Source of the DNA: Catajapyx aquilonaris
Lineage: Eukaryota
NCBI GenBank assembly: GCA_000934665.2
Contig: JYFJ02002296.1
Location: 1 to 60,026 of the forward strand
Reading direction: 5' to 3'
DNA: 60,026 bases
In this document: one piece after another, positions 1 to 60,026 of the stretch
Position numbering within the stretch: position 1 is the first letter of the stretch
How the letters are laid out: the number at the start of each line of letters is the position of its first letter
Notes under the pieces: model-generated
The model's database searches: none
What the model was told of the DNA's origin: nothing
What the model saw: only the letters and a program-made list of their open reading frames with translations
Position numbers and translations under genes: made by a program

Positions 1-848
1 ATGGTTTGGATGGGAGTCGCGGCCGTCCTGGGCGCAAAGGGTGAGAACGACCATAATGCCCATGTGTGCGCCTAATTGAAAAAGGCTGTTGCCTTTTTCC
101 CAGTGGATGACTGCAAATTCAGATGGAAGAACCTGCGGGATAGGTTCGTCCGGATGAAAAAAGGAGGCAACGAGAGTGGTAGAAGCAACAGTGCGGATGC
201 CGAGTCCTGGCCGTTAATGACGACGTTGGCGTTCATGGATGGGCATATTTCGCATCGGTAAGCTTCGTATTCATCCGACGCTAACGTGTACTCATATTGC
301 GCCCTTACAGGAAATCCAGGTACAGGAACCTTCTACCAAACCATGGCGGAATCACGGCCCCTGTTGACCGTCCCATGATCCTGCTCAGCTGTAACTACAG
401 TAACGGACCAGTACCTTCCGAGCAGCCCATGTTGCCGCCACCTGATCAGCCCGTGACGTTGCCGCTACCTCCGGATCTGCCTTTGACGCTCTCAGCAACA
501 AACTGCGACTCTCCAACACCATCAGCGACCATGATGCGTGATCCCCTCCAAGTAATGACCCCAACACCGGCGGAAGAGGAAGCTATTAGTACCTTTTGCC
601 CTCCTAGAAGAAAAAGGCAGCATATTCCGGAGCAGGGACAGACGAACCTGCGAGAAACGATGGAAGCGAGCGTCAGAAAAATTGTTGCCAGTTTGGATGA
701 GATTGAAGACGGACCTTCGCTCTTCGGAACGTTTTTGGCCACCAAATTGCGCGGGTTCTCGAAGAAAAAGCAAACTCAGGCGCAAATAAAAATTCTGCAG
801 ATAATTAGTGACATGGAAGAAGACGAAGGGGATGAATCAGTATCATAG
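1..848 (+). CDS. MADF-BESS domain protein (5' partial, 3 exons visible)
   Basis: Exons 1-40, 104-257 and 311-848 join in frame through GT-AG introns. The product reads ...VWMGVAAVLGAKVDDCKFRWKNLRDRFVR... (MADF Trp pattern), then a Pro-rich linker, then DGPSLFGTFLATKLRGFSKKKQTQAQIKILQII (BESS-like). Confidence 0.85.
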
Positions 849-1922
849 GTTCGACTTCGATATGAATCTTATCGAGTACTTGTTCTTGGAGAGGATCACA
901 TTTCATATGACATTTGATGAAAATGTGGCGGCACAAATGCATTTTAAAAAAGTAGGTTGAGAGCAAGGAACGTATTTAATTATTATTTAACATACCTGAA
1001 CATGTATTTTGTACCCATTAATATTTTGAAGATAATATTGCTTTTCATGATTCGCGTAAACTTTAGTTGCATGAAGTACGTAAGATCATTTACCTCATGT
1101 CGACAGATAATCTCTCGCCCCTAATTAGGGATAAGGTTGCAATTAAAAGTACAATCGGCCCTGCAGATATTTTATAGGCTGCCCATTTCTTATTAGTTTT
1201 GAGATGTATTTTTTTAGATGGAGCCGTTACAATTTGGTTTGACCCGTGTTTTTCATATAAGCGAGTACTTTTTCATGGAAGGAGTCGAGTACTACGGTTT
1301 GCGTAAACCTGCTGCTAGAGCAAGATAGTAGTATGTCCTGCCGAGCAATCAGCAAGAGATAATAAACTGCGTGAAAGTTACATAATCGTGTACTCGTACG
1401 TAATTTCTTCACCATACTCCTCTGAAAGTTTGCGACTAATGTATTATCGAGCATTTACAGTGAGCATTCAAATTGATCCACAATATTTTTATTTGTAACC
1501 TGCGAAAAATACAGCATGACCTTAAAATGTAAAATAACATCATACAATAATAATTATGTGCACTAAAAAGTGATGGTTCCAGTGCCGTTTAATAATCTGT
1601 TCAAACTGTTGGGAGAGACAACTAAAAGCCGTGCGGCACTGGATAGGAAAGTGGAATGTATCTGCTTAGCTAACATCGTTGTGTACATTAGTTTTCATTT
1701 TAACGGCTTCATTGAGAGTCAGGAAAAAAGAGGTGTGTACTTTGCTCTCTTTAATTCAATTGAAGCAATTACTGATTTTATTTATTTTTTCATGTTGACG
1801 ACAGTATACAGCAGGATAAGTGAAAGCTGCAGTCCTGTCACACACATTGCCGTATTATTTACACTTATACTGAGTGGTGTTCCGTACGTGTTCATGCGAG
1901 AATGACAGATCATTCTGCTCCT

Positions 1923-4900
1923 TTACTTTGACTCGAGGCCTTTTTCAATGACGCTAACCAAGTATGTTGCAGCCTTCTTCCATGCTTCGGTGGCCTCTGG
2001 AGTCATCAGCTCTCCAATGTTGGCGTTCAGAAATTCCATAAGCACTATGCAAACAATCTGGCGAAAAAAAATACAAGACACTGATATAATTTTTCTCTGT
2101 TCTAATATATTATGAAGCATTTTAGAAACCGACCTTAAAGTCTTCCTTGGTTAACTTCCTTCTTGCGTGGTTCTCTCCAATTTTAAGCAGAAGTGGCTCC
2201 AGGGTTTCAACGTGGTCTAAGTTGTCCACCAAGCTGGTCAGAGACGTCATCACGTTGATTCCATGTGCGGCCAGGAGTCTGTTGTCCTCCAGGTCTTCCA
2301 GAGAAACCTTTGCAAACCCACGGAATAGCGGCTGGAACTGTGGCCTTGCTCTGAACAAACTGCCAAAAAATAATATTGGGAATATTTTAGTCCATGAAAT
2401 TGCATTTTTTTTTTTACAAACTGTGAAGTTTTTACAATCGTGAAGTTTTTACAAACTGTGAAGATTTTTCCAGTGATATGTTGCTATCTCATTGTACTAA
2501 CAGTATTACAATCTCAAAGGAAACTGGCTGATATTGACCCACTTTTTTTCGACTGGTCCGTAAAAAGCAGCTAATTTCGTATGCAGAGCCATAATTAGAA
2601 ATGAAAGCGAAATCGTGTTTTCACTCTGGAGTGGCTAAAAAAAATTGCATGTCAAAAATGCTAATACAGCCAGCCCCCCTCCCACCCCAAAAAAGTCAAC
2701 AGTCGATAAAAAAATATGAGTTTAAGGTATATACACTGGGATGCCCTTGACGGTTGTGTAATATTTGTCACGAAATCTCTCTAATTACGATAATGGACAG
2801 TTGGGTAAACTTTTCTTTTTTTTCCAGAAGCAGAAGAGTCGTCCATCCTGGACAATAAAGTGGATTAATACAATTAAGTTAAGGCTTTTCTATTGTCTTA
2901 TCCTTCCCACAAACATCAATTTGGAAGATTGCTTCGAAAAAAAAAAAGCAGCTAATTTTGGCACATCTATATCAGGGAGCATATACTACAATAAGAGGCA
3001 CAAAGATTCGATTTCCGAGTCTCTCTGTTTGGGGCCGTTGCCAAAGCTGGCGGCCATCTTGAGGTGTGGGGAACGCCAACGAGGTATAAATAGGGTACAG
3101 GCAAAAATATGGTCCGCCATCTTTGATTCGCGCGTGTTCTTGCCATGGCCGCCAAAACCATCAAAGATGGCGGACCCTATTTTTTTGCCTGTACCCTATT
3201 TATACCTCGTTGGCGTTCCCCACACTTCAAAATGGCCGCCAGCCTTGGCAATAACGGCCCCAAACAGAGAGACGTGAACAGGCGCCTCTTATGTAGTATA
3301 TGCTCCCTGTCTATACACGACATGTCTATATAAATGTTACAGAAAAATAAACACTGAGGGCCGAATTCAGAGAGGTTGCTTAACGTAAACGCGCCCGATT
3401 AAATCCTTTAGTCAGCCTCGATTAGCAAATTTAATCAACCTGCTAATACAAAGACGGCGATTAGCGCTAAACGCCCTCTAATCGCACTTGCTAGCACTTT
3501 TACCCAGGTAGCACAAAAATTGGGCCAATATTGGGCGAATGTCGGCCCAATAACTTGAATCTTGGGCCAACATTGGTCCAATATTGGCCCAACTTTTTGT
3601 GCTACCTGGGTAAATTTGCTAATCGAGGATGACTAAAGGATTTACTCGGGCGTGTTTACGTTAAGCAACCTCTCTGAATTCGGCCCTGAATTTTTTTAAA
3701 TTGTTGCTCGTTGCGCTTCAGGGAATTTTTTGAGCACAACAATGAACACACTGCAATTTTTTTAATCGCCATTTTTTTTTAAATGTCCATGCCTGTGACT
3801 ATATATACTCCCTCCAAGCCTCTCTCTATGTAATTTTTTGCGAATGACAATTGGCCATTTCCTGTTGCATCTCCTGTCAGTCACGCTTCTTGTGTGAACA
3901 GAATGATTGCAGGGTTGGGGCTATTAGAGTTGAGCTGGCTCTGAACAGTCAACGGTGTCAACAAGTGTAAAAAAAAAAATGACAATAATGACATCCTGCG
4001 CTTTCAAAAGACATGTCTTCAATTGCATTGAATGCATTTGATTCGATTTAAAAGACTCTGTGTATGATGTACGAGTCTGCACAGAGATGACATATGCAAT
4101 GATAGCCAATATCTTCTCTATACAAGTTGAAGGTTGCGACAATGGACACAATCTGAGAGAATTTTCTCATATACTATCAGCACTTGACTTTTTTTTTTTT
4201 TGCCAAATCGCATGATGAACATGAATGGTCCGGAAAAAAGATTTCTTTCGCAACCCCGGATTTCCGTACCATGCGCAAAAAAAACGCTTCAAAAAACCAG
4301 TGTGATCTGACTTTTTAAAAAAAATTCGCCAAAAAAATGTGACGATGATATTAAAATTATTGGCCATCTGCCAGAGAAGCCTGGCCCGCGACCCTTTAAC
4401 TACGACAACAAAGTAATTCGGGTAATAAAAGGGGACTACTTATGAAAGGGGAATGAAGATAAATTGCACTGGAAACCGTGACATGCCGACCTCCTTTTAA
4501 AAAAACACATCAAGATTATTATTTTAGGGGTCAAAATGGCCAAGGTTTTTTCCTTTTTGCCATATTATGAATTCCACAGCAGACACAACATCATTGCGAA
4601 TTATTTGCACATGCTGTTCTCGCAATTTGTTGCACCGGGGGGGGGGGATCGGCACGTATGTTTCTGAAGAAAAAAAAATTGCAACAATTGCGCAAATTCT
4701 AAAAACTGACAGTAGCTAACAATCTGCAGAAATTTGTTAAGGGGAAAAAAAAATCGCCACGTATTTTTTTAAAATGAAAAGTTGCAACAATTGTGCCATT
4801 TTGAAACGGAGTGTTAAACACAATAAATTTTTTTTTTTGCGACGTCACTCTACGTACATTTTCCTTTCTGTACCTGAAGAAATAACAAACATATTGTGTA

Positions 4901-5446
4901 ATTATATGGTCGCGGGAAAGTCCATAAAAGTTGGTATATTACTTCACGCCAAACCTGACTGTAAAAGGTCAGAAGGTTCCACATTCCGCGAAATCTCTTT
5001 TACTATTGCGAATCATATACAAGGTCGCCAATTTTTTTTTCGTTTAATTTTTTTTTTTAAAAAAAAGGACGAGGAAAAAAAGTTACACGAATTGTTAACT
5101 CCAGAAAACCAGTTTTGAAGAACTGGGCCACATCAGTGTGGCCTTTTCTTTCTCTTCCTCGTCTCCTTGAACTTGCCCATTTTTTTGGGCGGTGTATAAA
5201 GCATGCTTATTGCAGCAATTACATCGCATGCACCTGTTTGTAATTGCTTCCATTACATAACCTGTTTTTCTTTTCTCTCTCTCTCCATCCCCACCTATCA
5301 AATAATAATAAAAAAATAGATGCTTACTCAATGAAGAAGCGTACTCCGAAGGCCTTGGGGTCCTTTCTGATGGGTACCCATGTGCCCCGGATTATCTTGA
5401 TCTGTCCGGAGGTCAATCCAGTCACCGGATCACTGTTGCCCGACAT
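1923..5446 (-). CDS. Intracellular haemoglobin-like globin, about 159 aa, 3 exons
   Basis: Exons 5446-5328, 2359-2134 and 2057-1923 splice in frame. CD1 Phe (PQFQPLF), distal E7 His (LAAHG), proximal F8 His (GENHARR) and H-helix AWKK are present. Introns fall at B12.2 and G7.0. No signal peptide or N-terminal MG acylation motif. Confidence 0.95.
2973..3309. mobile_element. Foldback MITE with CAGGG termini, copy 1
   Basis: Long inverted arms cagggagcatatactaca...tgtagtatatgctccctg; 7-bp flanks tctatat/tctatac; related copy at 28461-28796. Confidence 0.85.
3358..3686. mobile_element. PIF/Harbinger-like MITE with a nested insertion
   Basis: About 75-bp TIRs gggccgaattcagagaggttgc.../...gcaacctctctgaattcggccc; 3-bp TSD TGA. 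Confidence 0.85.
3503..3610. mobile_element. Nested small MITE (CCCAGGTAGCACAAAA termini)
   Basis: Perfect TIR cccaggtagcacaaaaa/tttttgtgctacctggg flanked by TA, with internal ccaatattgg repeats. Confidence 0.8.
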
Positions 5447-5580
5447 CCTTCTGTAGGTTGTTGTTGCTGTTGTTGTGTTGTTGTGGCTATCTGAAGGATG
5501 TGTGTGTGTATGCTGAGAGAGAAAGTGTTGCTTTGCAGGTCTGACCGACAACTGACCAAAAGCAAAGGAGGTGCGCCCTT

Positions 5581-5588
5581 TTTATATA
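5581..5588 (-). promoter_or_regulatory. TATA box of the globin gene
   Basis: TATATAAA on the minus strand, about 135 bp upstream of the globin ATG. Confidence 0.6.
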
Positions 5589-6117
5589 CCGGTTTCCAAG
5601 GCTAAGGTTACTGCTGCACGCCAGGTGGCAACACCTGCTCATCAACTTCATCGTATAGGACACATAAAAACATACAGACATAGATGTGCTGATATATCAG
5701 ATGACAGATTGAGTATATAATAAGGGGGGGAAAAATGCAGCAAAACGATTGTTTACAATTTTTGAGGGAGCAATAATCACAACTATATACTGTAAAAATT
5801 GAAAAGTAATTCTAATAAGTGAACTAAATTGTTAGCAAATTATTTTTTTTTCGTGGGGCATATCAATCAGTCAATCGATCAATCATCCTGATATCGTTGA
5901 AATAAATTCTCTTCTGCATACAATAGTGATTGATGAATTCCGGGGGGGTCGCTTATGGCTCGTGGCAGATAATTATTTTTTTAAAAAAATTTAATTATAT
6001 TGAGATTAAAATGTTTCCGGTTATCTCTACGTACCCCATGAACCCATCGATGAGATACAATATGAGATCATACAGGCCAGTTACTATGTATATTTTCAAC
6101 AATCCGCCATTCAGAAA

Positions 6118-6368
6118 CTGGTAGCACAAAAAGTTGGGCCAACATTCGCCCAATATTGGGCCAACATTCGTCCAATATTTGTTATTTTTATTTTATTTAT
6201 TTACGATACCCCTTTCGAGGGCGGGCCCTTTTTGGGGGACACATTCGTCCAATATTGGGCCAACATTCGTCCAATATTGGCCCAACATTTGTCCAATATT
6301 GGCCCAACATTTGTCCAATATTGGGCCAACATTCGTCCAATATTGGCCCAACTTTTTGTGCTACCGGG
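6118..6368. mobile_element. Second copy of the GGTAGCACAAAAA MITE with internal ~22-bp tandem repeats
   Basis: ggtagcacaaaaagttgggccaa...ttggcccaactttttgtgctacc; repeated unit ccaatattgggccaacattcgt. Confidence 0.75.
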
Positions 6369-7204
6369 ATCCATGAAGCGTAAAACAGGCTTTTTTTGTG
6401 TGTGTTCAGTGCAGACATTTTATTAGTGCAAATTTTTTTCTATATAGCCTTGTTGTGGTTTTATACCAGTCATCCACAGTACGCACACACACAAAAAATG
6501 ACGGATGCGCAAATGACAGAAGTCATGTTACCTAATTTCATGTACGTACAAATCATTTCCTGGTGTATTTCTGCGTCGTCATGAGCCTAAGTAGGTCTGC
6601 ACAAGTACTTCGTATTATGTGCATTACAATACGTGTATTATAAGGAGTGGTTGAGATGCACCTTTATTTTTTGTGTGTGTGCTGCGTTATTTCAAGTGCG
6701 CACACCTGCTCATCCTTATATTTATTCACCATAGGGAAGGGGGAAAAAAAAACAAAGGCGCGCGCGTCTTATTCATATGCAATGAGAGAGAATATTATTA
6801 TTCCTGAATAAAGGTCGCTTGCTGAATTTTGATGTGGACCTAGCCCTACTTTTGCTGCTTTGGACATATAGCCTATGTGTGATGGATTCCTTTCAGAGCA
6901 GGTTATGTAACCCCCGCAACTGGCACGTGTACCGTATCTTCATCAACGAAAAGATTCGGAGGCAACAGATAAAATGATGATCTGCGTAACGAAATACAGA
7001 TATAGAAGCTCTTAATGTTATTGCTATATATCATTGTGCCACTTGATATGATGTCAAAAAGGACAACGCAATGTCATGTACTATTGCGTTTGGTTGACAA
7101 TAGTACACGTTTAGGCAATAAAGGCCGCAGATCTCGTTATATCATCGACTGAAGAACAATGTAACTAACATGTGTGTGTATCACCAAAAAGAAACAAAGT
7201 CTAA

Positions 7205-7325
7205 CCTCATCCTGAGACCCCTGGTACACTATACTGTACCTTTGTCTTTTACGCGTTTGAGTTAGTCAGAAGGTTCTGGAAAAAAAACAAAGGTACAGTA
7301 TACTGTACCAGGGGTCTCGGGAGGT
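7205..7325. mobile_element. Short inverted-repeat element, possibly a piggyBac-like MITE
   Basis: gagacccctggtacactatactgtacctttg pairs with caaaggtacagtatactgtaccaggggtctc; flanks ctaa/ttaa. Confidence 0.55.
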
Positions 7326-8313
7326 TAAAAGTCCGAAAGAATGTCAATATATGTATGTCTAGCACAAAAAATGACATATTTTATGCAGACGAAGACATAC
7401 TCAAAATTTGGTAAAGAGAACAAGTAATTTTTTAATAAAAAGAGAGTAATATCATGAATATATTACAGAAGTTTGTAAAATGTACATTAATTTATTGTAC
7501 TTGTACAGTGCACAGTATATATATATATATATATATTTGAAGCACCTTCTGGCACCTTCGGGTCCTTGAGTCGATGTCCTTTCCCAGGGTGAAAAAAAAT
7601 AATTTATCAATTGCCATTCCCTGATAATAAGTGAAGTGGTGGGCATTGCTCGAGCTCCATAAGATTAAAACCTTTCTGGAAGCTAGTTACATTATAGTGG
7701 GGGGGGNGGGGGGGGGGGAGCAGCATTGATCAAAATTTTGACAGATAAGTCAATTGAAGTGAGTCATTCGAGTCAAGCGACACTTATGGATATAATTTCG
7801 TCATACTATATATACACAAGGAGACACAAAGTATATGTAATAACAGCAGTTGATTGAGCCATTTTTGTTAAAAAAAATAACCACACTGTTTTTTTAAAAA
7901 AAGTTTAATTAGAGTGTGATCCTTTTTGGATTGTACATTAGGAGCAAATTCCAGTAAATTTTTTCTGGTCTGAATTTGGGCAAAATATGACTGATATGAC
8001 TCAACATTTTTTTAAAAATCCGGTGGTACTCTCTTTAATATGAAGGCAAACTTTACTTTTAATTAAGATTAAACAAAATATTAAATAAACTATTAACATC
8101 ATTTCATTAAATAATGCAGTGTATTAGTAATAAAATAATATATCAAATATTAAATGAACAATTAACATCATTTAATTAAGTAAACAATTCACACCATTTA
8201 ATTAAATAAACAATTGACATAATTTAATTAAATAATACAGTGTATTAGTAATAGCAGAATATATCAAATCTTACATAAGCAATTACCATCATTTAATTAA
8301 ATACCGTAATAAA

Positions 8314-8616
8314 AAATAAACCGTGCTCGCTCAGAATGTCCTCAAATTGTAAAATTGCAAAATATTGTTATGTTATTACTAATAATTAAATAATGCAAAT
8401 TATTTATTTAATATTTTATATATTATTTTGTTACTAATACAGTGTATTATTAATAAAATAACGTTATATTATTTTATTAATAATACACTGTATTAGTAAC
8501 AAAATAATATAATATAAAATAAATAATTTACATTATTTAATTAACAATACAGTGTCACAAAACAATATTTTTGCAATTTTACAATTTGAGGACAGTCTGG
8601 TCGTGCACGGTTTATT
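8314..8616. repeat. AT-rich foldback inverted repeat upstream of THAP-ZF gene A
   Basis: aataaaccgtgc...tcctcaaattgtaaaattgcaaaa pairs with ttttgcaattttacaatttgagga...gcacggtttatt. Confidence 0.65.
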
Positions 8617-8794
8617 TTGATGTGCCTGTACATATGAATAGCAGGCAGGCTGCAATTCGCTTTGCAATTAGGCTTCAATTATTATTGTGCATTACTTTTC
8701 GTCTTTAAAAAACAAATGGAATTGCACAGTTCGATTTGATTGATTTCGAGTCGAAGGAGTCGTCCAGATTGATTGGGAGAAGCCTGGGTTTGCC

Positions 8795-11646
8795 ATGGCC
8801 CAGAGGAGATGCTGCGTCTCCGGATGTTCCAACAGCGGCAATGAGAGAGCATCAGCCGCAATAAGCATCACTGGAGAAGAAGAGTTCAATTACTTTCCTT
8901 TCCCAACAGCCGATTACGACCAGTTAGTCAAGTGGATGTGGGCCGTGGTTAATCCGGGTTGCTCCCTGGTGTGCTCCAGGCACTTCAGGGATTCAGACTA
9001 CGTGGCCATCAACAAGGGCACGTCGTCAGGTTGCCCGACGCTCAATGCCGATGCCGTTCCGATGCTCAACCTGCCTCAAGGTAACTCCAAAAAAAAAGGT
9101 TTTTATGATCATAATGCGGATAATTATTACGGAATGAAAAAACCTTGGGTTGTCCAAGGTGAACAACGTCTTGCGATTGAAGGTCAATATGAAAGTAATA
9201 AGCTTGAGCCATTCCAATAGTAACAATTATATGACATGTGTTTATTTTAAATTATTGTGTTATTCAATAATTATTGTTTACATACTAATTTCATGCAATA
9301 TGCCTGTAATGAATTTTTTTAAAAATAATCATAAAGATGTCCAGCCAAAAAACATGTTTTATTTGTACATTTTATAAAGCCAACATTTCGTGATCTGGAA
9401 TTATGTGGCTTTCATTGTTTTCTTCCAGAAGATGCCCTGTTGTCTTCCGTACAGACAGCTTTTCCTGAATCAGCTTTTCCTGAATTTGCAATTCCGCAGC
9501 ATAACGATGGGCCACAAAAAATTTCAGAAGAGGTACATCAGGACAAGCCGTTGCTGTCAGCACTGGATGAAAATAATGACCAAGTTTTAGATGAAGCGAC
9601 AGATAAGTATGTGGCATTGAACGACAATAAGTTAATGCGGTACTACCAAAAATACAGCTTGCCTCGATAAATGGTCGACGTTCAATAACAATTTGCTCTG
9701 TTGTATGTTAATATGGTTGTTGCGACTAAAAAGCAAATCGCTGTCCATTTCTAGACGCTTAAAAAAACCTACATATTTTTTTTTTGTATGTCTCATATAT
9801 TGTTACCCTTCGCAGGTATGCAGGTGACCATACTTACCAATTCGCCAATGAAGCTCCAGCACTTCCGCTGCACTCACAGGACGAGAGTGAGTCTTCTCGA
9901 CAAGAACCAGAAGAGCGGCATGTTGTTGTCTACGTTAAAAATCCTGATAGGATGACCAGGGAGGACGATTTCAATCGCAAAGTATGCGCAGGAAGTCATA
10001 TGTAAAGCGATTGTAACGAATTGCTAATTAAATTTCGATTGCAGGAAGACCGATTGGGGCGCATGGAAGTTAAAGAGGAGCTTGGAGATGGACAATCCAG
10101 GTCTGGTAGAAAGAAGTACAGATGCAGAGTTTGCGATAACTTTTTCGTAACAAGACAGGAAGTGGCCAGTCACCTGCGGATGCACCTTAAAAGACGTCAT
10201 ACACATCGAGCCAGAGGCGACGTTCTGTTAAAAGAATGTGAAGATGAGCTTGTTTTAGAGAAACACAAAAGAGTGCGCACTAAGAAGATAAAGAGGAACG
10301 ACGAAATGTATGAATGCGAGATGTGTGGGGAGTTGTTCAAGCAGAGATGGTCCTTGGTGATGCATTGCAAGATGCACAATAGACAGACGAATGTGTGCGG
10401 AACGTGTGGGAGAGTATTTGCGTACAATTCCGAGTTAACCAAACATCAGCGCGATCACCTCACCGACACATCAAACGTGCAAAAAGTCGACTTGATGTCG
10501 TTGTTGAACCTCAGTTGCGTGAACCTCGAAAGCGATGAACATACTGTGGCTTCAGGTGTGAGTAGCTCTCCTCACGTGACACAAGTGACTGAGGCATCAG
10601 TGTTGAGTTCAGATGAGATGACACATCTGAAGGACTTGGCTGTCGTATCTTCCGACTTCAAGACGGAGCAACTTGCATGCGATGAACTGTCCAGCGTAAC
10701 ATTGCTGGACAGTAGCATTACTCTTACTGAGCGTAAATCATTTGAGAAGCCGCAAGTTCCCAGTGGCTCAAAGTCATGCGTCCTTAAGATGTTCAGTAGC
10801 AGGCCAGCACAGCGGAAAGCATCAAGCGCCGCTCAAACTTGGGGCAAAGAGCTTTTCAAGTGCGACGTTTGTAACAAGAAGTTTTTTCAGAGTGCGTACT
10901 TGGAGAAGCATTTAAAGCAACACACACTGCCGTTTGGATGTAACGTCTGTGGGAAAGAGTTTGCGTTGGAGACGGAATATATTGCGCATCAAAAGTTGAG
11001 TCAGTTTAAGCAATGTAAACAGGAGGAGCCTATCTTGTGTGGTGTATGCGGAAAGACTTTTAAACATAAGGCGTGGTTAACGACTCATATGACGTCGCAC
11101 TCTGGAGAGAAACCGCATATGTGCGAGACATGCGGAAAGCAGTTTGTGTGGAATGCTTCTTACGCTAAGCATAAGAAAATATGCTCCAAATCTGGACAGC
11201 CATCGCATGCGATTGAGAAATTGTGTAAATGCGATATATGCGGAAAGGCATTTAGGGACAATTGGTCGCTAGAAGTGCATTTTAGGACTCACACCGGTGA
11301 GAAACCATACGTATGTGACACATGCGGGAAAGCGTTATCTCATAAACGCTCTTTGATCAAGCACCAGCGGATTCATGCTGGAGAGAAACCGTACGTATGC
11401 GAGACATGCGGAAAGCATTTCCACATGCTGGCGTCACTCAATTCTCACCGCACGATTCACACTAGGGAATGGAAGTACAAGTGCAACATTTGCGACAAGG
11501 TATTCCGCACTAGCGGGACACTAATGAAACATCACCGGACACACATCGGATTAGAGAAGCCATACTTTTGCAGCATATGTGACAGGAAATTCAAGAACAG
11601 ATCGTCGCTGATAACGCATCATAATAAGATGCATACTGGAATCTGA
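8795..11646 (+). CDS. THAP-C2H2 zinc-finger protein A (about 12 fingers)
   Basis: Exons 8795-9080, 9429-9606, 9816-9981 and 10045-11646 are phase-consistent. THAP pattern CCVSGC..FPFP..W..VCSRHF..AVPMLNL, DHTY motif, TGEKP-linked fingers; AATAAA at about 11702. Confidence 0.9.
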
Positions 11647-12575
11647 AGCGCGCTGTTTACGGCTGTAAAAAAACAGCTGAAATGTAAATGTGGTAAGAAC
11701 AAATAAAATATATATAAAAACTAATAGATCATTCTGCGTAATTGTTCATAATTTTGAAAAGTGTTCATTTCAATACGAAAGCCAGTAAATACTTACAATG
11801 TTGATATTACGCCACTTCTGTACTGCTCATTGCCTTATTAAAATAGTTGAAAAATTTAATAATCAACATTAGTCCTCAGTAATGTACCACAATTAATCAG
11901 AAACAGTCCACAAAAAAATAATGTAAATTAATTTTTGTATTTTACGCGGGCAAGATTTGAAATATCAGCTTCTTTTTTTTAAAAAAATAACTGCTGTGCG
12001 ACATACGGCTTGAACAACTCTCGTGACATCTGGCGGCGAAAATTATAAGCTCGCACCTGCGATAGGCTTAAGCGCTTTTAGAGTTCTGCTTGTGACCTCA
12101 CTTTTGTTATCAACCAGTGCACTCCCGGCGTTTAAAAATATTTTAAAAATTACTTCGGACGTCATGAGTAGCAAATATGACCCACAATGACATTTCTTTT
12201 TTGTATGAAAACTTATTGAGCAATTGAGGATTAATTAAATTGAAAAGAATCGCGCTTAATGCTATCAGCGATAGTTAAAACTCGCTGCTACTTACAAACG
12301 CGATGCTATTTCGTTCTATTCTAATTAGGTTTTTTTTTAAGCGTCTGTTAATTAGTACTGGTTCTCTTTACAATTAAAGACGATTTAGCCCTGCCGAACA
12401 GCATCTGGAAGGTCTGTATGATAACTGTACAAGTACTGAACATTTTGCACACACCCATACTTGGTAAAGTAAAATCAATCGAACAGTACAGTTGGAATAT
12501 GAAGGAAAAAAAAAAAGTGTTCTATTCTTTACTTATTGTTATAATTACTTTTTGGTTAATTTTTCCCACAGAATA

Positions 12576-14830
12576 ATGTCTGCGCTGGACAACTGCTGCG
12601 TTCCGTCATGCCCTGGCCACATAGACGGTGAATCGCAGTTTTCATTTCCGTTCCCGAAGGATCCGCGTACCAGGCTGATGTGGATGTGGGCCATACTGAA
12701 CGCGGACGAATGCAGGGTTTGCGCTGACCATTTTGTAGGAGACGACTTCGTCACGGTCATAAAGAGCGTGGAAGGACACCATTTGCAATCGCTGGAGCTC
12801 AAAGAAGAGGCTTGCCCAACTCAGAATTTGCCGAATCCAGGTACAAACATTATCGGGACAAAAAAAAAATTGATGTAAAAACTGACATATTGTAATTACA
12901 GTGAATGTGGATGCACTTGTGAAGAGTTTGGATGAGATGGTGGCCGCTCTGAAAAAGAAACGGGTTAATCGAGTGAGCCAGAAGGTACAGGGACGCAACC
13001 TGATGCTGAGGCAACTGAAGCCCAAGGATGATATGGTGAAATTACAGCCCAAGCCGGTTCCGATACTGCCAGCACCTGGCCCAGGAGTCAAGCCGCCGCC
13101 TCCGCAGATGAAATTACTGCTTGTAAACCCTGCATCGAAGTCGGAACCTGATGCTCAGCCGACAGTCCCAACGTCTCCGAAGTCTGGCGACACAACGCCA
13201 GTCAGAATTCTTCTCCTGAATTCTGGGCCAGTCAAACCAAGCACTTCTCTGGATGATGTGACGGCCAGGAAACTAGAGGAATTTGGCATCAAACAGGAAC
13301 AAGTTGAGGATGGGTTAGTACAGTCGCATTTGTTGTAATCATGTGCGACATTAACAGAAAAATACTATTTCAGGAGCTCTGTGACTTTACCGAGCACCTC
13401 TTCAGCCCTGGACATCAAAGTCGGCGAACTGGAAAAGTGCGAGGCTGTCACTTGCACTGTCTGCCATAAGACGATTGCTCGTAAACGCGATCTTGCACGG
13501 CACATGCGAGTGCACCAAAGGCCTCTGCAGTGCGAGAAGTGTGGGAAGGAGCGAGGCAGGCGGCATTCCTGTCCGCAGGCTGAAAAGAAGTACATTTGTG
13601 ATTTGTGTGGGGTTCACTTCACCCAGAGGTACCGACTCACTCTTCATGTGATGGAGGAGCATGGGATTAAAGCAAACAAGTCATTCCAATGCGAGAAATG
13701 CGGGCACATGTTCGTTACCGATGCAAGTTTGGCGCACCATGTGAAGTTACACGCTGGCTCCGATCCCCTTGTGTGCGATACATGCGGAAGCATCTTTTTC
13801 ACCACATGTAGTCTCAACCAGCACATTAAAGTGCATACGGGAGATAAGCCATTTTCTTGTGACGAATGTGGCCGCCAATTCTTGCGATACGCCAACTTGA
13901 CTCAACATCTCGGTAAACATGCCGCTTGCAAGTCGTTCACTTGCGAAACATGCTCAAAGACGTTCTCAAGGCAACACACGCTGACCAATCATATGCGGCT
14001 ACATACCGGCGAGAAGCCACATGTTTGCGGACTATGTGGAAAGTCATACAGTCTTCGAGAGAGCCTGATAGTTCACCAAAGACATCACACTGGAGAGCGA
14101 CCATATGAATGCCACATATGCAATAACAGATATTTTGTGAAGTCAGCTCTCCGCATACATATTCAGCGTCACTTGGGAGTGAAGCAGCATATGTGCGAGG
14201 CATGCGGGAAGACGTTTGGCAGCAAATCGGCGATGAACCGTCATAGTCTTACGCACACGGGTGAAAGGCCGTACAGCTGCGATGTATGCGAACGTTCCTT
14301 TTCCTTAAAGTCATCTCTGGACAGCCACCGCATGATTCATACAGGTGAGTATTGTAATGATGGTTTTATATTGCATCAATATCTCATTTGTGTCTTTATT
14401 TGCAGGTGAGAGGCCATACAAGTGTGAGATTTGCGAGAAGGCGTTTCCGTATCGTACGTCCTTAATCTTCCATCGTCGAACCCACACTGGGGAAAGACCG
14501 TTCATATGCGACGTATGCTCCAAGTCCTTTGTGCACAAGCAGGCGTTGGAGAATCACATAAGGATTCACACGGGAGAGAAGCCCTTCATGTGCGAGGCGT
14601 GTGGGAAGGCGTTCAGGAGCAAGCAGAAGTTCACCATGCACAAGAGGTTACATGCGGCTGGAAAGAAGGCTGCAGAGAGTTCAAAGGAGCTTCCAAAGGA
14701 TGCTGTACAGGTGCATCTGAAGATACTTCATCCGAACACGCACGAGAAGACCATTTTCGTGTGCGGAGTCTGCGGGGATGAATTTGATGATAAAGAGACT
14801 CTCACCGTGCATGTCAGCAATTCGCATTGA
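12576..14830 (+). CDS. THAP-C2H2 zinc-finger protein B (about 14 fingers)
   Basis: Exons 12576-12840, 12902-13313, 13374-14344 and 14406-14830 are phase-consistent. THAP pattern CCVPSC..FPFPKD..WMWAILN..VCADHF..ACPTQNL. Confidence 0.9.
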
Positions 14831-14928
14831 ACTGTTGAACCTGTAGTAATTTTATCATTCGGAAGCCTGGGTAAGCTTATATGGTAGAATCCCAACTAAT
14901 CACAGGCTAATAGCGAATTAATGATTAA

Positions 14929-15415
14929 GGGGGCGCATGAGTAAAAATACGGTAGGCGCATTTTTGAGGGAATTTTATTTTTTGTGGCGAAACGGACGGT
15001 TAATCGGAAAAATCACGCTGAAGGTGCCCTGCGGAAATGTGTGACCTTTACTATGGTACCACACTCGATATGATTGCATTAAAATTGTGGACATACGGGC
15101 GCCGAAGTGTTCCCGAATTTGTCGCGTTCCTGCCGCCATGCTATTCAAATGGGCTTTTCGGGAACGCCATTTTCCTTTCACTTCAAGTCGATGAAAAGGT
15201 CACTTCTAGGCCGAAAATGGTAAAATTACGCCGAAGGTGCCCTGCGCCAGATCATGTCCTATTTTTTGGTGTAATTTTTGTGGCCGTAAGGCATCCGAAG
15301 CGTGGACATGTCGAATCCCCATATGCTGTCCATGCAAACGCGAGTTTGTTTACGTAGTCGCCAAGGGCTCGCATTGTTACCGATTGTTACCGTATTTTTT
15401 TACTAATGCGCCCCC
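14929..15415. mobile_element. Non-autonomous DNA transposon, Kolobok-like
   Basis: TIR gggggcgcatgagtaaaaatacggta / taccgtatttttttactaatgcgccccc with TTAA on both sides. Confidence 0.75.
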
Positions 15416-15733
15416 TTAATAATAATAGATAACCAAGATGCTCGAGTCTGCAGGTGGACCTCGATACATGGTGACCAGAAGCGCATAATTTATTGATAGA
15501 AATTTTCTTTGTAGACATGGATTATTTTCATGGAATTGTTGCTGACATATGCAACTGTAAGACGTGGTGGAACTTTATAGTGTTTAGTGCTTTTTTATTT
15601 AATTGTGTGTTTGTGCATGCCATTTAATTTTTTTATATTTGTTAATCTGTTCCTGTAAAAAAGTATGTTTTAGCTGTCTTAGTGCGCTATAAGTAATAGC
15701 GTAAGACCTGAAGTAGCCAAGATATGCAGAAGG

Positions 15734-15829
15734 GGGTGGATTCATCAAATTTTTGTCGCAACCACAGTTACTAATAATAATTAACTATTGTTATGACTGG
15801 TTATTAGGACATTTTTGATGAATCCATCC
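15734..15829. repeat. Short imperfect palindrome (MITE-like)
   Basis: gggtggattcatcaaatttttgtc pairs with gacatttttgatgaatccatcc. Confidence 0.5.
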
Positions 15830-16209
15830 GCAGGTTAGAAAGCTGTGGAATGCCATTGTTTCAGTGGAAAATATTACGCCACTATGATTATGCCATTATT
15901 TAATGATTTCAGTGTGTAAACGCACTGCATAATAATGACTTTCCCATCATAATAAGACCTATCATGAACGATGTAAACTAAACAAAGATCATTTAAAAGG
16001 CCCCACCTAGAGTAAGAGTGCCCATCTTGATTTGTAATTAATTTTTTATTCAAATTATGATTTTTTCTACGGTAGTAATAGTTGCAGGCTGAGGTTGCGA
16101 TTACATGTTACAAACATTTAATTAAAGTGTGAGCTTTTTTTTTGCACCGAATTATAGTGACGTCTTGTGTGAATCTACTTTATTAATTACAGGTACCAGA
16201 AGCTAATAA

Positions 16210-16355
16210 GGGCCGGTTTCACCGAGATCGGTATAACTTAGAACCTCGGTTTATGTCACAATAATTGCCATTGCCAACAATGAAAGACTAATTGATTATT
16301 TTTTTTTCGAAAATAAACCCCCGGATTTATAATACCGAGTTCGGTGAAACCGGCC
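16210..16355. mobile_element. PIF/Harbinger-like MITE
   Basis: TIR gggccggtttcaccga / tcggtgaaaccggcct; TSD TAA; shares termini with 42981-43107. Confidence 0.8.
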
Positions 16356-16454
16356 TTAAATGTGTACCGTTATTTAATTTTTTAAAACTTTCTTTTAACA
16401 CTCAAAAACTGTCAGTTGCAATATTTTTTGAATTTGGGCGCCCAATCCGGATGT

Positions 16455-17043
16455 GACTGCGCATGCGCTTTGGTTTGGCTACGATTGGTCCAAATCGTAC
16501 TGTTTTCACGAGCCAGTTACAAAAGTGGCAAGTTGGTTGATTGGTCGTTTCGAGGCGTCTGCTTGGCCACGATTGGCGTTAACCAGCACTGTTTTCACGT
16601 CCCAGTTGCAGCATATCACGCATGCGCCAACTTTGTTCGATTGGTCGTTTTGAAACATAGACGTATTATATATATTATATACGTCTATGTTTTGAAACCC
16701 CTGCTTGGCCACGATTACACGTCCCAGTTGCAACATAGCACGCATGCGCCAACTTGTTCGATTGGTCGTTTTGAAGCCCCTGCTTGGCCCCAATTGGCGT
16801 TAACCAGCACTGTTTTCACGTCCCAGTTGCAGCATATCACGCATGCGCCAACGTGTTCGATTGGTCGTTTTGAAGCCCCTGCTTGGCCACGATTACACGT
16901 CCCAGTTGCAGCATATCACGCATGCGCCAACTTGTTCGATTGGTCGTTTTGAAGCCCCTGCTTGGCCCCAATTGGCGTTAACCAGCACTGTTTTCACGTC
17001 CCAGTTGCAGCATAGCACGCATGCGCCAACTTGTTCGATTGGG
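16455..17043 (+). repeat. Tandem repeat (units of about 80-120 bp) in the putative promoter of gene C
   Basis: Core cgtcccagttgcagcatatcacgcatgcgccaacttgttcgattggtcgttttgaa occurs five times plus a diverged first copy; each carries GCATGCGC and ATTGG. Confidence 0.85.
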
Positions 17044-17227
17044 TAATTTTCATGTTGTGCTGTGTTCTGATTGGGTTGTCCTGCGTGTGATGTAAGGTGT
17101 AAACTACAGCCGATGGCTTCCATCCATCGTGTGTAAACTGCGTCTGTCTGTTCCATTTTCGAATACATTTTTGTCGTCGTCGACATTAATATATTTTTGG
17201 TCGTCCGTCCGTCCGTCGTCCCTCCCG

Positions 17228-20200
17228 ATGTATTCGGCGGCCTTCGCCACGACCTGCTGCGTGTCCTCCTGCCCCAACCACCTGGGCAGATGCGACCCGC
17301 TGGACCTCCTCCTTCCCTTCCCACCTCTAGAGGAGGAGAGGGAGCGCCGCTTCCTCTGGATGCAGGCCGTGCTCAACCCGGACAAGGCCAGGGTCTGCTC
17401 CAGGCACTTCCAGGAAGGGGACTTCCTCACACAGGTCATCGGGGGACGGAAGGTCAGGAGGCCCGCACTCAGGAAGGACGTGCTGCCTTCCGTCAACCTC
17501 GCACCAATGGGTATAACATACCATCGGAACCACTCGTTCTAATTCTAATAATAATTACAGATGAGACACACGTACAGTACATTATCATCATCATTACAGC
17601 CAGAATATACTCATTTAACAACTATAACCGCATATAACTGGCTGCGTAGCTACTCACGATGCCCATTGCCACGGCCCACCTTGTTGCCATGTACACCCAT
17701 TGGCACGGCAGCCCGTTGGCATGTCGCTATATCGCTCAAAAACATACGGAGACGATTTTGCATTCACACCAAACGCAAAATCGCCTCCCCATCTTTTTGA
17801 GCGTACATCCGTTGGCATGGTAGCACTGTTGCCATGTACAGCTTGTGGGTGTGGTAGCCTGTTGCCATGTACAGCAAGGGGTAAATTACTCTGCAGTTGA
17901 GCGTACAACAGACTTGTAAAGGGGCCGGACTTGGGCTCGAACTTGGTCGGACTTGACGAGTGATTTGCCCCTTGATGTACATCCGTTGGCATGGTAGCCT
18001 GTTGGCGTGGTGGCTCGTTGCCATGTGCAGCCGTTGGCATGGTAGCCTGTTGCCATGTACAGCAAGGGGTAAATCACTCGGCAGTTGAGCGTACAACGGA
18101 CTTGTAAAGAGCCGAACTTGGCGGACTTGAGCATGGACTTGGTCGGACTTGAGCCTGGACGTGGTCGGACTTGGCGCCAACCGTACAGAGGACTTGACGA
18201 GTGATTTACCCCTTGATGTACAGCCGTTGGCATGGCAGCCCGTTGGCATGGTAGCCGGTTGCCATGTACAGTTCGTTGGCATGACAGTCCGTTGCCATGT
18301 ACATCTGTTGTCATGGTAGCCGGTTGCCATGTACAGCCGTTGGCATGGCAGCCCGTTGCCGTGGAAACTTGTTGCCTTGCACATGCATTGGCATGGCAGC
18401 CCCTTTGGCATGTACAGCCTGTTGGCGTGGTAGCTCATTGCCATGTACACCACTGCCATGTAGACACTTCGCAATTATAGGTGGGACAACCGGACAAACT
18501 TTGCCTTTTTGCACGAGGAGATCGTGTGCGCTTTTGTGTTGCGATGATAGAATGAGTGGTGAAACAAATTCGGAGGTTTTCTTTGCGGCGCTGATGTTCC
18601 TGTCCTTGCAGTGCCGCACATCACGGAGGTGATACCGTCGACTTCCCAGCCCATAGGGTCCGTGACTGACGTGGCACCGGCGATTGCGAAGGCTTTGGCG
18701 ACCATGCACCAGGCTTGGATTCCGGCGGAGGCCAAGAGGGAGCTGGAAGTCGGGCCCGAGTGAGTGCGGGATTCAATGCAGGTTGTACCATGCCAGGGGG
18801 CTAATGGATCAATCTTTGCCCACAGCATCACTACCCAAACTCCGGTCAGGGGTCGCGGCAAGAAGGCCCAGGCTGCAGCTCTGAAGAGAGACTTTCGGCC
18901 CAGGAGGATTTTGCCACGCACAGGTAATTGCGCTAAATGCGACGAGATGCATCATCCTCGTTACAATGCAGCCAAAGTGCACTCGCATTATTTTCACTGC
19001 AACAATTCCCTCTATAATACTCACATGGCCAAGAATATTAATGCACCTTTTTTTTTTTGCAGTTATTTGGTCTGCTCTAGCGAAGAGCCTGGAGGAGGCC
19101 GAAGCTGCGAAGACAGCTGCTCTGAATGCACAGAAAGCTTGGTCTCAGGCAAACCAGAAACCAAGGATTGCTCCGAAGAAAGGGAAGGCGGCAGATGATG
19201 CACTGGCGGCCAAATCTGTTAAACTGATGCCAACTAGACCGGCTCAGGTCAGACCAGCTGGGTCAAGTGCGACGAAACCACTTCCAGCGAAGTCGTACGC
19301 AGCCAAACCAGCTGCAGCGAAACAAGCAGCCACGAAACTGGAAGTGACTTCCCGGGAGAAGCCGTCTGGTGCTCACCCATTCAAAATAATTGTCATCAAG
19401 TCTCCAGTGGATCCCAAAGCTGCCCAAGCAGGAGCCAAGCCTGCGTCAACGGAGAAGATAGAATTTGACAAACCAGCCGAGGCCGTGTCCGTCAGCCAGC
19501 CTGGAACTAGCTCATCCCAGACGAAGCTGCTGGTTGTCAATCCAGCCTCGGGGAAGCAGAAGCAACCCGTGTTCTCCATCACGTCGCCATCTGCAAGCTC
19601 TTCTCAGTCCGCTCAAGGTGCAGCTCCACAAGTCAGTTACATCGTGTTTAAACAAGGCACTGTAAATCCTGCGTCGTCGCAAGTGTTTGTCCAAGAGAAG
19701 GCTGGATCTAGCGGTGAAGATGCGGAGGAGCAGAAACGTGACGATCAGTAAGTTACTTAGTATTACGAATGTTGATTATTTGGTACTGAATCACATGTTA
19801 TCGCACTTCCAGAATCTCCAGCGAGAGCAGACCTGAGAGCAAATCGGATTTGACGAAGAATCAGCCTGTCATTTGTCCGATTTGCAAGAAGGTGGTTGCG
19901 AGGAAGCGCAACCTGTACCAGCACATGCGTCTCCATCAGAAGCACCCAAAGTGCCAGCAGTGCGGGAAGGAGCAGGGAAAGGTGCACATCTGTCCGATGG
20001 CAGGGAAAACCTACAAGTGCGGCAAATGCGACGCCCTGTTCATGAAGAAGTATCAGCTTGCATTGCATTTGATGAAAGTTCACGGGATTAAAATCGATGG
20101 GAACAAGGCTGTAACATGTGGGGTGTGCCAAAAGACGTTCATAAACGCCATGTTTCTTAAAAAGCATTTGAACATGCATAAACCGGAAGGGCCGCTTGCC

Positions 20201-20902
20201 TGTGGGATATGCGGAAAGCAGTATCCTACGTACCGAAGTCTGCACCACCACCAGCGAATTCACATTGAGAAGCCTCATGCGTGCAACTTGTGCGAGTACA
20301 GGTCGTATTCGAAGTCAAATCTAGGTGCGCATATGTCAACTCACTACAAGGCTGAGCGGCCTTTTATGTGTGAGGAATGCGGCAAGACGTTCACCAGCAA
20401 GACGTCATTGAAGAAGCACAGCGTCGCGCACACCGAGGAGAGACCGTACCAGTGCAACGTATGCGGAAAGGCCTTCAAGATCAAGTCATCGCTGGACAGC
20501 CACACCATGCTTCACACAGGCGAGAAGCCGTACAAATGCGAGATATGCGACAAGGCGTTTGCGCATCGCACGTCCTTGTCATTCCACCGGCGCACCCACA
20601 CTGGCGAAAAGCCTTTTGCTTGCATGCTGTGCGGGAAGTCGTTTGTTCACCGGCAGGCAATGCAGCGCCACATCAGGATTCACACTGGGGAGAAGCCGTA
20701 CACATGCGAGATATGCGGGTTGGCCTTCCGGTTGAGAGAGACCCTCAACAAACATCTGCAGTCTCACGCTGGCCAAAAAACAAGGCCAAGAATAGTAGTG
20801 GACGTCCCGGAAGTGTATCAGGTGGAAGAGGTACAAGACGAGGAAGTCATTAACCTGGAGCTGAAGAAGCACATGGGGATTAACAGGCCGCATCCAGAGT
20901 GA
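17228..20902 (+). CDS. THAP-C2H2 zinc-finger protein C (about 10 fingers)
   Basis: Exons 17228-17510, 18612-18759, 18826-18923, 19063-19747 and 19813-20902; intron phases 1,2,1,2 are all consistent. Confidence 0.88.
17660..18462. repeat. Intronic degenerate minisatellite (ttgccatgtacagccgttggcatggtagcc) with ggacttg subrepeats
   Basis: Many direct and self-complementary tgcca/tggca units, plus an internal duplication (about 17810-17990 vs 18030-18235). Confidence 0.8.
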
Positions 20903-21735
20903 TGCATCTTACACTACCAGTTGCGCACTGCCAAATTAGCTCTCGTGTAACGAGGTTGAGGCGGTTGAAGAAACAGGATTTTTTTTCTCCCCCCCCCCCG
21001 AAGTATCATTAGAAGCGTGTTTCAATTGCGCTGTTTTTTGTGTATACAGTGCCTTTTCAGTGCTGTCTGCAGACGCACTGGAGTTTTCATGAGCCTGTAA
21101 TTTACATCAGGGCAGAAGCTCGTAATACTTTGAAGCAAATAACGGTACAGCAGCATGAGACGTAACGTCGTATGGTGTTGCGATTGGAGAATTTGCTTGT
21201 AGCAACTTGTAAAACAACACAGTGTTTCACTTGTTAGAATTAGGTGAGGCGTGACCTTTTTAACGGCAGGTCAACCGCCGAATGTCATTGCAACAATGCA
21301 TAATACGAGTAGTTTGCCACTTTTTTGAAATAAAATGTTGAGTTTTTTAAAATAATTATTATGCTTGTTAATCATCTCGGTAGATTTTCTTCAACAGCAA
21401 CGCCTGAAACATGGAGCAGACTTTGTAGTGGGACTTGCTTACTCAGCCTTGTAATTATTCTGTGTAGTTAATCAGTAACTACACATCAAATTGCATGTAA
21501 CATTGTTCACATTGTTGAACGAAAGAGGAAGCATGTAATTTAGCCCTGGCTGTACCACAAATGTAAGCTCCGGTTGGGCCGTGTGTTTAGACGTCCCAGT
21601 TGATATCCAACGCGCATGCGCCGTTGGACATCCCTGACCGTCTATTGGTTGTTTCGTCCACCAGGTGTTCTCATTGCGACTGGCACGTGTGAACCTCCGT
21701 CGAGCCTGTTCCGCGTTCCATTTCCACACTGGAAG

Positions 21736-24700
21736 ATGATGTCCGTGGCGATGGCGGTTCCTTCCTCGTGCTGCGTGTCCTCCTGCCCCAACCACCTGGG
21801 CCCCAGATGCGACCCTCTGGACCTCCTCCTTCCCTTCCCACCCCTGGAGGAGGAGAGGGAGCGCCTCTTCCTCTGGATGCAGGCCGTGCTCAACCCGGAC
21901 AAGGCCAGGGTCTGCTCCAGGCACTTCCAGGAAGGGGACTTCCTCACGCAGGTCATCGGGGGGCGGAAGGTCAGGAGGCCAGCCCTCAGGAAGGACGTGC
22001 TGCCCACGCTCAACATGATGGGACAACAACAACCACCATCATCAGGTAATAATAATAATAATAATACACTGCCCCCAACAGTGATGAGTGGGACGAGGTT
22101 AAAGAAAGCTCATTTTTCTCACAAGCGCAGTAGAAAGTAATTTAGAATTCAACTGACATAACATCACATCACATCGCACATAACTAATGTAGCACATAAC
22201 TAACTCATATAATATAGCACATAACTGACATGGGATGTAACTGATACAATGTAGCTGATAATATAACACATGTCACATAACTGACATGGGATGTAACTGA
22301 TACAATGTAGCTAAAAATATAACACATATCACGTAACTGATATAATGTAGCTGATAATATAACACATATCGAATAACTAATACGACATAGCTGATGATAT
22401 AACACATCACATAACTAATATAATATAGCTCTTGATATAGCACAATCATGCCACATTAATATAATATAGTTAATGATATATCACATATCGCATAACTAGT
22501 ATGACATAGCTGATAATATAACACATGTCACGTAACTAATGTAACATAGCCAATAATATAACATATATCGCATAACTAATATACCGTAGCTGATAATATA
22601 ACACATCTCACATAACTAATACAATATAGCTGATAATATAACATATCACATGGCTAATACAATATAGCTAATAATATAAGATGGAGCACATAACTGACAT
22701 GGGATGTAACTAATACATTATAGCTAATAATATAAGATGGAGCACATAACTGACATGGGATGTAACTAATACATTATAGCTAATAATATAAGATGGAGCA
22801 CATAACTGACATGGGATGTAACTAATACATTATAGCTAATAATATAAGATGGAGCACATAACTGACATGGGATGTAACTAATACATTATAGCTAATAATA
22901 TAAGATGGAGCACATAACTGACATGGGATGTAACTAATACATTATAGCTAATAATATAAGATGGAGCACATAACTGACATGGGATGTAACTAATACATTA
23001 TAGCTAATAATATAAGATGGAGCACATAACTGACATGGGATGTAACTAATACATTATAGCTAATAATATAAGATGGAGCACATAACTGACATGGGATGTA
23101 ACTAATACATTATAGCTAATAATATAAGATGGAGCACATAACTGACATGGGATGTAACTAATACATTATAGCTAATAATATAAGATGGAGCACATAACTG
23201 ACATGGGATGTAACTAATACATTATAGCTAATAATATAAGATGGAGCACAGTCATAACTGACATGGGATGTAACTAATACAATATAGCTAATGTAACATA
23301 TTATGTTACATTATTAGCTATATTGTATTAGTTACGTGACATATCTTATATTAATAGCTACATGTTATATAGAACATAGCCAATGCAACATGATATAACT
23401 GATATGACAGTGAATGTAGCTATAGTGCGCAATGTAGCTTTGTAACTGATATAACGTGTAATATAAATAAATATAGAAATGTGGCTAATTTTTGTTTTAA
23501 AATTGTGCAGCGTCGTCAGTTCAGAAGAAGAGCGTGTGGCCCGCCAAAAAGAGTCGCGTGAGGAAGTCGGGATGGAACAAGGCCAGGACGGGACGGGGTT
23601 CTGCGGCTGGTGGGGCGTCGGTGGTGGCTGCGAAGGAGTCGCCCGTTGCGCGGAGGGTTCTGCTGGAGTCTTCGGACGAAGAGGGAGAGGAGTAAGTTGG
23701 GGGTTGGCACGTGTGGAAGGCGCGTAGTGATGGGTTGATCTCGCATGCCGCTTAGTCAAAAGTGATGTTGATTTGTATTTAGAAGTACCGCACGTTTCGA
23801 ATGCAATATTGACCCTGGTTAATTCTCCGCAGGTGTACAAGGAAACGAAAGGACTGCCTGGAAACATTGTCTGAAGACATGCAACCCAAGAAAACTGCGC
23901 GGCTCACAGGTAAATTCTGAAACTGAACTGAGACTTGCAGCATCTTCTCTGATGATTGAAGAGATTACGAAATTTGAAAAGGCTTCTAACTGAAAAGTTG
24001 CCAATGTTGAAATAATTTCTTTGTGACATTTAATACTGGAACAATCTAGAATGGAAGTGTGCAAAGGTTGATTTTGCCATGGTCAATATAATTAAATGTC
24101 GAGGTTGCTTCTAACGGTATAGGGTGGAATTTCCTTCCCACTGCTAGTCACTGCTAACTAGTAGTGACCGCATCCCCCAACAATTATAGGTACTGCTAAG
24201 TTAGTAGTTTAACTACAAGTGGGACAAATATTCCACGCAAATTTTATTATTATTCCGTAGTTGTTATTTAAATGATTGAAATCTGGCTCCACCTACTAAT
24301 GTGGGTCATGGTAAAATTATTGGTCCTTGTAGTTACTTTAGCTGTTTTTGTAATGAATCGAGCCATGAGTGCCGTACATTGTTGTAAAGGGTAATTCTTG
24401 GAACTTTTTTTACAGCGAGACAGGCGGCTCTTGCAAAAAAACAGGCGACTTCCGACGCTGCCCAGAAGTCAACAAAACAGAACCAGATGTCGAAGGAGTC
24501 GCAAGAGGGAAAGACGACACCAACAGAGAGCGAAGATGAATTTTGTGACCTTACGGGGGAAACTTCTGATGAAACTACCCAAAGGAAACCGACTTCGGAC
24601 GAAGACGCTCCAGGCAGTCCAACTCCGACTGAACCTCTCGATGATGAATCCGTATTAGAATCGCCCCCTCCATCTGTAGAGAATTTGTCTGAATCGGCTT

Positions 24701-26277
24701 CAACAGCTGTGAGGCCCCCGATGTCTACGCTACATATGAAATTAATCATCAAGCCTCCCGACAACCAGGAAAATGCAAGTGTCCCAAACGCAGAAATGCA
24801 GCCTGAATCTTCAACAACCGCACCCGCAAAAGCCGTACAGATATTGCCAGTGCATAAGCAAGGTGTTGGCTCATCAGAAATGAAGCTCCTCATCGTAAAT
24901 CCAGCCTCAATGAAGACGACATCTGGCCAACCGATGTTTCCCATCCCGTTGCCAGCATCGGGCAAATCCAGTGAGGGTCTACCGTCGCCTGAAATCAGAC
25001 TGATCCTTCTGAAGCCAGGTGCAAATGCCGCAACACAGGGCCAACAGGTGTCCAATGATGAGCTTTCGGCCCAGGAAAGCAATGAGAAGGAAGAAAGTGG
25101 GTGAGTTAGATTGTGTTTTGAAGGCCATTTGCATTATATTTATCCGGTTTTGTTTTCAGAAAAGCAAGCGGAAATTTGCCTGAAGCTTCTGCAAAAGTGG
25201 CTGCCAAACCGTACAAGTACAAGCCCGTCCAGTGCACCATTTGCAACAAGACCGTCGCCCGGCAGTGCAACTTGCCGCGACACATTCGGCTGCACCACTT
25301 ACGAGGGCCCAAGCCCGTAAAATGTAGACGATGCGGAGGGGAACGTGGGGATAACCACAACTGCCCGGTAGTGAAGAAGAAGCATGTTTGTGACCAGTGC
25401 GGAGGCGAGTTTACTCAAAGGAACTATCTACGCCTGCATGTGTGGGCCGCACATTCAGACAGAGCCAGGAAGACTCAGCGGACATTCCATTGCAGTTGGT
25501 GCAGCGAATCCTTTCTGCTGAAGCCTTTGCTGACCGATCACATCATGAAAGCGCATGAAGTCGAGTCAGAATCGGTGCGGATGCCATGCGTTTGTGAGAT
25601 TTGCGGAAAGAGGTGTGTACCGCACTCGTGACCTAATGTGAACATGTTAATAATCCGTCGGTTTTATTTTCAACAGGTTTCAAAAGCAGAGAAGCTTGCG
25701 GATCCACTTGCAACGACACACTGGCGAGAGAACATGCGTGTGCCATGTTTGCGGACGTGGTTTCTTCTCCAAGTCCGACCTGAATGCTCATCTGTCGCTC
25801 CACACGTGGGAGAGACCCCACATGTGTGAGACATGCGGAAAGACTTTTAGATCCAGAGCAGGTCTCAGCCACCATAAAAGAAGGCACAGTGAAGCGAAGC
25901 CGTTTCAGTGCGCCGTATGCAGTCGCAGCTTCAAGCTCAAGTCTTATCTGGATAACCACCATAAGATACACACTGGAATGAGGCCTTACAAGTGCGAGAT
26001 ATGCAGCAAGACGTTTGTGCATTGTACGTCCATGAGATACCATCAGCTGACCCACGCAGCTGAGAGGCCATTTCCGTGCATGATCTGCGGGAAATCATTT
26101 GTCCACAAGCAGGGGTTGCGCATGCACGTCAAGATTCACACCGGAGAAAACCTGTTCGAATGTGAAATTTGCAGCAAAGCGTTTAGAAAGAAAGACTCGT
26201 ACGTGAAGCACGTCAAAGCACATACGGACGGACTCTCGTTGGAAAATCAAGCGGAAAAACTATCGCAGAATAATTGA
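21736..26277 (+). CDS. THAP-C2H2 zinc-finger protein D (about 10 fingers)
   Basis: Exons 21736-22045, 23511-23691, 23833-23909, 24416-25100, 25160-25612 and 25677-26277; phases 1,2,1,2,2 are consistent and the first four match gene C. Confidence 0.88.
22150..23360. repeat. Intronic 56-bp satellite
   Basis: Unit cataactgacatgggatgtaactaatacattatagctaataatataagatggagca; about 10 identical copies at about 22675-23250, degenerate related units upstream, inverted fragment after about 23295. Confidence 0.95.
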
Positions 26278-26730
26278 CGGAAATTGAATGAAGTTACGCA
26301 GCCTTAACGATGTTAGTTTTTTATAGTCCCAAACTGTACAAATATTTGGCATTTTTTTGGGTTGTAATGGACAGTTTAATATTTTTGCATTGCACGTCGC
26401 TCGTGAATTCTTAACAATATACAACAAAATTAACATAAAAAGTTGGTTTCATTTTTTTTCCCGCATTCCAAAACTGTACATTTGCCAACCCAAAATTCCG
26501 TGCGTCTGGCAATGAATTTTGTGTTACCTGTACGCCCAACAAATGGAGACCTTTGGCTAATTATTTCCTCATGTCCCGCTTTGGCTCTTCAAATTTCATG
26601 TCCCAACATGGACACCAGTGTCCAGCATCTTGATGGGTAAGAATGCAGTACCAGTACTTTCAATTTTGTTGCAACGATAGGCTACGTGATGTGCGATCTA
26701 ATGCTGATGAATAATTTGCATTGTTTTCAG

Positions 26731-27481
26731 CAACGTGGGCAGTAAGAGTCCTGATGTGATGGACAAGAATGTGGATCATGCGGATGGAACGTACACTTGC
26801 GACATTTGCAGTGCGCAGTTGCCCAGCCGTCGCAGTGTGAAGCTGCACATATTTCGGGCGCATGTCGAAAAAGTATTGCGGTGCGACCAATGCGACAAGT
26901 TGTTCTCGAAGCAAAGGGCGCTGAAGCGGCACAGAGAACTGAAGCATGGCGAGGTGAATTCGTTGGCGTGCGAGACATGCGGGAAGGTTTTCTTGAACAG
27001 CAGCCGCCTGCAGGTGCATCGGAGACGTCACGCCAAGGAGAAGTCGTTGATGTGCCATGTGTGCGGGAAAAAGTTTTCATTCCCAGGAGAGTTGGAAGTT
27101 CATTTGCATGTTCACACCGGAGAGAAACGGTTCATGTGCGACATCTGCGGGAAGACATTTGGGAGCCAGTCCGCACTGAGCCATCACCTGCAGACGCACA
27201 GTACGACAGTGAAGCAACATCAGTGTGCCATATGCGACAAGACATTTGCGCTCAAGTCCATGCTCAACGACCACCTTGTGCTGCACACTGGGAAAAAGCC
27301 ATATCAATGCAAAGTGTGCCTGAAGGCTTTCCCATGGCGCTCATCTTTGGCCAAGCATATGACCACCCACTCTGACGACAAGCCGTTTCCATGCGACATA
27401 TGCGACATGACATTTGCCTGGAAGCTAAGCAGAGACAGACACCTGACGGTGCACAGCAGGGAGAAGCCCATGTCGGAGTGA
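26731..27481 (+). CDS. Orphan C2H2 exon (8 fingers), probable alternative terminal exon of gene D
   Basis: Acceptor ttgttttcag at 26721-26730 with phase-2 entry, open frame with 8 fingers, AATAAA at about 27510, and no THAP exon of its own. Confidence 0.8.
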
Positions 27482-28460
27482 AACTTGAACCGGAGGACAA
27501 CTTTTTTAAAATAAAATGTATTTGGAAAACAATGTCATCAAAAAATATATTCGGATACATTTGCAGAGAAAAAAAATAATCCAAACGACTCGAATTCAAA
27601 CCGCGCGCTCTTTTCTTCCCGGAACATGCGCAGAACCCGTGCGCATAACTTGCACTGCAGCCTTAATTAAACATCGTAATTAAATCAAACTGTCGTTGCG
27701 TTCCATTTCGAAGCCACTAATTAATATACTGTGCTACTTTTAATTATAAAAGGTATTAGTTAATTACAGACCTGCTTATTCGTAGCGGCACTTCCACACC
27801 CCCGAGTGGAATTCTAATTAACGGTGATTATAAGGATCAATACTGGGCATAATATGACTGTACATTATATCCATACAAACAAATGCAGTTATATTAATAT
27901 AATATTGCGAATTATAGTTTCAGAATATATTTTTTGTGCCCCACAGGTAGTGGGCGTCCACCGGGAGTGGGCTGCGTTCGACGTTCTTCTGATGAACGCC
28001 TAGTCGGACGCAGCCTTGTTTTGTTGAGAGTGAGAGCGAGTGATTGTTTCCTTCGGACAACAATACCTGGAGCCTCGCATTGTCGTCGATTGAAGGTCAG
28101 TTGGGGGCCAGGATAAACCCTGAAACGATTGCCGCACCGTACAGGGCCATTGGGAGAATCGTGGTGGCCAAACAGACGCAGCCAAATCCATTTTAGTTGT
28201 GACTATCGGGCATAGAATCGAACGAAACTAGTCCCTGTCATGTACCTTATAATTTATTTATTCTTTAAAAAAAAGGAACAATTTTCTAAGTTGTGCAGCG
28301 TGCATGGCAATCAGTTTTCTAATTTAAATGACCAGTAATTACCTGTAGAATTTTACAAGAATAATTGTGGAGGTACATATGCAACAAGCTTTTTGTCTTA
28401 CATTTGTGAATTGCCTATCCATTGTTGACTAACCATTTCAGAGGGAAGTGAGCACCTAAT

Positions 28461-28796
28461 CAGGGAGCATACATACTACATAAAGAGGCGCAAACATTCG
28501 ATTTTTGCGTCTCTCTGTTTGGGGACTGGCGGCCATCTTGAAGTGTGTGGAACGCCAACGAGGTATAAATAGGGTACAGGCAAAAATAGGGTCCGCCATC
28601 TTTGATTCGCGCGTGTTCTTGCCATGTAGTTGCCATGGCCGTCACAATCATCAAAGATGGCGGACCCTATTTTTGCCTGTACCCTATTTATACCTCGTTG
28701 GCGTTCCACACACTTCAAAATGGCCGCCAGCCTTGGCAACGGCCCCAAACAGAGAGACGCGAACATCAAAGGCGCCGACAGAAGTTCGCGCCCCTG
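28461..28796. mobile_element. Foldback MITE with CAGGG termini, copy 2
   Basis: Near-identical internal arms to 2973-3309; 7-bp flanks acctaat/acctagc. Confidence 0.85.
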
Positions 28797-29299
28797 ACCT
28801 AGCTCCTCCCGTTGAACTTTAACTGCTCCTCTTGCATGCATAGAATCCAGGTTAATTGGGGTGGCAGGAGGCAGATCGTCATTTCACAGAACGAACTGCA
28901 TCAAATTGGGTGTCATGCTTCACTTCATCCTCACACGTTGCTATGGAACGTGCTACACGGAAGCCCTCTTGGATCAAACTTGTGGGAATTAGTCATACTT
29001 GGGGCTCACAAAGTGGTTGTGTCATTGCAAGGTGTCCTAGGACAGTCACACCAAGGGGGTAACCTCTCCCCAAAAAAGTGTACAGCATGCCGGTTACCCT
29101 GTACAGACCTGTTCCACGAAATGGTTACCCCCTCGGACAGCACTTTTGCAGGTTGACTACTGGAGTAAACAAGGAATGGGCATGGGTGATTGAGGAATGC
29201 CGGCCCACATGTAGAAGACTACATGAACTCCTGATGGATTTCTCCACTAGGTGACATGATTCGAAGCAACCAAGAGCCACCCTGCCGATGGTTCTCTTC

Positions 29300-29500
29300 G
29301 GAGCAGAAATCTGGGGCAGGAGAGCAAAGATTAAGAGTATCAGGCACCTGTTGCCGTTGCCAATGTCAGGTCGCAGGACAGCCTGGTGCAGGGGGCGCAG
29401 CGGGTCCTGGCAGCGTCTGAAGGGAGGATATCGCTCTGTTGGGCAAAGGCTCATTCTGGAATATATGGGAACGAGGCAGCTGATGAGGAGGCAAATGTGA
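29300..29500 (+). mobile_element. Decayed non-LTR retrotransposon RNase H fragment
   Basis: ISLCWAKAHSGIYGNEAADEEA matches the RNase H C-terminal motif WVxxHxGxxGNExAD; boundaries approximate. Confidence 0.7.
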
Positions 29501-29780
29501 CAACGGCATGGGCAACCTTTAACGAGTTCTGCCTGCGAGTGCTATGCATGCAAAAGGAGCAGTTACAGTGCAATAATTTCAGGCCCACCGTGGCCTCAGA
29601 TGAACTCAGCATGAAAATGCCATATTTATATTCTGCAACTGAGATGACAATTATTTTATTTTTGACCCTCACTATAGTCCCTTATGGACAGGTGGTGCTG
29701 TAATTGTTCGGTAATGTGAAGGTGTGTTGCTGATGCCGATTTATTTACTGCTGCACCATTAGGAGCTTGAGTGTTGAAGG

Positions 29781-32093
29781 ATGCCGTCACTACCCCCCAG
29801 CCTCTGCTGCGTGTCATGCTGCCCCAATAATCGTGGCAAAGGGGCCTCACCAGCTGGTCGGACTCATTGCTATCCTTTTCCAAAGGATGAAACGATGAGG
29901 GCATTGTGGTTGACTGCCATTTTCAATCCTGATGTGTTTGGGGTGTGCTCGGAACACTTTCAAGGAGGGGATTTTATTTATTTCCAACCTCAAAGTGGCA
30001 GTGAAGAAGATGAAGAACAAAGGATGGAGCCATCTCCTGTCATGCTTAAGAAGTATGCTTGTCCATCCAGAAATCTAACTCGCACAGGTTGGTAATATTA
30101 TTGTGGCCTTTAGTAGAAGTAGTAGTTGTCTCCAGGATGATTATAATGCAATCATTTCGTAAGGTATCATGATCAATTCTTTGTTTGTAGGTTGCGTTAG
30201 TGCGTGAAAGAGAGTAAATCTGAAGTACCTTATTATGTTATGAAGCAAGTTGTTTACAGACTTGTGGCTACACCAAGCAATTAATATCTGCATTAATTTC
30301 CAGCTGAAGAGGTGACAACAAAAGGCAGTATGACGACAGAAGTGCAGAAGGAACCAGTCCTGGACCACAATAACGAGGGATTACCTAAAAGAAAGAGGGT
30401 GTCATTTACTGACGTTTTGCAGAAGTTAGCAAATGAAGCAATGGAAGTCAAAGCCGGAGATAAGATTCCTAGTGATCATTCCGTCAGAGTGGAGCCCTTG
30501 AAGAAGGCTCCCATGGTGGTCATACATGACACAGAGTTTCTCCGATGTCACAGTTTTTCACGTGTACCCCTTTCGAATGAAGTGGAACCAATTTTGCCAC
30601 GGAGTCAGTATTCATCAGAACCCATGGATTTGTGTGGACCAATTCCGATTGAAGATCAATCATGCTCCCGTCGTGCTGTTAGGTGTCAAGGGATTCTTAG
30701 TGGACAGGAAGCAGCAAGTGCTCGTCAAACTTCATGTGAACCATCCCCTGATGCTGGAAGACCACTTTCAACTGTTAATGAGTCTGAAATGACTTCACTG
30801 TTGGCAGGCACTTTCAACCCGTCTTGTTCAGATGAACCAGATGAAAACAAAGCAGATCCGCAACTTACAGACAGATGCAACCATACCAAGATCTCCAAGC
30901 AAATTGGTTGCAGTTTGGAAGAAAGGATTATTGCACTTGTGGCCCTGGACCATTCTTATGCGTGAGTGTCAAGGTGATCGTTACAAAACCAGCCAAGTTC
31001 TGCTGAATTGCTTTTCTTATAATTATCTGTAATATTGGCCCTTCCCCTCACGTTAACATGCCGCTAGGTAAAATCATTCGTAGAGTTTTCTCCAGGTTGT
31101 AAGTTTATTGAAATAAAATTAAATCATGGAATCGGAACATGAAATACTCTGTATGAAAAATGACCTGACTCGTAAGCACTTCTTTCTTTAAGCCATTTTT
31201 CCTATTCCTTGGATGAATTAAAGTTGGACTGATGAATCGAGTCCTTACAATAAAGAATTAGCTAGAAAAACCCTACAATCGGGGTAAGGAAAATAAAATA
31301 AATAAATAAGAATTAGCTAGAAAATATTATTCCCACTCTGATCATTTCTTCAGCTGGACCATATGTCAAAATTGATAAAAGGTAACAAGCAATAATTTTA
31401 CATGTAGTGCATAATGATAAGGTCTAGAATTATGGTGACATCTTTTAATGTGGCTGAGTTGCTCCACTGATGCTAGATTGTCTACCATGGATTGAATGCT
31501 CAACTTTCGATGGGCCGCCAGATCTCACGGGTCTTTACGACCTAGGTTGTAATAGAAGAAGGAATTACGCAATATGCAGCAAATTCAAATTTCGTGTGAA
31601 AGATGTTAATGGATTCATTCCTTTCTTGCAGAATTTGCAGAAAACCTCATGACCATGACATTCAGAAACCACCAACAACTAAAGAAAACTGTTTGAAGAC
31701 CGGTACTGCTTCGCCTGCCAAAAGGAGATCAGATTGTTTGAAGACCAGTACTCCTTCACCTGCCAAAAGGAGATCAGATTGTTTGAAGACCGGTACTGCT
31801 TCGCGTGGCAAAAGGAGAGCAGATTGTTTGAAGAGGAAGCAGCCACATATAGCAAAGTCAACGAAAAGGGGTGGCACCTTTGGTTTATGTGAAAACTGTG
31901 ATAAGCAACTTGAGGGTGAACCTCATGGCTCAGTTAACGGAGATGTTCACATGGAAGAAGGAGAGGAGCAGTTTCCGAGTGACTTGGGCCCAGCGGAACA
32001 TGATGTTCCATCAAGGCGTGCTGAACGTAAGGTGCTGCTCCGCAGGAAGTCACTCTTCCAATGTGTATTATGTGGTAGGAAGGACCTACGCAG
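29781..32093 (+). CDS. THAP protein E, lacking an intact C2H2 array (3' end unresolved)
   Basis: Exons 29781-30087, 30304-30961 and 31632 (or 31641)-32093 are phase-consistent. THAP pattern CCVSCC..YPFPKD..WLTAIFNP..VCSEHF..ACPSRNL; DHSY motif; ends in the half finger FQCVLCGRK. A possible last exon lies at 33043-33091. Confidence 0.7.
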
Positions 32094-33739
32094 GTACGCA
32101 ATGCCACTTTTTTTTGTGGTGTATAGGAAGTTGAAATACCTGGTCATGATGTAATGAACGATGATTACCACAGCACGGTTATTGCAGAAGGGAGTTTCTC
32201 ATGGGGTGTGGGAGGTAGCCATCAGTCTTGATAAATTATTACGCAGGGTGTGGAAATTTATCCTGCCTTTGCTTTTGAGGATGATAGAAGGACTCTAAGG
32301 CATTAACCATTTATGGTTAGGCCTCTTTTTTGTGTTCTCTCTTTTTGGTGTGGGTGCATCAAAATAGCACCTGCTCTACTTCCAGATTTATTGAAAGCTA
32401 TTAAGGCCAGGTGCAAACAGGCTACTTGGATCGAGGCTACTTGAAGCCGATATTCAAGCATCAAGTGTTTCCAGGTAGACGGCAGGCATGGTGTGGCCAT
32501 ATGAATCCAGGTTTCTTTCCGTCTAGCAGAAAAATTGGATACTTTGAAATCGGCTTTAAGTTGCCTCGATCCAAGTTGCATGATTACTAGGGGGCGACCG
32601 CGTGCTTGCTACAATATCACATGACAATAACTGTGCTTGTGACCAAGGTAGTGGCATTTTAAAATGTTGTACTCTTTTGTTCAACCCAGTACACTCTTTA
32701 CAGGTAATGCAAATATCATTGATACCAACTGGCAGACCTTATGGAGGTGGATATTGCTGATGGAAGTCCAACTTGAAGAACTTTTTTTTAAAGCACAGGA
32801 TAAAGTACTTCACCTGACGTGATCCGATGTGAATTATTTACAGTAGTCAACATCATGATCTTGGTGTGCATTCAGCTGTCACAAATGCATTGGAGAACAT
32901 AATATCAGTGGTTATCCAGTTAACTGACTGGGACCTTGCAACCTGAATCATTCTTAATTTATTTATTTTTTATAGTAGCACATGCTATATTAAGTCTTGT
33001 GAATCACCAGGCTCAGGGGTGCTCTTACTCTGCATTTTGCAGCTTGAAAAGCGCCGTGGCGATCACATTGAAGAGAAGCATCTATGTTTAACATCGTCAG
33101 TTTTCATCAAGTCCTTTTGTTAACTTGGGCCTTGGAATGGGAGAAAAGCATTAAATTGTGAGCAAAGTGTGTTTTGTGCGAAAAATAGGTCATCAAGTTA
33201 GCAGCCGAACAAAAATGGAAGCAGTGCATTATGCACAACATGTGATGTACCCAGTGGAATTTCAGAAACAGGTGATGCAGAGGCGAACTTGTGCAGAGGA
33301 GTGTCAAATGTATAGAAAATATTAATGAGGGGAACTAAAATATTTGGTCAAATGTTGGATATGAAGTTTATGGCCACACAAGCATGGAAATGGTGCATTT
33401 AGTATTAATATGTGAGGTGCAATTCCATAGACATCTGAATCAGTGAAGTTGTACAAAACACAGACTACACGTGACTGTCAAACATGTGGAAAATATTTAT
33501 TTAATAAAGCAACTGCAATAATAAATTGCGCTGTCTTTTTCCAGATCCTGAGAGGATATCAAGATTTAGTGTCTAGGGGGAACCCCCCCCCCCCCCACCA
33601 TTGATTATGTTATTAATTTTATTATATACCTCATTGAAAGAATTTTGGTCCAAGTTCTGAAGATAATTCCAATTCCTTTTTAGGGTTATATTACATAATT
33701 TTATGTTTATAACTTGATTGATTGGTAATGTTATGTTAA

Positions 33740-34161
33740 AGGGACACGCCACTCAAAAACCAAGTTTGGCTCTAAAAATCGGGCAAAAAAGCCTGAATCC
33801 GAAGGTGCAATCTGTTTTTCGCTACGCGGAACGGTAATCCCAGGCTGAGGTGTCAAAGTGTGTCGTCTGCTAATGAGCGGCGCCGCCACGCGGGGAACAG
33901 GGGAACTGGAGGGCTGCACCGCTCTGGGATGGATCTAAAAATAAGCGCGCGGGCAGGCGGGAGCAGCCCTCCAGTTTCCCAAGGTCCCGAGGGCGTCGCT
34001 GGCGGACGGCCAGCTTCTAGCGCACTATTTGAATTCCCCCCATTTTGACCCCTCGCCCTGGGATTACCGTTCCCCGTAGCGAAAAACGGATTGCACCTTC
34101 GGATTCAGGATTTTCTGCCCGATTTTTAGAGACAAACTTGTTTTTTGAGTGGAGTGTCCCT
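33740..34161. mobile_element. Non-autonomous DNA transposon with ~105-bp TIRs (Kolobok-like)
   Basis: agggacacgccactcaaaaa...gtaatcccagg pairs with cctgggattac...tttttgagtggagtgtccct; TTAA on the left only. Confidence 0.75.
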
Positions 34162-35313
34162 GGATGTAATATACAGTATATAATATTTTATGTCATGCAT
34201 TAGAAGGCAGAATCTAAGATATATAGGGGGGGGGGGGGGGGGNTCAGTGTACTTAACGTTCGTGTTTCGCGGCCGTGACCGAAGTTAGAAGCTCCACTTT
34301 ATAGGCATGCACCAAAATAATTGCAATTTTGTCGATCAGTGCTAACATATTATAGCCTACCGGTTCTTTGCTAACCATAAAATGCTGATTACTCAAAAAC
34401 CTGTAGTTGATGGAAGAAATTGGTGGACATATTTGAAATCAGCGCAAAAAAATAAAATATAGGAATCGCACATTCATATGTTACATATTGGCCAGAAAGA
34501 AAAAAAATCAAATTATTTCGTTCCCTATAGTGTTATTATTAACAACTATAATAGGCGACTATCATTATATTAACTGCTATGCTTTCTAACTGCTACTATA
34601 AGTTCTAGTTACTTTGAATTACTTTTAATCCCAAGTTTAATCCTGACATGCGTATTAAGATAATTATCATAAGCGTAATCATAATAATTATGGTAACCCT
34701 TATTATCTCCTATCACTGGCCATAACGGATTGGTCAAGAACAAGGTCAAGAATCGGTTCGGTATTGCTTGGGACGCATGCGCACGTCGCAGATTGGGGGG
34801 GAGGGGGGGGGGTTAATTTGCCCATGTAATCTCTGTATTGTTATTATTTAATATTTTATAATTCAACTTGAAAGTAATACAATTAGAGAGCGGAAGTGGT
34901 TGGGGGTCATTTGCAATTTATGTGCGTTTTAAGTGGGATTTGTGATGGTGTGCTTGATCGTGTGAATAAGAACGCTCGTTCTCTTCCCAACGATCAGAAG
35001 GATCAGGACTCGTTCTAAAATTTGGGATTCCCCCTTCGATTTAAAAATTATTATTATCTCGTTTTATGCCCACTTTTTAAGGACTATATAAACTCGGTGG
35101 AAATGTGCGACCGGACCATGCATCCATCAGTGGTGAGAGCATGCCTTCGGGGCCTTTATTTTTGTGAAAGTAATGTCTGGCTATGCATCCGTACACACTC
35201 ACTCTAATAAGAATAATTGCAAAGCAGTTGTTGCTTCTGGTTGGACTTTGGATATGACATGTAGAGGCGGGACAACTCAAAAAAAGATTTGGCTCACTCT
35301 CCTACCTCTGCAG

Positions 35314-38106
35314 GAATGGACTGTTGAAGCCAACTTGAGCCTCCTGCGCAGGAAGTGCTGCATCTCTGCCTGTCCCAACAACAACAGCCAATCCAGCAGG
35401 AAAGGGACGCACTACTTTCCATTCCCCTCCGACCCGGGAATGCGACTGGTCTGGATGACTGCCATCCTCAATCCGGACGCATTCAGGGTCTGCTCCGACC
35501 ACTTCACCCAGGATGATTACGTCTTTCCCATGGCACTGGACAACTCGCAGGAAGGAAGAAGCCAAGGTGACAAAGAAGGGACGGTTTATCCAGTCGTACT
35601 CAAGAAATCCTCATATCCAACCAAGAGACTTCCGCACACAGGTATAATGATACATCCTAAGTTGATAATGATCACTTACAGCAGCTTTTCTCAACCTTTT
35701 TACCTTTGCGGAACCCTTGAAATAGTATCCATGTCTCAGGAAACCCCTACATAAAAATTAATCAATTAATGACTCAAAAATGCATTAACACATGATTAGT
35801 CTAATGTGCAGAAAATGAGGGAACGATCTGACATCATCGAGGTTTCCATGGAAATACTCTCACAGAACAATACGAGTAGACAGTGTCAACAAAAAGGCAA
35901 AAGCGATGACGTCAGATCGTTCTCTCGTTTTCCGTACATTGTTTCTAGCAAAACCCCAGTTGAGAAATGCTGATTTATGGACTGGGAGTGGATCTCCATG
36001 CATCTTTAGTTGTTTCCTAACAAATACGTGTTCATTAACTTTGAAGTGATGAAGATGGAAGCAAACGAGACAGACGAAATACACCAAAGTGCACAGAATT
36101 CAGTTGTGAAGCTGGCAGAGTCAGGAGAAAATACTTGCGAATTGTTGGTGAGAAGGGAAGATATTGAGCCGACCCCTCTTCCATCTGAAGTGCAAACGGC
36201 ATCGTCGTTTGGATCTCTCGACAGCTCATCCACCAACGAGGAGGAACGTAGCACCAATATAATCATAGTTGATGCCGGACCGCAGCCCAGGCTAGGAAGT
36301 AATGAACTGGAACTGATAAAAACTGAAGCTGACGAGGCTGTTGCTGAAGATAATGACTGCAGCCAGACCTCAAATATGGTGGCCATGGACCATGACTATG
36401 GGTGAGCGAATGGCAGATCTGGGTTAAAAGCTCATTGATTTGATTGATTCTCATTTTTGTTCTCAGTTCTCAGTCTGGTGCGCGTGAGTTGAAGAAGACG
36501 AAGTTGAAGAAGGTTAGGCCAAAGTCGTGGAAGTGCGATACATGCGGAATGACTTTTGCGAACAGGACGCTTTACATAGAAAGACACATGGCAACACACC
36601 AGCCGTGTGAGGTGTGTTTTAAAGAGCGAGGTGACGATCACAAGTGTGAAGCCGTCAAGATGAATATTTGTGACAAGTGCGGCACAGAAGAGGGGGAAGA
36701 TCACAAGTGTGCCGTGGTCGAGTGTAAGACGTGTGAGGTGGAATTCGCAGATGAGTACCAGTTGGCTGTGCATAGGGCGCAATTGCATGCTCAGAAGAGG
36801 GAATTTAAATGCAAAGATTGCGGAAAGTCCTATCGCACGATGGGAGGATACGTAACTCATCGGCAATCACATGATGAGGTGTCCATATCTTACGACTGTG
36901 GAAAATGTGGCAAAAGTTTCCTAACCTCTCAAAGGCTCAAGGTCCACTGTCAGACACACGTTGAAGAAAAACCACATCAGTGCAAGCACTGTGTAAAGTC
37001 ATTTAGCACCAAGCACTCCCTGTATCGGCATGAAATGAGTCACCGCAGGGAGAGGCCTTTTGCATGTCCAGCCTGTAATAAAACCTTCAGAGACACAACA
37101 CAGCTCACTGTACACATGCGTGTGCATACTGGGGAGAAGCCGTATCCATGCAGCCAGTGCGGAGCTTCATTTCGTCAGAAGCCGCACCTAGCCACACACT
37201 GTAAGTTGAAGCACTCTGACGCCACAGTCAAACGTGGCCTCCAGATGAAGCAGAAGTGCATGTGCGAGATCTGCGGGAAGGTACGATGAATTAATTAATG
37301 CTTCGTTTGTACCCCTTCCATCTCCATTGTGATTTCCTGACACCAATTCCATTGCAAAAATATTTAGAGCTCTGATTGTATTGCGCTTGTTTACTAACAC
37401 ATGGTTTCACTTGAAGGTTGTCAGTGGAGCATCGGTGCTGAAGAACCACATGAAACGTCACACGGGAGAAAAGCCTTTTGAGTGCAACATTTGTAAGAAG
37501 CCCTTTGCATTAAGAAGCCAGGTGGTCTCCCATATGCATATCCACAACGATAATAAACCACACCAATGCGAGACCTGCGGGAAGGTTTTCGCACACATCA
37601 GCTACTTGTACATCCACAGGAGGACACACAAAATGGTAACTTGTGTGTTTTACATTACAATAATTATCAGAGCAATGCTGTTTGATAATCAGAATATAAT
37701 CCCGTCTTTAATGAGGATGTTGACATGTGCAGAACAATAATTTTACATCTTTTAACAGGTCCTGCCATATGAATGTACAATTTGCCGGAAGACCTTTGTA
37801 ACTCGTATGCAGTTTGAGGACCACACGCGTCTTCACACTGGAGAAAAGCCGTTCCAGTGCGACCTCTGTGGAGAGAGTTTCAGCAGCAAGATGAAGAGGA
37901 GGCGTCACAAGCTAAAGCACGAGTTGCGTCACCACTGTGACGTATGTGGGAAAGCTTTTGGGTACAGGTCAGAAATGATGGTTCATAAGAGAACCCACTC
38001 TTCAGAGAGGCCGTTCAAGTGTGCTCTGTGTGGCGGGAAAGGGTTCATCAGTGTGGGGGAACTCAATCGGCACAAGAAGAAAGTACATGGACTTGAATCA
38101 CTGTAA
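35314..38106 (+). CDS. THAP-C2H2 zinc-finger protein F (about 14 fingers; start codon uncertain)
   Basis: Exons 35314 (or in-frame ATG 35173)-35641, about 36047-36401, 36467-37280, 37417-37635 and 37759-38106 are phase-consistent. THAP pattern CCISAC..FPFPSD..WMTAILNP..VCSDHF; DHDY motif. Confidence 0.85.
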
Positions 38107-38681
38107 ATCGTAAATACGTGTGCAGCTTTCGTCATGTGTGATGTGAAATGTAAATGGATATTAATTGAATCCTAATTTTTGGGTCAACTCATATCGACTC
38201 ACGTCAACTCAAATTGAGTGCAGTTTTTTTTCCTGGACCGACTCCATGTTACACTAGCAGAGGAGCTCGTTCTTCGCACGGCCTGTTTCCATGGTGATCA
38301 CCAACAAAATGCTGTTGCCATGGGCAAACCAAGAAACAAAGAAACTTTGCCTTACATACGTAGATTATCAAAACATGTAATTAATTAATTTATTTATAGC
38401 AGCAAACCCGTGTGTAGTGTCTGGTACATATGTTGAACTTGGTGTCAGTCAACGTGCACGGAAGTGATCGAAAGCGGAGGGATAATTGGACAGTGTTATG
38501 CAACAATGGGTGAACCCACAAAATTGAGTTATGCCCAGGAACCTAAAGCAGAGGTTCTTAACCTTTTCGGGCCTCCGCACCCATTTGTAGACAATACTAT
38601 AATATATTGGTCCTTGTCGCACCCGCTGTACCAGGGGGTGATTGATTAAGTTCATAGTTAGACCAGTTATTAGCTCTTGGT

Positions 38682-38686
<5 letters not shown>

Positions 38687-38733
<47 letters not shown>

Positions 38734-39275
38734 GTTTTATTAACCTGCAAGACTTTGTGGGCCCTTCGGCAGGGAAGAGCGCTCTGTACATTTGTGTCGT
38801 TTTGGGTTGTAACACTCGTTTTATAGTTTGTTATAATGACCTTGACCAGAAACAATAAAAAAAAGGAGAAAAAAAAGAGAACAATATAGTTTTGCGGAGA
38901 TGGGGGCCCTACCCTCAATTGATACTCATAATGTGATGTCTGCATAGTTCAGGACTCTAACCGCGTGTGCAAAAAAAGAAAATAGTTTGTGTATTTGCAA
39001 TACTGGTGGATTATCCAGCAATTAGTAAATCGAGTCGGGTGGGACAGCGGGCCAGTTATACAGATGTATTTTCCTTGCGTATGAAAAAAAATGATGTGGT
39101 GCAAGCTAAACGGGTCTGCTTTGTAGCACAGGGAACATTTCTCTTCTGGAGTAATTCTGAATTTGTATCCTCGAATTAAATGGTAGTTTGATTCATTGCG
39201 GAGGTTAACCATCATTCGCAAAACCGGCACGGGGAGTTGGTGGCCAAAATAGAGCTCAGCTGTCGGGGTAGTTTT
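38687..39275 (-). mobile_element. 3' remnant of a non-LTR retrotransposon with (TTA)n tail
   Basis: Minus frame EEKCSLCYKADPFSLHHII resembles the C-terminal Cys/His motif of LINE ORF2; it is followed on that strand by a microsatellite at about 38687-38732. Confidence 0.55.
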
Positions 39276-39290
39276 CCACTGTTCGTAATT

Positions 39291-39544
39291 GGGCGACACG
39301 GTGGCGGAGTGGTTTGCGCCGCAGCCTTCCACCTCTAAGGTCCAGAGTTCGATCCCCGGGTCGGACGGAGGATACTTATGCGGATAGAGTTTCGATGGGT
39401 TCTCTCCGTGTTCGCGTGGGTTTTCTCGGGGTTCTCCCGTTTCCTCCCACTATCAAAATCCATCACATTTCAGGCAAATGATTAAAGTTGGTTATTCAAA
39501 AGATGATCCCCTAAAGAGCCCCAAGGGGCCTATCACGGGGTATC

Positions 39545-39607
<63 letters not shown>
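39291..39607 (+). mobile_element. tRNA-derived SINE with V-domain-like core and (ATT)n tail
   Basis: A-box tggcggagtgg, B-box gagttcgatccc, core ttctctccgtgttcgcgtgggttttctcggggttctcccgtttcctcccac, tail (att)n at about 39547-39607. Confidence 0.75.
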
Positions 39608-39609
<2 letters not shown>

Positions 39610-40205
39610 CACTGTCCGTAATTGGAGTATCGTCGTGAATGCGCCAGATCTGACCGGTCTTGTTGAATCAGTGAGTCTAAGTATGTGTTGATTAACCCAG
39701 ATCGAGGGATCTGTAGTCTGTTTTCCAGCCAATGCTGTCTTGTGGTTCCCATCGTCCTAAACTGAACTTCCACCAAATTGCCCCAACTGCACTCGATTTG
39801 AGTTGATGTGATGTGGAACTCGTGTGATGTGGCCCTCGAGCCTCGGTTAATGTAGTTGCCAGATGGATTGAATTTATGGTGATAGGATGTGTAAAAAAGA
39901 GAGGCCTGGTACATTAGTACGATGGGGGGGCATCTTCATGGGAACTTGAAATGTGGGAAATTGTTGTGGGGAGCAGTGAGAGAAGTTTTGCCTGTTAGGC
40001 TAATTTTCGGAAGCTGAAACATCCGGCATTAAATTCCTTGTGAAAAGTATAACCCCTCGTGGGCATCAACAGAAACGGTTCTTATGTTGAAAAATATAGC
40101 CAAAGATTGTTGTCGCCTATAAAACATTATTTATTGCTATTGAAATTAAACTTGGATCAAAAAAAACTATTGTGCGTTATTACTTATTGATTTGCCCTTG
40201 TGTAA

Positions 40206-40452
40206 TAGTCGGAGCAAAGTGGTTCATGTCGAAAAAGATAGTTTTGAGATAAACGCATGCAAAGTTCCAGGCTTGCATTGCAGCCAATGTAATTAAGTAA
40301 GTCACAGTAACTTAATTATTTCATTAGCAAATATTACAAACGTCTTCAGGCCAAGTTACAAAATAGAGTTGGGCATGGGGAATGCGATGCAAGCGACAAC
40401 TCAAAATTGCCGAATTTCGACATTCATGAACCACTTTGCTTCTCAGCCACTA
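40206..40452. mobile_element. MITE-like inverted repeat
   Basis: agcaaagtggttcatgtcgaaa pairs with tttcgacattcatgaaccactttgct. Confidence 0.55.
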
Positions 40453-40469
40453 AATTGACATATTAATAC

Positions 40470-40670
40470 CTTCCTGAAAAACTGTCTTTCTGTCAGCCTC
40501 ATGCGCAAAATGTTATATGACGAAACTAAGCCAGAACTTGATGTGATTTAGAAAGTTTACGTGAATATTTTCATGCAGAACTACAATTTAAAGTTTGGCA
40601 CGCCTTGAAGCAACACATGCGACTGTTTTGTGTACAAGATTGCAGAGTGTGTCGACGACACTTAAAATTC
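40470..40670 (+). mobile_element. Decayed DNA-transposase fragment; inverted second copy at about 55345-55546
   Basis: The two segments are reverse-complement similar; the second copy translates NIFMQNHNLKFGTPRSDTC. Superfamily not assigned. Confidence 0.55.
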
Positions 40671-41476
40671 CAAGCTCATGCAGGAAAAAGGAACTGCATC
40701 TTGCTAAAGCTGAAACGTTTTATCAGTTGTCCGGTGTTCCTCTACAATCCACATGACTACGGTGCACTGTAATAATAACCCACGTGTATCAGATATAAGA
40801 TTAGGGCATTCATCTATCCTCACAAATGATCAGGAAATTAGTGTGATCGATGAATCTATTATACACCTCCATGGGATGAGCGCGACTATTGGTCGTCTAT
40901 CTCTATAGACTCCAGAATTATTATTATAGTTGGAAATTGGCGCTGTGTCCGTACTACTTTCATGTTGTTTCCAGTCCTGCTTTCCAGCTGCAGCTTTTCA
41001 TGGTGTTTCCAACCCTGCTAATCCGGCCCCAAGTGTGTCCAGATGCAGTGGATTTCTCTCTTCCCCCCTCGTTCGTCCTCCTGGCAACCCTTGTCGGGCC
41101 CCAATCGTGTGTGTCCGTCGGTGTCCGTCATTCTCCGACCATTTCTTTCTTTTTTAATTATATATATTTTTTTTATCCTCACGTCACCCCTCGCTCCCTG
41201 CCCTGCCTGCGCCACACAGACACACGCCACTATCCATCCTCCCCCGTGACCGCAGCAAGCAAGCAGAGGAGGTGTCCCACGTCGAGGTGGACAGTGTTGT
41301 ACGTGGTGTATGTGCACTCAGGAGCAGCAGAAGGGCAGCAGGGTGTGAGTGGTGGTGGCCTCGCCTGGCTTGGTGGTCGTCCGTCTAGCCCTCCTCCTCA
41401 GGTGCTGCACTTGTTGGAGGATCCCCACCTGAGAGAGAGAGAGAGAGAGAGTCCACCTGCTGTCACCCACGACATC

Positions 41477-44400
41477 ATGAGTCTCTCAGGTGAGTCATAC
41501 ACGTCAGCCACTCAACAATATTGTCGTGCCTCAGGAGGAGGGACGCGGTAATAATAATAATGCAGGCGCACTGCATTGCAGGCGTAGTGCACCGCGGTGG
41601 TAGGTGTAGGGATCGCAGTCCTCAGGGAAGTCCATGATGTCGTTGCACCTAGACAATGGGAATTGACTTGAGATGATAACGAGAAGGTTAAATAAAGAAT
41701 GGCCCTCTTTATTCAACAGTGCAGTTGTAGTACTCGCACAGGGAAACTATATGCACCTGGTCCACCAAACAATGAGTATACTTTTATCCATTGTGCGTTT
41801 TAGTCAAAGTTTGCAAGTTTTGTGACTCCAGCTGCTTTAGAACAAGAGCAAACATGGTCATTTGGGCCATTTTTAGGCGGACATGGTGATCAAAATGTTA
41901 TGCCACTGGCATGAACATAATGCGTTGGGTACAAACGTTATTTACTTCAAAGCGTTACACTGCAGGCTTTAATGTTGGTCGTAGCTGGCAGGGCATGAAG
42001 CAAGGTCATTTTAGAGTTGGGAAATGGCATCACGCCCCCATGAACAGTGAAGTCAAGTTACACAGATCCATCACATTGTCCAGTGTTGCATTTGTGCCTG
42101 GCATAAAGCTAATTACAAGTCACTATAAACTTCCCATGATAAGGTTAGACTAAGATCAAGTACCTCTAATAGTGAATATTAATAATAACTAGTTTTCCTG
42201 AGCTGCTACCTTGACCCTGACCGTGAACTTGCAAGAATGTAAAGCCGAAATGAAAATCCTGATGAAAACACTGCAGAAGCCATGCGACTGTTTCAATAAA
42301 TACGGAAAGCGAACATTCTTATCTTATTGCATTGCATTATACTGGGTGTTTCACTAGGAAGTTCCCGCAACGAATCAGTGGTATTTTTTTTTTGCACTCG
42401 ACCTAGAAGCGTGATGTTTGGTGTAAAAATTACCTTAGTTCGTGTGATTGTAGAACTATTCAAAATATAAGCTGTAATTGGCATTTGCCAACCGTGACAC
42501 ACTCGAATACGACACGACGCGAGTCTTCTTATTATTGCAGGTCCTCCCCAGCATATCAACATTAACAGTCCAGATTGGTGCACTTATGTTGCTGTCCCAG
42601 TCTTCTAATGTTGAGGTTTATGATTGGAAGTATTACTTTGCAAATATCACCATTTGCGGCTCTTTGGCAGGTAAAAACAGAATACCCTGTTTTCGCGCCA
42701 AACATCGTAGTGACTTTTTCTGGCGATTCCAGCAGTAACGTCAAATTTTTAATTCCTCTTAGGGAGGTCATCTGCCACTGCATTGGTGTGAAATACTCAG
42801 TGCAGCAATCCAGACTGTTAGTGTCGATATGCTGTGGAGAACCTTCAATAATAAGGAGAATTGCTTCACGTTGCGTTCGAGTGCATGTAGATGTCGTGAA
42901 GGTCAATTAAAGCATTTATTGTGAATGCTGGTATATTCCACATGAACTAAGGTACGTTTAAAACCAAACATTGTTTCTAGGGGCCGGTTTCACCAAGCCC
43001 GGTTTTCATGAAAAACTCGGTTCTTTTGGAAAATCCCTGCAAATAGAATAGGGATTTTCCGAAAGAACTGGGGTTTTTATGAAAACCGGGCTTGGTGAAA
43101 CCGGCCCTATGTTGGGTGGGAAAAAAAATACAGCTGGTTCTTTTGGGGGACTACATAGTGAAACACCATGTATTATACGATTGAAACATCTGAAAACCCT
43201 TGTGGATTTTTAAAATAATGTATCAGGGTTTTAATAATATTATTATTGGCACAAGAGTTTATTGCAGGGAGAGGAAAATAAAGGTTTAGCGACAACGAAA
43301 ACTGATGTAGGCTGTGCTGCTTAAAATAAAGTAGCCTGCAGAAAATATGAGAGCTAGTTCCTGAATCATTCAGATGATTGGCATCCATTCAGTAGAAGGG
43401 CTGGAAATTATGCATGGCATGTCAGAGACAGTTATGGGAAAGGGACTCTTGTTCGCCTTTGTATAATATAAAAAAAAATCCAACAAAAAAAAAGTCCTTA
43501 CATCAAGTACTGTAGTTCAACATTGATCGTCAATCTCAATCATTATTACAAAGAAGTACTGCCATCGTAAATTATTTGCACTTGGTTGGCACACTGAAAG
43601 TTTACGTGTAGATTGAAGAAGTTTTATCACTTGTGACTTCCTGCTTGTATCTGGTTTCTGGGGGGGATTCCTTCCTGCGGTTTGAATACCCCCCCCCCCC
43701 CCGACCATAACAACACTGTAACTTGGCATTGATTCAGCGGGACTTCCCATTCATGGGACACTTTATTCTGGATGAGAATGGGTTTTTGTCCCAGGTGATC
43801 AATAACTAAACGTGGGCCAACTTTTGAGGTCATGGTCAAGCTAGAAATAAGTGCAACTGCATTGCATGCTGTGATTGGCACGGAATTCAGACTGCCTTTT
43901 TTTTTCACTTGCTTGTGATGGGAGACGCCTCTCTTTTTTTTTTACATGGAACTGTTAGGTCTATGTTTAGAACCGCAAAAACAAACACATATAGTATTGG
44001 TTGCTCTGTTTTCTTTTTATGAAGTTGAGGTTCAGTGTACTTCAAAATTTCCATTAGGGTGCCCTACTGCAATGCAGTATGTAGGAAGTAATTACTCTGA
44101 TGATTATTATATGGCAGTGAATATGTCATGTAATAATAATTGCTTTTTATTGTAGCTCTGATTAATTGACTGTTCACCCATTTGTGATTACACTGCTGCA
44201 AGCATGGACATTACTAGTTTTATTTCATTGACAGAACTGTACCTAGCTGTAATGCAATGAATTTATTTAATTGCACTGGGTGTGTGGTTACATTTTACTA
44301 ACACTTGTTTCTGTCTGTGCAGATTATCAGGGACAGGGTGAGTTTAATTAAATTTCAATTTGGCATGAAAACAGTACATTTTCTGTGTTTTTATCACTCA

Positions 44401-47400
44401 AGCTATTTAAAGCAGTGGTTCCCAACCTAAATCTTCGTGGTAAACTATCCTATAAAATTTATTGCAAGTAAAAATTATTACCGCGACCCAGAGGTTGGGA
44501 ACCACTGATCTAAAGTGTATTAATATAATTTGGAACCTGGTAACACTTTATTGTAATTCCCTCATGTGCAGCTTACCAGGAACAGGGTGAGCAGTAATAA
44601 GTGTAGTTATTTTTTCAAGTACAGCATGCTTCAAAGAGTGACTGCTTACTGATAGTTCTTTTAATTAATTACTCTTGATTGGCCTCCACTTGCATGAAAT
44701 TGTACTGTATTTTCTATCTGCGCAGATTACCAGGGACAGGGTGAGCTATTTATTAATTTTTACTTGAAGTCATTGTCATTTGTTTTAGTCGTATTGTGCT
44801 TCTGAACTAGATCTGTGATAGGTCACAGCCTGATAATTCAATAGTACAGTTTGTTTTGTAGCATTGTTCATAAGTTGCATGATATTGTACTGTGATTCTA
44901 TTTGTGCAGAATACCAGGGACATGGTGAGTTATCACGTTGCAATCTTGCCTATTGTAATACTGTAGTAACAGAGGATCTGGTTATTCTTGCTGCTTTAGC
45001 TGTTCAATTTCAGTTATTAAATGTGCATGATATGCAATATTGTTATCTGTGCAGATTACCAAGGACAAGGTGAGCCAATAAAATAATCACTATTATTATT
45101 ATTAGTAATAGTAACCTCAGGTACCCGATCGTAGTTGTAGTGCTTAATATTGATGTAGTAACCCAAAATGCAGCTTGGTAACATGGACACTGTTCTAACT
45201 ATGTGTTTCCATGCGGTTAAGGCAATTATTGTCCTCTTAGAAATATTCGGAAACAAATATTTTACCTTTTGGGATCGTGCAGTCTTCAAATATTTAACCC
45301 TCACGTTGCAGTATCTTTTATTTTGACTCGGGTCATTTTCGCAGGTGCTAAATTTGACTTAATTGGAAAATCAATGGCACCCTGAAATACCCCCTTGATT
45401 GTCAGCATGAAACATTACCCCAATGACACTTGTTCTGACCACCTGTGGTGCTATCATTTAATAATAATTTAAAAAACCCTTGCTATGACCTTGGAATAAT
45501 TAAATGCAAACCGATGCATTAGATTTAATTAAAATTAGTGTTTCAAGAACATTATATACTGTTGTACTGCTTTTACAGCAAAAAGTGAGTTGAAACACAC
45601 AACTTCACCCTGCGTAGAGTCAACAACACTCGTGCGCTCCCCTCCACATCTTGCTTTCCTTTTTCCCCCCGTTTGGTAACTACTATCGTATTTTTAAATA
45701 TTGGCCCCTGTGTTTGACTCTAAATAACTCCCAGGAAAATGGTCCAAAAAAATAACGTTACACATCGTTAGAAAGCTGGTTTAAATCTACGTGCGAGTTA
45801 TTTACCTACCCTCATCGTGTAATTATAGTATTATGCATCTTATTTTCACTAACTAATATTTTACGTAAGTGTGCGAGGGCTTGAAATCCCATTCAAATTC
45901 TGACTGAACACATGTAAATGCTGCATAACGCTTTAATTTTGGTGGAGGGGCACACATTGACCAGGTGCTGGGATTCACCAGCATAGCCAAATGAAACTTT
46001 GCGTTTTGTAATCCTTATTTCTGTCTCTTAATGCAGACTACCTGGGACATGGTAAGTAGCCTACATGCCACAATGCTTGGTAATTCGGTAATAAATAGGC
46101 TCGGCCTAATTAAATTTTGCGCATTCCCATGATGCCAAAGCCTGTTGAGAGTGTGGCATGCAAAATTGAGTGCAATTTGATACTGACAAAGAGTGTAAAC
46201 AAGAGATGAAAAGAGTGGTGGTTAGCAGGTGCATAATTGAAGAGGTTTTAGTGCAAACCATGTTATGTGCACTTATTCTAATGCAGGTTAAGTGCAAGGT
46301 AGAAAAAAATATGCTGACGTGATTTTGTAAATTGTTTTGCAGACTTTCTCTGCAAATTAGTTCTAAGTGTCGAGCAATTGCAGTTTGGTAAAAGGAGTAG
46401 GTGAAGGGATTGGCATTTTTTCTTAGGGAGTATAACTTTCCCCCTTCCCTTTTTTTCCCCCCTTCCCACCTTCTCCACCCCTTTAACTCAAGCTCAGGTC
46501 CCTCACCTGTGCAGTTTCCACCTGGTTGATTCCATCCACATCCCCCCCAGCCCCCTCTTGGCTCTCCACCTCTCCCCCAACCCACCTCCACAAGACCACA
46601 TTCCCAGGTACAGTTACAACCTGTGACGTTGGCTTCCCTAATCTCACACTTATCACACATGCACACTACACTCACCACACCACCAAGACTTTAAACCCCA
46701 AGTGCATCTGCTGCACGCAGGTGGTCTTCAGTCAGTGCTAACCCTGATTTTGTACCCAACATTAGCGGTTAATATTTGCAACAGTGGCAAAAAAAACAGT
46801 GCGGTGATCTCAGTGCAGTTTCATCAGTGACCAGATGGCAGGGATTTTCTGTGACAAGTGAAGTCATGTAGGGAGCCTAAATTAGTGTTGCATTTAAAAA
46901 TTGAATGTGCGTTGAATCTGGTAGCTATAAAGTAATGCAGTTAGTGCATGATCCGAGGAAATGTCAATAAGCAATTTGGGTAATTGAGATTTCTTTGAAA
47001 AATGTGGGCTCGTCGGCAGAGCAGTGAATCTCAGGACAGGAGCTCTTTGAGTGCTTCCCCGGGTTTGGACGACTACCAGGAGGACCCTCTTCCTGGCCTG
47101 AGATCTGGTGACAGTGAGGACAGTAGTGTTGAAGAAGGTGGGGGAGTGGTTGGGGAGGAGGAAGAGGGGGAGGAGGATGGGTGGGAAGATGTCGGGGGTG
47201 GGTATGACAGTGATGGGGTGAGGGTTGAGGCAGAACTGGAGGGGGATGGGGTGGTCAGGGTCAGGTTCGAGGACCTGGGAAAGCCTGGCAGGCCGCCCAG
47301 GATATCCAGTCCAGGACTATTCAAGAGGTTCCTCGCACTTGTACAAGGTAGAGAGAGAGAGAGAGAGAGGAATGGTACCGAGGTGGAGGGATGTTTTCAT

Positions 47401-50400
47401 TCACCCTGTGTGATAAGGTATTATCAGCGACACAGAATATCCAACACGCCCCGCTTAGGAAAACATGAAAATATGCCAATCCTAATAAGCGTGACCTTGA
47501 CTTGAAATCATGAATTGCGGAAGAGTGATATCAATTGAAGATAATTTCATGCAGTTTGTGTCTGCAGTCCTGAGATTGCATTCGTGACCTTGCTTCACTT
47601 CATAATTAGTCACCTGACATATCTGTCAATATTGTAAATTAAAATGTACAGGTAGTACCGCTTTTACAACATCGGAATGCAATATTTTTGCAAAATCTCC
47701 AGAAATGTTTTAGAAGCAGTGTCACAACCTGATTGTTTTGCCTCAGAGAAAAGCCTCCATTGTTTCATCTTCATCCACAAGCACTAGTGACTAAAACTGG
47801 AGCAGAATTTGTGCTGAAGTAGAGCATATAAAGTGGAAATGGATGGAAGTGGCTTCTTAGGAGAAAGGAGAATGAAGTGAATTGTTAGGACATCATTGAG
47901 GATAAACACTGGGAAAGTTCCGCAAGTGCTGGCCATAAGGATATTGTTCCGCCCATGAATTGGAAATGTGTGTGACCACTTGAAATGCTCTTTATTTTTA
48001 ATGCTGATTGGCAGTTAATTATTACATATTAAAAACGTCGTGTTTTTCATTCTCTTAGTGAAGTTAACAGAAGCTGTTAAGGCCAAAACACAAAAAGATT
48101 TTGCGGCAGCGTCAAGCGGCAAACGCCTGCCCCGCCAATTATTATTAATTAGTGGCAATAATAAATATAAATAATAAATATGCCGCAACGCATGCCGTTT
48201 GCTGCGCGTTTTTTTTTTTTTTTTTTGTGAAATGGCCTTTAGAGCGAGAGAGATTTCGGGAAGATAGAAAACCCATACAAAAAGTTTGCTATAAAGTCAT
48301 ACTATACATAATTTGAGTTGGCACATGTAAATCAGTTGGAACTGTGCTAAGGCATAGGATGTGTTCTAGCATGGAGAGCATAAATTTCTCATAGCATTTG
48401 CAAATCATGAGTGGTGGCATTGAGGCTCGGATTTTAAATTTTCTTGATGTCAATACCCTACTTGCTCGTAGCTTTCCCCCCCGATTACGCAGACGTGACG
48501 TAAAATACTGTAGTTATCGTGGGCCTGACCATAGCTGCTGTTTCTACCTGGTAATGATCTAGAAAGTTGACAACAACAAACTTCAGCAAGCACTTAGATT
48601 ATCCTACGCACTACTGAGAAAATGATTATATGTTTATGCTTGGATGATAAAAGTAATGTGGTTTGCCTGCGTTGCCTACAACACGTGATTAGTACAAATG
48701 AATCCTGAAAACCATCAGTACAGTGTTGCATGTCTTTCAGGAAGCATTGCATCGAGGAGTTTTGAACATTTCAATTCAATGCTCAAATGAGGGAGATGAT
48801 ACCCCATCAGCTGAGAGTTTTTGAATAATACATTTTTATGCTGCGCCGTGCATAACCTAAGAACATTGCTAGCTCATTGCGAGTTAATTACGACATTATT
48901 CCCTATGGATATGCACTCACAGGTCTAATGACAGCTGATATCAGTGAATGGTTTTAAGCAAGAAATTCCTGGATGTTGGATTCTGATGATGATTTTTATT
49001 GACAGCGGAAGAAGCGATGGAACCTGGTAATGGAGATGGCAACATGGCAATGGGGGTGGGTCCCATGGAGCACACGGGACCCGCTCAAGTCCTCCTGTCC
49101 CCAACATCCCAAGCCGAACTGGAGAGGAACAGAGAAGAGTGGAAGCTGGAGCTGGCACAGGTTGAGGAGGAGATCAACACACTCAGGCAGGTTCTGGGGG
49201 CTAAGGTGCTGAGGTCGCAGGAACTCAAGAGGAAGCTTGGAATCACCGTCTGGAGGGAATTCCAGGACGACATGTCACAGGGACTCAAGAATGTCAAGGA
49301 GTCCAATGTGTATGTATTTCATATAGTTTATTGGGATGATCATTGTGGTGTAGGAATAAGCGTGTCGTGAACAGCAGTGAATACTGCACTCATGCACCAA
49401 AGGGTTGCATGTGCACTGTAAGGTCGGATAGTCCCCTTTTTCTTCTTTTTTTCTGACAAAAAAACTGGTGGCCATTCACTCCAGGGGGTGGCTTTCAAGG
49501 CCAGACCAATGGGGTTGGAGCACCTCTGAAGTCATGTCAATTTTTTATAATGAAGATTGCTCAAATAATAATATATTGGTATAGGTAATTGTGTCATTGC
49601 ACGTTTCCTCTGCATTCTTATGCCACATCAAGGGATACTTAAAATGTATGGACTGAAGTGAAGGCATGAATTCTGATATAATTGCTTGGCAGCCGTGATC
49701 ACACTTCATCAGGATTAATTTCTAGTGGTAGCTATGGGTAGGCATACATTATCATCTTCATTTGAATCATTTTATTTGTACGAGGGTGACTCAAAAAGTA
49801 ATAATATTGGCAACTTTTTAAATTCTGAAGCTTCACAACAGAAACTGAAACTGACATTACATATGAAAGGGCAAGCCTTTCTCTACTTTTAGACGTAGTC
49901 ATCATACTATTTGGTGCACTTGTCCTACCGGGACTTGCCCTTTTTTATATGTGCATGTCAGTTTCAGTTTCTGTGGTTTCAGAAATAAAAAAAGTTGCCA
50001 ATTACTTTTTGATTCGCTCTCGTAAATTGAAATATCAATCTCATTATCATCAGTCACCATTACATCATTTCTCATGTCAGGGACAAATCAGAACAAGTTA
50101 AATTGCAAAATGTGAGTGAAAAAGTGAATCTACTATCAATTTTGTAGGGGTGGCATTTGATCAAAAATATATAAAGTCCAGAACCTGCTTTGTCAAGCAG
50201 GTCTACGCGCAAAGCTATAAACTTGTGGAAGAGGCTGCTTGGTCCACTCTACAATGTCCATTCAGTTGTGCAGATGGTGTGCTATAGTGTATATTTGTAG
50301 AACATCATAAACATTCCTTGCCGCATGCAATGAGGAAGTTGTCAGAGCACAATGCACTTTTGTGTGAATAGTTGGCTGCTACTCTAGGTCCAAGAGTAGT

Positions 50401-53400
50401 AAAGTTGTTTAGGCTACTTTTTAGGTAACTGTAACTGAAGGAGAAGATGCTGGTAAAACCAGATAGGAAAAAAAAGAAGTGCTATAACAATGGTGGTGAA
50501 ACATGTGCAATGGATTTTACATTAGGCCTTGTTGGGCAGGCACACCCCACTCCTATGTACGGTCGTGAGCATAAAGATGTGGACTAGACCAAAGCTCTTC
50601 CTCTGCCTAGATTACATGCGCATGCATCTCTTGGATGAGAGCACTTTTGGCTGCAAGTTTTTTCCCCCCTTTGAACATCTACCTCATTTTCATTATTGCT
50701 TATATTGCCACAAATTTATTACACTTTTTCCTCGTTATTAGACATGACAAAGGAAATTTTGCTTTCACAGGGGAAATCTGCAAACTTGACATATATTACA
50801 ACCGAGAATATCATTGCAACTAGTCCCACAGTTTCTGTCAATCCTGTGCCTGCAGCACATCCCACAATAGCCGAAGCTCACGTACAATAGAAAATGATTG
50901 GCGTCATGAATGCAAACCACAAAACAAGTAATCCATGCTGAGTTACGAGGTCACATATCAGTTGTCTTTTTCCCCCCCCTCTGATCCAGATGTACAATAC
51001 ACACTTGCTAGGTTCAGTATGCATTCCAATACCTCAATCCGTGACTCACTCTACTTAACGTGGATATCATGTTTGTACCCTACCTTTCTCTGTAAAGAAG
51101 TACTCTTAAAAATCTTCAACAAACAAAAAAAAAAACCATTTTATTGGTACATGTGCAAGTGTGGCTAATTAATATTCCTTGTTTGATTTAGAGTGAAGAT
51201 TGCAATAATTATTTGCACTCAGTTACTTTTACATTGTAGATAGAAATTTACAAAAATATGTGCATGGCTCAGGTATTATTATGCTTTGGTGGCAGCTTAT
51301 TTTGTGTTCCACGAAGTTTATTAATGTGTCACACTAGATCTATTTGGGTTTTTAGATCAAGGAAATGTGGTTGTGGCTTCTGCGCAAGAAGAGAGATCCA
51401 GACAGACGTGGCTTGTTCGTGTCAAGTTTGGACCCGATTGTGCTACTGGTGATGGTGACAGGGTAGTTCAAAGGGGCTGCATTTTCATGCACTGCCCTAA
51501 GCCATGGCATCGAAGTTAGAACAGTGCTCGTTGTGTCATATTGTGTCATGCTGTACCTGAGGCCAGGACTGTCAATGCCCAGTACTATCGCAACTTCTTG
51601 GAACACCTGAGAGTAGCGATACAACGCAAGCGACCGCACTACCTGAACACCAGCCCTATCGTGTTGCACGATAATGCGCCTTGCCATGTTGCAGCTGCAG
51701 CAAGATACCGATTGCTTCGTTGGCGATGATAAACACTGGAGCACCTTCCCTACTCTCCAGACACGAGAAGTTGCGATAGTACTGGACATTGACATTCCTG
51801 TTTCGCCACATCGATTTTCAACCAAGAGCCATGGCTTAGGGCAGTGCACGAAGATGCAGCTCCTTTGAACTACCCTGTCACCGTCACCAGTAGCACAATC
51901 GGGTCCAAACTTGACATGAACAACCCCATGGCTGTCTGGATCTCCCTTCTTGCGCAGAAGCCACAACCCCATTACCGTGCGCAAGGGGAACAGGATGACC
52001 ACTATTTAAAATCCAACCCTCATATGTAAAGGTGACTTAACTTACATAGATGTGAATGATCCTGGGTGTAATTTTTTATCTCTTATTGCTAACTTGCTGT
52101 GTGTAGCATACAGATAATAGTGGGCTATTGCAGGGAAGGGGCTAATACTTAATACTGCAGTTGAGACAAAATAACCACCCAGCACAAGAATCAAGTAACA
52201 AAGTGATACATTTGTAACATGTTGCCAGAAGTAGCCAGAATTAGTATCATTCGGAGGCTATGTTCTCAAATTTCTGGTGCTGTAATTGAATTTCAGTTTT
52301 AAGAAAATTGAAGCGATGATTTTTCATTATATTATACACTCAATGTTACTGTATGTGTTTGTTCCTTGTATGCTTCTATTTGTTTGCAGATTGATTTTTC
52401 GCATGCAATTTCCTGCATGGTTGATGGCCCTTTCTTAATTTTTTTGTGTTACTTTTCAACACTTCTTGCTTGGCAGATATGTAAAAATGGAGGAGAAATT
52501 CTCTGATTTCCATCAGGCGGTTACGAGTGCACCCTTGTAAGTCTTTATTGTTATTTTAAAATCAAAATTGAATATAATGAAAGTTTCACATAACAATACA
52601 TGTATTAGATGTGTGTGGTCTTGTTGACGTGACAATTTCAGTTAACCGCAATAACAAAGTGAACTTATCACAGACTAGGTGTACTCTGTGGCCATAAAGA
52701 CAAATATGGTGCATGTTGCAATGAGATTACTGGAATGCCTGCAGATGCCAGTGGATATTCAGTCCGCTGCTGTATTTTTGCACTGGATGTAAGGCATTGC
52801 ATACACACAGTGCCTTGCAGCATGAATTATTATCCTCATCTTTATGGCCATAATAATGGCCCATACACACAGGCCGTCGGCGGTTTTGGTTTTTGGTTGC
52901 ATTTACGCCGCGGACCAATCATGACCCATGTGAACAAGCTCTAAACAATGGGTTGCGCTTGTTTACACGAGTCATGATTGGTCCGCGGCGTCAACACGAC
53001 CAAAAACCAAAACCGTCGACGGCCTGTGTGTATGGGCCTTAATACATAGAAAATTGTGAGGACCAGTGGGAATAGATGTGCTGCTCGACTGTCATGGAGA
53101 GGTGAAAAAGAGTTCATCAATGTTGCAAAATAATGTCTTACTTAGCGGTGCAGGTTTATGTTGAATCCAAATATATTGTGCTCACAACAACCCCTTTTCC
53201 CCTGCAGCCGTCCCTATGACAATTTCATCACTTAAATGTGTTTGATATTAACATTGTTAAAATGTTGGTTAACAGTGACTAAACATCAAATTAGTTGGCT
53301 AGCAATGTATGAACCAGGTAGTGATTTTCCTTTCATGTTAATTTTTAAAAAGTAGTGATTGCTTTGGATGCAGGAGTTTATTATCAGTACAGTCTGTGTT

Positions 53401-54211
53401 ATTAGTAGAGCTTGATTCTCAAAATTCCAATATCATATGTTTCTCATATTCCAATGTTGTTTGCTGCTTTAATTTTGGCTGCAATGTACTGTACAAGATC
53501 ATAGAGGTGGAGGACCTTATGGGCAGTTTGAGGTGTCTATTGCACTGAGGGCCGCTTGTTTTGTTCAATTAACATGTGTATAATTCAGTTCATAAGCATT
53601 GACATTGTTGTGCTTGGCAGGTACCAGAAGACAGAATATGCAGTGAAGGCAACTGCGGAGAAGACAGCAACACTCCTCGGAGGGTTGGGCCAGAAGCTGG
53701 GCGCACTGAAGAATTCCGATTCGTTCAGGTCCATCGAAGAAAGGGTCTCCACTACTGTCACCTCCGTCAAGGTTCGTGTACATCTTGAATCAGATCAATT
53801 TGGTCATTTTTTATTTGAAAATGTTAATCACAAAGTAACGTGCTTTATTATTAAATAGGACTGTAATTGTGTATTTGTCATTGTCAGTTGTCATTGACAC
53901 ACAGAGATGGTGGCAAGACACTTTGAAACTCTGGCCTTAAAGCCAACCAAGTTTGACTCATGTTTTTGAAAGATGGGTCCCGATAGAGACAATGAACCAG
54001 GGTCAGAGAGTGCAAAGAGGCATAATTACGCATCCTAAAGTACGATGCCACTTCCCTTTTCCAGTCCAAGATGGGTGGTTCCCGCTCGAACTCAATGCAT
54101 GGTTTTGACGAAGCTGTGGCAGCCCACGAAGCAACGTTGGGAGGAAAGTCAGCCAACGGGACCCCAACTGCCACCACACCCACTTCCATCCCTGAAAACA
54201 AGCCACTCTAG
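41477..54211 (+). CDS. TPD52-like: Tumor protein D52 family protein
   Basis: Exons 41477-41489 (MSLS, phase 1), optional microexons, 49006-49309 (EEWKLELAQVEEEINTLRQVLGAK..ELKRKLGITVW), 52477-52536, 53621-53771 (YQKT..LKNSDSFRSIEE) and 54065-54211; all phases are consistent. Confidence 0.92.
42981..43107. mobile_element. PIF/Harbinger-like palindromic MITE
   Basis: About 58-bp arms gggccggtttcaccaagcccgg...ccgggcttggtgaaaccggccc; flanks tag/tat. Confidence 0.8.
44323..46051 (+). CDS. Six paralogous 15-nt microexons of the TPD52-like gene
   Basis: 44323-44337, 44572-44586, 44726-44740, 44910-44924, 45055-45069 and 46037-46051; each is bounded by gcag and gtgag/gtaag and is phase 1-1. Confidence 0.85.
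44413..44507. mobile_element. hAT-like MITE
   Basis: TIR cagtggttcccaacct/aggttgggaaccactg; 8-bp flanks atttaaag/atctaaag. Confidence 0.85.
47002..47347 (+). CDS. Probable alternative first coding exon of the TPD52-like gene (acidic N-terminus)
   Basis: ATG-initiated 115-codon acidic frame ending CAA G|gtagag; phase 1 matches the acceptor at 49006. Confidence 0.6.
48080..48238. mobile_element. Harbinger-like MITE remnant
   Basis: aggccaaaacacaaaa / ttttgtgaaatggcct termini with tta flanks. Confidence 0.45.
49781..50022. mobile_element. Mariner-like MITE
   Basis: TA-cgagggtgactcaaaaagtaat ... attactttttgattcgctctcg-TA. Confidence 0.8.
51367..51969 (+). mobile_element. Mariner transposase remnant with internal inverted duplication
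   Basis: TVNAQYYRNFLEHLRVAIQRKRP..IVLHDNAPCH, flanked by ~140-bp inverted copies (about 51367-51508 and 51828-51969). Confidence 0.85.
52857..53039. mobile_element. PIF/Harbinger-like palindromic MITE
   Basis: ggcccatacacacaggccgtcg...cgacggcctgtgtgtatgggcc; TSD TAA. Confidence 0.85.
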
Positions 54212-56746
54212 TTCACTTCATGAAGATTCAAAGCCATAAAAAGCATTCGAAAATATACAAAAAAATACTAATTAACAATGTTGAACTGCATATACAGGTT
54301 ACACTTCCAAATTTAATGTGCCTTTTTGTTTTATGTTTTTTGTTTTTCCCCTACTTTGGCTCTCAGAGGGTTATTTTTTCATCCCCAGCTGCCATTTTAG
54401 GATCTATTTAATCTCCCCTCTATCACATATAATTATATTCACACTGTTTCAACTTACGAGGGGGATTAATTAGTGCTTTTTGGGGGTTCCTGTGCTAGAG
54501 CATATTTAAACATGGAAAAAGTAGCGCGTGGGGTGTGTACTAGTGGGAAGGTCCAAGTGCAAAGTGTTTTGCCTTATTATTGCTGTGTTGGGCTTAATTT
54601 TATTTTTCTCTCCTATGGAATCGTAACTAAGGGGGTTGGGTGGGTGGGAGGGAGGGTGGGAGGGATCTGAATCGACTTTGAAGTGCAGTTAATTATGCGT
54701 TTGCTGCAGTAGGATTATTGAAACGGGGGTATAAATGGTGAAATTTATTGTGGTAACAATAAATGTGGGCGTCGTGTCTGCCCTGAACAGCAATGCGCCT
54801 CTTTATTTTGCCCCAGACCACTGGAGATGTGATCTTGGTCCAAGTGATGACTGAAGAACGAAGACTTGATGCCCTTGTTTGCTTCTTCTTGCACTGCATT
54901 TGTTGCTTTTTTCAGGGTAGTAGTTACTGCATAATTATACAGTATAATTTTATTGTCATGTGGCTGAGAATTTATAGTCCAGGAAAGATATGGAAAAAAA
55001 TAACCCCCATAAAATTGGGATAGAAATGAGAAATGAAAATCTTCTTCCCCCCAGCATGTCAAGGGTGATGGAGGACACGTCATTATTTGGGCTGTCCACT
55101 TTAGTTGCATAGACTCTGTCTTGGAGTTGTGGAAATGCGAAAATAATATTCAGCATGTCCAGCACGTCGTCTGTGATCAAATTAAGTTCAGCTAACCACC
55201 ACACAACTTGCGTTTCCCCCTCTGTAGATGCTATGTTTGCATCTTCCAACAGCATTCCCCACAGGAGCACCACCGCATCACATTGGCCGTTCCAAAAATT
55301 AAGGATCAAACTTGATGAGTCTCCAGACTGCTTAAGGACATCGCTTGGAATTTTCAGTGTCATCCACACACTCTGCAATCTTGTACGCAAAATATAGCCA
55401 CATGTGTCGCTTCGAGGCGTGCCAAACTTTAAATTGTGGTTCTGCATGAAAATATTCATGTAAACATTCTAAATGACATGAAATTCTGGCTTATTTTCGT
55501 CATGTAACATTTTGTGCATGACGCTGACAGAAAGATTTTCAGGAAAATAATAATAATTTTCCTCTTGGTTACTCTGACACGCTGTGCAATACACATACAG
55601 TATATGCCTAATATATTTTTATAATACACCGGTATATTTTGTGTTCAGAGGAATACTATTTTGCTTATGGGGGGCATTAGATTCAAACACGACCAATTTA
55701 AGATTATCATGATTACGCATTTTATTGGGTAACCAATTAAAAATGACCATACATCATGATGGCATAAGCGCTTCTTGTTTCTTCTTTCAGCTCAATAAAT
55801 TATTGGAAAACGATATCAGAGGACCAATTCCGACCCTGCCAGGAAACATGTTATGGGATGGAATGCGGCAGAAATTATACGTAGGAATAGCCTTTTTTTT
55901 ACCGTTGCGTTGTCAAGAATAAATGACTTATGATAATAATAATAATATTTACAGTCTCTTTTCCAGCTTAATTCCAGATTGTATGCGGAATATTATTACT
56001 CTAATAATTGGCAAATAAACCAGTCGCATTCGGTCAAGCAATAGTTCAATTATTATCAATGTACTCCGAAATTTTCACGCCAACAGTACTGTACATATAG
56101 GAATCTACTACATTCTTGCAATTATTATCCTATTTAAAAATCCCACACCGAATGAATGACTACAACAGATCGTGCTATGAGAGTTCGTAGCAGATATTTT
56201 CAGCCATTCGCAACAATATTTATTACCCAACAATATTGATAGCACATGTTCTCGGTGAGTAATCTGCAATCATCAGTGACGCAAACCAGGAGCAAGAATA
56301 ATATTATTTTGCTTTATTCCATACAACCTCTTGCACTATTGGTATGGGAATAAAGAATATATTATCCCCTACCTATACCATGCGACATCATGCTGCTGCC
56401 TGCGCCAGGTTCAAAACAGCATAAATTTTTGAAGGCGAAAAGAGCAGCAAATATGCATATTTCATCTGGTATTAGGGTATACAAGTAAAGCGTATGTGCT
56501 AATCGTAATCAGCCTAACCGACTCCAAGGGGATTTAACTGAGGCAAGAAGCAAGTACAAGGACAAAATATGTTCAAGAGTACTCCCGATGCGGCTGTATA
56601 CTGACACTGACAAGTCGTCGCCCAGTCATCAATCACAACGACAAACCTGCATGACTATGCATCGTCGGCATTTTATCTGGTGAGATGGGGCTGAGTCTTG
56701 ATCTTATCACCAAACAAATATCACCAAACAAATCGAGGTGCCTAAC

Positions 56747-56820
56747 CAGTGGCGTCGCTAGGCCGGTGCGGGGGGTGCGGACCGCACCGGGTGCCACCCT
56801 CAAAGGGGGTGACACCCAAG
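56747..56820. mobile_element. hAT-like transposon end fragment
   Basis: cagtggcgtcgctagg start followed by a GC-rich hairpin; no partner TIR found. Confidence 0.4.
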
Positions 56821-56914
56821 TGATGTGTGAAATTTTTTGGAACCCTTGAGAGAATGTATGCTTTCTTTGCGGCTTCCACACATCGATGGAAACTACGGAA
56901 ATAATTTAAAGGTG

Positions 56915-57550
56915 TACGAGGGGTGATCAAAAAGTTCCCGGACTGTCGATATACCGTGAAATCCAGTGGAGGTACGAACTTGTGACGTTAGGGGGCGCTA
57001 GGTACACCTTTCATCTATTAGCCTGAAAAATTTCGTCTTCAAAGGTGCACATGTTTCCGAGTTTCGGCAGTTTTCTTGACACCGTGTTCTTGTGCTTCTG
57101 CGATTTTTCGAAATCGCTTATGTTAGGGAGCAAAAGATTTGAAAATATTTCTTCCAGCTCAACAAAACTTCGGATGCAACCAACCGAATGCTGAACAAGG
57201 CTTTTGATGAGCAAGTTGTAAGACAAGCAATAACATATATGAGTGGGTTAACAGCTTCGAAGGTGGCGCGTCAAGTTTGCAGCAAACTCAACTCAATAAT
57301 GCTGATCATTTTCTTTCACATTTTAGGAATTATGCATGTGGAGTTTCTCCCTCCTGGTAAAACAGTCAACGGCAAGTATTAGGGCCTACTGGGATGGTTT
57401 GAGACGATCAAATGGCCGGAGATGTGGAAGAACATATAGACTGGTTGCTGCACCATGACAATGCCGCCTGCACACACCTCACGCGTAGTCAGGGACTTCC
57501 TGATATAAAATAACATGACCACTGTTCCCCACCCTGCATATTCGTTGGCC
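56915..57550 (+). mobile_element. Degenerate mariner element
   Basis: TIR-like tacgaggggtgatcaaaaagttcc; frameshifted motifs HVEFLPPGKTVNGKY, WLLHHDNA and VPHPAYS. Confidence 0.85.
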
Positions 57551-57746
57551 AAGGAGGTACTCACTTCGGTACTCCGGTGTACACCTGCAGTGGTACTCTT
57601 TGGTACTCTTCGGTACTCCTTAGGTATACTCCTTGGTACTCCCTGGTGCTCCCTGGTGCTCCCAGACAATAAACAAAATAATATGCCTCTAACTTCGGGA
57701 GCTTTTCCCTCTGGTGTCGTGCTTCCAATCCCAAGGGGCTAAAAAA

Positions 57747-57815
57747 TGGTGCCGGGGATCGAACCCGGGACCTTTCACATGCAACGCGAACGCTCTACCA
57801 CTGAGATACACCCCC
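57747..57815 (-). pseudogene. tRNA-Ala(TGC) pseudogene or variant
   Basis: Reverse complement GGGGGTGTATCTCAGTGGTAGAGCGTTCGCGTTGCATGTGAAAGGTCCCGGGTTCGATCCCCGGCACCA followed by T6. The 3' acceptor strand is 3 nt short and the D-stem has a mismatch. Confidence 0.8.
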
Positions 57816-59815
57816 ACTTCGTAGAAGTTATTTCTTCATTACGAGGAGACCTATGAACATGTTCATAACACATAATATTGAACATAATTTCATGTAGGGT
57901 GACACCATGTCCAAATCTCCAAAAGAAGGGCATAGATGCTTTGTATAGGCTGTGTACAATATACACACTATTATACTAATAAATACGCCTTTTTTTTACT
58001 TCAGCATAACCGAATCTACGATTTCAAACGTCCTATTTAATGTCTCTGTCTCTATAAAGTGAGTGACGACCAATAATTTCACAACTATCTGTTCTCTTCC
58101 TCAGATGCAGGACAGAGCTCCTGTTCACGTGAACCCCCTGGAGGAGGAGGAGAAAGAAATGCAGAGAGGAACGCTCGAAGGAATATTGAAGCACCGTCAT
58201 CACCGTCATACCTAGCAGAATCTACAGATCTATACACGTATGTGCGATTAAACAGATTAACTTTTTTCATATAATGCGTGTTGTGCCCATATCTGTGGAT
58301 CGGAAAAAACAAAAACAAGCTTGCTAATAAAGAACCTTAATTATCCCTCAATAAATTCTTCCTCGTTGAGATTCCAGGTCAATTACGAGTAATTTCGGTG
58401 TGCCAGGTCTTCAGGGAGGCAAGTACAGTATATTATTAAGGAAATTTAGAATAAAAAGGCTTCAATTTTATAGCATGTCATTGCATCTAAACATTAAAAT
58501 CCGTTACTCCAGTATTCGTTCGAGTTAAACATTGGCCTGTATTACAGTACTAGCTAATTACCCGCACATGCAGTAGATATTTGTCATGTGTTGCATTGGT
58601 CTAGTGGCTAATATGGAGCTAATAATGGCAAAAAATTGAATCTAGATAATGTGCGTTATACCTGATTTTCAGACAACCCAGTTCACAACTGCATCAGGTA
58701 CTATCAATCTCGTTGAACCATTCGCAATGCTTAATTGTAACCAGGAACCTCCCATTAAATGTGCATAATAAATGTTTCAAACAGTCGGCATTATTCAGTT
58801 ATTATGTTTTCTTTTAACTGATCCACGTTCATATTTTTAGATAAATTTTTTTGACAATTTTTAATCCTTCATTTTGTACTCGTCAACACTACAGGATTGT
58901 AGGTGAGCGCTTTCTTCACATATACTCGAGCAGAGTTAGTTATCTTTTCTTCATATTAATTTCTTCATACTGATCAATTAATTATTGGCTCTCGGAGCGA
59001 TCCGCAAGTATTTTTTCAATAGAGCAGGATTTTATCTATGACATGTTTTAAGCGCTCTAAAAACAATGTGTATGCATGGTATACACAGCAAATTGTGTAC
59101 TGCATTGTACTAACTAATGTACATAAGGCAGTACACAATGTGCATTTAAAAAAAAAATCGCAACGCTGTGTACCATAATTATATACACGCTGCTTTTGAG
59201 AGAGTACCCCTTGAAGTATCAGTTCGAGAGTAACATCCTGTGATGATGGGGGTACTGCAGACAGAATAATTTGGGAACAGTTTCTTATAATTTTTTGTTT
59301 GTTTTTGACGAGTGTGAGAGTCGATGCTCTTCATGTGTGGGAACCTATTATTTTCTTTTAGTGGACATGTCCCTTTTTAGGCCTTCTGTAGCAGGTATAG
59401 GGTGGCCATTTCCAAATCTTCAGAAAGAAGGACAACGCTGGTAGGTACATCGTATATATGCTTTATACAGTACAATACATTGTGTGACCCATGACCTCGG
59501 GTCACACCCTGACTAGCTCAGTAACGCAGGTTCAGTTGAAGAAAGATGTCAGACCGTTGGGAGAAAAGGGTGGAAGAAGTGGCGGGTAAAATTGGAAAAG
59601 CCGCGAAAATAATGGTTTCAGATAACATACTGTATAATGAATATGCCTTTTTTACTTAATATAACTGAAACACAAATTATCACATTCTTTTACTTATTAG
59701 CACACTAATAAGGCTAAAAAATGTAACCTAAATCAAATATTTTATGGTGATTGTTGAATTTTGTGGCGCCCTTTCTTTACAATAAGTACATGCTGGAGAG
59801 AGTGTCAGTATCGAA

Positions 59816-59882
59816 GTAGCGCAGTGGTCTAGTGGTTAAGACTCTCTCTTCGTGACCTGACGGTTGAAGGATCGAATCCTGA
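59816..59882 (+). mobile_element. Degenerate tRNA-derived SINE head
   Basis: A-box tggtctagtgg and B-box-like ggatcgaatcc without a complete cloverleaf. Confidence 0.5.
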
Positions 59883-60026
59883 AAGGAAGACGTCGTTTCT
59901 TTTTATCGCTATGGACCTTTTCCGCTGTTACTACTTCATCTCTCATTTCACATTTATTTCTCTTTGAGGTGCATCTGGTAAATAGGCTAGACCATTCCAA
60001 CACCCACACTCTCGTTGCACCAGAGC

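Follow-up and report, generated by a model that had tools for sequence, protein, structure and literature searches.

Gene content of the cluster

The window, that is, the whole stretch of 60,026 nucleotides from Catajapyx aquilonaris analyzed here (GCA_000934665.2 JYFJ02002296.1:1-60026), contains six THAP genes (A to F) and one orphan finger exon (D2) within 29.3 kb, all on a single (+) strand. A preliminary description of this DNA had reported six same-strand paralogs with a THAP first exon between positions 8795 and 38106. Both the genes and the limits stand: all six gave Pfam matches at the places described, gene A starts with its ATG at 8795, and gene F ends with its stop at 38106. The hand-built models comprise 17 introns, all of them GT-AG and nine of them 59-65 nt long, and genes A, B, C, D and F have open frames of 682-743 aa that lack internal stops and each end at a stop codon. 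A TPD52 gene adjoins the cluster, and its best named TPD52 matches are all from arthropods, which assigns the window to an arthropod.

The THAP exon of gene A (8795-9080; PF05485, E = 1e-9) runs from the ATG to a phase-1 donor at 9081 and is followed by two linker exons (9429-9606 and 9816-9981), in which a Pfam search found no domain and the second of which encodes DHTY at 9826-9837. Its finger exon (10045-11646, ending in the stop codon) is entered by a phase-0 intron and encodes 11 C2H2 fingers (zf-C2H2, E = 1.5e-49). Gene B consists of a THAP exon (12576-12840; E = 1.7e-8), a linker exon (12902-13313) with KLLLVNPAS at 13111-13137, and 14 fingers in two exons (13374-14344 and 14406-14830), which are separated by a 61-nt intron inside a TGE|RP linker and include a CCHC knuckle at 13531-13572.

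Genes C and D have THAP exons (17228-17510 and 21736-22045, the latter placed by its Pfam match and the intron table) that are 88% identical in nucleotide sequence, and linker exons of 685 nt each (19063-19747 and 24416-25100) with KLLVVNPAS at 19524-19550 and KLLIVNPAS at 24883-24909, respectively. The 10 fingers of gene C lie in one exon (19813-20902; knuckle at 19952-19993), and the 10 of gene D in two (25160-25612 and 25677-26277; knuckle at 25323-25364), parted by a 64-nt phase-2 intron that splits one finger. A repeat array upstream of gene C (16459-17026, + strand) holds seven of the 12 GCATGCGC words in the window, and the palindrome GCGCATGCGC occurs again upstream of gene D at 21612-21621. 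Transposable element (TE) debris and tandem repeats are present inside the cluster. After gene D comes D2 (26731-27481), an exon of eight C2H2 fingers that was absent from the preliminary description; it has a phase-2 acceptor and no THAP exon, and a possible mini first exon runs from an ATG at 26608 to a phase-2 donor at 26637.

Gene E has a THAP exon (29781-30087; E = 6e-10) and a linker exon (30304-30961) that ends in phase 2 with LDHSYA (DHSY at 30948-30959). Its last recognizable exon (31632-32154) contains a 45-nt coding repeat in 3.2 copies (31690-31834) and a half finger, CVLCGRK, and ends at a donor at 32094 or reads through to a stop at 32152-32154; beyond this half finger, which precedes the donor, nothing finger-like was found as far as 35130, so that the array of gene E amounts to zero fingers. 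The THAP exon of gene F (35254-35641; E = 6.6e-11) has an uncertain start, with the nearest in-frame ATG at 35254 and an acceptor-like site at about 35312. It is followed by a linker exon (36047-36401) that ends in phase 2 with MDHDYG (DHDY at 36388-36399) and, according to Pfam and the intron table, by three finger exons (36467-37280, 37417-37635 and 37759-38106) with 14 fingers and two CCHC knuckles (36606-36647 and 36669-36710). The arrays of 10-14 fingers claimed earlier are thus real in genes A (11), B (14), C (10), D (10) and F (14), but not in gene E. In these five genes and D2 the fingers are classical tandem C-x2-C-x12-H-x3-5-H units joined by TGEKP-like linkers, and genes B, C, D and F share a signature first finger and a CxxC[GF]xExGxxHxC knuckle.

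All six THAP exons match the Pfam THAP model (PF05485) as + strand ORFs, with E-values from 6.6e-11 to 1.7e-8 and scores of 35.5-43.3 bits against a curated cut-off of 23.9. A six-frame scan of the window with an HMM of the six THAP exons, a model proposed in the preliminary description for genome searches, recovered exactly these six at 118-134 bits, with the next best hit at 7.1 bits; because the HMM was trained on the same six sequences, the scan shows only that there is no seventh. The THAP domain has conserved P, W, F and P positions, and these are kept in all six genes in a six-way alignment, as are the C..C..C..H zinc ligands of the pattern C-x2-4-C ... C-x2-H; across 28 sequences, too, the P (FPFP), W, F (HF), P (A.P..NL) and C2CH ligands are invariant. 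Among solved structures, THAP11 (2lau) is the nearest in sequence (E = 3.6e-8). An AF2 model of the gene E THAP exon (pLDDT 77.6) gave five top PDB matches that are all THAP structures (THAP2, THAP1, CtBP-THAP, THAP1-DNA and P-element THAP), at target-normalized TM scores of 0.46-0.60 and weak E-values of 0.03-0.1; an earlier model from six sequences (pLDDT 53.8) was too poor for use. Set against 119 library THAP domains, the six fall on one side of a branch with a weak SH-aLRT of 76 over 98 columns, a placement that favors their common descent, as does the finger 1 and knuckle signature of B, C, D and F. Among the best 150 of 2185 library matches, no THAP is more than 40% identical to those of the window, and the nearest Atlas THAP clusters, which are commonest in Arthropoda, are THAP-only proteins of about 100-130 aa.

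Predicted joining of THAP, linker and finger exons

THAP exons end in phase 1 throughout, and the linker exons of genes B to F end in phase 2. The phase-1 donor, previously placed directly after the A.P..NL box, is present in all six genes, although in gene D it lies nine codons further on. Entry into the finger exons of B, C, D and F by a phase-2 intron was also described correctly, the introns being 59-65 nt long. From these features of the sequence we infer that the THAP exons are spliced to the linker and finger exons. The individual models are not unique, because an automatic chain search for gene C returned three other phase-compatible chains, all of which skip the conserved linker exon.

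If instead the THAP exons were small independent genes or relics lying among separate zinc-finger genes, the fusion would be a product of the modelling. A THAP-only product could indeed be made, since each THAP ORF continues beyond the donor for 3-45 codons before it reaches a stop, and the size of the nearest Atlas proteins fits such a product. However, phase-1 donors occur at the same place in six of six genes, each paired with an acceptor of the same phase on the coding exon that follows, and the introns are of minimal size with consensus ends. Finger 1 of B, C, D and F is not preceded by a start codon in its exon (the finger exon of gene B, having no ATG ahead of its first finger, needs upstream exons), and the order of THAP, linker and fingers is repeated five times, all of which makes separate genes highly unlikely.

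Since the linker exons of B to F end, and the finger exons start, in phase 2, the THAP-linker heads could join alternative finger cassettes: the head of D might be spliced to D2, at 26731, and that of E to the fingers of F. Alternative 3' cassettes are spliced in this way in Drosophila lola and mod(mdg4). The uniform phases would suit such a modular locus, as would the position of D2, with its phase-2 acceptor, directly after gene D, and the phase-2 donors of gene E, which has no array. Furthermore, gene D lacks an AATAAA or ATTAAA within 600 nt past its stop, and D2 has one 29 nt past its own; this argument is weak because in gene F, too, the 600 nt past the stop contain no such signal. However, common descent alone would give uniform phases, and D2 contains an ATG of its own, in addition to a mini first exon that is plausible. 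We therefore consider a modular locus improbable, and D2 may be a gene that lacks THAP or else a 3' cassette for alternative splicing.

The THAP domain also heads P-element-like transposons, and one library protein (P0229) combines THAP with TNP-like domains. That the cluster consists of decayed copies of such a transposon, however, is contradicted by the open frames, by the common intron structure and by the lack of terminal repeats framing the units, and Pfam matched no transposase, TNP-like, catalytic or GTP-binding domain in any exon or linker; we regard this candidate as rejected, with hardly any probability left to it. The reading that we prefer, and hold to be probable, is that the region holds arthropod genes which arose long ago by tandem duplication, and which all encode a THAP domain followed by a disordered linker, with 10-14 C2H2 fingers behind it in five of the six.

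Age of the duplications and divergence of the fingers

Synonymous sites are saturated (pS 0.74-0.84) in all paralog pairs tested except the THAP exons of C and D, and the duplications are therefore old, which does not support the expanding family that had been proposed. Because the frames have nonetheless stayed open over 682-743 codons, both long-term purifying selection and descent from one THAP-ZNF ancestor by tandem duplication are indicated. The C and D THAP exons, with a dS of 0.27 and a dN of 0.083 amid otherwise saturated paralogs, point to a recent sequence exchange limited to this exon, presumably by gene conversion. Such an exchange would mean that modules move independently, which is a further point in favor of the modular locus considered above.

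The earlier proposal of a KRAB/ZAD analogue holds for layout only: clustered N-terminal-domain exons, diverged linkers and finger arrays are all present, but no KRAB (PF01352) or ZAD (PF07776) was matched by Pfam in the THAP, linker or finger exons at E <= 0.01 or <= 1. Its stronger form is a lineage-specific, actively expanding THAP-ZNF family that represses transposons in an arms race, as KRAB-ZNFs and some ZAD-ZNFs do. The clustering of same-strand paralogs built of a domain exon and a finger array would be expected of such a family; the low identity of the library THAPs fits lineage restriction, and the TE debris and tandem repeats within the cluster, as well as the gain and loss of modules (E is finger-less and D2 THAP-less), agree with it. 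The finger contacts speak on both sides. Between subfamilies, identity at the contact positions is below background (for example, 2/28 versus 25/77 for D and F), as diversification would predict. Within B, C and D, however, the contacts -1, 2, 3 and 6 are as conserved (40/112) as other variable positions (119/308), in a comparison that is weak at this divergence and covers paralogs without orthologues, and several contact sets, such as xTSF and VQAx, are retained; the diversifying fingers suggested earlier are thus not borne out in these genes. Every duplication seen is old, only six copies are in view in this window, the Pfam search gave no repressor domain, and the HCF-1-binding-type motif described below points to promoter regulation of the HCF-1 type. 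As far as this sequence goes, the cluster shows no arms-race signature, and we judge such a family unlikely.

A broader conjecture, which we offer as speculative and improbable, is that the genes belong to an undescribed arthropod THAP-ZNF subfamily, large and lineage-restricted, with exchangeable THAP (0,1), linker (1,2) and finger (2,end) modules. New DNA-binding combinations would arise in it by exon-level conversion, of the kind seen between C and D, and by alternative splicing, and mobile elements would be the common target of the transposase-derived head and the fingers. Most likely, the genes are conserved THAP-family transcription factors to which finger arrays have been added.

Linker motifs, related families and significance

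As such transcription factors, the proteins would be sequence-specific regulators with two DNA-reading modules, the THAP domain and the fingers, both of them predicted binders, and cofactors would be recruited through short motifs in the linkers. The term "effector exon", used earlier for this kind of layout, is not supported for the THAP exon: THAP itself is a DNA-binding domain, and the candidate cofactor motifs sit in the linkers. The HCF-1-binding motif (HBM), with the consensus Asp/Glu-His-X-Tyr, serves in HCF-1 binding, as given in the available text of PMC13631171, and its presence does not always predict binding, even in human THAPs. DHxY occurs in the linkers of A (DHTY), E (DHSY) and F (DHDY); motifs in at least three of the six linkers would arise by chance with P = 6e-6 in composition-preserving shuffles, although the linkers of E and F are homologous at this point. 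By analogy with most human THAPs, the HCF-1 Kelch domain is the predicted partner of Asp-His-x-Tyr in A, E and F. The linkers of B, C and D lack [D/E]-H-x-Y; they have KLLxVNPAS in common, and this and their hydrophobic [IL]xLL motifs would, as a guess, bind a different partner. Gene E, whose array was lost or never gained, would function as do the classical THAP proteins that have no fingers.

As a rule, what defines a large C2H2 family is its N-terminal module (KRAB, ZAD, SCAN, BTB or FiNZ). The KRAB-ZNFs of tetrapods, the ZAD-ZNFs of insects and the FiNZ-ZNFs of cyprinid fish resemble the present genes in being tandem same-strand paralogs with a family-specific N-terminal domain exon, a variable linker and a poly-C2H2 array mostly in one exon. 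They differ in that the head here is THAP, itself DNA-binding, with no KRAB or ZAD, and in that the duplicates here are old and the B/C/D contact residues show no excess divergence. Wells et al. 2023 (PMC10547256) do not mention THAP in their main text. In Drosophila, CG6689 and CG10431 combine THAP, ZAD and C2H2 domains (PMC9810180), and these arthropod genes, like those described here, have an N-terminal THAP on 5' exons fused to a C2H2 array. In the available text of that paper, however, they are single genes within ZAD-ZNF families and their THAP is a gene-specific acquisition, whereas here there is no ZAD and THAP heads all six paralogs.

Human THAP1-7, 9 and 11 have an N-terminal THAP and then a linker with Asp/Glu-His-x-Tyr, as in A, E and F, but they carry a coiled coil where the window genes have a finger array, and B, C and D differ further in having no HBM. 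THAP and C2H2 proteins also pair in trans in vertebrates, as in THAP11-ZNF143. Likewise, THAP12 works with a C2H2 partner in the THAP12-ZNF574 complex (the available text of PMC13631171), while the array here is in cis, on the same polypeptide. At least three C2H2 motifs were found in 10 of the best 150 library THAP matches, and Pfam confirmed five of the six that were scanned. These proteins (for example P0201, P0125, P0134, P0157 and P0179) have both domains in one protein, as here, but most have 2-5 THAP domains, one also has a PR domain, their THAPs are at most 40% identical to those of the window, and none has the signature of finger 1 and knuckle. THAP genes multiply in particular invertebrate lineages, namely Hydra, Capitella, Crassostrea and echinoderms (PMC10027918, PMC13228809), where THAP occurs by itself or together with transposase, BTB or other domains; the available text of these papers describes no clustered THAP + poly-C2H2 family, and "C2H2" occurs nowhere in that of PMC10027918. 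The earlier remark, whose author knew of no clustered THAP-C2H2 expansion, is in keeping with our literature search, which gave single THAP-C2H2 genes only.

The family as seen here is small and old, and its importance hangs on the genome-wide and cross-species picture. With THAP, a domain derived from a transposase, as its head, a clustered family of this kind would be one more type among the C2H2 families, and would show that the trans arrangement of vertebrates, in which the THAP protein, its C2H2 partner and HCF-1 are separate, can be built in cis on one polypeptide. The conversion of a THAP head between two otherwise saturated paralogs would illustrate clearly how a tandem family can evolve in modules.

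Structure of the THAP genes and the orphan finger exon

All six plus-strand ORFs at the heads of the same-strand paralogs A to F (8795–38106) matched the Pfam THAP family (PF05485) above its curated cut-off (E-value = 6.6 × 10-11 to 1.7 × 10-8), which bears out the six THAP exons of the preliminary description. As had been suggested there, an HMM was built from these exons and run against all six frames of the 60-kb window; it recovered the six at 118–134 bits and nothing further, the runner-up ORF scoring 7.1 bits. Because the model was trained on the same six exons, the scan informs only on a seventh copy or relic, and none was found in the window. The six-way alignment shows no variation at the C..C..C..H ligands or at the P, W, F and P positions, and the six-THAP profile matched the solved structures of THAP11 (2lau, E-value = 3.6 × 10-8) and THAP2 (2d8r, E-value = 0.0059). 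An AlphaFold model of the gene E THAP exon, made from 28 aligned sequences, had a pLDDT of 77.6, and its top five PDB matches by Foldseek were THAP2, THAP1, C. elegans CtBP-THAP, THAP1-DNA and the P-element THAP, with weak E-values (0.03–0.1); an earlier model, built on six sequences, had a pLDDT of 53.8 and was discarded.

The gene models were made from sequence only, with splice junctions read by eye and then tabulated. GT-AG boundaries mark all 17 introns, nine of which have a length of 59–65 nt. In each gene the THAP exon terminates in phase 1 shortly after an A.P..NL box and is followed by a coding exon with a phase-1 acceptor, so that the phase-1 end after a conserved C-terminal box, as previously described, is predicted in all six genes. 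The linker exon, that is, the exon between the THAP and C2H2 finger exons, has a phase-2 end in B to F; for the finger exon, entry is predicted in phase 2 for B, C, D and F, as had been noted, and in phase 0 for A. No Pfam domains were found in the linkers. Splicing as modelled gives uninterrupted reading frames of 743, 690, 685, 682 and 707 codons in A, B, C, D and F, respectively; each is closed by a stop, and they encode 11, 14, 10, 10 and 14 fingers, one finger being split by an intron in D and one in F. The start codon of F is uncertain. An automatic exon-chain search of gene C gave three further phase-compatible chains, all skipping the linker exon; they were set aside, because the preferred model keeps an exon that has homologues in B and D. 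In C (19063–19747) and D (24416–25100) the linker exons are both exactly 685 nt long, yet share only about 50% DNA identity.

The description of the locus was thus largely right, with two corrections: arrays of 10–14 fingers are present in five of the six paralogs but not in E, and there is one additional, orphan finger exon. Gene E consists of a THAP exon, followed by a linker exon whose phase-2 end reads ...LDHSYA and by a third exon that closes with a half finger (CVLCGRK...) ahead of a donor at 32094. Between this donor and gene F there is no credible candidate for a finger, or for a half that would complete it; should the donor remain unused, the reading frame would stop at 32152–32154 to give 495 amino acids. 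The third exon also contains an in-frame 45-nt coding repeat of 3.2 copies (CLKTGTASPAKRRSD-like, 31690–31834). The orphan exon (26731–27481), past the stop of gene D, encodes eight fingers by Pfam and has a phase-2 acceptor and no THAP exon; its translation could start in a mini first exon (ATG at 26608, phase-2 donor at 26637) or at an internal ATG. AATAAA occurs 29 nt past its stop, and neither AATAAA nor ATTAAA is found in the 600 nt after the stop of gene D.

Age of the paralogs and an exchange between C and D

The identity among the THAP exons of the paralogs is 31–46%, except for C and D, which share 87% (88% in DNA; 17228–17510 and 21736–22045). Outside THAP, identity between C and D falls to 38%, and the closest pair is B and C, at 46%. 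By the Nei-Gojobori method, the C/D THAP exons gave dS of 0.27 and dN of 0.083, whereas the rest of C/D, together with B/C, B/D and E/F, is saturated at synonymous sites (pS = 0.74–0.84). The duplications are therefore old, and an "expanding" family, as first proposed, is left without support. Since the C/D THAP exons are alike while the rest is saturated and the 300-nt flanks on either side of these exons are unlike, the comparison indicates one exon-limited exchange, by gene conversion or exon replacement, that homogenised the two THAP heads later than the duplications. Since that exchange, the heads have been under purifying selection (dN/dS of about 0.3), and the persistence of open frames despite saturation speaks for functional genes. 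In a tree of the six THAP domains and 119 from a public collection of protein representatives (98 columns, SH-aLRT support), the six lie on one side of a branch with a support of only 76; C+D received 100, and B+(E+F) 90 and 85.

Linkers, fingers and surrounding sequences

The linkers of A, E and F contain DHTY, DHSY and DHDY, respectively, in the last exon ahead of the entry point of the finger array (E having no array); in E and F, whose exons are homologous, the motif stands at the very end. Composition-preserving shuffles gave a chance of 0.009–0.033 per linker for D/E-H-x-Y and P = 6 × 10-6 for at least three of six linkers, although E and F are not independent. Asp/Glu-His-x-Tyr is described as the HCF-1-binding motif in most human THAP proteins and as an imperfect predictor of binding (PMC13631171). 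B, C and D lack this motif and share KLL[LIV]VNPAS and a second hydrophobic stretch of the [IL]xLL type; reading these as a SUMO-interaction-like strand is conjecture.

A knuckle, CxxC[GF]xExGxxHxC, lies between fingers 1 and 2 in B (13531–13572), C (19952–19993), D (25323–25364) and, in two copies, F (36606–36647 and 36669–36710). Together with finger 1 it makes up a signature common to these four genes. The knuckle matched no Pfam family and may be an extra zinc site. Its identification with the dipteran "CGEx" dimerising finger motif was rejected, because CGEx is located on a strand that precedes a single finger and is described as specific to Diptera (bioRxiv 10.1101/2025.09.04.674178). 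The C-terminal fingers of B, C and D pair position by position, with contact sets partly kept (PTSF/ATSF/VTSY and VQAN/VQAR/VQGM). Over the paired fingers of these genes, identity in the three comparisons is 15/40, 11/36 and 14/36 at the contact positions (-1, 2, 3 and 6) and 44/110, 41/99 and 34/99 at other variable positions. Between subfamilies, the contact positions are somewhat less conserved (D–F, 2/28 versus 25/77 elsewhere). These counts give no evidence of an arms-race pattern in the finger contacts, the test being weak at such divergence.

The window contains 12 copies of GCATGCGC where 1.27 would be expected, seven of them within a 79/178-nt tandem repeat 200–770 nt upstream of gene C (16459–17026). 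The palindrome GCGCATGCGC is also found about 115 nt upstream of the ATG of gene D (21612–21621), and a further site is listed at 34775–34782. The k-mers common to the gene upstreams are AT-rich words and GCATGCGC only. GCGCATGCGC may be a shared promoter element, putatively NRF1/Ewg-like in character. Large tandem repeats also lie within the first introns of C (17983–18449; units of 16, 32 and 113 nt) and D (22294–23292; 56 nt × 11.3 at 98% identity, and 40 nt × 9.7). An RNase H-like fragment (29335–29703, plus strand; Pfam E-value = 2 × 10-4, under the cut-off) lies directly upstream of gene E, and two copies of an unclassified repeat are found at the window start (2762–3277) and in the spacer between the orphan exon and E (28484–28822). 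The neighbours of the THAP genes are a globin exon (2122–2448, minus strand; PF00042, E-value = 1.3 × 10-14), a TPD52-family gene (48993–49370, plus strand) and a tRNA gene (57744–57815, minus strand), the sole Rfam match.

Relatives and interpretation of the cluster

The best matches of the TPD52 exon are arthropod (Hemiptera, termites, Diptera, mayflies, a centipede, spiders and Artemia), at no more than 79% identity over part of the query, with fish appearing only among the lowest-ranked matches, and the Atlas clusters nearest to the THAP of gene F are THAP families commonest in Arthropoda. From these matches, the host is judged to be an arthropod to which no annotated species in the protein collection is closely related. 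Among 1.84 billion representatives, the six-THAP profile matched 2185 proteins at E ≤ 10-3. Multi-THAP proteins head the best 150 of these, the top single-domain score is about 64 bits, and none of the 150 exceeds 40% identity to any THAP of the window. Ten of the 150 have at least three C2H2 motifs, and Pfam confirmed THAP plus C2H2 in five of six scanned; unlike A to F, these proteins mostly contain two to five THAP domains each. A search with the THAP exon of D against longer proteins gave 57 candidates, none of which scored. With the finger exon of C, 7995 of 8000 were scored and long vertebrate poly-ZNFs dominate, which is uninformative for orthology; THAP was present in one of the 120 matches listed (P0061, from loach).

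Drosophila CG6689 and CG10431 are described as single genes with THAP, ZAD and C2H2 (PMC9810180), and the THAP expansions of Hydra, Capitella, oyster and echinoderms are presented without C2H2 arrays (PMC10027918; PMC13228809). A metazoan ZNF survey makes no mention of THAP in its main text (PMC10547256), and literature searches found no description of a THAP-poly-C2H2 family arranged in a cluster.

As for the proposed analogy to the KRAB and ZAD families, the layout agrees with it. Neither expansion nor a role in transposon control is supported. The best reading of the locus is a small, old and constrained cluster of THAP-family transcription factors, which would carry C2H2 arrays in cis together with HCF-1-type or other linker motifs.

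Follow-up and report, generated by a model that had tools for sequence, protein, structure and literature searches.

The Drosophila genes broad and fruitless are cited alongside lola as loci with alternative finger exons. According to the excerpt of PMC1947980 cited here, lola combines common BTB exons with about 20 finger endings through cis- and trans-splicing. Excerpts of two papers on Drosophila mod(mdg4) describe mRNAs formed by trans-splicing and variable 3' exons that have their own promoters (PMC13490949, PMC4667647), and one of them puts trans-splicing between paralogues at under 5.8% of events (PMC4667647). A different arrangement is the tandem C2H2-ZNF cluster whose members carry an N-terminal accessory domain, exemplified in the cited part of PMC10547256 by KRAB-ZNF genes in tetrapods, FiNZ-ZNF genes in cyprinids and ZAD-ZNF genes in insects; the word THAP is absent from the main text of that paper. 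An excerpt of PMC9810180 presents Drosophila CG6689 as a THAP-bearing finger gene whose paralogue CG17803 lost the THAP domain. Among the titles and abstract beginnings that our literature searches listed, we found no case of a THAP-headed gene with alternative endings, and such a case may still occur in print.

Here we analyze an orphan zinc-finger exon located behind a THAP-finger gene (gene D) in a tandem cluster. The first-pass annotation had proposed that this exon is a second, swappable ending of gene D. We consider it more probable that it belongs to a small gene of its own.

The THAP-finger cluster and its orphan exon

The window, meaning the whole stretch of DNA analyzed, is an entire contig of 60 kb from a genome of 285.6 Mb. 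Its + strand carries six THAP exons in the region from 8.8 to 35.6 kb, with Pfam THAP scores of 35-43 bits. THAP exons head C2H2 arrays in five genes (A, B, C, D and F); in gene E the THAP exon is present and spliced, and C2H2 fingers are absent. Whole-genome searches gave 50 matches for the D THAP exon and at least 202 for the orphan fingers, which points to a large lineage-specific family. The intron between the linker and the next exon is of phase 2 in B (13313), C (19747), D (25100), E (30961) and F (36401), as judged from the sequence. The common phase previously noted for B, C, D and F thus stands and extends to E. The linker-finger introns of B, C, D and F are 59-65 nt long.

Several other features of the window were recorded. 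The cluster is flanked by a globin-like gene recognised by eye (2122-5581, - strand) and by a TPD52 gene (48993-54207, + strand), an exon of which is 53-80% identical to the matches listed, with hemimetabolous insects as the best and none close. The THAP exons of C and D (17246-17500 and 21760-22017) are 92% identical in protein and 94% identical over 211 nt; their finger arrays are only 43% identical and their linkers barely alignable. Gene conversion or exon replacement limited to the head may be offered as a reading of this likeness. Gene E (28036-33400; 476 aa) has a non-coding first exon (joint 28095-29763), a stop directly past the joint 32093-32704, and a 45-nt triple repeat at 31690-31834. 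It stands directly behind the THAP-less orphan, a fingerless head beside headless fingers. Right at the phase-2 donor, the E linker closes with DHSY (30950-30961) and the F linker with DHDY (36390-36401); both presumably resemble the HCF-1-binding motif of THAP proteins. Tandem arrays occupy 22151-23381 in a D intron (56-nt unit) as well as 16468-17042 and 17683-18452 in the promoter and an intron of C (units of about 178 and 16 nt), and copies of the 178-nt unit repeat the GCATGCGC motif upstream of C. Two MITE-like inverted-repeat elements lie at 28526-28730 (81-nt arms, 99%) and 33740-34161 (121-nt arms, 91%), the former resembling a stretch near 3100-3277.

We then examined the orphan exon and its surroundings (Table 1). 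The first-pass annotation had described it as an intact exon of eight fingers, starting about 450 bp past the D stop with no THAP exon upstream, and as having a phase-2 acceptor that matches the phase-2 donor at 25100. Each of these points was borne out. The ORF 26711-27481 holds eight complete C2H2 fingers with zero internal stops (Pfam zf-C2H2, E 7e-31), where five or more tandem fingers in one open frame were looked for. The D stop (26275-26277) lies 454 nt before the exon, and DNA and protein profiles built from the six THAP exons of the window found no THAP match in 26200-26800. When viewed as a possible repeat or transposon piece, the gap had a single match in the genome, in a search that skips very common words. 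The acceptor reads TTTTCAG/C with 26730 as its last base, and base 26731 is codon position 3, which gives phase 2; 10 of the 14 nt that precede CAG are pyrimidines, compared with 9-12 in the eight acceptors joined by contigs. Joining 25100 to 26731 yields GGC and leaves the frame open, and the proximal acceptor 25160 fits the same donor equally, giving GGA.

Table 1. Coordinates of gene D, the candidate first exon and the orphan finger exon in the window
Feature	Position	Strand	Basis and remarks
Gene D THAP exon, first coding	21736-22045	+	Pfam THAP 37 bits; join to exon 2 inferred
Gene D exons 2, 3	23511-23691, 23833-23909	+	contig joints 23691-23833, 23909-24416 (GT..AG); start 23511 inferred
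Gene D linker exon	24416-25100	+	contig record 1 crosses into 25160; phase-2 donor GG/GTGAGT
Gene D first finger exon	25160-25612	+	contig joints 25100-25160, 25612-25677; donor 25612 phase 2
Gene D last exon and transcribed 3' extension	25677 to at least 26538	+	contig record 2, 25675-26538
Candidate first coding exon of the orphan	26608-26636	+	predicted; 9 codons + 2 bases; phase-2 donor GG/GTAAGA
Candidate intron, 94 nt	26637-26730	+	acceptor TTTTCAG; CTAAT at 26698; intron-like composition
Orphan exon	26731-27481	+	8 intact C2H2 fingers; in-frame ATG 26759; stop TGA 27479-27481
AATAAA polyadenylation signal of the orphan	27510-27515	+	sequence

The phase match has to be read together with the origin of the exon. 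Using the variable finger positions only, we compared 466 windows from 73 arrays and found the best match of orphan fingers 4-8 in fingers 8-12 of gene B (z=5.6); D ranked second, and C scored high as well. Same-strand neighbours are thus paralogous to the orphan. Over the whole array, the orphan is 37-38% identical to B, C and D, compared with 43-50% for B, C and D among themselves, and the best genome-search matches are partial, at 31-48% identity. The orphan therefore descends by duplication from a finger exon of the B/C/D type, and its phase 2 is inherited. The match with the D donor is then no more than chance, because it has odds of 1 in 3 a priori and is expected by descent. Both 25160 and 26731 share the donor's phase, as is common to B-F by descent, and D is not singled out as the donor of the orphan. 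Moreover, the internal D donor 25612 is also of phase 2, so that compatibility is cheap at this locus. The orphan is an old copy that has stayed intact, and its intact frame suggests that it is translated. We found no close homologue of its N-terminal fingers: longer and near-length searches returned four generic matches each (23-36%), and neither of two exact sequence look-ups matched. The D linker had no match among 1.84 billion representatives.

Contigs from one sequencing run were used for the stretch 23400-33500; the D THAP exon and positions 19747 and 36467 lie outside it. We treated the run as RNA because its contigs carry eight GT..AG joints. The joints, listed together with 8 of 51 contig pieces and 6 of 13 loose ends, include 25100-25160, 25612-25677 and 30961-31632. 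From the results, we observed the ordinary form of D and the downstream exons of E itself. With the THAP exon donor CAG/GTAATA, the 769-aa D frame stays open across every later exon of the gene. Within the orphan exon, contig record 3 spans 26761-27024 without a joint. The depth of the bin 26433-26769 is 4.05, and records 2 and 3 explain 4.04 of it; no contig therefore spans 26539-26760, and the run decides nothing on acceptor 26731. As to one donor serving two or more finger exons, the contigs join 25100 to 25160 and stop short of 26731. Neither AATAAA nor ATTAAA occurs in 26278-26730, which holds variants only, at 26287, 26416, 26434 and 26511. An AATATA variant and a U-rich tract predict a D polyadenylation site near 26440, as against about 27530 for the orphan signal. 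Splicing between genes of the cluster, which the first-pass annotation had derived from the shared phase with 19747-25160 and 30961-36467 as examples, has no support in 23400-33500, where 30961 is joined to 31632 and 25160 to 25100. We also discarded a back- or trans-splice of the E donor 30961 to 26731, as the joints listed take this donor to 31632 and include none to 26731.

A candidate first exon in the gap

Between the D stop and the orphan acceptor there is a sole GT[AG]AG donor, at 26636, and it is of phase 2. The first-pass annotation had overlooked it, together with the ATGs at 26608 and 26512 and the second phase-2 donor of D, 25612. ATG 26608 has A at -3 and G at +4; its frame is open from 26434 and contains the second ATG, 26512. 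Joining 26636 to 26731 gives a predicted product of 260 aa for which D is not needed. The predicted exon comes close to what the earlier proposal had named as telling against it, a first exon within 26280-26720.

The donor at 26636 has 6 of the 9 consensus bases, and the eight contig-joined donors score 6-8. The last five bases of the mini exon plus GT are identical to the B linker donor, and the length of the candidate intron fits the linker-finger introns of B, C, D and F. Its CTAAT at 26698 is, we assume, branch-point-like. In a chance test of 5000 dinucleotide shuffles of the gap, designed after the site had been seen, a GGT[AG]AG donor 45-200 nt upstream appeared in 131 shuffles, with an in-frame ATG in addition in 44, and with a purine at -3 as well in 23. 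A loose version accepting any GT[AG]AG in the gap with an in-frame ATG was passed by 404 of the 5000. The 29-nt mini exon is weakly exon-like, since its score is equalled or exceeded in 45 of 399 non-coding windows that precede GT[AG]AG. Its DNA showed no significant alignment with the B, C, D and F junctions (21-109 of 300 shuffled sequences did at least as well), and the open frame 26434-26636 compared with the cluster linkers gave a best E of 0.53. None of four promoter-type motifs, which we take to be NRF1-, CCAAT-, YY1- and ETS-like, was found in 26278-26730. At least one NRF1-like match was present above each of C, D, E and F; the tested windows upstream of A and B had none. An internal microexon of 18 nt (26619-26636) would be in phase, but we regard it as unlikely because the acceptor it would need contains 7 pyrimidines and 1 T, compared with 9-12 and 4-9 in joined acceptors.

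Readings of the orphan exon

We favour, with a probability of roughly 0.55, the reading that the orphan supplies the fingers of a small THAP-less gene that stands alone and has its own short first exon. A THAP-linker-finger gene of the B/C/D type would have been duplicated in tandem, with the THAP domain and most of the linker lost or never copied. The gene would start in the short gap at ATG 26608 or 26512, overlapping or abutting the 3' end of D, and would run through the 94-nt phase-2 intron into the finger exon and on to its own AATAAA at 27510. The 260-aa product would be nearly all 8-finger DNA-binding array. Its recognition residues differ from those of B, C and D, and it may bind sites of its own without a THAP domain. 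The intact array, the acceptor, the polyadenylation hexamer, the paralogy and the partial cover of the exon by the run are established for such a gene. The use of donor 26636, the promoter, translation and any function are predicted. The RNA of D speaks against this gene: it runs far into the gap, past ATG 26512 to at least 26538, and reaches to within 70 nt of ATG 26608, which leaves scant room for a promoter.

The same RNA is in line with the proposal of the first-pass annotation, in which donor 25100 is spliced to 26731 and the orphan becomes an alternative last exon of D. The weak D polyadenylation site would be passed and both D finger exons skipped, so that one THAP-linker head would carry either a 10-finger or an 8-finger array. 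Only this putative splice would place a THAP domain on the same protein as the orphan fingers, and the two forms could coexist with a stand-alone gene. The join is frame-compatible, and RNA of D extends to at least 26538 with no AATAAA or ATTAAA before the orphan, which has one of its own. The 454-nt gap shows neither a promoter-type motif nor a THAP relic, and an intact array needs some route to translation. However, an inherited phase 2 implies no selection of D as donor, and splicing from 25100 would have to bypass two acceptors and two donors along 1630 nt. It would probably face competition from the strong in-phase donor that lies 94 nt before the acceptor. Moreover, the contigs join 25100 to 25160, the proximal form, beside which a rare distal form may exist. 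The in-phase donor closer by, in a predicted exon that has its own ATG, appears to offer the simpler reading, and we hold the splice from D to be possible but doubtful. Equally tentative is the view of D as a two-way lola-like switch with a THAP head that captured the 8-finger array, of unrelated specificity, from a headless tandem duplicate.

Other routes appear less probable. The orphan could lack a promoter of its own and be read through from D, with transcripts spliced at 26636-26731 and ending at 27510, and with its ORF as a second cistron starting at ATG 26512 or 26608. The contig runs continuously from the last D exon to 26538, past ATG 26512, D has no canonical polyadenylation signal, the gap has no promoter motif, and a local donor and ATG are at hand. 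Translation would nevertheless require re-initiation or internal initiation about 330 nt behind a 769-aa ORF. Initiation so far behind a long ORF is uncommon in animals, and we consider this arrangement improbable. A recently silenced or non-functional duplicate, covered by unspliced read-through or genomic carry-over, would explain why contig record 3 has no splice joint, and the protein searches and exact look-up found no close homologue. All eight fingers are nonetheless complete and the frame is open across 250 codons despite 37-38% identity to the nearest paralogues, and the acceptor and AATAAA are intact; we rate silencing as slightly less probable still. Finally, the phase-2 donor 25612 can be joined in frame to 26731, replacing the last six fingers of D with the eight of the orphan. 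Such a join would cut the split finger of D in half and leave one finger broken, and the contigs join 25612 to 25677, making this the least credible of the readings and very unlikely.

Heads of finger arrays and comparison with known systems

To place the orphan, we counted the heads of finger arrays in the window and in 13 other contig stretches, a biased sample picked from finger or THAP matches. The count took arrays with an upstream array in view (n=61) and left out 17 arrays at stretch edges. By two profiles, 34 of the 61 begin with an acidic first exon of their own and 15 with a THAP of their own, and 12 have neither; these 12 are the split last exon of F, the orphan and 10 arrays on other contigs. 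For most of these 10, a clear local ATG exon was not found. One head per array is the rule, and headless arrays could include true alternative endings.

Individual cases vary. C554:36403, within a THAP-finger cluster, has the layout proposed for the orphan: 67 nt before its finger exon lies the phase-2 donor of a predicted ATG exon, accompanied by NRF1- and CCAAT-like motifs. C554:34243 has two upstream exons, as judged by eye. Across C554:33700-39066, three THAP-less arrays stand in a row in the THAP-finger cluster, two of them with plausible ATG exons of their own; the third, C554:38173, is preceded by a short exon that lacks a clear ATG and is the stronger candidate to be an alternative ending. 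In a large tandem family on C2330, C290, C170, C3788, C4428, C2987, C6448 and C2183, the members share a promoter, and a phase-0 finger exon follows an acidic first coding exon. On C2330 and C290, rows of finger exons that seemed headless were rejected as lola-like, since most have their own acidic first exon. On C4719, the two profiles found no head for four arrays.

The likeliest reading is one more head loss in a fast-turning zinc-finger cluster, of use for annotation only. If the splice from D to the orphan were true, it would show how lola-like alternative-ending transcription factors can begin, namely by a headless duplicate that inherited its intron phase and was picked up by the upstream gene, with THAP instead of BTB. 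A switch in D would then show a lola-type locus arising out of an ordinary tandem cluster whose paralogues are all phase-2 jointed.

Compared with lola as excerpted in PMC1947980, the locus would be alike only if 25100-26731 is used, with one N-terminal region and alternative finger-bearing last exons. It differs from lola in its THAP head and in having one candidate extra ending, which has its own candidate ATG exon. The mod(mdg4) gene described in the cited parts of PMC13490949 and PMC4667647 has a BTB head and FLYWCH endings, unlike gene D, whose proximal acceptor is in use 59 nt from the donor. Since 3' exons of mod(mdg4) have their own promoters in those excerpts, finding a promoter in the gap would not by itself argue against trans-splicing. 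Among the 12 pieces scanned, the head exons matched only Pfam THAP and no BTB, which lowers membership of the lola/mod(mdg4) group but leaves a similar way of working untouched. As in the CG6689/CG17803 pair, THAP is missing from one paralogue; unlike the orphan, these genes carry ZAD, and CG17803 keeps THAP-like remnants, according to the excerpt of PMC9810180. The head in our cluster is a THAP domain with a long unstructured linker, and the orphan has no recognisable head, in both of which it departs from the KRAB-, FiNZ- and ZAD-ZNF clusters as presented in the cited part of PMC10547256. It resembles them in its lineage-specific tandem expansion, in the order of head exon, short intron and finger exon, and in recognition residues that have diverged between neighbours.

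Follow-up and report, generated by a model that had tools for sequence, protein, structure and literature searches.

The window, the whole 60,026-base stretch of DNA that was analysed, carries on its forward strand a TPD52-family gene, in the first intron of which the initial annotation had placed a tandem array of six 15-nt microexons. The family assignment made there is borne out by the exon 2 product, which matches Pfam PF04201 at 55.2 bits (cut-off 25, E = 1e-14); 143 proteins are similar to the host product at E <= 0.001, and among the matches listed PF04201 is carried. The exon 1 end at 41489 and the exon 2 acceptor at 49006, the latter also given earlier, are confirmed by a spliced contig that joins both, positions 41486/41489 being connected to 49003/49006 with GT..AG ends at a depth of 41.9 (one contig of one run). 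The exons of the gene are as follows.

41477..41489, forward strand: coding part of exon 1 (ATG plus 10 nt), ending ATGAGTCTCTCAG in phase 1, with the donor gtgagt at 41490 and a 5' UTR upstream
47002..47347, forward strand: exon 1b, an alternative first exon of 115 codons plus 1 nt, with its own ATG, a phase 1 end and the donor gtagag
49006..49309, forward strand: exon 2, starting in phase 1, start of the TPD52 domain, contig joints at both ends
53621..53771, forward strand: exon 3, contig joints 49309>53621 and 53769>54063 (cut +2)
54065..54211, forward strand: coding part of exon 4, stop TAG at 54209, contig joint

Exons 1-4 as joined encode 204 aa without the units and 234 aa with all six. 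The insect short TPD52 isoforms measure 178-230 aa and start with MSxxS(T)AEEA, which is the pattern formed by exon 1 and exon 2; the gene shows the usual size and the conserved short-isoform N-terminal start of a full-length TPD52, and the predicted 204-aa product of skipping all units is the counterpart of the insect short isoform. Insect TPD52/D54 proteins occur in short forms (MSxxSTAEEAP...) and in long forms with a SLEYEEDCYY extension ahead of the common part, and the window matches them in two N-terminal options, exon 1 and exon 1b. The latter resembles protein P0156 (BLASTP E = 7e-07; VRVRFEDL...FL.LV) and, as judged from this similarity, is the equivalent of the N-terminal extension of the insect long isoforms. 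On reading the sequence, no in-phase acceptor was found upstream of exon 1b. This exon lies in the same intron as the array and had been overlooked by the initial annotation. Since it has its own ATG there, inclusion of the units would be confined to transcripts initiated at exon 1.

The array spans 1.73 kb of the 7.5-kb first intron. All six 15-mers were recovered on the forward strand as previously quoted.

44296..44302, forward strand: TACTAAC branch-point consensus before unit 1 (CTAAC, branch A 22 nt before the exon)
44323..44337, forward strand: unit 1, ATTATCAGGGACAGG, read as DYQGQ in phase 1
44572..44586, forward strand: unit 2, CTTACCAGGAACAGG, read as AYQEQ
44726..44740, forward strand: unit 3, ATTACCAGGGACAGG, read as DYQGQ, the same as the consensus
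44910..44924, forward strand: unit 4, AATACCAGGGACATG, read as EYQGH
45055..45069, forward strand: unit 5, ATTACCAAGGACAAG, read as DYQGQ with 2 synonymous changes
46037..46051, forward strand: unit 6, ACTACCTGGGACATG, read as DYLGH, followed by the donor gtaagt

The further claims about these segments also hold. Translation in phase 1-1 returns DYQGQ, AYQEQ, DYQGQ, EYQGH, DYQGQ and DYLGH for units 1-6, and this phase fits both the end of exon 1 and the start of exon 2. The acceptors are strong, with TGCAG in five units, GCGCAG in the sixth and a pyrimidine tract before each; the donors are GTGAG (5/6) or GTAAG (1/6), and TACTAAC is found at 44296, upstream of unit 1. The introns between consecutive units measure 234, 139, 169, 130 and 967 nt. 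Thus, the array consists of six AG...GT-bounded intronic segments on the strand of the gene, each of 15 nt and hence within the 30 nt allowed for a microexon, symmetric in phase 1-1 and with in-frame stops in 0/6. Because the units and the two flanking exons are all phase 1-compatible, any subset of units keeps the reading frame, and from the sequence each included unit corresponds to one pentapeptide inserted after residue 4, ahead of the conserved AEEA with which the disordered N-terminal region starts.

Two further elements lie in the introns between the units.

44406..44514, no strand assigned: 23-nt inverted repeat (I7), 91% complementary with a 63-nt loop, between units 1 and 2
44690..44708, forward strand: intronic element TTGCATGAAATTGTACTGT (D11), before unit 3, containing TGCATG

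The first looks like a small hairpin insertion, which would explain why the intron between units 1 and 2 measures 234 nt rather than 130-169 nt. The second shows 95% identity to positions 44875-44893, before unit 4, and another TGCATG is located 30 nt before unit 5.

The array is readily distinguished from chance matches. A 23-nt degenerate pattern (CAG + unit + GTRAG) with at most 2 mismatches occurs at exactly six places in the 60,026 bases, both strands included, and was not matched in any of 100 dinucleotide-preserving shuffles. An independent repeat search likewise grouped these six into a single family (D1) of 38 nt with spacings of 249, 154, 184, 145 and 982. For the bare 15-mer with at most 3 mismatches, nine matches were obtained against a chance expectation of 1.27: the six units and three others, at 7614(-), 33003(+) and 46600(+), with 3 mismatches each. 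As only these three lie outside the array, the unit is not dispersed within the window. The initial annotation had named a genome-wide dispersed repeat as one finding that would overturn its proposal; within the 60 kb, no copies beyond chance were found.

Comparison of the units with each other reveals a shared core of about 45 nt, comprising acceptor, exon and donor. Mean pairwise identity is 1.00 for the AG, 0.80 for the exon and 0.84 for donor positions +1..+6, falls to 0.50 at -20..-4 and reaches 0.25-0.29 beyond. In gapped local alignment, the 45-nt core gives z values of 6.2-23.8 in 15/15 pairs, its score being reached by 0/200 shuffles, whereas the flanks remain at shuffle level in 13/15 pairs for -110..-23 (p 0.115 or more) and in 14/15 for +9..+96 (p 0.12 or more). 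Pairwise identity and gapped alignment therefore bear out that length and Tyr are constant while the introns have diverged, and the contrast between core and flanks agrees with old tandem duplicates in which nothing but the 15 nt and their splice signals was retained. The conservation beyond neutral level seen here is that between paralogous copies within the array. At exon positions 3-12, only 4 differences are present in 60 cells; these positions are outside the splice-site consensus, which speaks for selected exons. Of the 10 differences from the consensus, none is at codon position 1 of the predicted frame, 3 are at position 2 and 7 at position 3 (binomial p = 0.02); this statistic rests on only 10 differences among related copies, 6/10 of which alter the residue. 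When the 9 distinct changes are counted, 6 are third-position changes (p = 0.04), compared with 0/9 and 3/9 in the other two frames. Furthermore, Tyr is retained across a TAC/TAT change. Taken together, the island of conservation and the third-position excess argue for selection on both the splicing signals and the coding frame, and from these comparisons the six units look selectively preserved.

The RNA-like data consist of the contigs of one run, and contigs show presence, not absence. Among the contigs listed for that run, inclusion of a unit was not seen, and exon 1-exon 2 is the only first-intron junction. In the exon 2 contig, exon 2 is preceded by CAG, which fits the exon 1 end or the intron and fits 0/6 units, as these end in AGG, ATG or AAG. 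The letters between the two sides of the exon 1-exon 2 joint are marked 'not known', which makes the joint strong rather than absolute evidence against constitutive inclusion of the units. The joint and the CAG suggest that the main form in that sample skips the array. With regard to relatives, at least two Y[QLPHE][GEDAQS][QHNE] motifs, or Y-x4-Y-x4-Y, were found in 0/287 proteins (the query and 286 relatives), so orthologues lend the repeat no support and the array can at most be lineage-specific; unlike the array predicted in the window, the insect TPD52/D54 isoforms retrieved have no Tyr-pentapeptide repeat. Six site pairs of consensus strength would naively predict constitutive inclusion, and skipping of the array would therefore need active repression or dependence on an activator.

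On this evidence, the units are considered, with somewhat more confidence than doubt, to be lineage-specific regulated cassette microexons of a probable arthropod, maintained by selection, which would insert zero to six (D/E/A)Y(Q/L)(G/E)(Q/H) units. An ancestral 15-nt exon, together with its acceptor and donor, would have been duplicated in tandem; the introns would then have diverged beyond alignment, whereas the 15 nt, the GTRAG behind them and the (T)GCAG and pyrimidine tract in front would have been retained. Inclusion is probably limited to certain cells or stages, and microexon-type factors would be its likeliest regulators because of the acceptor-adjacent UGC, the long AG-free stretches, the short inter-unit introns and the nearby GCAUG. 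The six copies of these motifs are not six independent observations, since regulatory motifs were inherited with the duplication. The repeat number may be tunable, as the initial annotation proposed, whereas its 'up to 64 forms' from combinatorial inclusion is arithmetic, not evidence.

The features pointing to such factors are the following. TGC is present within 7 nt of the acceptor in 6/6 units (at -5 in five and at -7 in one); for comparison, TGCAG accounts for 26/134 intronic CAGs. The AG-free stretches extend over 33-74 nt at the units versus 22-41 nt at three constitutive exons. As described in PMC8797185, eMIC-dependent exons of Drosophila combine weak 3' and 5' splice sites with strong CUAAY branch points, a UGC near the acceptor, extended AG exclusion zones and short introns on either side. 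Like the eMIC (Srrm234)-dependent neuronal microexons of Drosophila and mammals treated there, the units have an acceptor UGC and long AG-free stretches, and four of the seven introns around them are short (130-234 nt). In contrast to the weak sites of the fly exons, the units here have consensus donors (GTGAG or GTAAG), and an exact CTAAC near the acceptor, corresponding to the strong CUAAY, is present in only 1/6 units (unit 1). Hence the UGC and the AG exclusion zone are shared with the eMIC exons, while the weak splice sites and the strong CUAAY are not. The passage of PMC8797185 on these exons describes no tandem array, whereas the predicted array here has six.

A doubtful but serious alternative is that the units stay outside the mature coding mRNA, either as regulatory pseudo-exons or as disused former exons. 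As decoys, the splice-site pairs would modulate how the first intron is removed or which promoter is used, that of exon 1 or that of exon 1b, and the location of the array between two alternative first exons is in line with this, as are the exon 1-exon 2 joint as the only junction assembled among the contigs listed and the repeat count of 0/287. The conserved core, approximately acceptor, 15 nt and donor, contains the same parts that a decoy needs. Against this explanation stands the third-position bias, 7/10 (p = 0.02), which falls in the exact frame of exon 1 and exon 2, the counts in the other frames being 0/9 and 3/9. The constant length of 15 nt, the absence of in-frame stops and the Tyr retained through synonymous change are equally unfavourable, and a functionless relic would be expected to decay as the flanks have done.

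It is very improbable that the units form a mutually exclusive cluster, in which one unit per transcript would give six N-terminal variants. The exons are homologous, of equal length and in tandem, as in known clusters of this kind, but the inter-unit introns (130-967 nt) are spliceable, which makes steric exclusion inapplicable, and the exons are symmetric, so double inclusion leads to no frame shift or decay. Thus no mechanism forbidding joint inclusion was found; regarding RNA pairing, no docking/selector arrangement is evident among the best 25 of 43 inverted repeats by length, a weak test. Moreover, DYQGQ is encoded by three units, so choosing one would yield little diversity, and the exon 1-exon 2 contig indicates a form without any unit. 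Slightly less credible still is a short dispersed or mobile sequence inserted several times in place of a duplicated exon; repeated insertion would give the unalignable flanks observed, but 6/6 copies lie on one strand, within 1.73 kb and in the host frame, none of the three outside 15-mer matches fits the 23-nt splice-site pattern at <=2 mismatches, and a scan of metagenome contigs returned 4 isolated single matches and no array. Least plausible of all is constitutive use of all six units in exon-1-started transcripts, which agrees with the consensus acceptors and donors of 6/6 units but conflicts with the contig joining exon 1 to exon 2, with a CAG that fits none of them, and with relatives that begin MSxxS(T)AEEA without an insert.

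Several known systems resemble regulated cassette microexons of this type. Combinatorial mini-exons of mammalian fast troponin T were reportedly described by Breitbart et al. in 1985. The closest known case appears to be the seven P exons (Tx segment) of avian fast skeletal muscle troponin T (TNNT3). According to the accounts in PMC11016001 and PMC7581897, these are lineage-specific (Galliformes and Craciformes), and their splice-in, established by experiment, is limited to the pectoral muscle of adults. Like them, the candidate exons here are tandem duplicates coding for one pentapeptide each in an N-terminal variable region, with a default TPD52 form that lacks the units as a parallel; from one pentapeptide per exon, an avian P exon would measure 15 nt. 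Unlike the His/Glu metal-binding repeat described for the P exons, the units are composed of Tyr/Gln/Gly and belong to another gene and animal group. The 5' mini-exons 4-8 of mammalian fast troponin T are described as short frame-preserving cassettes of a variable N-terminal segment (PMC2447309, PMC11016001) and in this respect resemble the row of candidate exons at the N-terminus, but as presented in these sources they are not near-identical copies of one unit. PMC11016001 reports 13 troponin T isoforms in mouse and 11 in chicken, far below the theoretical number, which advises caution against '64 forms' for the array. In Schistosoma, micro-exon genes (MEGs) are reported to contain runs of symmetric exons of 3-81 bp whose alternative use varies the protein (bioRxiv 10.1101/2023.06.21.545858). 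The run of very short symmetric candidate exons is similar; however, MEGs as characterised there are whole genes of microexons for secreted parasite proteins, whereas the array sits in one intron of a conserved intracellular gene. The host is a TPD52 homologue with ordinary exons of 151-304 nt.

TPD52 is a coiled-coil adaptor of small transport vesicles. A more ambitious reading, unlikely as it stands, is that of a splice-programmable valency module, gained by TPD52 in this lineage, in which zero to six Tyr units are set by cell-type-specific microexon factors. The eMIC/Srrm234 and Rbfox would act through the UGC and GCAUG motifs, and each exon would add an acidic-Tyr-x-x-Gln unit (Y-x-x-Q fits 4/6 units). 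Splicing would then set the count of tyrosine 'stickers' or phosphotyrosine docking sites in the disordered N-terminus, and the Tyr count would tune self-association, vesicle clustering or signalling. If true, this would be the first graded repeat-number dial built from tandem microexons outside muscle troponin T.

Exons this small escape ORF-based and most automatic annotation, as reported for plants in PMC8831610, and the array is a practical warning for annotation. Even if unused, the units would still represent an unusually clear case of selection-preserved intronic splice-site pairs. If they are used, this would be a rare natural instance of RNA-level control over the repeat number of a protein through a row of equal-length microexons, the avian fast troponin T P exons being the only close precedent found. 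The array would thereby offer a compact system for studying how the spliceosome copes with a series of exons whose length is insufficient for ordinary exon definition, and for the effect of a graded tyrosine-rich insert on a vesicle adaptor.

Six 15-nt units occur on the forward strand in the first intron of the TPD52-family gene, and their sequences are identical to those quoted in the initial annotation, which had read them as tandem microexons building a tunable DYQGQ repeat.

Candidate microexons in the first TPD52 intron (start, strand, description)
44323, forward, unit 1, 15 nt, reads DYQGQ
44572, forward, unit 2, 15 nt, reads AYQEQ
44726, forward, unit 3, 15 nt, reads DYQGQ
44910, forward, unit 4, 15 nt, reads EYQGH
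45055, forward, unit 5, 15 nt, reads DYQGQ
46037, forward, unit 6, 15 nt, reads DYLGH

The splice signals ascribed to them are likewise present: the acceptor is TGCAG at five units and GCGCAG at one, the donor is GTGAG at five and GTAAG at one, and the TACTAAC element quoted as a branch point is located at 44296-44302. Every acceptor is preceded by a pyrimidine-rich stretch (Y fraction 0.59-0.71 over -20..-4). All six units are phase 1-1, the same as the donor of exon 1 (coding part 41477..41489) and the acceptor of exon 2 (49006..49309), with no stops in frame. The introns separating consecutive units measure 234, 139, 169, 130 and 967 nt. Within the 234-nt intron between units 1 and 2 lies an inverted repeat of 23 nt with 91% complementarity and a 63-nt loop; spanning 109 nt (44406-44514), it looks like a small hairpin-type insertion.

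The unit length is unchanged in all six copies while the intron flanks have diverged, as originally described. The divergence shows in the identity between copies.

Mean pairwise identity among the six copies
Acceptor AG, 1.00
Exon, 0.80
Donor +1..+6, 0.84
Positions -20..-4, 0.50
Further out on both sides, 0.25-0.29

In gapped local alignments, the 45-nt core stands out in all 15 unit pairs (z 6.2-23.8). Upstream, at -110..-23, 13 of 15 pairs are no more alike than shuffled sequence (exceptions units 3 and 4, p 0.015, and units 5 and 6, p 0.03), and downstream, at +9..+96, the same holds for 14 of 15 (exception units 1 and 6, p 0.02). A MAFFT alignment of 216-nt windows around the units was misleading because neighbouring windows overlap, and anchored and pairwise analyses were used instead. 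Flanks at shuffle level indicate duplications of such age that neutral sequence has been randomised; the acceptor, exon and donor are nevertheless kept in every copy, so that both the splice signals and the exon have been preserved by selection. This pattern is the strongest argument for the units as exons. At interior exon positions 3-12, outside any splice-site consensus, there are 4 differences in 60 cells. Of the 10 differences from the unit consensus, counted in codons of the predicted frame, 0 are at first, 3 at second and 7 at third positions (binomial p = 0.02); when only distinct changes are counted, 6 of 9 lie at third positions (p = 0.04), compared with 0/9 and 3/9 in the other two frames. 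The bias supports a probable coding constraint, with the differences being few, the copies related and six of the ten changes altering the residue.

The host gene is a TPD52-family member. The exon 2 product scores 55.2 bits against Pfam TPD52 (cut-off 25), its best matches are TPD52/D54 proteins of insects (55-79% identity), and no protein more than 79% identical was found in the collections searched. Transcript information comes from X1, a single public run containing exon 2; its recorded kind is absent, and it is treated as RNA-derived because its contigs are spliced at three GT..AG joints.

Joints in X1 contigs
41486>49003, GT..AG, cut +3, equivalent to 41489>49006, exon 1 to exon 2
49309>53621, spliced contigs
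53769>54063, spliced contigs

As joined in X1, exons 1-4 encode a 204-aa protein (TAG at 54209), within the size range of insect short isoforms, which start MSxxS(T)AEEAP..., a start that corresponds to exon 1 joined straight to exon 2. In the 5' UTR, 26 nt ahead of the ATG, there is a (GA)10 microsatellite at 41431-41451. At 56900-58800, beyond the TPD52 stop, X1 contigs reach depths of up to 158-362 and carry numerous substitutions as well as small indels, which suggests an expressed repeat or paralogue rather than the locus itself.

The joint between exons 1 and 2 is carried by one contig at depth 41.9, with the letters between its sides given as 'not known', and is the sole joint at the array among those listed. 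The X1 exon 2 contig begins at 49003, hence with CAG ahead of exon 2. Exon 1 ends in these three letters, as does the intron, and the units end in AGG, ATG or AAG; since CAG fits exon 1 and none of the units, we infer a direct joint, so that the main form in the X1 sample would skip the array. Contig cover over 44175-46079 is low (0.7-2.2) among the pieces listed, including an unspliced piece at 45369-45707. None of the joints listed touches a unit, which is not weighed as evidence because contigs drop rare variants.

It is possible, at less than even likelihood, that the units are unused or act as RNA-level decoy pseudo-exons: the only junction listed across the array from RNA-like data joins exon 1 to exon 2, and orthologous support is absent, as neither a repeat of at least two Y-motifs nor a Y-x4-Y-x4-Y spacing occurs in 287 proteins (the query and 286 relatives). 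In most cells a cassette would likewise be expected to be skipped, as in X1, and we lean, with modest confidence, towards reading the six units as regulated cassette microexons. A mutually exclusive cluster is very improbable. The introns between the units have sufficient length, every unit exon is symmetric, and the same peptide is encoded by three of the units. The initial interpretation is supported in part: the TPD52 host and the frame compatibility stand, and no visible basis is found for mutual exclusion.

On the evidence of the window, a dispersed repeat is very unlikely: within the 60,026 bases, on both strands, a 23-nt degenerate pattern (CAG, unit, GTRAG) matches the six units alone, and it has no match in 100 dinucleotide-preserving shuffles. 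The largest family in a direct-repeat search of the window consists of these six units (38 nt; spacing 249, 154, 184, 145 and 982). With the bare 15-mer and up to 3 mismatches, three extra 3-mismatch matches appear (7614 reverse, 33003 forward, 46600 forward) vs 1.27 expected by chance, so that outside the array the 60-kb window holds no copies beyond chance. The match at 46600-46614 (forward), 563 nt downstream of unit 6 and lacking splice sites, is probably due to chance rather than a decayed seventh copy. In the metagenome contigs scanned, the 23-nt pattern gives 4 isolated single matches on unrelated contigs (GC 0.43-0.67) and no array. Constitutive inclusion is scarcely tenable, as the X1 junction from exon 1 to exon 2 indicates a form in which the units are skipped.

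In the same intron, an ORF at 47002-47347 (forward) has its own ATG and, at its phase 1 end, a gtagag donor. Insect long isoforms carry a homologous N-terminal extension (VRVRFEDL...; BLASTP E = 7e-07 against P0156, an insect long-isoform relative). No in-phase acceptor was found ahead of the ORF, which is therefore taken to be exon 1b, an alternative first exon. The units sit between exon 1 and exon 1b, and only transcripts starting at exon 1 can take them in. Within exon 1b, GLDDYQEDPLPG is the counterpart here of the insect SLEYEEDCYY / SLEFIEDPYLP motif. A derivation of the units from the DDYQED codons of exon 1b was rejected (6 mismatches in 15, no evidence of origin). X1, as contigs of a single run, gives no cover at exon 1b, which is not weighed as evidence. 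An (AG)10 microsatellite begins two bases past the exon 1b donor GT.

Other features of the window lie upstream of the array. The THAP and zinc-finger ORFs belong to a tandem gene cluster at 8744-38106, in which a THAP-domain exon precedes C2H2 zinc-finger arrays in every gene. The inverted repeats, nested and large, occupy the first part of the TPD52 intron and are probably transposon remnants. Simple repeats are abundant in the genome.

Features upstream of the array
8744, 12468, 17096, 21604, 29778, 35137, forward, six THAP ORFs (PF05485, 35.5-43.3 bits)
10006, 13339, 19790, 25654, 36444, forward, zinc-finger ORFs (C2H2 arrays)
38449-39935, long trinucleotide runs upstream of the TPD52 gene, producing artefactual ORFs of poly-L, poly-Y and poly-N
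42331-43181, inverted repeats, with arms of 85 nt at 42500/42799, 58 nt (91% complementary) at 42981/43050 and 61 nt at 42331/43121

Several sequence signals accompany the units. All six have a TGC no more than 7 nt from the acceptor (among intronic CAGs, TGCAG accounts for 26 of 134), AG-free stretches span 33-74 nt vs 22-41 nt at three constitutive acceptors, and an exact CUAAY close to the acceptor is present at unit 1 only. GCAUG is the Rbfox site, and the motifs near units 1-5, whose spacing upstream of units 3-5 and downstream of units 1-2 is conserved, may be Rbfox-type sites.

(T)GCATG motifs near the units
44691, 44876, 45024, TGCATG, 30-34 nt upstream of units 3, 4 and 5
44363, 44624, GCATG, 26 and 38 nt downstream of units 1 and 2

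GCATG is only modestly enriched around the units, a suggestive result at most (5 GCATG in the 900-nt array core vs a mean of 1.57, with 4.7% of windows reaching 5). PMC8797185 characterises eMIC-dependent neuronal exons of Drosophila by UGC close to the 3' splice site, extended AG exclusion zones and short introns, all shared by the candidate units, and also by weak splice sites, which the units do not have. Several unit features fit activator-dependent microexons.

Literature searches on TPD52 microexons and N-terminal splicing turned up no such array, and a planarian study merely names tpd52 among genes with stem-cell-differential exons. Schistosoma micro-exon genes (bioRxiv 10.1101/2023.06.21.545858) share symmetric microexons with the candidate units but are whole secreted-protein genes. 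A known precedent is found in the P exons, tandem pentapeptide exons of avian fast troponin T, which PMC11016001 and PMC7581897 describe as confined to Galliformes and Craciformes and spliced in after hatching in pectoral muscle. Exons 4-8 of mammalian TNNT3 are presented in PMC11016001 as classic combinatorial mini-exons, and the fast troponin T isoforms detected there (13 in mouse, 11 in chicken) fall below the theoretical maximum, which tempers the 64 forms initially proposed. Every included TPD52 unit would extend the short isoform, just behind residue 4, by one pentapeptide with a tyrosine, and these pentapeptides would enter the disordered region ahead of the coiled coil. The array is a tidy and unusual candidate, with good evolutionary support and a precedent already known.
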